Assembly (NCBI GenBank): GCA_051294905.1
Contig: CM119378.1
Location: forward strand, 11,656,001 to 11,720,000
Direction of reading: 5' to 3'
DNA: 64,000 nucleotides
Source of the DNA: Botryllus schlosseri
Taxonomy: Eukaryota
In this document: positions 1 through 64,000 of the stretch, one piece after another
How positions within the stretch are numbered: the first letter of the stretch is position 1
Layout: each line of letters opens with the position of its first letter
The notes under the pieces: generated by a model
Seen by the model: only the letters and a program-made list of their open reading frames with translations
Database searches by the model: none
Told to the model about the DNA's origin: nothing
Position numbers and translations under genes: made by a program

Positions 1-1330
1 TAATACATTACATACAGGGTCGTAACTGCCGCACCCCAAAACCCCAGTTGGGGGGGGCGAGCTCGAAGGGGGCCCAAAATTATTTCGTGAATTGGTATAA
101 ATTATAGAGTATTTTTTGAAAATATATGTAACTTTTTCAAAATGTTTTCGCGCTCCGCGCGATTACAAGTTGCCAAGTATCTTGATTTGGGGTACTCTTC
201 CCCCAAGAAAAAATACGTAAGATTCATAGAAATGGGCATATCGGCGTTGGCCATTACCGCGTCACGATGCACCAAGACATAGAAAGCTTTAGGCCATGTA
301 ACATGCGACTCCAAGAAGTGTGCCAGAACGATCAACAGCGAGAAAACCTTGGCCGAAAAGGACTGCCCTTATGCTGACCGTAAATTTCGTTATATATATA
401 CAAAATACATATAGGTTTAATTGTCCATAGGCGCCTAAATGACTGGCGCCGAATGTCCCTGTCTTGGCAATCTGAACCTCGCAAGACATATACCATCCCG
501 CAGGAAAAAATTATATGTCAGTGAAGAAATACCAATTTGAAATCGTGTGCGTCTTTTAGTTTAGTAGCCGTGGCGATTATACATTTTTTGATATAGCAGA
601 CATGAGGTCACGAAATAACATCATGTTACGGAGTCATACCAACGGGCCCTACAGTTTCCAAGACACCTCACTCAGCTCTACCGGTAAATCTGATTACATG
701 AGCAGAGAGGACAAGAAATTGATAGCAATATATATGCAATTCCCGATCTTATTGACCGATTTTATCATGAAGTATCGAAAATTTTCTCGCATGGCGCTGG
801 CTCACTAAACAGTGCGATTAATTACGTGGCAAAAGCAGACGACGTGATTGGGGTAAGTTTATCACCCTATGGGAGCCCAAGACCCAAGTTTTATTTGGGG
901 GAACGGGCCTGACGAAGTGCTGTTTCGCTCCTGCCATAACGGGTATACGCCCGAAGATGTTTAATTGCTATTGAGGGGGGTCCTACTTTTTCAAACACAC
1001 CTCACTCAGCTCTACCTGTAAATCTGATTACATGAGCAGAGAGAGGATAAAAATTGATAGCAATATGTATGCAATTCCCGATCATATTGACTGATTCAAT
1101 CGTGAATTCTATAATTTTTTCGAGCTTCGTGCGGTCAGGCAAGAATAGCTGACTCAGATAACGGCCCTCAATGTGGAAGATAAGTAGCGGTAAAGAGTGT
1201 CTAACCTGAGGGGGGTCTGGCGGGCGAATCCCACCAGAAGTTCGGTTTATCATCATTTGGGAGCCCAAGACCAACGCTTTTTTTTTGGGGGGGGGGGGGG
1301 GGGGGCTGACGATGTGCTGTTACATACCGG
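1..1330. mobile_element. Partial copy of the 1.8-kb non-autonomous hAT family seen intact at 43385-45221
   Basis: About 290-1290 aligns with about 43600-44760, including the internal unit cactcagctctaccggtaaatctgattacatgagcagagag (near 669 and 1003). An inverted copy lies at about 48380-48900. Ends not resolved. Confidence 0.65.
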
Positions 1331-2435
1331 TAGCAGCAGCTAGGGGGCAACCATAAACCATAACCATGACGTACTACCGCGCTCACATTGATTGAAATAA
1401 TACACAATACGATTGCCAAACTTCGCGTCTATCGGGGGGTTTGTTATTATTGACATTGACAGTCGGCCCTGTGAGTACGCTTGTACTGTACTCGGGTACA
1501 GGCGCGTAGCCAGCCGAGAACAAAGGGGGATGTTTCGAAAATAGGATTTCTAAATTATACTGTAATTACCATGTTAAATATATGCACAAACGCCTCTACT
1601 GCTGAAATCAGATAATCTCGCACGTGTTAACAACTCTACGCAGATACAATATACCTCTGTTATATTAAAATACAGCGACATCGAATACACGCGCGCGCAG
1701 ATCATGTTTCAATCAACGCAGCGGGAGACCTATAAGTTCACATTCAAATACGTAGTGACCATGACTTGATATACGGTCCAGAACCAGTTTCACGCATGCT
1801 AGTCGAAATCAGTTACATCGTAATAAACTGTCATATGAGTAAGTTTGATGTAAAGCCCTCCAGTGCCCGTAGCACATCCGCAGAACCTAGTTGTATTATT
1901 AAGTTTAAGATATAGCACTGCTATGGTAAGCTAAGATAATAGCAGAAAGAGAAGCAAAGACACAATTTGACCTTTATTACCAAATACGAGGCAGCGCGAT
2001 CAAGTCACAACACAGCGCATTGATCTTGCCGTGATTTACTATTCGCACAAATACACATTTGCCTTTCGTATCAATTGTTCACAAATGGTTTCTGTCGATC
2101 TGGATTAATTTCGTTATGCGCCCTGAGTTTTGATTCAACGTGATATCGGTTGCTAAAATGGTGTAGCATAATTGTTGTGTTGGGATGGTAAAGACGAATG
2201 TGTGCGTCTGCGATGTAATCGTTAATAAAATAACAGTAGCCAGGCTCATGCACGGGCTTAGGCTTAGGCTCAGGGTCGTATTAGATAAAAAGCATTCCTA
2301 ATGAGATAGCGGCGCAATAGTAAAAATGCGAATTGTTGAAGACTATGATAACTCATCGTTATTACCGCATTTCATCGAAGATTGATAGCACTTTCATGCG
2401 TCGCGAATCCATCGTCAGTAACGAAGTCGATTTTG

Positions 2436-2640
2436 CCTACTCACACTACCTTTTAAGTAGTAATGATTTTAGACTACTTCTACTTCTACTTGACAGTTTT
2501 CAAAGTCAAAAATAAGCGTAGAATACCTACTTACTTACTTGTGAACCACCACTCCTACTCCTACTTGAGTAGAAATTCCGGCGTTACTTCTACTTCTAGG
2601 CCTACTTGAGTAGCGACGGTGACTACTTTGACCACATCTG
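2436..2640. repeat. MITE remnant with ctacttctacttgagtag subterminal repeats
   Basis: Repeated tacttctacttgagta motifs ending tttgaccacatctg. A similar end occurs near 38130 (tttgaccacctctg). Confidence 0.45.
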
Positions 2641-2974
2641 TGCGAATCATGGAGCAGCATAAGTCTGCTAGCCTCCGCTGCGTCTGCTTGTTTTTATTAC
2701 TGGCTGAGTGTTTGAAAACAGTACAAGAGATACCAAAACACTAAACGGCAGCCATGTTTTACAACGGAATCGCAAATTGTATCTACGCATAATGGATGTA
2801 GCATAGGAAATCCGATCTGTAAAACATTGTAAGGCCGGGTTCACCAACACGCGTCCCGACAGGTGCGTTTTTGCGGCCTGCGACCTGGTTTCAGATATCA
2901 GAAAATATATATTATTATTGTATTTCTAAATGCTTGAAATATAATATTTTTAAAAGCTTGATCGTTTTCGATTA

Positions 2975-3130
2975 TTGGCAAATTGCCGATAGCCTACTGA
3001 TCACACACGGGGTAATCGTGATTAGTAATCGTAATCGATTACGACGATTACAGCATTTTCAAGTAATCGTAATCGCAATCGATTACATTCGAAAAAAATC
3101 CGAGGTAATCGTAATTGTAATCGATTATTT
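2975..3130. repeat. gtaatcgattac-repeat element fragment
   Basis: Clustered gtaatc/gattac motifs. A near reverse-complement copy lies at about 45835-45950 and related caattac arrays at about 38460-38640 and 41590-41700. Confidence 0.5.
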
Positions 3131-3185
3131 CACGTATCTCATCGATTTCTTTGTGGAAGAACGACTACTTTTTACTTGTAAAAGG

Positions 3186-4156
3186 CAGTGTTGGGATGAC
3201 TCGAGTCATGACTTGACTCGAGTCAGACTCGAGTCACTTTTTCGTATGACTTGACTTGACTCGAGTCACTTTGCTAAAATGACTTGACTTGACTTGACTC
3301 GGCGTATCAGAAATGTGGATTGACTCGTGACTCGGAGCAAAATTCACGAGTCAATTTCAAGTCATGAAGTAACCGGTGTCGATAAAATCACTGTATCTTG
3401 CACATGCTCGGATTGTTCGCGAAACGCTGGTGTAACCGATGAGAGCGACCAATCAATCAATGATCGTGCGTTTTACTGAGCCGCAATTGTTCCATCACAA
3501 ATATATTGATCGCAAACGAAGTGATCGAAGCTTACAGCCTACGTTGACGTAAACTATAGTATGGTTAAGTAATTTAATAGCAAAAGGTATATTTCTGTTC
3601 TGTGTTCTTAACCTAACCAAACCTCTTGTTTTCTAGTTTAATTGAAATTGAATTCGAAAATAGTTTATATATAGTCCTTAACCACAGCAGGCTCGAATTG
3701 TATTATATCAATTTGTAAAAGGGTGATGTATTGCATCTTATCAATTCGTTTCTCTGTTCTTTATTTTGCCTGGTAACTATAAACTGAGGCCGTGCAATTA
3801 CTTACGTAGTTTATTAGTTCTACTTATATGTGAGCGATACAGCGCCTTACTTGCGTGTGTATTTAACTCTATATCCCTTCATCGGTTCAAAGTGAATGAC
3901 CACTCTATCTGTATTTCAGACACCTAGCAAAGTACAATGACGTAATCACGCCTCATACCTTGAAAAGGCAATTTGACTTGAATTGTGACTTGACTTGACT
4001 TGACTCGACTTGACTCGAGTCACCTCCAAAAATCGACTGACTTGACTTGACTCGAGTCACCTTCGAAAATCGATTGACTTGACTTGACTCGAGTCAAAAT
4101 GTGCATTGACTCGAAATGACTCGTGACTCGAAGGTAGTGACTTGATCCCAACACTG
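3186..4156. mobile_element. Non-autonomous hAT element (GACTT/GACTC-rich ends)
   Basis: TIR cagtgttgggat...atcccaacactg; perfect 8-bp TSD gtaaaagg (3178-3185 and 4157-4164). Confidence 0.87.
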
Positions 4157-4315
4157 GTAAAAGGACTATGACAACTGACTATCCGGGAAGAAGGAAAAGT
4201 GCAATATTACATCAGGTTATAGATCGCAGAAATGTAGGATTTGCAAACCCCACTGCTCAATATTACCTCACGAGTATTAGCTTTGCTCGTCATTGCGTAA
4301 CGAATTATCCACAAG

Positions 4316-4620
4316 TAGTGTTGGGATGACTAGAGTCAACTTTTTCGTATGACTTGACTCGAGTCACTTTGCAAAAATGACTTGACTTGACTTGACTCGG
4401 CGCTTCAGAAATGCAGATTGACTCGCGACTCGGAGCAAAATTCACGAGTCAATTTCAAGTCATTAAGTTAACGATGTCGATTAAATCACCCTATCTTAGG
4501 TATGTTCGATTGTTCGGGTTGTTCGCGACACGCTGGTGTAACTTGTGAGAGCAACCAGTCATTCACTGATTGTACGTTTCACTGAACCTCCATTGCTACA
4601 TCACAAACGAAACGATCGCA
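4316..4620. mobile_element. Truncated second copy of the 3186-4156 element (left arm)
   Basis: agtgttgggatgact... aligns with about 3187-3520. Confidence 0.7.
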
Positions 4621-7566
4621 CAATGTCAAAGCTCGGTCACAATACAAAATTCGAAGCAGATTCTGGAGGTTCCAGGACCATGAGCAGAATAAAATTTATA
4701 TTTTCGCAATCAGTGCAGCGGCAGCTTTCCATTGATACACGTTTTATCGAATTTGGCGCTCGGCAAGGCGGTCAAAAATGGCCGTAAAGTTGCCTTTGAC
4801 GAATTGGAAAGTGTGACGTAGATCAATTTCAATTAGCCGTGAGATTTGCTTGTGTTCACATCATATAGGGCACTATGGTTGTACTCAGATGCAGGCTCGA
4901 GATATCACAAGCTGAGAAAGGTCTAGCCGGGAATAGAATACCTATCGCAGGCCACGGGTCCTACAGGGTTGGTGCGATTAAGTTCACAATAAAGTCAGTC
5001 CACGGTTAAAGGTTAGTGTCATTAGGGTATGGGATTATTATTATTAGGGTTGGGCCATTAGGCGCTGATCTCGGGTATGCGGCGCATACCTAGCATATTC
5101 GTGGGTTTGCGGCATACCCGAGATTCCGTTAGGCCTGTAACTCTCTGACTAGTTGGTGAATTACGCGATTTAGAAATAAGGAATGTATTTAGTGACGCTG
5201 CTGCTCACGTGAGCAAATCAGCAGCAATACATTGATTGAATGCTAGTAATTAAAAGACGCGAGGCAAGGAGACCGAGACCTCGATATTAAAGATGTCAAT
5301 TTCCATAGGCGCGAAATGTAGGGATTGTCATCTTCTGCTGTGTAGAAATGTATGATACCTGGCTCGCCGGCCGGAACTTTCGCGTCTGTTGTGAATGTGA
5401 TGCCATACTGTCTCAAGACATTTAACAACGAACATGGACGGAACTGATTAAAAACATACCGGCTGTAAACAGAATCTAGCGGCGTAGTTGATTTTGGTTA
5501 GCGGATTAGCGCTAATACTAACACAACGATCAGAAGATGTGTTGCAGGCTCTTCATATCGAAAGTTCTGACTCCTGTGAGAGGAGTGTCACTACTGAATA
5601 GAGTCCAGAGCAGACTTGGCACTTGTGAAAATAATTCCTATATCTTTAGTTTATTTACCGTCGCTGATGCGTATTCGTTTGTACATTGTACTTGAGACGG
5701 AGTGATTGAAATCTCCTGATTGTCGGAGGGCGTCCGGCGAATACGTTGCGTATTGACGGCGATTGCGAGCTCGCTAATTGACTGCAAAGTCTGACGAGTC
5801 TGACGTGGGGGCTCGTTAACACGAGGAAGCTGATCCTGTCGATGTATCATCGGCAATCTTGTCGATGTATTATCGGCATTGATGCATGTACTTAACCCAA
5901 ATAAATTGATGCTATGCGTTGGAAAATTTGAAATCAATTCAGCGGATGGCCGGCTGACTGCGCGCCTGCTTAATAGTATCGGAGTTTTGTCACCATAGAC
6001 AAGCTACAGGTGATATTGAACGCTTGCGAGTTGGATCATTTGACAATTCACTTTATTATTACGTCACCTCGTGTGACGTCGTCGATACCGCATACCTACG
6101 GAAAATTAGAGTTCAGTGCGTGCTTATGGGTTGGGGTCATGGTCTGTAGGGCGGGGTTTAGATTCTAGCTAGGGTCAATGCGGTTGGTTTTACGTCCTTA
6201 GGTTTGGGGGTTTGGGCGTTGGTGTGAACATGACTGATCTGATTGTGAACATAATCACACCAACCATCTTCCTCTGGTCATACTCATCTGAAATAGGTCT
6301 CATGACAGAACAGACTTGGTCAGTTGTAATAATGTTTCCCTTGACTGTATGTTTTGGTTCAGACTGCTTCCAATTATATTTAACAGTTACCCAAGTAACA
6401 GGGTCAGAGCCTACATTTACCTACTGACATTTTGGATTTTGTCAAGTAGGAAATGCTGATTTAGGATTGAGCATGGATTTTCATCAGTCCTAGTAGTTAA
6501 ATCGTTATGACAACCCTGGCGATACCGATCCCCGTCTCATGTCTATAGAATTTAGTTTCGTGGTTGTAGATGAGCAATGGACATATATTTGTAATAAAAG
6601 GATTTGAAGATTAAGTTTGCTTCTAATATTTAGTTTCTCATTCTTTTGATTGACATTTTTTAAAAACAGATCATGGATTTCAATTTGACAATATAATATC
6701 AATTCATTTCGTCACTGGATTGTACATGTAGGGCACCGTTGCTCCCTCGGAAGCTTGCATTCATTGCTAAGATGCATCTTAAAATCACATCATAGAATTA
6801 TATGTACAATTGTATATATATTGACCAACAAGATTTGGTGTCTTAAATTGATATGAATTGATAAAAATGCATCACTTGAAAATACCTTGTAATTTATCAT
6901 AACTTTATGAACCGAGAAAAATGTGGGTAACAATGAATGTGCCTCTAAAACATGAATACTAAGCACCATAGTTCATACTGATATTATGCTGGTTATATCT
7001 ATGATGAATTCGAGATTTGAATGATACAACGACATGATCTGATGCATGTACATCGCACAAGAACAATGTTATACAGCTTTCATACGGATTCCATTCCGGT
7101 ATGTCATGTTTGGTGATATGATTGATGATATACAATGTTATCTTCAATTATACTAGTTGCTGGTTGTTATTTCTGTACCTCCAATAATCTCTTAAATTGT
7201 GTATTTATTTATTGATTTGTGTAATTATGTATCAACACATGGATTTTACAATATACATATATAATTATATATTCTATTTTATTCTAATATACATATCGTT
7301 AAATATTACAATCAGTTAAAGTATAGACATGCTCGTGTTCGATGCTTGTGTGAACAGATTAGTTAACCACTAAGGTCATATCGAATCGATCATTATGATC
7401 CTATACCGAATATTGTGTTGTCCTTTTGCTCCCTATTATTATTGTTGTTGTTTGTTTATGTGTTTTGGTCGGATGAAAATAAAATTCTCTCTCTACTTCA
7501 TTAGTGAATAAAATAACAGTAACATCATCCTACGAAAAGGTTGATTTTCACGCTCGATTCATTTGA

Positions 7567-7687
7567 CACAATGAGAAGTTAATGGAGGCGGAAGTGCTGG
7601 AATGTTTGTGCATTCTTGTAGCAAGAAGTTACAATGATATAACTGATTGGGTCATCTTACTGAAAGACGCGAGCATCATCAGTAGAG
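7567..7687 (+). CDS. Unit A exon 1 (coding part)
   Basis: HNEKLMEAEVLECLCILVARSYNDITDWVILLKDASIISR; donor g|gtttgc; paralog of 20381-20506; in-frame TGA at 7564-7566 immediately upstream. Confidence 0.65.
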
Positions 7688-10600
7688 GTTTGCTGTTATT
7701 CCATTTTGAAATAGCTCTAACTTATTATACAATCAACTGATGGTCTGATATTGGTTCGACCATGTCTATCAGATTCTCCAAACTGTTGACTCCAGACCGA
7801 CACCACCGGGCCCAAACAGTGGTTATGATAATTTATGGTTATGGCCTTGACTGAAAGACACTAGCCAGAATACCCCGAATGCATTCTGAAAGTTGAAATA
7901 GTTTACTTTGATTGAGTGAAACGTATGTTGGGTGGAATTGACTCTGTAAGATTGTGTCTTGTGAATACATTGATCTTTCTTTTTTGTATTAGGCAGCGGT
8001 ATACATGCTGTGAGCTGGCGCAGGGTGGATATGGGGTATGGTCTGTAGTCTATCCTAGCATGATTATGTGATTTCAATGTAAAAAAGAAACACATTTTAA
8101 GAATTTGAGCTATCGTCATATTCTTCATGAATATTATTGTAATAGATGAGAAAACGGTCTTACTGAAGTATCTACAAGATGATGGAGAATCTAAAGCTTT
8201 GAAAGAGTCGTGTCTCATCGTTTTGAAGAAGACATTGGACCAACAACTTTCCATTTTCCAAGATGAAGGTGAATTGCAGACTGTCTGTCCGTGAGCAATG
8301 GAAAATTTTTAAAAACAAGTTATAAAATGGTCTGACAAACAACAAGTATCGCTAAAGGCAATTGTCAGTTGGTATGCAATGATGAAGTATAGTTTGTGTG
8401 ATCAAGGAAATGAGCCAAATAGCATATTTGATGATAATATGTCAGTAAAAATTGTGTTCGGCAATTCTCCATATTGAGATATGGTAACTGAATTGAGGTA
8501 ATCCGAGAGTTTTGTGCGGTACACTGCGCCATTGCTTCTTTCAAAAAAGTTTCCAGATTTAATAACTATTGATTCTTCTGGATTATTGTTGTTTTATCTT
8601 ATCTGCTTGCTTGATATGCTATGACTGTATAGTGTACAGCATCGTCAAGTATTCATACGTAGCATGGTGAAGATATTGCTACAATGAGGATGTTGCTCAC
8701 TCTTTCGAGATTCTAATTTAAATAGAAAAAAAATGAATCACACAGACGACAGCTTGCTGGGAATGTCATGAAATGATTATGATCTTTTATAAATCGAGTG
8801 CAGCTGATATTTAGTTGAAACAGATCCTCCTACATAAAACTCAGTGTACAGTTCGTTGCAGCAGGTCTCTGGTGTTCCCTATTTCCAGAAATGCCCAATC
8901 TTTCAAATCTAGATGAAAATGACAAAATGCTTCCATATTATACTGGTTAGTTTTACCGTGGCAAATGTTTAGATTTCCCAAAAAGTGTCAAACGGGTTGA
9001 CATCATCGTGAAGCTGCTGCAAGATGGTCGCGTGAGTTGGCCAATATCGTATTTGATGAAGTCTTGGAACAGATTCGAGGAATCTGAACAAATTCACTCT
9101 GCAGCGACGTCATACTGTACTTGGTACGTAGTCATTATGTATTTTCATGTGGTTTTCTTAAAGTATTGCAGTACTGAATAGTGTACGTTCCATTTGTATC
9201 CAAGTGATTATGCAGCTTCTGGTCTACATTATCAAAGTCTTGATTTTGTTCAAATTTCTTTTTGTGTAGATATATCATGAAAAATTTTCTACTTGTTGAA
9301 TATTTTAACAAAAACAATTTACACCTTGAATTACATAAGTCTGACACATGACCTCATGCCACTGGCAAGTCATATGTACCTTTACAAATTTAATCAAATT
9401 AGTGATATCTTGAAGTATTAAGAGTATGTACTGATAACGTTGAATTTTTTCTTTTTTTTGAAGTTGTTGCAAAGAGTCGTAGTTATCCGAATGATATTTT
9501 ATTCGGATAGACTTGTCTGATCAGTAGGATTCGGGATTCTATATTACTGGTGTGCAATTTTTCCTCTACGCACTCACCAACTCTCTGCACGATCCCTTTG
9601 ACAACAGTGCGTAACGACTAAGAACAGGGGCATCACTTTGACTTTCTTGTGTGCGGCACAGATTTTTTGGTGTGCGGCGACTTTGCCAGCAGTACGCGGC
9701 CGCGCACTTGCATAGCTTAGAGGGAACATTGCTGGTGTGGAAGGGGCCTGTCGTTAAAGGGAGTTGACTGCTGTTGTAAGCTTCATCTTGTTGATCTATG
9801 AATCTGTGATGAATCAGTATATTACGTCAATAGGCTACCTATCACAGCTGGTCTATTACAATTACAATTAGAGCCCAACCAATATAGTCAGGTGATATTC
9901 AAAAGATTTGGCGTCTAGCTTGAGACTCATTTTCAAAACTTCGAAGCATTTATGTGAACAAATGCTACAGCCATTGTTATGCTTGCACAATGCACATTGA
10001 TCAAAAATAACTTTTTTTCCGGATCCCGGGGGCTCACTGATTAAATTGTTCGGTTTCCTAAAAACCTCTGCTCACCAAATTCGGCTTAATTCCAACCAGT
10101 ATACGCCTACAAATTTTTGAATCTATTTTAAAAAATTAAAAAATATTATTTTTCAAATTTTACTGTAAACTCCATCAAATTGTTTAGCTGTTTACAAAAA
10201 CGATGCAAAACAAATTTTACGCAATTCTGATCCATAGAACCAAGTTATTTGAGTTTTTCATTCATAAATTTGGGATTTTCTACTGTCCATGCTATTTTTG
10301 CCAATCCAAAACTTCCAGCTGAAATAACTTTGCTTCTACGGGTTGGAATTGAGTGAAATTTGTTTTGCCTCGTTTTTGTAGACAGTAAAATTTGAATATT
10401 GTTTTTCATTTTTCATAATAAATTTGAAAGTTTCAATTGGCTCTGCGTCCGCGTATACTGGTTGGAATTGAGCCAAATTTGGTGTGCAGCGTTTTTCAGG
10501 CAACCTAACAATTCAATCACTGAATCCCCAGGATCCATGAAAAAAAAAGTTATTTTTGAACAACGCTATTGGACATGGACATGTAATAAACTAGAAAGGC

Positions 10601-13600
10601 TGAATCAAGACACCTTTAAGCTTAAGAAATATATCATATTCCCAGTCTAGCAGACTCAAATTATAATTCTCTGACTTCCTACGACCATGCTGTGACATCA
10701 CGAAAATTCCCGATGTTACCTCTAATGGCCAATACCGATATTTCATTCAAATTGCGATATTGATATGATATTATCAGCGAACCGAATCCGTTGGGCTATG
10801 ATTACGATCACATACTTTCGAAATCAATAATGTCAGTACTACTTATAATTAGGATTGCAAATAATACAGTTTATTACAACTTTTTGTAATGTATTTAGCA
10901 ATAGAACAGAGCATCTCGTTCCTTCATTTCGCATTGACAAAATTTTTCTGATTTGTTTTCTAGTCTATCTGAAACAAATTGGATGCTAGATGTCATTCAT
11001 CATATGGCCATAACAGAGAAACCCCACTTGCAAGAAGAGTTTGCTAAGAAGGCGCAGGAAATTTTGGTGATTATTTGCATGCATATACAATATTCACTCC
11101 ACTACACCAGGGTGTTCCCTGTTCAGCCTATGGCATGCAGCGAAGGTTCCGTGTTGTAATGAACTGATAGGAAGATTCCGAAATGACAAGTTACGGTCTC
11201 TTAATCTTTCACTACTTCAGCCTAGTGCACGATTTGACAGTGTTTTGATCTTGATCTTTAATTGGCGTCACTTGATTAGTGAAACGCTAGGGTGTGCCAT
11301 AGTGATGGATTCATGGCATAGTTTTTACCCTTCATATCAGATACTCAACTGATCAGCTTCCCGAATGACACCGACACAGCACACCTGCGAACCTCTTACA
11401 CTACACCAGCGGAATAGCACTGCTCTAGGGGACTCGTGTGACTACCATATCGTCATGATTTCCAGTCAGAATGTACCATTCTGATAAAAAAAATCATGCC
11501 ATGGAATATTTCACCTTTTACCCTAACCTGTTCTTGTGACGAGCCCCGCCTCTGCCAATTTCTGACAGCCAAACATAAAACTTTCTTTGTATTGCTACAT
11601 GTTCCATCTGACCGAACGTTGTCTTCTTGAACTTTTTGAAGGAAAACAGTGACAAAATCAAATTGTAACGGGGACGTGTAGTAATAACTTCGTGGAATTT
11701 ACTCTTGGTTGTCGATCCTATGATTGTATAAGAGGATAATGCACATTTCTAAGATTATAAATCGGGTGTTCGGCAGCCATTTCTAAGATTATAAAGTAGC
11801 AATAAACACCCTTAAATCATTCGTAAATCATTGCGGCATTTGGTCTGAAAGGTTCACCACCATTGCACTTCATGTTAAAGTTACAGATCTGCATCAAGGA
11901 TAGTATGAAAATTGACCTCAAGATCGTGGAAACATGGAAAAGCCAATGCATATATTATCTATCATACATACTGCTGTTACTACTTCCCATTTCCATAGTG
12001 AAACAACCATAATTTCTTTTAAGCAACCCGATCCCACTCATGGAGACTGTCCAACAGATTTCAATGGCGACCAAAATCATTCAGGAGTGGAAGGAAAAAG
12101 CTCAGATGATGGTGGGTTTTACAGAATCATTATTCGTTTTGTTATATGAAAATCAAGGCCTCATTGCACCAATCAGGAATACCAATAGAAAGTTAGTGAC
12201 AAATACAAAAATAATTGCTTGAAATTACACTGTCCAACAGCCAATACGCTTCTGAAACGAATTGATCCAATCTTGGTCAATTTGAGGTCATCCATAACGA
12301 ATCTGAATTTGAAATTTGTGGCTTAGCTCTAGTTGTGGAGGAATGGCACCATGCCAAAATGTGACAAAATTCATTAAAAATATGAATTAATTAAAATTGA
12401 AACATCCGATTTAAGGGGCTCATATTGTGTCAAATCTGTTGCGTATCGACTTCTGAACACAATAGCTCCAAAGCAGATGAGACGTTGAGAGTTGTTGTTG
12501 CTCTCAGAAAGCAAAAAGTATCACCATTTTCTCTGAAAAATTCAGTTTCCTTACACTTGCATTTCTTGGATATTATAATCAATGTGCGCAACTAAACTAT
12601 AGGGACTATGCGAATATTCCCGAGTATTACGCTATGCAATGCAAATAATACTGAGCACCCCATAAAGGGAAAGTCACCCGGCGTTGTTGAAGGATCAGCC
12701 ATTGTTTCGATCACCCATTTTACCGTAAAGATCATTCGTTACTATCAGCCAGTTCGGCATTTAGAGAACGTTGCCGTTCCCAAAATGCCTTATTATCAGG
12801 GCGATTTTTTACCTAAAAACTGAATATTTTACACTAAAAAATGAAAATTTCGACATTTTTTAAACTTTGAAATACTTAATTTTGACAAAATTTTGCGCTC
12901 ATGTGTGTTAATTAAGCGTTTTCGCACATAATGTTAGAATTGTACTACTTTTCTCATTTTTAGTTTTCCTTGTCTGTCTTTACGATTTAACTTGGCCTGG
13001 TACAACGAAACGTACGTTGAGCATAACACCATGTCAACATATTTGTTTCATTTGACCGTTTATGATTCACAGCGATTAGACAATGGGCCGTCTACAACTG
13101 TAGGCCTATAATGTAGGCTACAAGCCGTAAATTAATGACTTGAAAACAATCTTGACGCTTTTTTGACCTAATGCTATAATTTTGACAAAAATTTGACTTT
13201 TTTTAATATTAAAAAAGGACATAACCCGACATAATCTCTGATCCTCCAACAACAGCAACAACGCCGTGTGACTTTCTCTCATTATGTGCTCAGTATTATT
13301 GAATCCATACTGCATATTGCTATGGAATATAATAAAGTAATGCATTCAGTAGGCAATACATGACAGATTTGATCCAATATGAACTCTTTAAATCAGAGTT
13401 TTTTCAATTTCAATTTTGTTTTGTATATATTTTTGAATGAATTTTGGCATGGTGCCATTCCTCCAAAACTAGAGCTAAGCAGCAAATTTCAAGTTGATTG
13501 ATATTCGTGATCGGCGACCCCAAATTAGCCAACATTGACCTGATTAGTTTCAGAAGTAAATTGAAAATATTAATTATATAATTGTCAAAGTATTTTATGA

Positions 13601-14152
13601 ATCGAGAGGCAAGAGTGTTTGTACTTTCAACATATGAACACCAAGCAAAGTGGTTGATATAGACCAGTGGTTCCCAACGTGGGCGATATCGCCCCCCAGG
13701 GGGCGATTTGGCGGTCTAGGGGGGCGAAAATGACGAAGGGGGCGACAGGGGGGCGAAAATAGCGAAGGGGGCGATGACGCATCAAAACGGCTGACCTTTT
13801 TTTTTTTTTTTTTTCTAGTCAACCCTCGGAAATTTAGTTACAAAAGTGTGTCAATTTAGAGATCGAGCCGAAAATTTGACCTTTGACCGGTGATTACAGT
13901 TTGTAATGCCCAATTTTCGGTACACAAAATTTGGGGGGCGATGATCGGTGTTGACCTTGAAAAGGGGGCGATGGGTCGAAAAAGGTTGGGAACCACTGAT
14001 ATAGACTGATATTTTGCGATTTAAATATTCTAGGGATAGAACCTTCTGCACAAGATTTTTATACAGATGCCTCCAATGAGATTACAAGGCCAAAACTCAC
14101 AACCATTTCTATCTTATATTCTGTGATCAATCCCCTGTCAATCTTCAGTTAA
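7567..14152 (+). CDS. Unit A: spliced CARD-like (death-fold) helical protein gene; 5' end uncertain, possibly a pseudogene
   Basis: Exons 7567-7687, 8146-8268, 8973-9123, 10964-11066, 12024-12111 and candidate 14067-14152 join in frame with GT-AG sites. From ATG 7582: MEAEVLECLCILVARSYNDITDWVILLKDASIISRDEKTVLLKYLQDDGESKALKESCLIVLKKTLDQQLSIFQDEDFPKSVKRVDIIVKLLQDGRVSWPISYLMKSWNRFEESEQIHSAATSYCTCLSETNWMLDVIHHMAITEKPHLQEEFAKKAQEILQPDPTHGDCPTDFNGDQNHSGVEGKSSDD... Paralogous to unit B. The CARD call is inference. Confidence 0.75.
8146..8268 (+). CDS. Unit A exon 2 (123 nt, phase 1-1)
   Basis: aatag| ... |gtgaat; same length and phase as 20870-20992, with clear peptide similarity. Confidence 0.82.
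8973..9123 (+). CDS. Unit A exon 3 (151 nt, phase 1-2)
   Basis: tttag| ... |gtacgt; DFPKSVKRVDIIVKLLQDGRVSWPISYLMKSW...; same length as 21300-21450. Confidence 0.82.
9560..9731. mobile_element. Short MITE (caatgttccctctaa / ttagagggaacattg family)
   Basis: Shares core ctcaccaactc...gtgcgtaa(c/t)gac with copies at about 18270-18470 and 43935-44126. Confidence 0.55.
9985..10585. mobile_element. Old foldback MITE with long degenerate inverted arms
   Basis: About 9990-10130 is the reverse complement of about 10430-10580. Related foldback at about 28045-28600 and arms at about 38150-38440 and 41690-41860. Confidence 0.55.
10964..11066 (+). CDS. Unit A exon 4 (103 nt, phase 2-0)
   Basis: ttttctag| ... 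|gtgatt; LSETNWMLDVIHHM...FAKKAQEIL; same length as 26902-27004. Confidence 0.85.
12024..12111 (+). CDS. Unit A exon 5 (88 nt, phase 0-1), acidic linker
   Basis: ttttaag| ... |gtgggt; same length and phase as 29391-29478. Confidence 0.72.
12240..13560. mobile_element. Degraded DNA-transposon-like element with long inverted arms
   Basis: About 12250-12420 is inverted relative to about 13385-13560 (agctctagtt...ggaatggcaccatgccaaaat). Internal gtaggctacaagc module recurs near 17550, 21640 and 63380. Confidence 0.5.
13665..13998. mobile_element. hAT (Charlie/Buster-type) MITE
   Basis: TIR cagtggttcccaac; 8-bp TSD atatagac; same family as 62488-62855. Confidence 0.9.
14067..14152 (+). CDS. Unit A candidate terminal exon
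   Basis: ttttatacag|at gcc tcc aat...; DASNEITRPKLTTISILYSVINPLSIFS*; phase-compatible; starts DAxN like 33830. Confidence 0.4.
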
Positions 14153-14902
14153 AAACCAGTACACCATAAAACATAATACGTTTTGCTGTTTTAACTAAAT
14201 CATTTATCTGAATACGGGTAAAGGGCCACTTTTCCAGCTTTGTTAGCAACATGGGCCACAATATTGTAATATCAAAATATAAATAAGTTGTTAGCATTAG
14301 CATTTGCTCTACTATACTGCGTGACTCAGTATAACCTTCTGCTCTCCAACTTGGCAATATACTGACTATTGAAGAAACATGGATATTGGATGCACACTAA
14401 ATATTTGATTTTTTGGTAAGCACTCAATTTTCATTTTGTATTACAAGCCACGCCCGTGTTTAGCAACGCTTAGCAGTGCCAATGGGATTCAGGAAAAAGT
14501 TGTGCTGCTTAGTCAAACACTGACAAAACTTCTGTTCGTATTTTGTTATTAACTGTTGTGTAATCTCTCATTGTGTAACGCTGACAAACACTACATATAT
14601 TTCTGAAATCCGTAGTCCATAGTGCAAATCAACTAGCAGTACTTCTATTTTACGTCACATGGTACAGCTTCAATGATACTGGGTACCTAATACACGTCAT
14701 TTTTGTTGGTGGCCCATTGCATGTTAAGACAAGGCCCATTACTTGCTTTCAACTAGTTTTCCACCGAGAGCACGCTACTGTTACCGACAAGACACTAGTT
14801 CTAGTCTAGTATTTAATGATTAGTAGGGCAACTTTTGCAAATTTTTTTACAACTTCAGAGAGCTTCTTAAAAACTTAGAAATTATGTAGTATTATGTTTT
14901 AA

Positions 14903-16349
14903 CCGATTGGCACCGGCTGCCATTTTCGAAAAATTGTACTTCATTTTTCAAAATCGAAAAATGGTACCTTCCTGGGATCCGAAAACTGTAACCAAGATGT
15001 CGTTCGATTCAAAATATCAACGCGCAACCGATTGCGCCATCCAAATCGCTACTGATGCCGTGTCTGATTACAGAGCTAGCCGAGAAAACGTTGGTTGGGA
15101 ACAGACATGCTGAATTGCGTACTTTATGAACCTTAGTATAGGTATTCGACGACGATACAGTCTGGTGTATTGTATAGGCTCAAAATTCATCGTTCTAGAG
15201 AGCCCTGAGTCGATGGTCTACGTCTAGCAGTCGCTAATTTCTAATCAAGACAATACCGACCGTTTTAGTCAGCTCGCGGCAGGCCGCCGAGAGGGTGCGT
15301 CATGGCGAGTTATGCGCGCGCGTATGGTAACTTCTAAGGCTTATAACTCAAACTGTTAGTCAAACTTCTAAGGCTTATAACTCAAACTGACCCTATATTA
15401 GTCATTTTAGTATTCGTAGACGGTTATTTACAGTCCTTACCATAATGATTTACTGCAAATGCTTATCATTACTACAACGTAAGATATATATCGATGTACG
15501 ACAGCTCTTTGTATACCCAGACGCACGCTTTTGCGTAGGTATAATCGCTGAGTAATATTGTATGTATTCCGAATTATACTTTACCATTAGCAGTTATTTA
15601 GAATCATATAGGCAACAACAATTCACAGACACAATCTATGAAGGTTTATGGCTATTAGAACACGATCTATTTCACGTTATGTGACGGGTGTTCAGCCTTG
15701 TGCTTGAAGCTGGTACGGTAGTCTGACGGAATTCGCTTCCCGGTTTTCAAATGAAACCTTGAGCGATATAGAACTAACTAGTATAGTTGCTTTAGCAAAA
15801 TATAAACAGAAACTGACATTAGCTATTCATAGCAACAAACTACAGCTGGTTATGACGAATAAAACCAACTAAACGACAGTGTATATGGCGGGTATGAGAA
15901 ACACGCGTGTCTGCGAAATGATGCTTCGGCGTATATTTTTGTCACGCGGCCTATCATATGGCTTTTGATCAGCTTAGATGTAACTAATATCAGATATGAA
16001 GATACGTGTGGACTTGTATGGGCTATTCACATAATGAAACAACTATGCCCGAAGACGGCTGGAACGAAACATACAGAACGTTGTCCGAGATTGGTCAATG
16101 ACGCGCGAATTGCCGACACAGTGTATTTTGCAACATATATATCTACGGTGTTTGATATACGATTTTGACGTCTTCTATATAATAAATATCAAATAACAAG
16201 GTATCAATGAACTTGTACGAACAATATCTATTCACAGAAATGAACAGCAACGACCTAGCACGATTAATATGTAATATATCGTGGTTTCAATTACGGTACT
16301 CTTCTCTCGTACCGGCATGTCGAAAAATAGACACGCCGGTGCCAAATGG
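14903..16349. mobile_element. Non-autonomous piggyBac-type element
   Basis: TTAA on both sides; TIR ccgattggcaccggc / gccggtgccaaatgg. Confidence 0.72.
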
Positions 16350-17379
16350 TTAAGCTACATGAAGGAATTTTATATTGCAAATTTTCTACCATTTTCATGC
16401 AACTGTTTACTGCAACTTTCATCAAGCATTGTGGAAAATATAAATGAGTGATTTAAAAAACATGCTATCAAACTATTTCTAGTATGGTTCTCTCGTTGAT
16501 TTGTTTAACAAAGAGCTATTTGATGGATTAGCTGCATCTCGATGATATCTATCACGCAATAACTTGCAAGCTAGATGTTCAACAACCCCAGTCAAGCACG
16601 ATAATGCCTGAACTATATGTGAATATATCGCTTGATTGATATTGATCAAATATTAGTAAACTGATGTTACTACCGTCGTTTAAATTTGATGTCCTTTCCC
16701 TTTTCATCGAAGCCCAGACGAGACCAAAAATTACATTTTCACTGGGTCACCTTTTGAAGCTATTGATTTTGTTAAGTCACCAACACTTGGTTTTGCTGTA
16801 GGCCCATTGCATGTTAAGACAAGCCCCATTCCGTTTTCAGCTAGTTATCCACCGAGAGCACGCTACTTTTACCGACAAGGCACTAGTTCTCGTCTAGTAT
16901 TTAGTGATTTAGTGGCTAGGGTCAAGTTTGCAGACCTAGGGAATTTGAGGTGTGCTATTTGACTCGTTTTATGGATTATCCATTTGCTGTTTGGCTTTTT
17001 ATGGAAATTATATTGGGGTTGCGTTACTTTCTTACTGTTACCGGCAAAAATGTAGTTTTCGGCGGTCTCGGCTGGCTGTCCGTGCAATGGGAAGGCTCCA
17101 AATTTTTCAGCTCTGCAGAGGCTCACAGCGAAATGCTGTGTATAGGTTTCAAAATTAAAGAACAGAAAAGTGTATACAGGATCGATTGAATAGCGAAGAA
17201 AGAAACGAAATAAGCAGATACGCTGCAAATCTTAGAAAGTTGGATTATAAAGCGAAACATAGTCTCCCATTAATATCCTAATAATTCTAAAAATTCATAA
17301 ATGCAACTATTTACTGCAGCTTTTGTTAAAATTAAGTGCAACTTTCCCACGAGTTTAAGTGCAATAAAAGTTTGCCTTA

Positions 17380-18130
17380 GTGATTAGTGATGACTAGGTC
17401 AATTTTTTTGACATGTCAAAAAAAGTCAAAATTAGGTCAAAATTGTAGTGTTGTTGTAAACAAAGTCTAATTTTTCTTACAACCTGCATTTCGTTTGTAT
17501 AGTAGATTTCGCACTGTCGGGGAACTTATCATTTGACATTTTACAGCTTGTAGCCTACTTTAGAGGCCTACCGTTGTAGAGGCCCATTGTCTGCTCATGG
17601 TGAATCATGAACATTCAAATAAAACAAATAGGTTGACATCGTGTTATGCTCAACGTATTAAAATATACTAACTGAAGCAAGACTGATTGGGCATTGCATG
17701 GTTCTTATATCAAGAAGCGCATGATGAAAAATTGTGATGTACACATCATTGTCAGAATGAAGCAACTAGGTGTGTCACCAGCAGTGTACGCATGCAAAAC
17801 TTCAGTGTTGTCAGCCAAGAACTGCTACTGTTGAACGTTCTTTCTCCATTCTTGGAAAGCTACTTAGTAAGGACAGATACTTTCTACCCGAGAATGTAGG
17901 AAAGTATCTTTCGTTGTACTAACAGATTTTAATTATTTTTACCATAATACGTGATATAACTACTGGAATTCTTCGTAGGGCCAGATTTCGTTAAAATCAA
18001 GTTTTTACATGAAAAAATTTGTCACCACTTTTTGTGTCAAAAAAGTTTTTTCAGGCCGAACTACTACGTAAGGACATACAGTTCGAACCATAAATGACGA
18101 TAAGTAGTACAATTCTAACATTATGTTGGA
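17380..18130. repeat. Interspersed repeat family; direct copy about 21480-22200, inverted copy about 62240-63450
   Basis: Long alignable blocks, e.g. gtgtcaccagcagtgtac...cagtgttgtcagccaa and acccgagaatgtaggaaagta. Confidence 0.65.
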
Positions 18131-18150
18131 AAACACCTAATCTGCTAATA

Positions 18151-19310
18151 CAGTGGTTCTCAACCTTTTTGACCTCGCGGCACCCTTTGGAAATGAAAAA
18201 TAATGCGCGGCACACTTTGTTCTCAACTTTTTGGCTTATGTCACCTGAGGACTGCCATAATACTTAGCAGCAATGTTCCCTCTAATTTTTCACGAGTCTG
18301 CTCGCACTCACCAACTCACTTCGCTGCCCTTGGACAAGAGTGCGTAATGACAAAAATAAATAATTAAAAAATGGGTCATCAATTTGGTTTTTTGCGCGCA
18401 GCTTAGATTTGCTGTGCGCAGAGACCGTGTCAGCACTGCGCTGTGCGCACGCGTTCAGCTTATAGAGAACAGTGCTTAGCAACAACCACAGACGTAGAGA
18501 CGGGGTCTCTGACGAAGTACTTGTACCTTTTCGGATCACTCAACTATGATATTCTCAGCTTCGAAGAAGATATTACGGTATTTTCTATATCTGCGGACAT
18601 GTTACAAATACGTCTACGGATGGTATCATTTGATACGGGAATCATTTTAAATTCTTTTGCAGCTTTGGTCCCAAAGATTATTTTACAATTCTAGTGCAAG
18701 CCGAAGAATAACTTTTTCCGCTTCCATGTGAGGATTTGAATTTTTAGCTATTACCTTTGTGCTCACATAACTAGCCTGCTGCCATATCGTTGAAACTTTG
18801 GTCTGCGCTTATATACCATATTTAATAAGATTTGTTTGACAATAAACTGTGCCCACTACCGCATTGTCGATGTAATTATAACCATCGCATCAAACAGGCC
18901 AAGCACGGTCCCCACAAATGGATACGGAGGCTGTGGGGGCGTATCTATAGACGATGCCGTATAGCACGCGCGAGGTTAGCAACACCTCAGTAGTTTTACT
19001 GACACGGGGAGCCACCCGCAGTTAAATTATGGTTCCAACAAACCGCAATAATAACCGCAGAAGGCCAGAAATTTGTTAACTGATGTAATTAAATTACCTT
19101 TACTTCTCAATTCTCAAATTCGTCGCCGGTAACATAACGTTGCGCTCTGAGCGTACGTTTTGACGGTAGTGCCGACACGCTGCCTAACAATCACAATGTG
19201 CATGTCTATTCTTTGTAATTTGAATTTGTAACCGTGAACATCACTTCCAAAGGAATTCATTTCTCGGTGGTGATTAGGAAGAACAACATCGAATACTAAA
19301 CCACAACTAT
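18151..19310 (-). mobile_element. Charlie/Buster hAT deletion derivative with transposase remnant
   Basis: Left TIR cagtggttctcaac. Minus strand about 18550-18720 reads FGTKAAKEFKMIPVSNDTIRRRICNMSADIENTV (Buster/ZBED5-like motif). Copy of 23516-26081. Confidence 0.75.
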
Positions 19311-19562
19311 TCATGTACTCATATACTGCGAATGCTGGGTGCGTACTATACATGGGTACAGGCTTTTTCCCAGAACATACACGTCATTTTAAGGGTGCGT
19401 ATTATACATGGGGGCGCACTATATTCGGAAAATTACGGTAAATGTAACATAAGTCAATATCAAAATCGATGCGAATAAACTAAATGTAGTGAAGTTTCAT
19501 CACTAAAAGCAGACTCGTATATTAGAACAAAGCAGATGTCAATCAGATTCGATCCAATAGAT

Positions 19563-20282
19563 CAGGGGTTCTCAACTTAACTTGTATAACGGGCCGTATT
19601 TTAACAGCAAAAAACGCTGCGGGCCGCAGAACATTATTACCATGTATTTGTGGGCTATTATTAAATTTAGGCTACAGTAGCCTATTTATGAGACGTATAC
19701 GGGCATTTAGTACCTTTTTATGCATTCTAAGGCAATAATGAACAGCGTTCGTATATTTGCGGCTGCTGTTTTGCGGGAGAAATGTTTCTCTGAGCGGCAC
19801 AAGTAATGGGGCGTGCAATGCATTCGCTGCCAATTCGGTATATGCACCTTGAAACTAAACCGTCCATAATATAACCTAACTGTATGTCTCAATGCGTGAG
19901 CGAGCAAGTTTAAAGTTACGGTAACTTTTACGTGACAGAGGCCATTATCACTCTGAGCTCTCAGTGGTATGAGAAGGGGTCATTTCTGAGTTAATCAATC
20001 AACCCTTGTTTCTGTTCAAACCATTCGCGATGAGTGAAACACTCTTTCAAATGTACTACACTACAGCGGGAATCTCTTGGAACAAGAGTTCAAAACAATA
20101 ACAATCAACTCGGGCATATATCAAGATACTAAAACACAACAAAGAATGGGTAGTCAATTACAATTACAAATACAGTTAATATATAACACTACAGTGCCAG
20201 TAATTGCAGTAATTGCATTCGTATTGAAAGACGTCGCGGGCCGCAAAATAACCGTCTGCGGGCCGCGGGTTGAGAACCCCTG
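19563..20282. mobile_element. hAT MITE
   Basis: TIR caggggttctcaac / gttgagaacccctg; 8-bp TSD caatagat. Confidence 0.87.
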
Positions 20283-20380
20283 CAATAGATGCACTCCGAT
20301 ATACCATAATGAATTGAAGATAACCATTATAGCATTATCACACTCGCTACGTTCATGTCACATTTCATTTTTGCTTCAAG

Positions 20381-20506
20381 TTCAAAGCGATGAGAAGTTG
20401 AAGGAGAGTGAATTGCTGGAATATTTGTCCATTCTTGTACTGAAGAGCTATGAAAAATTACCTGATTGGATCAACTTTCTGAAAGATTTGGATATTATAA
20501 ATAGAG
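20381..20506 (+). CDS. Unit B exon 1 (126 nt, phase 1-1)
   Basis: ttttgcttcaag| ... |gtttgt; paralog of 7567-7687. Confidence 0.75.
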
Positions 20507-23500
20507 GTTTGTAGTCTTCCTTTTTGAAATAGGTTTAAATCTTCATTCAGCGCAAAGAGTCGTAGTGGTAGTGGGTGACTTTTATCACGACATCAAGACA
20601 ATAGTGGTCGAACTGCTGCATGAGCAGTGAGAATAGCTATATAGATCTCGATAAAATTTCTGAAATGACATCGAAATTATACGTACAATTTATCGACGAT
20701 TGTCTACCAGCGTTACCCGAGCCAGATTTTCATTAATATTTTCGGAATAATCCAAACTGTCATTAGTTTTTAGGTGGTAATGGTCTGTATTGTGTTCCAA
20801 AATAATTATCTTGTTTGGATATAAATGAGACTGAACTGTGGTAACTTCATCCGCCTCTCATTTTAATAGATGAGAAAAGGATCTTCCAAGATTCTCTACG
20901 GAATGATGAGAGATTGAAAGTATTGAATGAGTCGTGTAAGGCTGTTTTGACAAAGACATTGGAGCAACAAATTTTGGTATTTCAGGATAATGGTGAGCCT
21001 AAGCATACGTTGAATTTTAGACTGTTATAAGTTATTATAAGTCATGAAAAGTTATTAAAACAAAACCGTTCATTCATCTGGAGGCGTACTAAGAGTAAGC
21101 ACTGCCTATAACAATCACTAATTTTTGTCCATGTTTCATATAGTGGAGAACATGGTGTCTTCTAAAAAAGCCTCTGGCAATCTGTCCTCCACTGTTCCAT
21201 TACTGCGGAAATTCAAAGCTCTTTTATTATAGGCAAAAAAAAAATACAAACTACCACTAGAAAGTACCGATATACTGTTTAACCTTGATGGATTTGCAGA
21301 CTTCCAAGGAGATGCTAGACTTGTCGATATTACCATGAATTTGCTACAAGATCGTCATCTGAAATGGCCAATATTATATCTGATAAAGTCGTGGGACAAA
21401 TTGGAGGGATCTGATGAGATCCGATCTTTGGCAATGACTTATTGTGCTAGGTATGTACCCTATTTGTTTGTTATAATTACGGCAATTTTTTTGACATGTC
21501 AAAATGAGACAATTGTAGAGTTAGGTCAAAAAAATTGTCAAAATTGCTTACAAAGTCATAATTTTTTTGCAACCTGGATTTTCATTTGTATCGTAGATGT
21601 ATACACTGTTTGTGAACTTATCATTTGACATTTTACAGCTTGTAGCCTACTTTATAGGCCTACCATTGTAGAGGCCCCATTGTCATTGTGAATCATAAAC
21701 GGTCAATATCTGAAACAAATAGGTGGTGTTATGCTGAACATACCACAATATCCTAACGGAAGTAAGAATGCTTGGACATTGGTTCTTATATCAAGAAGCG
21801 CAATATGAAAAATTATGATGTAGACAGCATTGTCAGAATGAAACAACACGGTGTGTCACCAACAGTGTACCTACAACTTCAGTGTTGTCAGCCAACAACT
21901 GCTACTGTTGCATTTTGGGATACTAGGTAAGGACACACACTTTTTACCCGAGAATGTAGGAAAGTATATTTCGTTGCACTACAACAAATTTTAATTATTT
22001 CTACCATGATGCGTGATGTAACTACTGGAATTCTTCATAGGTCCAGATTTCGTTGAAATAAAGTTTTTTTCATGTAAAAATTTGTCAATAGTCGAGTCAA
22101 AAAAGTTTTTTTCAGGCCAAACTACTTCGTAAGGATAGACAGTTTCAACCAGAAATGAAAATGAGGAGTAAAATTCTGGCCTTATGTGGTAAAACACCTA
22201 ATTTAGATATATGAGGTCAAAATTACGTTTTTGAAGGTAAAAAATGTCAAAATTTCGATTTATCATCCGTTTTATAAGTTAAAAAAATTCTCCCAAGTTG
22301 TAATATATTGGCGTGCAGTGGTAGCATTGGTTAGCTCCACGTAGCACTGCCACACATCCCACACTTCTAATTCTCACACTTAAGGCAGTGGTCCCTAATC
22401 CGCGGTCCGTGGATCAATTCTGACCAGTGTACCTCCACTTCTGTAATTGATTTTACTTGCCTTTGCAATGTTGCCCATTTCAATAGTTATGTGGTGTGAT
22501 GTTGGCATTGTATGGTAGTTATAAGGCAGGGGTGGGCAACATACGGCCCGCGGGCCGGATTCCGTCTTATATGATATTGTGGCCCGCGGCTACAGTGTAC
22601 CGAGATTCCCCGCTACTTGCTTAATATATCACTATATTAGTGATAGTATGTTATTGTATACATGTATGCGCACTGCGCAGCGTGCGAGAGTGGAGCTTAC
22701 GCCTAAGTTCGTTGAAGCGGGAAGACTTGCATTATCGGCATTTACGATGTACTCAACCCAAATATCGTTTGTGGTAATCATTGTGTTTGTCGACTACAAT
22801 GGTCATTTACACCAGGCCGATATTTCTTACTTTTGATTACGTAGCCGCCGCACGGCACACTTCTAGGCTTTTGTAAGACACCGCTTATGCCAGGGGTCGC
22901 CAACTCAAAATGGGTCGCGGGCCACTTTTCAAATGTCGTAGAAGCCGCGGTCCGCATGGATTCAATATCGAGATAAAATAGGCCACATAGTTGAACAACG
23001 GCACTATCTCGTCATCTACTCAGCCCTAATGAATTGATATCTTGGTAAATTTGGGGTACCGGGCTTATCGAACGCTTTGAAATCTTAATTAATGATTGCA
23101 CCGTGTGCTGATTGATCAGAGAGAAGCAGACATGGCGGCACCTGTATGACAATGCTCTTCTCGAATCCACATTATCTTCGTCATTAAGGACGAGAAATGG
23201 CTTTGAAGTGACATTGCTGTCGTTAACATACATTCACTAAATACAATTTACACCTTATATATGTGAATAAATGGGCGAATAATGTGTCGATTCAACAATC
23301 CGGCCCGCCAAGTGCTTAATTTTCATATATCCGGCCCGCCGACTGGAGAAGTTGCCCGCCCCTGTTATAAGGGATGGTGTAAACCTCTGAAAGGTTCAGG
23401 TTCATGTGAACCCGATCTTTTTTGAAAGGTTCTGTGCGAACGTGAACCTCATAACGTCACGTGATGTCATATTGCTAATTCAGATCCCATATTCCAGTGA

Positions 23501-26500
23501 AATGATAGCCTATATCAGTGGTTCTCAACCTTTTTGACCTCGCGGCACCCTTTGAAAATGAAAAATAGTTCGCGGCACACTAGCACAGTGGTTCTCAACG
23601 TTTATTGCCTTACGGCAACTGTAAACTAACAGAATACTTAGAAGCCCCCACACCCACAATCACCATCGCACAGAGGTGGTCTCTGACGAAGTACTTCTAC
23701 TTTTTCGAAGCACTGAAGTAGGCTTTGTTCTGCTTCGAAGAAGAAATTACGGTATTTTCTATGTCTGCGGACATGTCATAAATACGTCTACGAATGGTAT
23801 CATTTGACATGGGAATCGTTTTCAATTCTGCTGCAGCTTTGGTCCCAAACATTTTCTTTGCAATGCCAGTGCAAGCCGGAAGAATAACTTTATCCGCTTC
23901 AGCGGTCTTGAATTTTTAGCTTTTACCGCTACCACCTCGTAACTGTCCTGCTGCGATCTCGTGAACTTGGGCTGCGCTTATATACTATTTCATAAGATTT
24001 TTTTGACAAGCTCGATCGCCACTAACTAATACAGAGGCGTATACATGGCGGAGATAGCGTATAGTGGTGAGCGTCGGCGCCATATACGCCGGCAGCCCGG
24101 GTTCAATTCCCGCCGTCGGAGGTTACTCTGGGCTGCTCGTCCCCCGTGACGCTGTTCTACGGCGACAAAAAGCCTAGAAAAAAGAGAAAGATATATAGCT
24201 TCTAAAATTGGACCGACGATGATAGAATAACACCGAAGAAGACTGTTACGTCGGGCACTAGGTAGAGGCGGATGCCACTTTAACCCTTACGAGGTGGGCG
24301 TATCATATTTGATATGGCATGTCTCCGACACCGATTTCTCCATGTTGACACGCCCTAGACATCGGGTTATACGTTTTTTGAAAAGCTGAGACTTTTCCGA
24401 TGTATTTGGTACCGTACTCAAAAATTTTGGTTCGTAAAAATAAACAAAAAATTAAAAATTAAATAAAATATGGTTATCACCTAAAACTTCCGGGTATTTT
24501 CCGAGTGGGAAATATTGTCGGAAAATCTGCCAGAACATCAGAAGTCAACATGTACGGTTTTCTGTGTAGATTTTCACCGTTTCAAACATCAATACGTTTT
24601 CTGGAAAGTTTTCTGAGGGGGATTTGTAAATTTTGGTCACACTTCAGTGATTTTCAAGATCTAGGTCAAGTTCAAGTGCAAATGCAGTCGGCATAGGAGT
24701 CATACTATGCCTGCAAATGGTTGGATATGACAAAAGAAAGCATATCGCGTTGTTTTATGCCATAAACCGGACTGTAGGGGCCGATTGAGTCTTGATCATT
24801 AACTTGACCTTGATGACCACTCACTGACCACGCCCATTTGTAAATTTTATATGTATTTTCCATTTTTCGATATCTGACGAACCGCGCGGTTTACAACCAT
24901 GGTTGACGGCTTGTTTGAAACCAGGCAACAGTGGCTACGCACTAAAGCATCACATTCCTCTCTCTGACGCCATCCTGAGGGTCAGCCTTGAAAATTGAGA
25001 GAGAGAGAGATTTGTTGGGGGGAAAAGCTTGTTTATTTAAACTTATTACAAAACCTCAGACATGTCATGGGGCGTCGATCAAGGGTGGAATCGGTAGAGG
25101 GCTATACTCCGCCCACTTGTAAACCGGAACGGCCCAGATTCAAGACCTGGTGGGGTCCCGGTGAGAATTTGAAAATTGAAGGTCAATTCTGCAAAATATG
25201 GCCCCACCTCGTAAGGGTTAAGAGATCTCAACTGGTTGGTTGGTTGGTCGTTCAGTATCCCCCTATCTGTTCACTACATCGCATTGTGTCTTGTACAACG
25301 CATTGTACACTGTGTGTGTGTGTGTGTGTGTGTCCAGGGCAGATGACAATATAATCTGACGATTATTGATTGGCGATTATTATTACATGGATGGCAGACG
25401 CATTTCAATTTCAACGCAGATCGTGTACCACGTGTGAGGATATCAATACCTGAATATAGTTCTACTGACAGCCACCCGCAGTACAATTATAGCTCCAACA
25501 AACCGGTACAATAACCTCAGCGCAGGGTAAATTTGTTAACCGATATAATATGATCTGATCAACCCAACTTATCAATTCTCAAACACGTCCCCTGCAACAT
25601 AGCGTTGCGCTCCGAGCCTACATTTTAACGGCAATGCCGGCACGCTACCTAACAATCGCAATATGGATGGCTTGGCTATGTTTTTAATTCGAATCTGTAA
25701 ACTTGATCATCATATCCATCCAAAGGAGTTGATTTCTCGCTGGTGATTACGAACACAGGGAGGATTTGAAATCCGCATTGTCATACAGGCGCAGCCATGT
25801 CTGCTCTGCTCTGCGACCGATCGACGTATTGTACAAAACTGAATTCACCCTTCAACTTCAAGGCACACGATATGTCGGGTAAATCGAATTCGCGGGGATA
25901 TTGATTGCGGGCTGTCAAATGTACAAACTTCACATTGCGCTCGAATTAGATTACTGATTGTTTCTATAGACTAGAATTATTTTGCGCATAATTTCAAAAT
26001 TTCGAAGAAATCTCTCGCGGCACACTTGCGAGACGTAAATGGCACACTAGTGTGCCGCGGCACACCGGTTGAGAACCACTGGCCTATATTAATGTATACG
26101 TACACGATACCTAGCGATGACTCGGGCCACATAATGTCACAATGCTGAAGCACATATTGACGTTTTAAATGTCGCCAAATGTATCAACTGGGGCAATCAA
26201 AAGATATAATAATCGCCTTTAACGGTCTAGGCCAGACCGGACAATGTCTTTGGCCTCTGAGTATTGCTATGTTGATATTTAGCAGACATCGATGAATTCT
26301 TTACATAAATATCATTGATTGGTTGATTAAGCATCATTCGCTGACTACCTATACTTGTTGTGTATTCCGCTCTTGATGTTATATTATTGCGGGTCAATCT
26401 CACAGCAAAGAGTCACTCAATATTCGAGCAAGCTTTTGTAACAAAACAAGTAAACATTCGGATTACCAAGGTGCATGCTCCTTTAGTGCTGATTTTTTTA

Positions 26501-29500
26501 TGCTGCCAGCACAATCCATATAGTGGCCCGCAGTTGAAATGTAATAAATTTCAACCAAAGATGTTATAATGAAGTCAAAATTGTAATTTATAAGAAAGTT
26601 TCACAGTACAGAACCTACCAAGGTTCGTTTGTGAACGTGAACCTCTAAATTTCTGAGGTTCACACACAGAACGCGAACGTGAACCTCACATTCACACCAC
26701 CCCTAATAGTTATGAATTAAAGTTTGATCCAATTAGTGCTTTCTGATTTGGAGTCAGATATAGAATGCTGAATATAATAGTAGGCCTATATTGAAAAGAT
26801 ATAGGTTTTCTGTAAAGCAAAATGAGCTATGCACGCATTGGTGTTAAACTGCTGCATGAAATTTTTATTACTGGTAATAATTTCGCTAATCTGTTTTCCA
26901 GCCTGTCTGAAACAAATTGGATGTTAGACTTCATTCACCATATGCTCACAGCAACAGATTCCATTTTACAAGAAGGGTTTGCGGAAAAGGCAAAAGAAAT
27001 TCTGGTGAATGCATTCATGCAATGATATTTTGTTCTTTGTGTAATTTTTTGTGTGTACAAATGAAACCCAGGCATAACTTATTTGGGATCAAATTTTGTC
27101 ACAAATCACATAGATTTGATCACACTGAACAGTTTTCTGCCGATTACTGCTGTTACAGGTGAACATTGACTGAGGGGATCCGGTTCTATTCCAAGTATTA
27201 GTTTCGGCGTCTGCCTACCCCTCATTTTCCTTAAGAAACCATGGTAGATATGATCCACTTTGACTGTCTCTTTATAAACCAGTTTCGGCATTACATTAAT
27301 GCATCAAATATAGTATCAAACTCTGGAGGTAAACCTGTGATGATAATTGACATCAACACACTGAGAACTTTCATTCATTCAATCATTTATTTAATATTAT
27401 TATCATCTATTTAAAGCAGTGGTTCCCAACCTTTTTCGACTTATCGCCCCCTTATCAATCGCAACACAAATTTTTGCCCCCCATATTCACTAATCCATAA
27501 ATCTGATCGCTGGTGCATTTACTAAAAAAGGGCTATTTTTCCGAGGTGGTAGTTACTCGGAAAACTGGTTTCCATGTCTACTCTCCTTTGAGTTGACCTT
27601 TTTTCGCATTGGACGCACGCCTTGGACTAAAACAGAGGTTCTTAACCCATCGTCATTAACGCCAGTGTCAAAATAGACCCCAACCAATCAATGATGTGAG
27701 CCATATTTTAATGAAATGTTTGATTGTTCTTGGCAACCATCTATTCCTAGTCTATATTATACACTATCAATCAGTATTCTCCATCAGATGATTGACTCTA
27801 ATACCTCGTCGCAATGAGCAATATATTGCAAATGGGTCCGATATTGAGGGGAAAGGGTTTTGATCTTCCCTATTTCAGCTTATTGTGACCCCTATGCTCA
27901 TTTTATGCTATATAGATTCAAGAGGGCGTGTCGGTAAAGCTTTTTGATCACTTTCTAACTCTTACCGAAATGAGGTCAATTTGTATCCCACCTTAGTGAT
28001 CTATGGTGAAATGGGTAACCTATAGGAATCGCGGGGTTTGGAGGAATGAACATTAGGGTTGTTCAAAAATAACATTAAAAAAATTGCGGTTCATACCTAA
28101 AATTGTTAGGTTGGCTAAAATCGTTGCAAACCCAATTTGGCTTTATTCCAACGAGTAGAGGTGAATCTATTAGATAAAATTTACTATAAAAAATATAAAG
28201 TGAAATTTTCAAACTCTACTGTCTACCACATAAATTTTTTAGGTTGTCTACAAAAACTACGCAGAACAAATTTGATTAATTCCAGCTCGTAGAAGTGAAG
28301 TTATTCGAGTTTTTCATCAATAATTCTATAATTATTCAGGGTAAATAGTATTTTTTCAAATCCAAGATTTTCAACTGCGATAAATTGAGTCAGATTTGCA
28401 TCAGGCAACTTGAGGATTCCATTGGGTTGACAGTAAATACGAAAATTATACAAAAAATTTCAACTCTAATGGGCTCACTTCTAGGTGGTAAAATTGAACC
28501 GAATTTGGTGTGAAACATTTTTTAGCCAACCTAGCAATTTTAGCTGATAGCCGCAATAATTAAAAAAATATATTTTTGAACAATCCTAATGAACATTCAT
28601 CCGTAAAACATCATGCAAGAGGTCTTTAGCAGGATTAGAAAATAAATGAGCAATTTAACTGATTGGGGCAATTTTTACCGCACCGCGCCATTCTTGTACC
28701 GATACTGCGCCTCAGTGGTGATTGGTTAACCGAGGTTCAAATGAACCCCTTGGGCTCGCTACGTGACAATCTCAGTGGCTCGTCGGTCAAGACACACACT
28801 TAACTCATAGAATTCATGGAGACAATCTTGTCTTAGTCATCATTTACTGCAGGGAGTCGGTAGTCACAGTGTTACTGTTGTGTTGCTATGTTGTGTGCAT
28901 GTGTCGCATACACAGCAGATGCTGGGGTTTGAAATCGAAGACTCGTCCCATTGAAATGCCGATTCTGTCTCCAATATCTATTTACTTATTTGTGATTGAG
29001 CAATTGACATTACGCTCGTGTGTTTTGACCGAACGATATGATGGCACTATCCAAGATATGATGGCACTTTGTGATTCGCCAAAGTCGTTCATATTAGCTA
29101 AGGGTCCGTCAGGTCAGTAAAGGTTAAGAACCACTGGCCTAGAGCAACTAAATAAGAGGCACGGGCTACACACCGAATGAAAATAAACAGGAGATACCAG
29201 GAAACGATAGACACCGAGTACGGTCATGCTCAGCAACTGTTGGATTGCCAGCTAAATGCTGATCAAAAGTCGTGATATGTTTCACTTGATGGATCCATGC
29301 GTTTTCTTGTATTTTATACAGAACATGTAGTAATTCGACGATGAGTAACTACTTGGTTATTTCTATTCATCGAACCACTTTTCTTTCAAGGAAACTTGTT
29401 TCACTGATGAAGACTTTCCATCGAATTCAAGTGACAGACAACTGGCCATGGAAGGGGACCAACAAAGTTGCGACAATGGTAGGCTTCGTAAATCCATCTG

Positions 29501-32500
29501 TTGCCCTAGATGTTCACGAGGCACTGATAATTCTACCACTTTCATATGAAATATTCAGTTATATTCAATTGCAAGCACCAATGAACAAACACTCACGAAA
29601 TGATAGAGAAGTCATTTGAAAATGAAATATGAGAAGATTAAAAACACAAGTGCAGCTATGGCTATTATATACCATATATATAATATTTATAATAATTGAT
29701 AATTGCTTATTTGCAGTAGAGTAATAGTCGTAATATAGATTTTCACATTTTTGAAAACTTCTCGATTGACTCTTCGATACATATCTTAAATCAGCAAGCT
29801 GATTGATGTCTGTAAATATTTTTTCCTTATTTTATGTCATTATCGAAATAATATAGCAGAGTACACTGAAATTATAATGCCTTGTCATCCATTGAAAAAT
29901 GTTTTGAAATTAGTTGATTAACATTGAAATATCTCAAAAGTCCATTTTCACGGAGAAACAAATAAAAGGTCACAAATAAACAAATATATTGTAATTATGG
30001 TAATAGATTCACCCTATTCCTACCAAACTGAGATGAAGATCAAATGTTAAGTCACAGAATATAACGAAAATATCAATTCCTAGGTGAAGAGTTGATTGAT
30101 AGTACACTGAGATTATTCAATACTATACCTCATATCTCTTTACTGTGTGTCATTGTGCAGTGTGTGTTCTTGAATGCTTGAAAGTATTGTACAACTAGTC
30201 CAGTGGTTCCTAACCGGTGTGCCGCGATGCACTACTGTGCCGATGGAACCGCTCAGGGGTGCCGATAGAAAACGTGGTAATCAAGATCAACGTGTAACAA
30301 AAAATAAGGTATCCCAATTTTGATTGTGGCATAATAGGTGGTTCTGTTATTTTTACCCGCCCAAGACAAACAATTTACAATAGTGATACAATGAGCATAT
30401 GAGAGGATGTCGAAATGACCAAGTACGGTCTCTCTATCTGGCATCCCCCTCAGTCTAATGCCAGTGTTCGATCTCTCTCCTTATTTTTAGGCTTCCTCAC
30501 TCTTTTTATTCTTTTCCTTGACTTGTTTCTACAGCAGGTATTTCTCTGAGTTTTTGTTATTGTAAAGACGCTGTGAGCAAAGCCACACAGCGGTAGATAA
30601 TCTCAGATAAACCTCCAACGCTACGGAATTTGGTACTTCCAAGAATCGAGCCAGGGCGTCGACCCTCAATGGTGCTGGTGCACCACATTTAGTAGCATTT
30701 GTCAGTGTGATAACTAAACAAAAGGTCATCAATTGGGACCTTTTTTCAAGTCACCCCTATCAGAATTCAGAACCGGGGGTTGAACAGTAACATGACGCAG
30801 GTGATGACCTTGCCCAATCTTCAAAATCTATTTTCATTTTTCATCAGACCAACATTGCTTATTATGATTCCTGAGATGACAACTTATAGATAGCACGACC
30901 CACTTTGCTTCAGATCTTTGGTAAGGCACCACTTATGCAGATCACATGGCGAGGAGAAGTTTAGATAAACTTTCAACAATTGGAAAGGGATGCACTGACC
31001 TCGGCCTGACCTGCAACTCATTTGTGATGCAGACTTGCAACGGTGCAACGAACCATTACACTACTCGCCACTCAGAGTACTATAGCAGGGGTGGGCAGAC
31101 CCGATTCATGCACGAGCCACATATCAAAAATTTTAGCTTTAGAAAAGCCACAACAAAAAATTCAAAAATACGAAGTTATTACGCCACAATGAAATGTTTG
31201 GCTATCGAAAGAAGTTTATTATTCTGTTGAGAGAAAGAGAGTCTTTGTTTTTAGGGTGCGTCTGCGCCTGGACTGCAAGGTATTTGAAATCAGGCTGATA
31301 TGACGTCAAAGCAATGCGGAGCAGTTCCTTAAATTGCTGATGAGAATTTAAGGTTTCAATACAACATCCATTGTAGCAGTATATTTATTAAACTCGAAGA
31401 CTTTTCGGGTGCCTCTTTTCAAGAGTTATCGGCACACTAAAGGGATTTAAACAGATTTAAAAGCAAAACCAAAAAGGCAAAGTATGACGCAACAATCAAA
31501 ATCACAGACCATGAAATTCGCATCGTATCAATGGCAACAATAACAAACTACGAAGTATACGGACATACGGTACTATAGTAGCAGCACAATTTGTAAATAA
31601 ACAATTACACGCACGGAACAACACGCACTAATGAGAAATTTGTAGGTTATAGAGGAAATCTTTCTGTCTGCATAAAATAGGTTTGCTCAACTGAATAATA
31701 GTAGACTCCAACACTTTTAAATGAAACACAGACCTACCACGCGCAATGACAGTGAACATATTGTCATCATAGTGCTGTGCACAGGCAAGGTTTTCGCTCA
31801 GATGCTGACCGATTGACGAAGCATATGCTTGGTAATCATCATAGCAGTCTGTTTTTGCAGCCAATTTGCACTGACGTGCGAGCTCCGTGCGATCATTTGC
31901 GCATGTTTTTGACCGAATCAATTTTGGGATATGCTGCTTAATACGCTCAAACAATCTTTGAGATGTACGTCCTACAACACAGTGGCACTTGTATTGGTAA
32001 ACAACATTACTTGCATCAAAGGCAGGAAGTACATCTTTTCGAGAGTTGGGTAACAAGGGTTTCGTCGTGTACACTACATGCGTGTTAACGCTGTAGTAGC
32101 AACGGTGAACAGCCGATTTAATAAGCTTTTCAAATCGGCTAGACACGTTACCTAGCCAAGGTAGATGTAAAAATGCCGGGCATTTTTCTGGGCCATATTT
32201 TGGAGCTGTATCCGATTTTTTCAATACCCTAGAGATGGAGCATTTTAATATGTGGTCCGGATAGCCATTTTTGGAGAGAATCGAGTGGATATCATCCAAT
32301 TCTCGTGACAGTTTTTCCGGTGAGCAGAGGCGCAAGGCGCGATTAACGAGAGATGAAATGAGGTTTAATTTACACCGCTTCGGGCAGAATGAATCCCAAC
32401 GAATATGACCAGTTTTCTGTACACCGACGTTAAAAACGTTTGTCCTGATCTCTCTACTAAGACGTCTAAAAAGGGAAGGGCAGCATCAGTTTCCTTTTCC

Positions 32501-33882
32501 ATGGTAAATTGTAGAGCTGGATGGAGACAATTCAATTTTTCGAAGAAATTATTACACTCTCGCTCATTTTTAAAGGCAACAAAGGTGTCATCGACATATC
32601 TAAAATAGAGGAGAGGTTTTGCGACGTTTTCAAACAATTTCTTTTCATGGTATCCCACGAATATATCGGCCAGACTAGGTCCCAACGGTGAACCCATCGA
32701 AATACCATTGCATTGACGGAACATCGTGTCATTAAAGCTGAATTCAACGCTACTAGTAGCAGTTTGCAACAATTCAAGAAATATTTCACGCGGTAGTTTC
32801 GGAGGTTCAAGCGTGCCATCATAAAGCGCGTCTGCGCAGATTTCGAAAGTTTCCGACAATGGTACGTTAGTAAAAAGACTTTTCACATCAAATGAGCTAA
32901 GAAATACATTGGACGGATTTAATTTGGCGCGTTTTAATTCGTCTACATACGAGAACGAGTCGCGAACGCAGTGGTGCGTATACCCGGAAAGTCTTCGAGT
33001 TTAATAAATATACTGCTACAATGGATGTTGTATTGAAAGCTATATTCAAGTTCTGTAGCACGAACCAGCTATTTAAGAATTTAAGGACGATTTCAGCTTG
33101 CTAATGTTATTGCTTCCCATAAATCTGTCTTCGTTAGGTAACTCGTGGCAAAGTTTTGGTTTTTGGTTTCGAACGTTTCAAGTTACCGTTGCATTTTCCT
33201 ATTCATACTTTTTTTCTTCTTCCAATGATCTATATAGGCTTTTTGCCACACTCTGCAGTTATTGCTAGCCTTTCCAATACAAATGGAAGAGTCGTATTCG
33301 CCATTGTCATCCCAGAAATGATCGTGACCTGCGCTGCCATGATTAATTATCAAGTTCATTATCAAGTTCATCGATGATTTATCATTGATTGATGACTAGG
33401 TACCATTGTTGTGGGTGAAACGTTTATGTGAACTCGGATCAAGAGTTCAGTTGCAAAGTTTTTACACTGTAGTACCAACTTCCTCTACGCATAATCATTT
33501 GTGCAATCTTTAAAGAGCCGCAGTCAAAGGCCGAAAATGCCATAGTTTGCTCGCCCCTGTGCTCTAGGATACCGCATATGTTTTCGTTTGGAGAGGGTGA
33601 CGCGAGGTCGAAAAGATTGTGAATCACTGAGCTAGTCTATGGTTATAGCTCAATATATATATATTGAGTACATACTATTTGTTTTCTAATTCTACATGTT
33701 TCCTAATTATTTATGTTATATTATAATTGTATTTCTATGGAATTGATGCTGGCCAAAGCCGTGATAACATAAACGAATTTGTTGCAGTGACTGGCATTTT
33801 ATAATGCAATAATTTCTTGTCATTTTCAGATGCTGTCAATATGCAAACTGATGAAATTTGGCCACCCAATTCTTGGCAATAA
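20381..33882 (+). CDS. Unit B: spliced CARD-like (death-fold) helical protein gene; first exon not found
   Basis: Exons 20381-20506, 20870-20992, 21300-21450, 26902-27004, 29391-29478 and candidate 33830-33882 join without stops: VQSDEKLKESELLEYLSILVLKSYEKLPDWINFLKDLDIINRDEKRIFQDSLRNDERLKVLNESCKAVLTKTLEQQILVFQDNDFQGDARLVDITMNLLQDRHLKWPILYLIKSWDKLEGSDEIRSLAMTYCASLSETNWMLDFIHHMLTATDSILQEGFAEKAKEILETCFTDEDFPSNSSDRQLAMEGDQQSCDN... The CARD call is inference. Confidence 0.8.
20870..20992 (+). CDS. Unit B exon 2 (123 nt)
   Basis: ttttaatag| ... |gtgagc. Confidence 0.83.
21300..21450 (+). CDS. Unit B exon 3 (151 nt)
   Basis: tttgcag| ... |gtatgt. Confidence 0.83.
22527..23364. mobile_element. hAT MITE
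   Basis: TIR caggggtgggcaac / gttgcccgcccctg; 8-bp TSD ttataagg; inverted partial copy at about 59680-60103. Confidence 0.87.
24047..25333 (+). mobile_element. tRNA-derived SINE (tRNA-Glu/Asp-like head), interrupted by a piggyBac-type element, probable (TG)n tail
   Basis: A-box-like tagcgtatagtgg, B-box GGTTCAATTCC (24100-24110), hairpin CGGCG-CCATATA-CGCCG; acceptor stem does not pair; (TG)11 at 25311-25333. The 3' limit is inferred. Confidence 0.6.
24284..25217. mobile_element. Non-autonomous piggyBac-type element
   Basis: TTAA on both sides; TIR cccttacgaggtggg / cccacctcgtaaggg. Confidence 0.82.
26902..27004 (+). CDS. Unit B exon 4 (103 nt)
   Basis: ttttccag| ... |gtgaat. First 14 codons versus unit A: 4 synonymous and 1 non-synonymous difference. 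Confidence 0.85.
27417..29136. mobile_element. Region bounded by Charlie-type MITE ends, with an internal foldback (about 28045-28600)
   Basis: cagtggttcccaacc at 27417 and ggttaagaaccactg ending 29136, but no matching TSD, so possibly two separate elements. Confidence 0.4.
29391..29478 (+). CDS. Unit B exon 5 (88 nt)
   Basis: ttttctttcaag| ... |gtaggc. Confidence 0.75.
31628..32979 (-). mobile_element. Penelope-like retroelement, 5'-truncated: reverse transcriptase plus GIY-YIG endonuclease (pseudogenised)
   Basis: SFDVKSLFTNVP, QCNGISMGSPLGP, YFRYVDDTF, LPFLDVLV. Frameshifting deletion near 32413, then IRWDSFCPKRCKLNLI...NGYP...VVYQYKCHC-VGRTSQRLFERIKQH...KVLESTIIQLSKPILCRQ. Confidence 0.92.
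33830..33882 (+). CDS. Unit B candidate terminal (or frameshifted internal) exon
   Basis: cattttcag|at gct gtc aat...; DAVNMQTDEIWPPNSWQ*. Confidence 0.4.
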
Positions 33883-33904
33883 TTCAGTCGGTTTTATGTA
33901 ATAT

Positions 33905-34704
33905 AAATCTACCTTCCCTGTACGGCACAGAATGAATCCAAGTTTACCAGCCTGAGACAGCTGATCATGAAACTACTTGCTCTGTTCGGGTCTACAAACA
34001 TTTGTGAGCAAAAATTTGCGACCATGAACATCAACAAGACAAAGCTGCTGATGTTCATGTCCAGTATTTACTAAGGGTTCTTACATCCGGCACAAATGTC
34101 TGATTGATTTCAACAACTCTTGAAGTGTACATTAGGTTAATAAATTCATTTAATATTGTTTCGGTCTGTGTAATTGGCTGTCCCAATTCCGTTGTGCGCG
34201 AAAGCATAAATAGGTCACTCTCGAAACCACAACCGTGACGGCACAGGCAGTCTTCGAGGCACGTGTTCTCAGAGCCCGCACCTTCAGGTCTGGCGCTTGC
34301 GCTGCAGTCGTAAGATAGACAATTGATTCCATTTCGCTTCATTCATTCTTTCTATTTCTTGTTGAACCTTGTAAATCTACAAGTTTCTGACCACTATTAC
34401 TACTATTTTGCTGTTCAGTGCTATAGAAGAAAGCTCCTTGGATCTGCGTGTGTGATCAGGATGGCAAGTGTACTCAGAGCGGTCATTAGTCAGTTGACTT
34501 TTGCGTACAACAGGGACTGTAGCCGTAGCGTCGACTCCAATCAAGCAATATACCAGCGTGTCTTGCTACAGTCTGCATTAAATACAATTAATTCCTTGTA
34601 TAGGTTGATAAGTACGCAATTAATTTAATGATTCTGTCATTTGGCCCGGCATGTACCTCATTTTCATATATCAGGCCCGCCGACTGGAGAAGTTGCCCGC
34701 CTCC
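33905..34704 (+). mobile_element. hAT remnant with C-terminal dimerisation-domain fragment (family of 55575-56381)
   Basis: KLLALFGSTNICEQKFATMNINKTKL; right end gactggagaagttgcccgcc. Confidence 0.68.
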
Positions 34705-36320
34705 TAACTATTTGATTGAATAAGACGAGAAATTTAATGCCCATGAGTGCTCTTCGTTTTCCATAAGCATATAACAAGTTTTAGAGCGAATGTTTGTATG
34801 ATGTTATACTTGGTGTAATCTGACTCCAGAAGGTTACTTTTACCATTTGATGCGTATATCTTCCCTTCGACGAACCGGCGTCCACGTCAGTGGATAGCTC
34901 GATGGCTGACGTATCACGATGCCTGTCAAGTACATGTGTATTCGAAGATCACATGGACAACCCTTTTGTTTCTGTCTCTACGACTTGTAAATTTATTGAA
35001 TCAATGTACAACGACGTAATAGCTTTATGATCATGAATTGAATTGAATATTTGTACGTTGTATTACACGCGTATATATATTATAGCCATGAGAGATTATG
35101 CACGAAACATCGTAAGATTCATTTCTCCTTATCTCTATTTCATACGGCACATCGATTACCAGGTAGCGCTAATGTTCTTATCAGGTTTTCACTTCATGGA
35201 ATTAAGTATTGTTTCACAATACTCCTCATTGATCAAATATTAAAATGGTGTTACCAATATATTTGGTTATATAAACCAACTGTTTGTCGTTTGGGCATTG
35301 TGAGTTCCCAAGAAGTTTTAAACTACAGCCTTGAAGGAATTCCATGTAATGAGCTTATTTTTTCGTGTGAAATTAGAATCTTTTATCTGTATCATAATCT
35401 GAGGTCCATCAAAGATACCAGCTTTATGCTTATATTTGAGAGTCCTAGAAATTGTCTGCAGATGTTCTTGAAGCCATTCCTCCACTTTGTTTAGTACTTT
35501 AACAAACTGCTCCGTTGGCCCTGATTTAATGGGCAGAAGAGGAAAAGACAATTCCACACCAGGGTACAAAAGGCTCATTGATTGGCTCCAACTTTAAGAC
35601 TATAGTTCATACTTTCTGGTGTTTTTTTGCCAGTGCAGGATTCTTGGTATACCCACTTTGTTGGACGATCAGAAAGCGCAGATGTGCCACATTTAAGTAT
35701 TCTAGTTGAAGTTTTCAAGGACAAAGTTGATGGCTTCATACTCCTCTTTCATCTTGGTAGAATTCCCAATTTGCTCGGGAGCAAATATATTTATGTTATG
35801 AAAAAGTACAGGTCATCAAGTACAGATTGATTCAATAACTGTAATGTTGAAAAGTACCACAATTAGAACTTTTTGCAATGAAGTGTTATTTAACTACTTG
35901 AATTAAACTATAACTATGTCAAAAATATTAAACTTTTTTATTGAAAAAAATAATCACCCATTTCATAAAGGATTCATGATTTTCTCAGAAGTAGCCATAC
36001 CACTAGAGTAGGCCTTTAAATGGGTATTGGTTGGCCCATATGTAAATCACGATGGAAGAAGCATAAGTTGCCCACGAGGAGACGTTTCCATTACTAGGTA
36101 TTTGCGAAGCATTGGGTTATTCATAAATTTGCTTAGTTGTCATCCTGGAAGCTACGTAGTAATAGTACATAGTCACCGATTGTGTCGCCACTGTTTCTGT
36201 GCATAAGAGTTGGCTCATATCGGAAATGGTCAAGAACCGCTCCTGAAATACTCTATACACATATTTTAAATTTGAATGAGTCGCTCTATCCAATTGCAGT
36301 AATTTGCTTTTGTTGGGCAG

Positions 36321-36398
36321 AGAAAGTTCAAGGGCAGCATGACCTGACAATTTCTAAGGATACCGATGTTGAAACTGAACCTACAAGCAGTTGGGTTG
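36321..36398 (+). CDS. Symmetric (1-1) linker exon
   Basis: 78 nt, EKVQGQHDLTISKDTDVETEPTSSWV, strong donor gtaagt. Confidence 0.6.
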
Positions 36399-36457
36399 GT
36401 AAGTCTTGTAAATTACTCGTAAAAATGTATAGTCTGTTGCATGTCATATATTTTTAG

Positions 36458-36520
36458 TTTTGAAATCACATGAACGAAGCGACCCAACTTTGTCGAGGAA
36501 ACAGACTGATAGAAATTCAG
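36458..36520 (+). CDS. Symmetric (1-1) linker exon
   Basis: 63 nt after a 59-nt intron; LKSHERSDPTLSRKQTDRNS; resembles 51622-51663. Confidence 0.55.
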
Positions 36521-37154
36521 GTATTTATCACAGACTCATAGATTTTCACAAATTAGATATACTCCTCAATTGAGCCAAATATGCATTTTGGAAAATTCAT
36601 GAGTTTTCGTTCTCCACATTTTTGACATGTCAATGAAAGCTGAGAAGTGTATACAACCAACAGCAACCACATTAGTTGTATCAATGACTGCTGCAAGTTG
36701 TTATTGCTTCATCTTGACTTTAAAATAGGTGCACCCCTCCTTTGAACTATTTAAAAATACACATAATTTACATAAATGAATGTGAACTTATTCGCAATTA
36801 TGAGACGTAGATATGTTCCTAATATCGCTTGAGGTCTTTATAATGAGTAATTGTGGGCACGGGCCGGTGTTTAAGTGCCACGATACAACAAGACATGAAA
36901 TGTCTCCGAAGTGTGCTCTGAAATGTCTCTCAAAGTGTGCTGCCAAAAGGATAAGGGGCTAAAAAACGTTTGCACAAAATGAATAACTTGATATTGATAT
37001 GTACAGGCAGTGAAATGACTAGTACAAATGCGCCCCGCAAATGAAAATGATGCGCACAATGCAGAAATGCCCGTTTTGAATTGTGCATGCCACACAAAAA
37101 AGTTTACATTTTAGCTTGGTCTGGTTTGTCTGGGCTATTCCAATATCTTTTCAG

Positions 37155-37252
37155 TAGCAACCATCTTTGCGGGAGGTGGTGAAATGACAGCATGCGATTA
37201 TGAACTTAATCATATTGGGCCCACCAGAACCTATGTCACGAAAACTTCATGA
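37155..37252 (+). CDS. Candidate stop-containing exon
   Basis: cttttcag|; VATIFAGGGEMTACDYELNHIGPTRTYVTKTS*; a donor gtgaca follows 3 nt after the stop. Confidence 0.35.
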
Positions 37253-37699
37253 TGGGTGACATGAACATGGCTTAAGATCTATAACGGGTTGACAACCTTC
37301 AGCATACAAAGAGTCAATTTACTCATTGCAAAATACATATGAAATCATATTCTTGAACACTCATCCTCAAACATCTTGCAGCGATCAGACATCTTGTGTT
37401 TGGAAACTGTGGGAAATTTGGTCTAATGAGAAACATCACAATCACAGCTTACAGTGTTGCTCATGTTGCCGATGCTAACACAGGGCACATACCGTAACAT
37501 GAGTAAATCAAAAACGGAAAATATGCAACCGTTAATTCAGGTTTATCATATGGCTACGTGCCGCGGTTTTGCACATTCCTTGATATCTCTTCGGCGGTTT
37601 CTAGCAAATTACATCACAATGCGTATTCTGGTGATACGTGACAACAATGTTCTGCGCCCGCAGCACTTTTTGTGGTAAAATGCGGCCCGTTATGTAGCC

Positions 37700-38130
37700 C
37701 CTGTGCTAGGTGGTCAAAGTGGTCAGCGTTCAAATCAAGGAGACCCATAAGTGATGACATGAATTTCTACTTTTACAAGTAGAAGTTGCAATTTCCAAGA
37801 CCTGACAAAACTACCAAACATAGCAACAAGGTTCGGATTCATATGCTGCAGAAATAGGATGTAGCAGTTCGAACCCGCCTCTCTGCACCTTTCGCTGAGT
37901 TGAGTTTCCATGTTTTGACGGACCATGAGAGCATATTTATGACTGCTTTTCACAACTACTTACGGACTTGAGTAGATTCAAAACCAGACAAATCTACTTC
38001 AACTTGAAATAGTTTCAGGTTCTTTATAAATCATTACCTCGTTTCGTATTTGGAGTAGATTTTGGTGTGGGTACTCCTCTTCTACTTGAGCAGTTTTCTT
38101 GACTATCGATATCTTATTTGACCACCTCTG
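37700..38130. repeat. tacttgagta-type element, homologous to about 46600-46900 and 63480-63680
   Basis: ggtggtcaaag...tttgaccacctctg ends; shared blocks acttgagcagatt and ggagtagattttg. Confidence 0.5.
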
Positions 38131-38857
38131 ACAGAATCATGGCATTATTATAAATTAATGTAACTAAATTTTTAACCACTATAGCCAATTGACCAAAGAG
38201 TACTTGAAATCCAAGGTAATTATTCCAACCAGTAGAAGCGAAGCTATTCGAGTAAAAAAAATCTGGATTTGAAAAATATAGTATTTACGGTGGCAAATTC
38301 TGTAGTTTATTTATCATTGATCTACCCACCATAAATACTATGATTGGAATCAAATCATCAATAACTTCTACTGGTTGAAATTGAGCCAAATTTGATGTGC
38401 ATTGCGTTTTCAGACAACCTAGAAATTTCATGAGGTGGCCAGCAGAGTTGGATCAATTATATTACTTCAGTTCAATTACAATTTTAATTACTCCCTTACA
38501 TGTTTCAATTACAATACAATTACAATTACTCCATGCTAAAAATATCAAATTACAATTACTCCCTTGTATGTTTCAATTACATTACAATTACAATTAATCC
38601 TTGTTAAAGTATCTCATTACAATTATAATTACAATTACTGTTAATCATGTCATTGGTTTATCATAAATTCAACTTCGGTAGAGAGGTGTTCTTTGACAAC
38701 CATAGCGACGTATTTAGCAACAATCACTAACTATTCATGTTTCATTCATGATACGTAAATACCCATTACCTAAAAATACCTCTAACGTTTTCGAACTATT
38801 CCTGATCATGAATACTGAATAATACAAACACAGAAAAAAGTTTTGAGCGACTGTTAA

Positions 38858-40290
38858 CCCTTTGTAACCGGCCGGCCTACTGACCAAAATTTTACTACGT
38901 CCACAAAAAAAGCGATAAAATGTCATCCATATGACTTAAATAGACGCCTAATATATTGCCGTAAACCTGAAGTAGCCGCCTAGCGGTCTGAGATACTCTC
39001 ATGGCTCAGACGCCAGAGGGAATACCGTTATGCGAGAAAATGTTCTCGGTTTCTGGAAAATAAAATACAATTTTGTTTTTCTATACCTCCTGACGTCATA
39101 CCTAGGCCATCTCTTGGTGTATGATTACCTGATTGCCTTCCGCGTGAATCTCTACGTTCCAACGAGACATTACACGCTACTATAGCGCTTCAGAGCCCAG
39201 CGCTACGATCTTGGAAAGGTAGAGATGATAAGCACAATCACGCGGCCGCCGCCGATGTGTAATCGATTACGTAATCTCGTATTCTCGCTGAAGGCAACGC
39301 GCGTCCAGCTCTACATAACATAGTAACTGGCTTGGCAATTTTGCCTGTAGTACATATATATCCATGCTATTGAAGTGTTATCAACCCCAGTTGCTTGTTG
39401 TATGTAACTTGCAACTGCAAGGGATCCGTAAGTATACACATATTGCCTTATTCGTCACTGCCCAGTGCCCATATACGCTCGAGAAGTCATTTCACGTGAT
39501 ACATTATTGCTTTATTTCACATCAATTTGAACTGTATTCTACACGGCTAATGTTCCATGTATGATCAACAGTAGTCATAGAAGCCAACAGTAACTACGTG
39601 TGCCATCTAAACAGATATATAACTGCCTCTACATGATGTTGTTATTACAGGCTCGGGTACCAAAATAGCCTAACTCGCACGCTTATTTGTGCAGTGTTAG
39701 GGCTGGTGTCGGCTTTCTTATACAAAGCTAATCTCCATGATTGGGATATTGATGAATATGCCCGGATAATGGCTAACCATATGTACAATTAGCTATTGCG
39801 TGAAGCAATTGTACATCTGTTTGAAACCGCAACGAGTCAGGTGATCTTACGCAGCCATGATTTTCACGTAATAAGGTATGCTTCTTTCACGTCAATTTGA
39901 AACATCTTCTACGTGATAATCTTCGATATAAGGACTTTCATAGAATAGTATGACCTACAACAAGTCATAGAAGATAACTGTAATTGGTTATATGACACCT
40001 AGAACGGAAGATACAATGGTTTATATTTAAGGCAGTCATTCACGCGAACATCATTACAAATTTAATTTTGCAAGAAACGTTTTTGCGTGTTCAGTCTGCA
40101 TTTCAAACAGGATATACCTTGCAACAATAGGTTATACATGGTGTATTGTATGCGTTTTCATAAGAGCTATCTATACAAACCTATTGCAATAGTTTATGAC
40201 CAATACAGGTCTAGCTATATTCGATTAATTACCGACTCCTCTATGTTAAACAGTCACGGTCTAGTATACTAGACCGCCGGTCGCAAAGGG
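38858..40290. mobile_element. Non-autonomous piggyBac-type element
   Basis: TTAA on both sides; TIR ccctttgtaaccggc / gccggtcgcaaaggg. Confidence 0.8.
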
Positions 40291-41975
40291 TTAACAACCA
40301 AAAGTTTGAGCGACTAGCAACGACTAACAACGAATAGGCTACAAAACAGGGTTAGGTTTAGGGTACAGTATATAGTCAAAAAAGTATTATCATATCTGTA
40401 CGGGTTAGGGTTTGGGTATATTATATAGTAAAAGAAAAATACTAAATATCTACGGGTTAGTATATAGTTAAAGAATTAATACTATTATTATCAATAGACG
40501 TAGGAATTCGGATGGGGAGGACAAAACAAAAAGGTGGCTTGTCAGATAAAATGTTATATAATATACAGTAGTCTGGTTAGTTAGCCAATCTAAGAAGTAA
40601 GAACTGCACAACCGTAGTTGAGATCCAGTATCGTGATCCGAAGTCGTATACAATGTTAATCTGCCGAGGGCAGCATAGCGGTAAATCACAAAAAGCTGCG
40701 CCCGTAAGTGCCTGAAGCAGCACAATTGGTAGTCCTATAACGGGCGATCCAATTTTGATATGTCTGGTCCTATTCAAAAGCTGGTGATGTACTGATTACG
40801 GACATTCAAATTAAATCTCGCCAAGGCAATATGACCACTATAAAATAGCCGCCAATTGCCTCGAGCAATTATTCAGAAGAATGCCAATTTTTAGACTTTG
40901 ACGACAATTTTTGGGGATGATTCCATTGAGTTGTTATTGATATGTTCCAATCGAGGGCAAATCTTACGCTGATTTAATTTGACTTTGGCAATGAAATTAA
41001 CAATAGCCTACTTATCGGGACTATGCCAGAAACCCGGATAAGGCTACACTGCTCAAATGCTCTGATATCGGATCAATATTTGGCAAATTCTAAAATATTC
41101 TACTGTTTCTACCACGGCACGTCAAATGTGCGCTAGCTGTAATATTATAATGCGGCAGTTTTTTATGGTGCCATGATGCATTTGTCTCGCATGGTGTCTA
41201 TAACTCATTATTTTGACATATTATGCCCAGCACAAAAACAATTCTATCGACATTTTTGAAAATATTATTTTTTCGTGCCAAGCGTGAATAGTACAATAGT
41301 GAATTACATTTTCACGATGTTTGTGGAATGCCTGTCTGCAACGTCCCGTCAAATAATGCCTACTTAGAAATTATACATTGAATACCCCTATTATTGATAC
41401 TGCGGCTGCTGCGTCATCAAAAACTAGGAAATTAACCCGCAAACACATTTGAGTTCGAAACCCCTGGTCTAGGCCCTAGGGCTCTAGAGCTTCCGCGAAT
41501 GGATCCACCAAATTCCTTGTCGAAGTTTAAAGAGATTATATGCCATCATATGCCAATTATTTTATGTTGTGCTTGTCAGGTCTCAATAACAATATACTGT
41601 AATTGAAATTGTAATTAGCAAAATTTTGATCAAATTGCTATTACAATTACATGAACAAATGTAATTAAATACATTTAGCTCAATTACAGATTACAATTGA
41701 TCCAACTCAGTTGGCCAGTAAAATTTTATATTCATTTTTATCAAATGAATTCCAAACTCTTCTGATATAGCAAGGCTTTGATAGGTTAGAATTGAGCCAA
41801 AATTAGTGTGCAACGTTTTTTCAAGCAACCCAACAATTTTATCAAGTAGCCAGTGAACAGTCCTAATCGTCACACCTTCCTAGCGAATATGATTTATTGT
41901 AGGGAACGAACAACAAAAAGGTTTGACTTGTCTTGTTCATTTATTTGTAGTTTGAACAATAATTATGTTTCATAG

Positions 41976-42038
41976 ATGAGGTGCTTGATGAAACACCGCA
42001 AACCACTTCGGAACCTCTGTCATTCAACGAAACTGACT
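41976..42038 (+). CDS. Symmetric (1-1) linker exon, duplicate of 47415-47477
   Basis: 63 nt, DEVLDETPQTTSEPLSFNETD, donor gtgagc; possible 18-nt micro-exon 41903-41920 upstream. Confidence 0.62.
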
Positions 42039-42879
42039 GTGAGCTTTTGTTCTTCTAATATATAATAATATATATCTTGGTTGTGAAATTTCTTATAGTC
42101 TGTTGAAGTAAAATTTGATAATATTTGTTGATTTAATTTGGATGGTCGCGACGAATAGTCCTGTCTTCTCAATCGGAGCCCGACAATACAAATGCCACCC
42201 AGGGCACACACTGAAGAAAATGTTGCGCCCCGTGCAGAAATGACTATTTCTGGGTGCTTCTCATGAAAGGCTTTCGTTTAGTTTTCTTATAGTCTGCTAC
42301 TTTTGGGTGACTGTAATATCATTTGACTACATATCACGAATTAACAACATACAATAAAGTAATATTAGCAACGGGACCGACCGAAGATCTATTAGTTATA
42401 AATTACGTGCCCTAAAATATCGCGCTTGGCGCGACTTGACAGCAAATACACATCGCATCAAAACGTTTCTTACAGTTGTGGCGAAAAGCCCGGTCATAAA
42501 ATGGGGGGTCTGGGGGACTTCGGCTGCCATAAGTTTTATTAATCACCCTAGGGGGGCCAAGAACACCGTTTTGGGACTGGCGGAATGCTGTTTCGGTCCT
42601 GGTTCTAGCTGCAACCCACACTAACATGGTGTATAAGCGGATGGTTATAGTGGCAGATCTAAATGCGGAGTATGGAATTGTGAAATAGCGATTGGTGCCC
42701 GATTCCAGTAGGGCCGTATGACAATAGGATAAAATAAACATACTATTCTGCCCACAATTCATTTAATACAGATATTTCGAGCTGCGGTTACACAAGTAAC
42801 GGCAAATAACGGCTCGGTTATCATATTTTATCAGCAGCCATTGGTTTTAATGCTTTGATGTAGAAATCCGCAAAATTTT

Positions 42880-45647
42880 CACGATTGTTCACCCTAAAAT
42901 AGGGGGAGCGTATTATACATGGGTACAACAAGCCTTGAAAAAATCTCTCTCGATAAAAAAACTTGAAATCACACCTATCTTCATGTTTGTTTTCAATCGC
43001 GCATCACTTTCAGCCATCTGGCGTAGTAATCAGTGGGAAGCGTGTTGTCAATTAACGAGAGTCGTGTGCAAAAGCACGCGATCTCTTGCTGAGTTAGTTT
43101 GCCGTTTGTAAGCGAGCGAAATTAGGTCGCTAATAGACACTCGCGCGAGGCAATTCGTGCCAATTCATCGCGTCAACGACAGGCCCGAACAATCGCATAT
43201 GCAATTTATACATACAGTGGCCATGTGGCCAATTTATACAAGAGGCCATGTGCGCAAGATAGAATCGCTTGCGTAATCAATCGCATCTCCAACAGACTTG
43301 TTGCGCATGACATAACCGTTGGCCTAGGCGCAATTGCATCTGTAATAGGCATCGTGCGCAAGATGTCGGTTCGCTGGTCTAAACCAGTGGTTCTTAACCT
43401 TGCCTCCAGCGCCCCCCAAGGGGCTCTGGCGATTTTGAAGGGGGCGGAAACGCTCTGGGGACGATATGGGGGGCGCTGGGCTCAAGGGGGCGGTATGGGG
43501 GGCGCTGGAGAGAATGGCGTCGCAGTAGATGATATGGTGGTAGGACATATCGCTAATGAGTATTCAGAGCAAATTAACACCGAAAACTTCTACATATAAG
43601 TTTAATTGTCCAAGGGCGCCTAACTGACTGGCACCGAATGTTCCTTCCTGTCTTGGTAATCTGAACCCCAGAAGACGAATTCCATCTGGCAGGGAAAAAT
43701 TACATGCTAGTGGAGAAATCCCAATTTGAAATCGTGTGCGTCTTTTAGTTTAGTACGTTCGGGCGACAGGGATATCTAAAGCTAGATATTCCTGTTGGGC
43801 GATTCTATATTTTTTGATATAGCAGACAGGAGTTTACAAAATAACATCATGCAACAAAGTCATACCAACGGGTTTGCCCGCCCGATTATGTTTAATTATT
43901 AGTTACGGGCCCTACAGTTTCCAAGACACCTCACAATGTTCGTTCTACGTTTTGACGAGTCTGCACACACTCAACAACTCACTGCGCAGACCTTTGGACA
44001 ACAGTGCGTAACGACTAAAATAAGGTCATAACTTCGGATTTGTTGTGCGCAACGTAGATTTTCTGTGCGCACTGCGCAGAGATCGTGTCAGCACTGGGCA
44101 CGTGCGCAGCTTAGAAGGAACATTGCACCTCACTCAGCTCTAACGGTAAATCTGGTAACATGAGCAGAGAGGACAAGAAATTGATTGCAATATATATGCA
44201 ATTCCCGATCTTACTGACCGATTTTATCATGAATTACCGAAGGCTTTCGCACTTCGCACTGGCTCGCTAAACAGTACAGCTTATTTCGTGGCTAAAGCGA
44301 ACAACGTGATGGGGGGCGGTCGGTTTATCTCAGTATGGGAGACCAAGACCCAAGTTTTTTCGGGGGGCCTGACGAAGTGCCGTTTCGTTCCTGCCAACGG
44401 GTATACGCCCGAAGATGCATAGTTATTATTGAGGGGTCCTGCCTTTGCAATCAGACATCACTCAGCTCTACCGGTAAATCTGTTTACGTGAGCAGAGAGA
44501 CGATAAAAATTGATATCAATATACATGCAATTCCCGATCATATTGACCAATTCAATCATTAATTATTGAAATTTTTTGCGCTTCGCGCGTCTGGGCGTGA
44601 TTAGCTGGCTCAGTGCACGGACACCCAATGTAGATGACTAGTATCAGCAAATAGCAGATAACCGAAGGAGGGTCTGGGGGCGAACCCCCCCGGAAGTCTG
44701 GCTTATCACTCGATGGGTGGCCCACGACCAACGTTTTTTTGGGAGAGGGGCGGCTGACAAAGTGCTGTTACGGCCCTGGTCACGAATTAATTGTACCTAC
44801 GGGCACGCCCGAATATGTTTAATTAATGATTACGTGCCTGTTATTTACTCATACAACAGCTCACTCAGCGCTACTGGTAAATCTGATTACGTGGGCTGGG
44901 AGGATAAAAAGTTTATAGCGACTTATATATGTAATTGCCACCTATTCATTCATGCATTATAGAAAATTTTGGTACCTTAGGGCGACCAGGCCACACAAAA
45001 TCACGTTACGGCGCTCTTGGGGGCGAAGCCCTCAGAAGTTTGGTTTATCACGCTTCGGGTGCGCAAGGCAATCAATTTTAGGGGGATTTACGAAGTGCTG
45101 TTACGGCCCTCTCTCTTAGTCATTGTCTTTACTACATTCCTTACAATATGAGGTTGGGGGGTGCTGGAGCACGATAATTTTTGAAAGGGGGCGCTGGAGG
45201 AAAAAAGGTTAAGAACCACTGGTCTAAACTAACTCGCCGCCGGCCTCGCAGGCTTTGGCTGCTATCTACTATCGTTTAGAGACAATACCGTTAATTGTAT
45301 GATGATTAGCAATCGCATCTGTAAAAGGTCTCCTCGTGCTCAAGATATCGTGTCGCTAGCCTGAACTATCGCGCCGCCGCCTCGCAGGCTTTGGCTGCTA
45401 TCTACTATCGTTTTAAGACAATCCCGCTAATTGTATAATGATTAGCGATCGTTGTGTAATGATTGTTCAAGAGTGACATCGCGAAACAGAATGACATTGT
45501 ATACGAAATCGGAACTACTGAACGGAACTGTACTGAAATGCAGGGTGCGTACTATACATGGGTACAGGCTTTTCCCCCAGAATTAACATGCTATTTTAGG
45601 GGTGCGTAATATAAATGGGGGCGTACTATACTTGGAAAATTACGGTA
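42880..45647. mobile_element. Tc1/pogo-type MITE (inverted relative to 59364-60382) hosting the 43385 hAT element
   Basis: Right end ggaaaattacgg+TA; internal sequence is the reverse complement of about 59400-60340; left TIR not found. Confidence 0.6.
43385..45221. mobile_element. 1.8-kb non-autonomous Charlie/Buster hAT element
   Basis: TIR cagtggttcttaacc; 8-bp TSD gtctaaac; three internal repeat units (about 44130, 44460, 44860). Confidence 0.9.
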
Positions 45648-46321
45648 GGCATAGAGGTGATTATTATCCTGCCAAAGGTAATACATGTGACACAATAATG
45701 AGCAGTGGCATTCGAAAATCCGACGTCTCTGCTATCAATAACGTTTCATGAATGTTCAGTCTATGTCATGGCCCTTGCACAAATAAAAAGTAATCGTTCT
45801 TCCACAAAGAAATCGATTAGATATGTGAAATAGGTGATTACGATTACGATTACTTCGGATTTTTTTCGAATATAATCGATTGCGATTACGATTACTTGGA
45901 AATGCTGTAATCATTGTAATCGATTACGATTACTAATCACGATTACCCCATGTCTGGTACTGCAGTAATACAAAGGTGTGTGTCCTGGTGAGTAGAAGTA
46001 TAGCTAACCAAAGTATTATAGGTTTAGCTGGCTGACTACTTAACCTGGAGTCCTGTACTGTATCCTGGTGAGATCTTCTTAAGACGCCGATATACGCATA
46101 TATTTCAGACGTTGTTACAAGTAGGTTTAGCAAATGAGTCTCTTGATACGAGAGAATCAGTAGTTTTATACTAGAGGCAAATTACTCTAGAACAGGATGT
46201 CTCTCGGTTACGAGATATACACATTTCATGGTTGGGTGATAGCAGGGCTCACCGACAGTACATCTATTTATTGAAGACTCTTGAGAAATTGCACCGATAT
46301 CGTGATGTAAATACACGACAG

Positions 46322-46378
46322 GCAGTATAAAATTGATTGATGAAAAAGGCATCACCCAATCCCATAACTTCTCTAAGG
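46322..46378 (+). CDS. Candidate symmetric exon (weak); its duplicate at 50372-50428 has lost the donor
   Basis: 57 nt, SIKLIDEKGITQSHNFSK; weak acceptor. Confidence 0.3.
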
Positions 46379-47092
46379 GTTGGGGACATGAGTTTGAATT
46401 GATTCCAGTGCGTCAAATATGGAAATAGTTAAAAGACTTCCACTTCTGCTTAACAGTTCTTTATCGAGGGATTTTTTTCAAGGTTTGTTGTACCCATGTA
46501 TAATACGCACTTCCCTATTTTAGGGCAAAAATTCAGTAAAATTTTGCGCATTATACATGGAAAATTACGGTGGATGTTACAATTTCCAAGAAGTGTCAAA
46601 ACCGCCAAACATGTCAAAAGAGGTCGAACTCTTATACTGCATAAATATGGTTGTAACAGATTGAACCCATTTCTCTGCACCTTCCGCAGAGCTCATTTTC
46701 ATTTTTGACGGACTGCTTTTCACAGCTACTTACTTGAGCAGATTCAAAGTCAACAAATTCTACTTCCACTTGAAGTACAATTAGGTTGTTTATAACGTCA
46801 TTAGTAATTCTCGTACTTGGAGTAGATTTTGTTGTGGCTACTTTTACTTCTAGTTGAGTAGATTTCTTGGCTACTTCGACCCCCGCAGGTGGTATCACTG
46901 ATTTTTGCGTAATACAAATTACTTACAAAATTTTTGATCATTTTGGTGATACTTACAGATTAGAGCGGCCGACCCATGCCTCACGTAATTTGTTGTTATG
47001 TATTGTTTTTTTTAGTCATTAGCTAGTGAGATATTGCCTTTCAATACTGATATATTTTTATGTTGAACGCTGAACATTTGTTTCATTATCAG

Positions 47093-47200
47093 ATCCTACA
47101 GACCATTCTTTACCTGCAACATCAGTCAGTGAAGTCGACCACACAGGAATTACTATGACTCACTCTTACCAACCAGCTGTGATCATGGGAGATTCCACAG
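47093..47200 (+). CDS. Symmetric (1-1) linker exon, duplicate of 63847-63954
   Basis: 108 nt, DPTDHSLPATSVSEVDHTGITMTHSYQPAVIMGDST. Confidence 0.68.
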
Positions 47201-47269
47201 GTTTGAAAGTTGAATGAGTTTAAAATCAATGGCAGGATACCCAGAGTTATATTCTTTTCTTCACATCAG

Positions 47270-47356
47270 GGACTGACTTTTCCACATACCGGGATAAACT
47301 CGTGACTAAACCTGAAAACCATACAAATGAGTATGTAAGGAACGAACAACAAAAAG
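47270..47356 (+). CDS. Symmetric (1-1) linker exon
   Basis: 87 nt, TDFSTYRDKLVTKPENHTNEYVRNEQQK; alternative internal donors possible. Confidence 0.5.
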
Positions 47357-47414
47357 GTTTGACTCGTCTTGTTGTCCACTTCTTTGTAGTTTGAACAATT
47401 ATTGTGTTTTATAG

Positions 47415-47477
47415 ATGAGGTGATTTGTGGAATGCCACGAATCTGCACGGAACCTTCGTCATTCAATGAAACTGACT
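47415..47477 (+). CDS. Symmetric (1-1) linker exon
   Basis: 63 nt, DEVICGMPRICTEPSSFNETD, donor gtgagc. Confidence 0.62.
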
Positions 47478-47965
47478 GTGAGCTTTTCTTCGTTTAAAAT
47501 ATATTTTGGTTGCGAAATCTCTTATAGCCTGTTGAAGTAAAATTACCTAATTTTTATCTGTTGTCACAAATACAAAATGCTTCTGAAATTTGGAATTTTA
47601 ATCACCTATGACCAGGCCATGTTATTTTTGGCATTTCGGGGACCAAATGCCAGAACTGCCAAAAATAAAAAAATTTAAAGTGCCAAAAATAGGGTTTTTG
47701 AAAATTAAGATTTTTATGAAAGATTTTGATAAATATTGCAACAAGAATTGTCACGGGTTTGTATGAAGTGACAAAACAAATCTGTAAAGCAGAATTAATA
47801 GGTGAATCTTTCGGCAGGGCTGTAGAACACTATCCAAGGGGTCCATGAAAGGCAAATGAAAAGGCCAAAAATTTCAGCGAGTAAATCCGGATTTACGGCC
47901 AATCTGTGGATTGCTCAGTCTAGTGATTAGGAAATATGATGATATCCAGCGATTAGGATCTAGAT

Positions 47966-49430
47966 CAGTGGTTCCCAACCTTTTTGTCTTCATTCCCCAC
48001 TTCAGATTTATTCCGAGCCTTCATTCCCCACCAGGATCATAACAGCTCTTTGTCAGCCAAGGTGGGTTTCTGATCTCAAAGACTACTCCAAGTTGTTTCG
48101 ACACCTTCCTATCTTTTCATTGTATCGCAGTTAGGAGGTGTGTTGAAATGATGAAAGTATTAATAAACTGACTGACTGAGCCCTGCCCGAAAAAATCGTA
48201 GGTTTTGCGCCCCCAGAAACCCCTCAGCCCCGCTGAGCCTGTACGCTTTTCCCCTGCAACTGATCAGCTACATGGGTCTGCTGTTTAGTGCGTCGCCTCA
48301 CTTCGACTAAACGCGGGCAGCGCAGAAAATTTATATAATTCGTGTTTGAATCGGCCAATATGATCGGGAATTACATATATTTTGCTATCAATTTTTTAGA
48401 CCCTCTCAGCTCACGTAATCAGATTTACCGGTAGAGCTGAGTGAGGTGTGTTAGAAAAGTTAGGACCCCTAAATAAGAATTAAACATCTTCGGGCGGACC
48501 CGTTGGTATATTGACTTCGTTACATTGTGCTATTTCGTGACCTCCTAGATCTGCTATGTTAAGAGATATGGAAATCGCCAAAACTAGAAGGCACACACGA
48601 TTTCAAATTGGTATTACTTTACTGGCAAATAATTTTTCCCTGTGGGGTTCAGATCGCTAGGACAGGAACATTCGGCGCCAGCCATTTAGCCAATTAACAT
48701 ATATGTATATTGTATATATATCGAAGTCTTGGGTCACCACAAGGGCATTCTATCTCGGCCAAGGTCTTCTCGTTGCTGATAGTTCTGGCACACTTCTCGG
48801 AGTTGCATGTTACATGTCCTATAACTTCACATGCATTGGTGCTTCGTGGCGCAGTAATGGTCGACGCCGAAGTCTCCATTTCTATAAGTTCCTAGTATTT
48901 TCGTGGGGAAAGGGTACCCAATAATCAGATATTCGGAATATTAAATCGCGCACCCAGTGCTATTTTTTTTTTGAAAAAATGGTATCCATTTAAAATAAAA
49001 CTCCGAGCTCGCCCCAGCACTACCCAACCCCCTCCACTATCCAGCACTTTTCTCATCACAGAGCAGCTATTTGCTGGTTTGACTACACAAGACACACGAC
49101 CAGGCCTCATGCCAGTACACAAGACAATCACTCATAACTGCAACATAAGACGTATTGTGAACCGATACCAGTAACGCTCAAAATTTCGCGAAACCGTTAG
49201 TTCACGTCAAACTAGTCGTGACGACATCATTGGCCATCCAGAGGTAAAAATGAGATTTTGTGAACAACACGCAATATAATTTTCGATACACACATTCCAC
49301 AGCAGTTAACTGGTACGGTAATTGATCATGTCTGTCCGTGAATATGTAGACTTTCCTCTATATAATTTTGAACAAATGCGTCTATTCCTCACCAGAAACC
49401 ATGGAATTCTCCACCGTTTGGGAACCACTG
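47966..49430. mobile_element. hAT element containing a LINE 3' end and an inverted piece of the 1.8-kb family
   Basis: TIR cagtggttcccaa / ttgggaaccactg; 8-bp TSD atctagat. Confidence 0.85.
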
Positions 49431-50215
49431 ATCTAGATGATCTCTGCACGCCAAAGTAGTAATCAGCATATTTCGAAATCTGTGATAGAGGGCCCTAATT
49501 TTAAAATTTAGCGCGATTCTTAGGTATTTTCCTTTTGTCAATGCTCATGTATTTTGTCATATCATGCAGCCGCCTCGCAGGCTGCATTTATCTCAATGTG
49601 CATTATACCATATTTCATTTCCCTTTAACTTGCAATTGAAAGATGTCTGCATGTTCATTTCGTCACATTTTGCAAGGGACATAGTTTTATCAATGAACAG
49701 ACATGGTGCCAAAGGCCTTCAGATCTATATGTACCATACATACATATATACATTCAGTCCTTTCCTAGTTTTTCTTTGCCAGGTGGATAATTTGTTATAA
49801 TATAATATTGATTATTAAGGTCACTCATGATCTTGCGGTTTGTTGGCACATTGTGGATACTGCATGTTTTGTGACTTCCGTTTCATAAGAAAGACCAAAC
49901 TGAAGTGTTTTACATGATTAATTCCAGTATATAAATATGAATTCATGGCGATGCCAAAATTGCCAAAAGTAAGCTACTGTGGCATGCCAAAAATAACACG
50001 GCCTGCCTATCACCATGTTACTGATTTTTACTGCCGAAGTACTACTGATTTTAGCGAAAAATATAATTTATCAAGGAAGTTATTGTTTGATGCAATTCAT
50101 GCAACTTTTGTTCTAATATGACTGAAGAGTAGAATTTCATCTCAAAACTCATTGTAGCTGGCGGTAAGGGATTCGAAATTCGAACTTCACTGATAGAAAT
50201 GCTGTGGTTTTATAG

Positions 50216-50302
50216 ACGATGTTCTTGATGATGATGAGAAGAACGTGCAGCAGGACAATGCAGCTACATGTCAAGGGGAAAAGACAGAGAATGCTGGTAC
50301 AG
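50216..50302 (+). CDS. Symmetric (1-1) acidic linker exon
   Basis: 87 nt, DDVLDDDEKNVQQDNAATCQGEKTENAGT. Confidence 0.6.
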
Positions 50303-51162
50303 GTACTTATAGCTATTTATCGAAGCCCCTTGAATAAATTGCAACAATACCGCAATGCAAATACATGTCAGGTGGTATACAATTGGTTGATGAAAAAGGC
50401 ATCAGCGAATCCCGTAACTCATCTAAAGAATGGGGGAAATGAGTTTGAATTGATGCTAGTTCGTCAAATCTAGAATTAGTTCAACTACTTCCACTTCGGC
50501 TTAACAGTTCAGATTTGGGGATATATAATTGTAGAAGTAGTAGAATTTATGACGGTACTTCCACTTCTACGACAGTACCTATTGCTTTGACACCCTCTGA
50601 AAACTACAGCAGTAGTGGAAATTTAGATCAGAATAAATCACATCTTACTTATGAGAAGTCCCTTATAGAAATGTGCAGCAATCTTCATTGTCATCTTACT
50701 GGACAAAGAAGCATATGTTAACTTTGTGACTGCTTAAATCTCCCAGAGATAAGCAATGAGCATGGATTTTAAAAACTGGTTTAACGGTGTTGGTCAGGTT
50801 GGACTTGGTCATGACATTCTAATTATTTTCTATTTTCATGTTGCTATTGATCAAATTTCAGTCATTACCAGATTTGGATATGAAAATTGTAAATCCGCTC
50901 GTCTCCAGTATCGCTGATTTAGTTACAATTATAGATTAGGAGACCTGTGTGTTTGAATTCTAGTATGGCAATTGAATCATATAAGTCTGTTTCGTCAATT
51001 GTTTTATGATGTTCCAGTCGTTTGTTCCAAAGAGTGTGAATATAACGGGAAGAAAGATATGCACAATGGAGGTTTTATCGGCCATTACAATAGTAGAATG
51101 TGTTTGTTTGACCAACTAATCAAAATGGTGAAATAAAACATTTGTTTGCTGATAAATTTCAG

Positions 51163-51237
51163 ATGAATCTGATGAATACAAATTAAACTCCGAAACCATC
51201 CATGTTAGATCACCTGAGGTGAAAGATTGTGTAACAG
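51163..51237 (+). CDS. Symmetric (1-1) linker exon
   Basis: 75 nt, DESDEYKLNSETIHVRSPEVKDCVT. Confidence 0.58.
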
Positions 51238-51621
51238 GTTGGCTGGCCGTATCACAGTTCTGTAGCACTGTAATTATTCAACATTATTCAACATATTACA
51301 GATGTAGGATTATTGAATCTCTATCGATCCAAATGTTCAGAAATTGAACATACATTATACATTAAAGGTTTGAAATTTATAAACTGTTCCAAATTTAGTT
51401 TCTTTATCAAGAACATTGCATTGGATTTTTCTCCTTTCTGCTACCAGACTGTTCTTGTTTATAGTTATTAGACATATTTACTTGGATTTTATTTAATCAT
51501 ATTCTTTACATGTGAGAAAATTTACTGTATTATCCATGTCATAATTTGATGCTTTTTATTGTATTGGCAATACAGAAAAAGCAACTCGTTTTTATAACCA
51601 AAATTTTGGGATTAATTTTAG

Positions 51622-51663
51622 CAAAAGATCCAACAGTTTCCCATATCGATAGAACTCTCTCGG
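51622..51663 (+). CDS. Symmetric (1-1) linker exon
   Basis: 42 nt, AKDPTVSHIDRTLS, strong donor gtgagt. Confidence 0.55.
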
Positions 51664-51726
51664 GTGAGTTTTGTTATAAATTTTTTGCACATGAAAATCT
51701 TGATTGTGTGTTATGTTCGCGAATAG

Positions 51727-51857
51727 GTTCGAGCTCAGACTCGAATGATGATGGGCCGTTGGAAGCATTCGGAGGACAATCCTCTGATCTCCTAATAAAG
51801 TATAGACACAACTTGGAAGTAATGGTCAAACTGGTCTGGCCTGCAGAAATAGGGCAA
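51727..51857 (+). CDS. Exon ending in a CARD helix-1-like segment (or terminal exon reading to TAA 51864-51866)
   Basis: GSSSDSNDDGPLEAFGGQSSDLLIKYRHNLEVMVKLVWPAEIGQ; follows a 63-nt intron. Confidence 0.55.
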
Positions 51858-51936
51858 GTATCTTAATTTACATTTTTGTAACACTATCTATTTGATTTGA
51901 GTAGTGTGCATATTCTATGTCGTATTCTATCCATAC

Positions 51937-53110
51937 CAGGGGTCGGGAACGGTAACCTCTGACTTCTCTGATTATCCGATTCTTATTCATCAATATTGAT
52001 GCAAGTTTTGATAAATTTTCATAGCAACTGGAATCATTATTCTTGTTGTAGTCAAGTATTTATATGAGGTTAAAACAGTGACATATTTTATGGCGTTGTG
52101 ATATCAGAAACCCCTTTTCAAAATCTTAAAATTTATGCCAAATACATGCTGCTGATAATAATCGCTCTTCCGTGCAATATAATATGTTTTCTATAATATG
52201 TGAAGTACGGTATCTTCGAGTTATTAAGGGTTATGCATCGGACAAATCTAATCTGTCAAGTTCAATACGAAGTAGTTCGATACGAAGTTTTCATAGTGGC
52301 AAATACAATGTCAATATCATATTCACTATAATACCAATGTTGCACCCTTGGAATCTTGAATTGCGATGAATCATAGGGAAAAGGAGACGTGGCAACACCT
52401 GTATGAGAATCTAGCCACATTGTCTTCCTGATCATCAGTGCGAGATAAGCTTCCTTGGAGGTGACATTCCCAGTTACGTATTCTATTTACATCCACATTC
52501 CAATTTACTAGGTAGCCTGCTCACACTGCCGTTAAAATATATGCTTGTTGCGCAACATCATGTTAGCGCTGAAAATGCCGAGAATTGAGAAACAATATTA
52601 GCCAATTGGTATCAGTTAACAATATTCTCAATCGCTGAAGTTTTTATCCCTGTTTAGAGGAAGTGATTGAACTGTACTTATTCCTTGGAAAGCCGCTTAA
52701 CTTTAAAACTGTGTTACTGAGGAAAAAACGGCAGACTCACACGTTTGTGGGTGTCTACACTACAAATATGGGTTTTGCACTAAAATGTACAGTACATCTT
52801 AAATGCCATGGCCCTCACGCTATGTTAGCTAAATGTCCCATGGTCTACTGTCGTTTTTGTTGTTTAACATGCTCAAATGCCAAGCAACCAGCTTGATTAG
52901 TGCGGAGTTGCAGGCGATATAACATTACATTATACTGAATATGCAGAAAATATGGTACAAACTCAGAAAGTAGTGAATTTCGATTTAGTGCTACCATAAC
53001 GTCACGAGACTTCAATTGTGACGTAACAGTCACTTGAAATCATTATAGAATTACAATTGCAAGTATAAGGCCCATACAGCTCTTTTGACGAAAAAGGTTC
53101 CCGACCCCTG
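51937..53110 (-). mobile_element. hAT element with C-terminal transposase remnant
   Basis: TIR caggggtcgggaac; TSD atccatac/atctatac; minus strand reads ...VFATMK..YR..LTD-like. Confidence 0.78.
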
Positions 53111-53483
53111 ATCTATACTGTTTTCAAAATTATGAAAGATATCGAAGTAGATCTGTGGCATTTCTAATCATCATTCCAGCTCCAATCAGCCTGAAAATTG
53201 GGTATTTTATTGCTCATTTTTTACAACTTCATGATGGCAAACGGTATCTATCCCAGCTATCTAATAACAGCCAGAGTGGTCCCGATACACAAAGCTGGGA
53301 TTAGAACTAATGTTGACAACTACAGACCGTTATCTGTTTTTCCGTGTATTGGGATTATCTTCGAAAAGTTGGTCCTGTCCTGCCTGTCTTCATATCTCGC
53401 CAAAATCTCTGTAATTTGTGCTCTCCAATTTAACTTCCGCAACAAACACTTTACCTCACATGCCCTCCTAACAGTACTACGAC

Positions 53484-54761
53484 TAGGGTTAGTTCGGATA
53501 TCAATAATTATCACTATCCGGATATTTGGAATTTATCTAACCGGTTAACCGGATAATAACTGCTAAGTGGGACAATCGATTTCACGAGGTCTGCATGAAA
53601 AACTGATCGCAAAATCATTACTGTTAATGTCGAGTAGACCTATACGTACACGCGCAGTACGAGCGAATACAAGAATAACCACGCAAATTTAGTGTCCACT
53701 GCTTCTGCAACGCCATCCTTATTTATAAAGCGTAATGCATCAATTGTGGCAGCCTGTAGCCGGGACCGGAATTTTCTAACAAAGAGTCCACATGCATTGA
53801 ATGCTTATTCAGCTTCCACAGAAGTGGGCTGAATAGTAAGCAGCGCGTCGTAGAGAGTCTAAAGGTTGGCACGTCGTTTCCCAGAAACTTCAACGACTTT
53901 ATATTCCATTTGACCATTCTTGTGTTTAGGTTTGGAGTACTAGTAGGACGAGTAGCTGATACTGGAAGTGATGCCGACATGATACCTCGCTCTAGTTCCT
54001 CCGTGAGAAATTCACGTGATCAGGCACGTAGCCAGCCGAAAATTAAGGGAAGGGGGGTTCGATTTTTTTCGGACTAAGTATCAGCGGAAATCAATTATGC
54101 TTGCACGCACACACACGCACATGTTTGCGAACATTTGATGTCATTCAATTTCGCGATGTCACTCCCACAATCGCTAATCAGAATACACTTAACGGCATAT
54201 CGTCACCAAGCCATCGAGGGATAGGGGCCAACGCATGCTACGCCCGACACGCGATGGTTAGGCCAGCGATGATATATTTCGTAGGCCTATTGCAGATGCG
54301 ATTGTGTAGGTCAGCGATAATATCGTGAGCATCAAGCCAATTCAGATGCGATTGTGCACTGTGCAGGCCAGCGATGGAATAGTGTGAACACTGCACAGTG
54401 CACAGGGCCTATTGCAGATGCGATTATTCAAGCCAATGGAACTATAGGCTAGTTGAAGACGAGATAAATCAGGCTAGAGACGATTGCCGACCGCGCGGCA
54501 ATCAATGACCTAGTTTAACGATCTTCTCAGCAGGGGATCGCGTCTCGTTACATTGTGCAGACGCAGCATCTCGCTAATTGGCAACACGCTTCTCGCTAAT
54601 AGGCCGCGCGCAACACTGAATACGGCTTATTGAAGCTTACTAATAGGTGTAAAAGGCATAAGCAACGATACTCATTTATCCGGTTAACCGGCAGAATTAT
54701 ATCCAGATATCAGATATTAAAAATACCGGCGGTTAACCGTTAACCGGATAATCCAACCCTA
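53484..54761. mobile_element. TAGGG-ended DNA element with ccggttaaccgg subterminal repeats
   Basis: tagggttagttcggat...ggataatccaacccta; no clean TSD. Confidence 0.58.
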
Positions 54762-55574
54762 TATCCAACCAAGGTAGCTTTCTTGCGGCTCTGATTGACC
54801 TCTTTATATGCCACAAAAATATAATAGACGACAGTTGTTGTTTGTTTCTATGAATAGTTACAGCCAATTTCTGTATATGGATGCTATAATGAGGGATATT
54901 AGTTATGTCTAAAGCCGTCCAAGGCCACTTCTGAAGGCCTGGAGAGAGAATTCTTGCTGACTAGCGTCAAGCGCATGGATGTATACCTGTCAGACAAGGA
55001 TATATCTTAGATTCTGCTGGTCATAAACCTTTGTGTATGTAAATTTTGACATAAAAATAATTGCTCATAGTCAAGAATAAATTGCAATAAGTCCAAAATT
55101 ACCCAGCGTATAATCCCTCGCAATTTTACGCACCAATTGCTGGAATGTATAAAGAGCTATCCACAAAACGACATCACATAATAGTATACTGTAGTAATGG
55201 TATGCATTTTCAGTTTATTTCAATGTGTAGCACTCGCCAATCAGCGTCTATCAATGCTAAAATAACCGATATAGAATCCATAGAAGTCTACGTGCAACTT
55301 TCGAATTACCTGGATGGCGAGATCGAGGTGTAGGATCGCTATCTATAAATATTCGTTATAAGTAGCCTACTGGAGGTTTTTTACATACTCTGAAGTTTGA
55401 AATGCGACTCCGACATCCAAAAAGGTTGGGAACCACTGATGCAGATCATAATATTCTTCTTTCAAAATTAGTGTGTTACGGATTTCGTGGCCCACAACTT
55501 GAGTTCATGAAAAGCTACCTCACTGAATGTCAACAAATGGTTTCAATCTCCAAAATCTCGTCCTCCCCTTAACT

Positions 55575-56381
55575 CAGGGGCGGGCAACATACGGCCCGCA
55601 GAGAGTTTCCGCCCTGAAAGTGAAATTATAATATGAAATTATTGACAAATTCTATGCGTCACAGAATGAATCCAAGTTTACCAACCCGAGAGTGATGATC
55701 ATGAAGCTACTTATGTTCTGTTCGGATCTACAATACATGCATTTGCGAGCAAACATTTCCAACCATAAACATTAACAAGACAAGGCTGCGTTCCAACATA
55801 ATTGATGTTCACGTGCAGTCTTTACTAAGGGTTTCTACGCCCGGATGACCAGTTGCGGTTGCAGCTGCGGTCTCTTAAACTGCCATCCACCTCGACCTAG
55901 TGCCCGTTGTCACAGTTCTTTCTTTGATGTTTTGTTTCTATTCCGCTGCTCTCTGTGGCTCCTTCCCTTCCCTGTGAGTGCGCTCTTTCATCGGGTGTTT
56001 TTCTGGGCTTTTTTGTTGACGGAAGCACAGCGACGCAGAGAAAAAGGAGCCCAGAAAAACGCCGACGCGGAGTCTTGCGGCAGGCGCTTATGGTTATCAC
56101 TGCGCTATCCAAGTTCAAAGAACTTGCTAACAATTTTGATTGACCCCGGATGTATGATTGACTTCAACTAGTTCCACAGCTATTTAGGAACATTAGGCTA
56201 ATATATCCATTAAATACTGTTTTTGGGCTATTCGCTTAAACTAAAAGTTTACATCAAATACAATTTATTCCTTGTATAGGTGGATAAATACGTGCTTAAT
56301 GTATCAATTTTGTTATCCGGCCCGCCGCGTACTTTATTTCCTCATATCCGGCCCGCCGACCTGAGAAGTTGCCCGCCCCTG
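55575..56381 (+). mobile_element. hAT deletion derivative with dimerisation-domain remnant
   Basis: TIR caggggcgggcaac; 8-bp TSD ccttaact; ICEQTFPTININKTRLRS. Confidence 0.9.
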
Positions 56382-57218
56382 CCTTAACTGGTTACCTGTC
56401 GTGTACCCCAAGGCTCAGTGCTTGAGCCAGTTCTCTCTACATTATATGTCAACGACATTTTTGAATCCACCTCATTGAGTACCACACTGTTCGCTGATGA
56501 TACTCACCTCCTCTCTCACTCATCATCTACGGCTAAGTTGGGTGCCGTGACTAGTGGCCAAATACACAAAGACCATGAGTGCACGGCCCGTAATAATCTT
56601 TGCGTCATCGCAGCGAAATCCCAGTTATTAGTCATAATCTCAGAAAAAACTAACCGGTAACATCGCTGGTCCACCTATTTCCAACTAGGAAAATGCGAAA
56701 TATCTCAGGGGTCTTACTGGACTCGTACATGTCCAGAGAGAGTCACATTCAGACTATGGTCCGTTCTACAGCCTTGGAGACTGCATGCCAGCCTGGATCC
56801 TTCTGTTACTCGTTAAATCATTGTTCCAATCAAAGTTACAATATGGCATCATCTGTTGGGGCAGTGTTACCGCACTGACGCCACTGCAAAAATTATGGCA
56901 TCAGGTCCTCCTTATCATAGCCAGGGCCCCAAAGCGACCAAGATGTGTGTCCAACAAATCACTGCTAAAAAGATTCGGTGTCCTAAACATAAAAGATATG
57001 CGGAAACTTAGAAATTTCCACAATTATGTATTAGTTCCACTGCGGCCACTGCGCCAGAAACTTCAATGACTTCTTTACCTCTGCATCAAAAGTGCATAAG
57101 TAAGACACACGTGTGTCCAGTGTGTGACACACTGCCATGTGGTAGGCGAAAAATATCATCGCTCTATCAAATATGCAGGACCTGATTTGTGGAACAGTAT
57201 CTTGCCGGCTATCCGACA

Positions 57219-59156
57219 GGGCCATTCCCAACCTGGACAACAAAAGTTGGAACCACCACATTCCCAAATCTTCTGAAATTTGGTACATGCATAGATGAGT
57301 TAATTTCGAACACAATAAAGTTTATTTGAGGAAAATTGATCCCCGGGGTCAAAAGTTATGTCATTTTGAAAAATTGACGATTTTCTGCTCATTTCAGCTC
57401 TGCAGCGTTCAGGTTTATCAATGTAAAATTCAAAAAGGTGTAAACAGATGTTGGATTACAGTTGAGATTTGGCACTGGGTTTTCTGAGTAGCTAGTATAT
57501 TGGTCTATATTCCCATGTGGTATTGAATGCCATACGGTGTAGTGTTAGAGGTTAAATTGAGGCGAAACTTGGTCGATGGTCTGAAATCGGTCAAGCGTTA
57601 CACAATTTAGAATGCGAATTGAGCAAAACCTTATAAGTATATTCAAGCGAGTAGGGTATCATTTGAAAGCTGGTTACAAAGACAATTTTCCATAGCTTTC
57701 TCATTATGGTTTTTCGACTGTAAGGTGGGGAAATCGCAATCTCAAAAGTACACTGCATTTGTACATGGATATGCTTAAGTTTGGAATATGGTAAACCGAT
57801 GGTTCTCATACTTTTTTGACTCAACACACCTTGCTAAGCTCAACTTATATTCATCACTACCCCTGAAGACTATATGTCAATTTCCAACAACCTATTTGAA
57901 ACCAAGAGCTGTTCCTTGGGTATATATTAACGAGAGTAGCTACCCATTGCTCCCGCCGTTTACCCGTCCGTTTGGCCATTCGTGCTTTAGTTGCTGAAAA
58001 GTTTTGTCAGGTATCGTGCGCAGCTCATAGTTCAAAATAGAATGAAAGGGATGATCATAATTTTTGTTGTATTTGTATTTCTTCAATAACATATTATTTC
58101 TTCTGTGGTAACTATGCCTGTCGCCCATGTTAGCACAGCGTTGTACTGACGTAGAGTTATCAAGACGCGTTTACTAAACTGCGTGGCTGAGGCCCCGGCA
58201 TTGCTTATTTTTATCTCGATATTGAAGCTCGCGGCCTCTAGGAATTCTGAAAAGTGGCCTGCGACCCGTTTTGAGTTGGCGACCCCCTGGGTCACCCTTA
58301 CTGCCGCACCTATATTGAATTTCCTTACTTTGAAATTCAGAGCACTATCGGTAGAGTTTCTGCTGAAAATATAACTCTGAATGTCAAAGTCGAGAAATTT
58401 AGCAACAGACGGGTAAACGGTAGGAGCAATGGGTAGCTATTCTCATTAATATATACCCAAGGAACAGCTCTTGGTTTCAAATAGTTATTGGAAATTGACA
58501 TATAGTCTTCAGGGGTAGTGATGAATATAAGTTGAGCTTAACAAGGTGTGTTGATTCAAAAAAGTATGGGAACCATCGATTTACCATATTCCAAACTTAA
58601 GCATATCCATGTACAAATGCAGTGTACTTTTGAGATTGCGATTTCCCCACCTTACAGTCGAAAAACCAAAATGAAAAAGCTATAGAAAATTGTCTTTGTA
58701 ACCAGCTTTCATATGATACCCTACTCGCTTGAATATACTTATAAGGTTTTGCTCAATTCGCATTCCAAATTGTGTAACGCTTGACCGATTTCAGACCTTC
58801 GACCAAGTTTCGCCTCAATTTAACCTCTAACACTACACCGCATGGCATTCAATACCACATGGGAATATAGACCAATATACTAGCTACTCAGAAAACCCAG
58901 TGCCAAATCTCAACTGTAATCCAACATCTGTTTACACCTTTTTGAATTTTACATTGATAAACCTGAACACTGCAGAGCTGAAATGAGCAGAAAATCGTCA
59001 ATTTTTCAAAATGACATAACTTTTGATCCCGGGGATCATTTTTCCTCAAATAAACTTTATTGTGTTCGAAATTAACTCATCTATGCATGTACCAAATTTC
59101 AGAAGATTTGGGAATGTGGTGGTTCCAACTTTTGTTGTCCAGGTTGGGAATGGCCC
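57219..59156. mobile_element. Foldback DNA transposon with about 753-bp TIRs (Sola2-like, non-autonomous)
   Basis: 57219-57971 is the near-perfect reverse complement of 58404-59156; termini GGGCCATTCCC; 4-bp TSD gaca; removing it restores the LINE reading frame (...PAIRQSSSMSTFKSK). Confidence 0.82.
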
Positions 59157-59363
59157 GACAGTCATCAAGCATGTCTACATTCAAATCGAAATACAAACAA
59201 ATTTCCACTGAATCAATACTAGTTAGCCCTCTAGTTTACCGGACTAGGACACTTGCTCTTTTTTTGTCAGCTGTCCTTATTATATTCTTTTACTTTTCAT
59301 TCAGTGTGCTTGCCTCCTTTTATACATCGCCTAGGCCAATTGGGTGTCTGATTTCGAAGACTA

Positions 59364-60382
59364 CCGTAATTTTCCAAGTATAGTACGCCTCCATGTATAG
59401 TACGCACCCCGCATTTGCAGCACACAAATAGCTGTGTTTCAGTATACTATGTCGACATGTCGTTCTGTTTTGCGATGTCACTGTTCAACAATCATGACAT
59501 AACCATCGCTAATCATTATGCAATTAACGGAATTGTCTTTAAACGATGGTAGATAGCAGCCAAAGCCTGCGAGGCTAGGTAGTAGTAGGTGACGAGATAG
59601 CGTCGTTGTTCAACTGTGTGGCCTAGTTAATCTCGATATTGGATTCATGCCAACCGCGTCCTCTACGAAATTCGAAAAATGGCCCGCGACCCGTTTTGAG
59701 TTGGCGATGGCGACCCCTTGCGTAAGCGCAGTCTTACAAAAGCCTAGAAGTGTGCCGTGCTACAAGTCGGCGATTACGGAATCAAAAATAAGAAATAGGC
59801 TACCAGTCTGGTGTAAATGACCAATGACCATTATAGTCGACAAACACCATGATTGCCACAAACGACATTAGGGTTGAGTACATCGTAAATGCCGATAACG
59901 CAAGTCTTCTTGCTTCGACAAACTTACGCGTAAGCTCCACTCCGGCATATTATAATAACATACAGTCACCAAAATTGGACCTAGTAAGCAAGTAGTGGGG
60001 AATCTCAGCAGACTGCGGCCGAGGGCCACATTATCATGTAAGACAGAAAACAGTCCGCGGGCCGGACAAAATCCCTTCGCGGGCCGTATGTTGCCCGCCC
60101 CTGCTCTAAACGAAAGTAGATAGCAGCAAAGCCTGCGAGGCCGGCGGCGCGATAGTTTAGGCCAGCGACACGACATCTTGCGCACGAGGCCTATTACAGA
60201 TGCGATTGCCCAGGCCAACGGTTATTGGAAACCAACATGAAGAAAGGAGTGATTTCAAGTTTTTTTATCGAGGGAGATTTTTTCAAGCCTGTTGTTCCCA
60301 TGTGTAATACGCACCCCCCCCCCCCCCGATTTTAGGGCAAAAAATCTTGAAAATTTTGCGCATTATACATGGAAAATTACGG
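59364..60382. mobile_element. Tc1/mariner-pogo-type MITE
   Basis: TIR ccgtaattttcca, TA TSD. An empty site (atttcgaagacTActcc) is visible in the related LINE tail near 63200. Confidence 0.85.
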
Positions 60383-60494
60383 TACTCCAAATTGTTTCGG
60401 CACCTTCGTTGTATCGCAGTCTTGTAGTGTATTGAATGATGAAATTATTGGCAATAAATTTAATTGAATTGAATTCAAATACGATTATTTCTAG

Positions 60495-60609
60495 ACTACT
60501 CGAGGATTGGCCTGAAAAATTGCTGGAGTTTCTGTACACCAAGCAAGATCAAGACATTTCAATACACCCTTTCGCTTCCACTTGTTTGCAAATAATGAAG
60601 GGAACCGAG
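60495..60609 (+). CDS. Divergent CARD-like exon (phase 2-0, like exon 4 of units A/B)
   Basis: tatttctag| ... |gtagtc; LLEDWPEKLLEFLYTKQDQDISIHPFASTCLQIMKGTE. Confidence 0.6.
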
Positions 60610-61189
60610 GTAGTCTACATTTTTTATGATTAACTTTGTCTTTGACACTTTGTCTTTGAAATAAAGCCACTTCAAAGTGTATATGCAAGAAAAAGGAGTG
60701 CCAATGCAAATAGCTGGATTAGGAAGAATAACCGATTAGTGAAAAAGCGCATCGCATTTTTTGCTGACTTGTGTCAACTGACATGGCCAGATGACAAGTA
60801 AGTCAACATTGAATTTGTTCATACAATAATATGTGCTAATCATAATCATATGTAACACCGAAATTATAGGCTTACCGTATATATATGTAGAAGTGATTTT
60901 TTAAATGGATCATATTGATACTTGGCGCTAGGCACATGCCTGAACGGTTCGCGGTTTTGAATAGCTAATAAATAAGATTGATAAAAAATAATCCGCAAGT
61001 ATAGATAGGGGAGCTAATATCTGATTCGTAATCACTACGATTAGCTGTGTAATGATCGCAAAAATTGATCAGAAGAGCAATTGAAGGTAAATCTAAAGTT
61101 CCTCAGCTTTTTTCTATAATTTTTTAAATTTATATGGCTAGATTGTATGTGTATAAAATAAAGTATGTACGCCATTTGTTTGATTCAAG

Positions 61190-61262
61190 CTGGAGTCTAG
61201 AGGACGATGCTTATTCAAAAATCTTTGCGAAGTCCAAGGCGGAGCCTGCAAGATTCGATGAG
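61190..61262 (+). CDS. Candidate exon, frame ambiguous
   Basis: 73 nt, gattcaag| ... |gtaatt. The phase 0-1 reading ends in TGA; the phase 2-0 reading WSLEDDAYSKIFAKSKAEPARFDE is open. Confidence 0.35.
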
Positions 61263-61544
61263 GTAATTGATGTATTCATGTCAATTGAGCACGCAGCGCA
61301 AAAGCAAAATCGAAAAGTTGAAGAGAGTGAGTTATATTTTTATGGAATTTTTCATCATGATATTGATGTTCATTCATTTTTCATTTCATATTTTTTTGAT
61401 GGTGTGTATCTTGACTGAATTTGAAGTAGCATCACATATTGTCAACATCCCTTCGCCTGCTTTCAATTTATGTTACACGACTCTTCTAATATTTATCTAA
61501 ATGATATCATGCTTTCAAAATTCTTGTTATTTACTTATCTTTAG

Positions 61545-61601
61545 CTCCCGCCCAGAAAGATGACAAGCTAAAGAAAAGGACCAAGATCGAAACAATAAAG
61601 G
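61545..61601 (+). CDS. Symmetric (1-1) basic linker exon
   Basis: 57 nt, APAQKDDKLKKRTKIETIK, donor gtgagc. Confidence 0.6.
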
Positions 61602-62487
61602 GTGAGCTTCTTGTAATGGTATCTCTCGTATCTTGTCACAAGTGATGTTGGACTGATGACTGTTTTTGAAAAGTCTGCAATGAGAAATCATCACCTAATA
61701 CCCAATATAAATCTACCTTCACCGACTAAAAATACAATTACAATGGCAGGCCTATGCAAAGAACAACTAACAGGATTTACGCACTGCGGTAATTTCATGT
61801 CTCAGAACTCTATATCTGCCATATTAGACCAAAGACGAAGCATAGCCAATGAATGATCGGGGATCAGTTGTACAGCTTGTATTATATTATATATAATTGT
61901 CTACCACTGCGAGCGCTTTAAAACCAGACTTTTGATTATGTGGTAATAATAGTGTGCTAATATTTATTCAATCCCGCTTGTGGCGAGACAATTGCGCTGT
62001 CGTAAGTGCAAAAAGATTTTACCTAATTACCTAATATCAAATTAGGTTTATTTGAATTATTCCACGTTAAAAGTAGTGGAAATTATGCACAATTTTCCAA
62101 AAGCAATAAGCACTAGTCTACGTCATAGTAACCTTTCGTATGAAAATGAGATATGTTATTGTTTGGGCGAATTTTTCTGACGTAAAAAACGGAAATCAAA
62201 ATTTTGACTGTTTTTTTCTAAAAAAACTTAATTCTGACCAAATTTTGACCTCACGTATGCAAATTAGATGTTTTCGCATATACTGGTAAAATTGTACTAC
62301 TTTTCTTCAATTCTGGTTGGAACTGTCAGTCCTTACGAAGTAGTTTGGCCAGAAAAACGTTTTTGACCGAAAAACTGACAAAGTTTTGGATGAAAAAACT
62401 TTAATTTTACCGAAATCTGGCCCTATGTTCGAATTGCAGTAGTTACATCACGTATTATGGTAGAAATGATGAAAATTTCTTGTAGTA

Positions 62488-62855
62488 CAGTGGTTCCCAA
62501 CGTGGGCGATATCCCCCCCCCCCCAGGGGGCAATTTGGCGGTCTAGGGGGGGGGGGGGCGAAAATGGACAAAGGGGGCGACGGGAGGCGAACATAGCGAA
62601 GGGAACGATAGGGGGCCGATGACGCGTCAAAACGGCTGACCTTTATTTTTTTTTAGTCAATCCACGGAAATATGGTTACAAAAGTGTGTCAAATTAGACA
62701 TCGAGCCGAAAATTTGACCTTTTTTTTAGTCAACCCGCCGGTGATAACAGTTTGTATGCCCAATTGCCCAATTTTCGGTACACAAAATTTTGGGGGCGAT
62801 GATCGGTGCTGACCTTGAAAAGGGGCGATGGGTCGAAAAAGGTTGGGAACCACTG
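62488..62855. mobile_element. hAT (Charlie/Buster-type) MITE
   Basis: TIR cagtggttcccaac; 8-bp TSD ttgtagta; copy of 13665-13998. Confidence 0.9.
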
Positions 62856-63139
62856 TTGTAGTACAACGAGAAATACTTTCCTACGTTCTCGGGTGGAAAA
62901 TGTGTCCTTGCTAAGTAGCTTGCCAAGAATGGAGCAATAAAGTTCAACAGCAACAGTTGTTGGTTGGCAACACTGAAGTTGTGCGTACACTGCTGGTGAC
63001 AAACCGTGTTGCTTTATTCTGACAATGTTGTCTACATTACAATTTTTCATAATGCACTTTTTGATATAAGGACCACGCAATGCTCAAGCAGTCTTGATTC
63101 AGTTAGGATATTGCGGTACGTTAACCATAACACCATGTC

Positions 63140-63330
63140 AACCTATTACCTTTTATTCAGTGTGCATGCCTCCTTTTTTACATCACCTAGGCCAGGTGGA
63201 TGTCTGATTTCGAAGACTACTCCTCCGAGTCATTCCGACACCTTCCTTATCTTTCATTGTATCGCAGTCTTGTGGTGTATTGAAATGATCAAAATTATAG
63301 CAATAAATTGAATTGAATTGAATTGACATT
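63140..63330 (+). mobile_element. Short 3'-end copy of the LINE
   Basis: Matches the joined 59290-59363 and 60385-60478 UTR; ends aataaattgaattgaattgaattg; another copy at about 48060-48180. Confidence 0.65.
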
Positions 63331-63846
63331 TTTTGATTCACAATTAGCAGACAATGGGCCGTCTACAAGGGTAGGCCTATAAAGTAGGCTACAAGCTGTA
63401 AATATCAAATGATAAGTTCACAGTGCAAAATCTATAATACAAACGAAATGCAGGGGGCACAAAACTTGGACAAACCATGGGAGCATCTATACGACTGCTT
63501 TTCAAAACTATATTTATTTACTTGAGCAGATTCAAAGCCAACCAATTCTACTTCCATTTGAAGAAATTTAAGGTTTCTTATAAAATCACTATTTCTGCTC
63601 GTACCTGTAGCAGATTTTGGCGTGACTACTTCTAGTTGCGTATTTTTTTACTACTTTAACCACCTTTGGTGGTATCATGATTTCCTGCGTAATACAAATT
63701 ATGTAGGTTAGAGCAGCCAACCAATGGCCCACGTTCAGGTAATTTGCTGCTATGTATTCGTTTTTTAGTCATCGGCAAGTGAGATGTTGCCTTTCAGTAC
63801 TGATATCTTTTCTATTGTGAGAGCTCAACAATTGTTTCATTATTAG

Positions 63847-63954
63847 ATCCAAAAGGTCATTCATTACCTGCAACATCAGTCAGTGAATTCGATCACAGAC
63901 AAATGAAGATGACTCACTCTTACCAACCAGATGCGATCATGGGAGATTCCCCAG
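63847..63954 (+). CDS. Symmetric (1-1) linker exon, duplicate of 47093-47200
   Basis: 108 nt, DPKGHSLPATSVSEFDHRQMKMTHSYQPDAIMGDSP; the gene probably continues beyond the window. Confidence 0.68.
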
Positions 63955-64000
63955 GTTTGAAAGCTGACTGAGTTTAATATTAATGGCAGGATACCAAGAC

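What the first reader, a model, noticed from the sequence alone, without database searches (positions are those of the whole stretch)
7567..33882. Hidden tandem pair of spliced genes encoding a divergent RIG-I/MAVS-type CARD-like module
Seen in sequence: two units 13-20 kb apart share exons of identical length and phase (123, 151, 103, 88 nt) with GT-AG sites and splice into open frames. Exon 4 starts with 4 synonymous versus 1 non-synonymous difference, and the introns are largely unalignable, which points to selection on protein. Established knowledge: RIG-I/MDA5/MAVS CARDs carry a conserved Trp before helix 5 (RIG-I LQEEGWFRGFLDAL and LLRSDKENWPKTL) and an [IL]xxxExxxI helix-3 entry. Inference: LSETNWMLDFIHHM, LLQDRHLKWPILYL and IINRDEKRIF match these patterns. 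No helicase, NACHT, caspase or TIR domain is visible in the window, so this may be a lineage-specific cluster of CARD-only adaptors or decoys.
Basis: partly seen in the sequence, partly recalled or inferred. Interest (0 to 1): 0.8.

Follow-up and report, generated by a model that had tools for sequence, protein, structure and literature searches.

The report
Truncated two-module orphan helical gene
The two "hidden genes" are the two repeated halves of one unannotated sea-squirt gene for an acidic, all-helical protein of unknown family; the copy in this window has lost its tail end, and no test run here shows it to be a CARD immune adaptor.

Summary
Two collinear exon sets on the + strand share exact lengths (123, 151, 103, 88 nt) and phases, have canonical AG/GT sites, and their introns do not align.

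They are one gene, not two.
- Unit A starts at an ATG (7582) preceded by an in-frame TGA.
- Unit A has no terminal exon, and its last exon splices in phase into unit B.
- Unit B has no in-frame Met for 95 codons.
- A+B plus a short exon ending at 33882 give one 404-codon open frame.

The same chromosome carries two paralogues. In them the same ten exons continue, still open, through six more exons (629 and 641 codons). The window copy has disabling lesions only in that C-terminal part: a 2-nt deletion creating TAA in exon 11, and two nonsense codons in a later exon. Its ten N-terminal exons are intact. Pairwise dN/dS is 0.22-0.47.

The product is an acidic 168-aa helical module, twice, with polar linkers. 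It has no Pfam or PDB match, and no annotated homologue turned up. CARD identity is not supported: Pfam CARD and CARD_2 hit elsewhere in the genome, not here, and profile comparison with this genome's own CARD_2 domains stays sub-threshold (probability ≤10%).

The parts
7539..7581 (+). Conserved leader just upstream of the start codon. It holds an in-frame TGA and an AG 6 nt before the ATG, which could be an SL trans-splice acceptor (inference only).
   Evidence: Homology to paralogue P2 begins at 7539 (84% over 154 nt) and is absent further upstream. Sequence read.
7582..7687 (+). Exon 1 (E1a). ATG start, first helix of module a, ends in phase 1.
   Evidence: Unlike the E1 of unit b, it has no AG acceptor at the homologous position.
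8146..8268 (+). Exon 2 (E2a), 123 nt.
   Evidence: AG/GT, length conserved in all six units.
8973..9123 (+). Exon 3 (E3a), 151 nt. Carries the W-P-I-S-Y-L-x-K-S-W core.
10964..11066 (+). Exon 4 (E4a), 103 nt. Carries the L-S-E-T-N-W-M-L-D motif and ends in phase 0.
12024..12111 (+). Exon 5 (E5a), 88 nt. Acidic/polar linker. Its GT donor in phase 1 leads into unit b.
20381..20506 (+). Exon 6 (E1b), 126 nt. AG acceptor in phase 1, no in-frame ATG.
20870..20992 (+). Exon 7 (E2b), 123 nt.
21300..21450 (+). Exon 8 (E3b), 151 nt.
26902..27004 (+). Exon 9 (E4b), 103 nt.
29391..29478 (+). Exon 10 (E5b), 88 nt, polar linker.
33830..33897 (+). Exon 11 (E6). It is an internal exon in the paralogues. Here a 2-nt deletion puts TAA in frame at 33880-33882, which ends the 404-codon frame, and the 3' end and donor are also altered.
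51622..51663 (+). Remnant of exon 12 (E7), 42 nt. Intact, but downstream of the stop.
51727..51853 (+). Remnant of exon 13 (E8). Has a +3 in-frame insertion, and GC instead of GT at the donor position of the paralogues.
60495..60797 (+). Remnant of exon 14 (E9), 303 nt. Two in-frame nonsense codons (TAA 60631-60633, TGA 60643-60645) sit where the paralogues read sense codons.
61190..61326 (+). Remnant of exon 15 (E10), 137 nt, open.
61545..61601 (+). Remnant of exon 16 (E11), 57 nt, lysine-rich. Ends in a GT donor, so the ancestral gene went on beyond this point.

Best explanation
The window holds one protein-coding gene on the + strand, not two. It is one of three paralogues within about 250 kb of one chromosome of what other agents' notes call a sea squirt.

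The ancestral gene encodes, in order:
- a 168-aa all-helical module (four exons) plus a 29-aa acidic/polar linker (one exon);
- the same five-exon block again, which is an old internal tandem duplication;
- another polar stretch and a further helical C-terminal region (at least six more exons).

In the window copy a 2-nt deletion in exon 11 creates a stop. The downstream exons have since gained two nonsense codons and a changed donor. What remains is a 404-codon frame (46.7 kDa, pI 4.6, no hydrophobic stretch long enough for a membrane span) made of only the two modules.

The ten N-terminal exons have no lesion, while the shorter C-terminal part has at least four. From this I infer that the truncated two-module protein has been kept by selection after the truncation.

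Most likely mode of action (inference, not shown): a non-enzymatic cytosolic protein-binding module. The truncated copy could then act as a module-only competitor or partner of its full-length paralogues. The fold family of the module is not established, and a death-fold (CARD) identity is not supported by any test run here.
For: Gene model:
- Exon lengths, phases and AG/GT sites are identical in all six units of the genome.
- A+B+E6 gives 404 open codons.
- Unit b has no in-frame Met for 95 codons.
- E1a in the window copy and in paralogue P2 has an in-frame TGA followed by ATG, and lacks the acceptor that unit b's E1 has.
- Homology to P2 starts only 43 nt upstream of the ATG.
- The unit a to unit b intron is 300 nt in P1 and 1172 nt in P2.
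- The 16-exon joins are open for 629 codons in P1 and 641 in P2.
- Wa groups with P2a and Wb with P2b, so the a+b pair predates the gene duplication.

Selection:
- Pairwise dN/dS of the helical part is 0.22-0.47, and higher in the linker in most pairs.
- Branch estimates: window copy 0.46 (bootstrap 95% 0.24-1.75), P2 0.27.

Truncation:
- Lesions are seen only from exon 11 onward.
- At about 4 lesions per 730 nt, about 6 would be expected in the 1162 nt of N-terminal exons. None is seen (Poisson P about 0.002, my arithmetic).

Orphan status:
- No Pfam or PDB hit exon by exon.
- An exon-3 profile searched against 1.84 billion representative proteins finds only three short genomic ORF fragments and no annotated protein.
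Against: - No expression or junction evidence.
- Run indexing shows no RNA-type run holding at least 5% of the words of 7400-12200. The 5-12% held for 20300-27100 could come from transposon fragments.
- No spliced product of this family appears among proteins called on public assemblies.
- A stop in exon 11 with exons downstream could expose the mRNA to nonsense-mediated decay.
- The branch dN/dS interval for the window copy includes 1.
- The lesion-density argument rests on about four events.
- The function is inferred only from composition and architecture.
Confidence: 0.6

Rival explanations
1. One reading: the module is a divergent RIG-I/MDA5/MAVS-type CARD (death fold), and the locus encodes CARD-only adaptors or decoys.
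For: - hhalign of the six-unit module alignment against the five CARD_2 domains of this genome's own RLR-like and MAVS-like genes scores 23.1 (P 0.003).
- That alignment puts module residues about 20-126 on the whole CARD, in a roughly stable register across alignment variants.
- 0 of 300 column- or block-shuffled controls reach that score.
- The same module scores only 10-13 against CARD (PF00619-type), Death and Bcl-2 alignments from the same genome.
- The truncated copy behaves like a domain-only paralogue.
Against: - HH probability is only 0.5-10%, and with CARD subsets the register changes.
- Pfam CARD_2 and CARD six-frame scans of the genome hit 3 and 5 other places and nothing in this cluster.
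- Exon-wise hmmscan and a PDB profile search are empty.
- The module is 168 aa with no internal repeat, so it is neither one 90-aa CARD nor two.
- No helicase, NACHT, caspase or TIR domain or membrane anchor is attached in the paralogues as far as they could be read.
Confidence: 0.12
2. The whole window copy is a dead, unexpressed pseudogene. Its N-terminal frame is still open only because too little time has passed.
For: - The C-terminal half is clearly decaying.
- There are further degenerate copies of exon 14 at C8:11559509 and C8:11742123, so the cluster makes pseudogene debris.
- No RNA-type run holds unit A.
- The branch dN/dS interval reaches 1.75.
Against: - There are 0 lesions in 1162 nt and 20 splice sites, against at least 4 in about 730 nt of the same age downstream.
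- The branch dN/dS point estimate is 0.46, with 91% of bootstraps below 1.
Confidence: 0.28
3. A and B are two separate genes, either a tandem pair or the two cistrons of an ascidian operon resolved by SL trans-splicing.
For: - The units are 12-16 kb apart in the window.
- Unit b's first exon has a good AG acceptor, which could also serve trans-splicing.
- Run indexing gave hits for B but not for A.
Against: - Unit b has no in-frame ATG for 95 codons.
- Unit a has no stop or terminal exon, and ends in a conserved phase-1 donor that matches unit b's phase-1 acceptor in all three paralogues.
- The gap is only 300 nt in P1.
Confidence: 0.05

Closest known systems
CARD_2 (PF16739), the tandem CARDs of RIG-I/MDA5 and the CARD of MAVS
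   Same: Helical and of cytosolic character, tandemly repeated at the N-terminus of a longer protein. There are short helix-Trp-helix motifs and a weak sub-threshold profile similarity to this genome's own CARD_2 domains.
   Different: No Pfam hit. The module is 168 aa rather than about 90, with no internal repeat. No helicase or membrane anchor follows. The genome's true RLR-like and MAVS-like genes lie on another chromosome (C6).
CARD-only proteins of primates (CARD16, CARD17, CARD18: truncated duplicates of caspase-1). This comparison rests on established knowledge; it was not tested here.
   Same: A tandem paralogue is cut down by a premature stop to just its N-terminal interaction module(s), which stay open while the rest decays. 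This is the 'works like' analogy for the window copy.
   Different: The domain here is not shown to be a CARD. No partner, pathway or expression is known.
HEAT/ARM-like helical repeat proteins
   Same: All-alpha, with helices of 10-20 residues. Faint leads only: SMG1 at E 0.078 on exon 3, and HEAT/ARM clusters at cosine 0.84-0.88 for paralogue exon 14.
Taxon-restricted (orphan) gene clusters evolving by birth and death
   Same: Three tandem paralogues plus fragments on one chromosome arm, fast protein evolution (dN/dS 0.2-0.5), gene conversion between the two units of P1, a truncated member, and relatives found only as ORF fragments in two other public samples.
   Different: Nothing unusual relative to this class, apart from the clean internal five-exon duplication.

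Membership tests
CARD_2 / CARD (death-fold superfamily) | Significant match to the Pfam CARD_2 (PF16739) or CARD (PF00619) profile | tested here: not met
   Six-frame scans of the whole genome find 3 places for CARD_2 (searched at E<=10) and 5 for CARD (searched at E<=0.001), and none on C8 near this cluster. hmmscan of ten exon peptides at E<=10 gives no death-fold family. Caveat: the domain is split over exons, so sensitivity is reduced.
CARD_2 / CARD (death-fold superfamily) | Six-helix antiparallel Greek-key bundle of about 85-95 residues | not testable with these tools
   The spliced module has no reference, so it could not be handed to structure prediction or fold search. By eye the 168 aa hold about nine helices, and hhalign finds no internal repeat.
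CARD_2 / CARD (death-fold superfamily) | Profile-profile similarity to bona fide members | tested here: inconclusive
   hhalign against five CARD_2 domains of the same genome scores 14-23, probability 0.5-10%. That is above all 300 shuffles but below any accepted threshold, and the register is unstable with subsets.
CARD_2 / CARD (death-fold superfamily) | Attached effector or anchor typical of CARD proteins (helicase, NACHT, caspase, kinase, or a C-terminal TM as in MAVS) | tested here: not met
   Downstream exons of all three paralogues have no Pfam hit. The window product has no TM-like stretch (maximum Kyte-Doolittle 19-residue window 1.19). The paralogues could only be read as far as exon 16.
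HEAT/ARM helical repeats | Significant profile or fold match to a HEAT/ARM family | tested here: not met
   Only SMG1 at E 0.078 and atlas cosine scores of 0.88 or less with low recognition. The exon-14 model has no fold match.
Expressed, spliced protein-coding gene | Junction-spanning RNA reads | not testable with these tools
The run index is ambiguous.
Expressed, spliced protein-coding gene | Open frame, canonical splice sites and purifying selection across paralogues | tested here: met

The most novel reading that the evidence does not exclude
The 168-aa module is a previously undescribed helical interaction domain, possibly a very remote and enlarged relative of the death fold. The window copy would then be a selected module-only decoy that regulates its full-length paralogues, an ascidian parallel to the CARD-only proteins of primates.
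Probability: 0.12. Interest if true: 0.6.

Novelty: new variant of a known kind. Interest (0 to 1): 0.3.

Why it matters
If expressed, this is an unannotated gene family restricted to sea squirts. Its domain matches nothing in Pfam or the PDB, and it shows three common routes of gene evolution in one place: internal exon-block duplication, tandem gene duplication, and truncation to a domain-only paralogue.

That makes it a useful annotation fix and a candidate for fold discovery. As it stands it does not bear on RIG-I/MAVS signalling. The practical value of this check is that it removes an attractive but unsupported immune-adaptor label and replaces two phantom genes with one documented gene model and its breaks.

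Tried and rejected
Both sequencing-run runs gave only ambiguous word shares.
- Full-length homologues. An exon-3 profile against 1.84 billion representatives gave three exon-sized ORF fragments. The word-based searches gave nothing further: the RLR 2CARD and paralogue exon 14 found no protein, and the exon-3 profile found only one of those fragments again. The metagenome scan was empty.
- Exon-wise Pfam and PDB searches: nothing.
- Internal repeat within the module: none.
- C-terminal region as a third module: score 15.0, inside the block-shuffle distribution (83 of 120 shuffles reach it). Rejected.
- A Bcl-2-like reading prompted by the N-W motif: hhalign score 11.8, which is background.
- Fold of paralogue exon 14: AlphaFold pLDDT 76, five helices, no match in PDB (Foldseek and VIA-align) or AFDB clusters. 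Atlas leads are below the useful range.
- Folding or HHpred-type search of the spliced module: left out, because a spliced protein has no reference and long sequences may not be typed.
Full report
**1. The observation**

An all-against-all comparison of open segments and a sensitive blastn show four collinear blocks shared by region A (7.5-11.1 kb) and region B (20.4-27.0 kb), at 49-68% amino-acid identity. Nothing else is shared except transposon fragments. A fifth shared exon, 88 nt and encoding a polar linker, appeared when the paralogues were added.

Every exon has AG...GT.

**2. One gene, not two**

- Unit A begins at ATG 7582. An in-frame TGA lies 15 nt upstream, and there is no acceptor at the position where unit B has one.
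- Homology to a paralogue starts only 43 nt upstream of the ATG.
- Unit A has no stop. Its fifth exon ends in a phase-1 GT donor, and unit B's first exon opens with a phase-1 AG acceptor.
- Joining A, B and a short exon at 33830-33882 gives 404 open codons. The chance of this is about 3e-12.
- Unit B has no in-frame Met for its first 95 codons.

A search of the assembly (495.5 Mb; window = C8:11656001-11720000) finds exactly six units. They form three + strand pairs at 11.43, 11.52 and 11.66 Mb. In the two other pairs (P1 = L001-L003, P2 = L004-L006) the intron between unit a and unit b is 300 and 1172 nt.

Wa is closest to P2a and Wb to P2b. The two P1 units are closest to each other, which suggests gene conversion. 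So the a+b arrangement is older than the gene duplication.

**3. The gene used to be longer**

In P1 and P2 the exon that ends the window's frame is an internal exon with a GT donor. It joins in phase to five more conserved exons. The 16-exon joins are open for 629 and 641 codons and still end in a donor.

The window has the same exons at 51622, 51727, 60495, 61190 and 61545, but with these lesions:
- Exon 11 has a 2-nt deletion that creates TAA at 33880-33882, and its 3' end is altered.
- Exon 13 has GC at the paralogues' donor position.
- Exon 14 has two in-frame nonsense codons, at 60631 and 60643.

The ten upstream exons (1162 nt, 20 splice sites) have no lesion. At the downstream density about six would be expected (Poisson P about 0.002, my arithmetic).

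**4. Selection**

- Nei-Gojobori dN/dS of the helical part is 0.22-0.47 in all 15 unit pairs.
- The linker exon is less constrained in most pairs.
- Three-taxon branch estimates give 0.46 (bootstrap 0.24-1.75) for the window copy and 0.27 (0.14-0.58) for P2.

Together with section 3, I read this as a truncated two-module gene that stayed under constraint. A recent pseudogene is the main rival.

**5. What the protein is**

The product is 46.7 kDa with pI 4.55 and no membrane-like stretch. It consists of two 168-aa modules, about nine helices each by eye, each followed by a 29-aa acidic/polar linker.

- Exon peptides have no Pfam family apart from one chance-level row, and no PDB relative.
- The downstream exons have none either.
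- A profile of exon 3 run against 1.84 billion representative proteins returns only three exon-sized ORF fragments. Two come from one public run and one from a metagenome. No spliced or annotated protein appears.
- The family therefore looks unannotated and taxon-restricted. Earlier notes of this scan call the genome a sea squirt; I did not check this.

**6. The CARD claim**

Pfam CARD_2 hits three places on chromosome C6: two intronless RLR-like genes with two CARDs and a DExH helicase, and a 408-aa MAVS-like ORF with a C-terminal anchor. Pfam CARD hits five places. None is in this cluster.

In scripts I built the spliced module alignment (six units) and compared it with the five CARD_2 domains of those genes.
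- hhalign gives score 23.1, P 0.003, probability 10%. Module residues about 20-126 align to the whole CARD.
- None of 300 shuffled controls reaches this score.
- The register is roughly kept across alignment variants, but scores fall to 14-19 with fewer sequences, and the register changes with CARD subsets.
- Against CARD, Death and Bcl-2 alignments of the same genome the module scores 10-13, which is background.
- The module has no internal repeat.

This is a lead, not a membership. I put a death-fold identity at about 12%.

**7. What could not be done**

- As a substitute I folded the one long contiguous exon of the family, paralogue exon 14 (100 aa). The model has pLDDT 76 and five helices, with no fold match in PDB or AFDB and no death-fold entry among the rows listed. 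That region is not detectably related to the module.

**8. Verdict**

The 'two genes' reading is replaced by one internally duplicated gene that is truncated in this window. The CARD reading is unsupported but not excluded. This is an orphan, fast-evolving gene cluster of an ordinary evolutionary kind, with modest interest until the fold and expression are known.

Noticed in passing
own genome, e.g. G000:C4:13120613-13126176, C1:28028912-28032308, C5:25440527-25450634, C3:10095784-10105885: At least 150 near-identical full-length Bcl-2 (PF00452) ORFs of 170-228 aa are spread over all chromosomes. Many form inverted pairs 3-14 kb apart. Death-domain ORFs lie about 2 kb outside several pairs. 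This looks like a high-copy mobile element with long inverted ends that carries apoptosis-type genes.
   Followed up: no
own genome, L008/L009 (C6:18.28 Mb) and L010 (C6:26642844, - strand): Two adjacent intronless RLR-like ORFs (two CARD_2 domains followed by a DExH helicase). Also a 408-aa MAVS-like ORF with an N-terminal CARD_2, a long Ser/Pro-rich middle and a C-terminal hydrophobic anchor. So this genome appears to have an RLR-MAVS axis.
   Followed up: partly
window 57219-59156: Inverted repeat with 673-nt arms that are 98% complementary and separated by 592 nt. It is a young foldback element inside the former intron between exon remnants 13 and 14.
   Followed up: partly
own genome C8:11559509-11559812 and C8:11742123-11742424: Two more copies of the family's exon 14, both with stops or frame breaks, lie 19-26 kb downstream of the P2 and window copies. 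The C-terminal part of the gene has been duplicated again and is decaying.
   Followed up: no
window 36269-36525 (and 35977-36042): A block 71% identical to paralogue P2 (17321-17550 of the concatenated L004-L006 sequence, which falls in L005), about 2.4 kb after exon 11. It matches in two frames, so it is probably non-coding: a conserved intronic element or an old UTR.
   Followed up: no
window 663-1323 and 44126-44970; 17384-18141 and 21467-22202; 13665-14004 and 62488-62861: Several dispersed repeat families at 74-87% identity, including a 73-nt unit present five times, fill the long introns. They account for everything A and B share outside the exons.
   Followed up: partly
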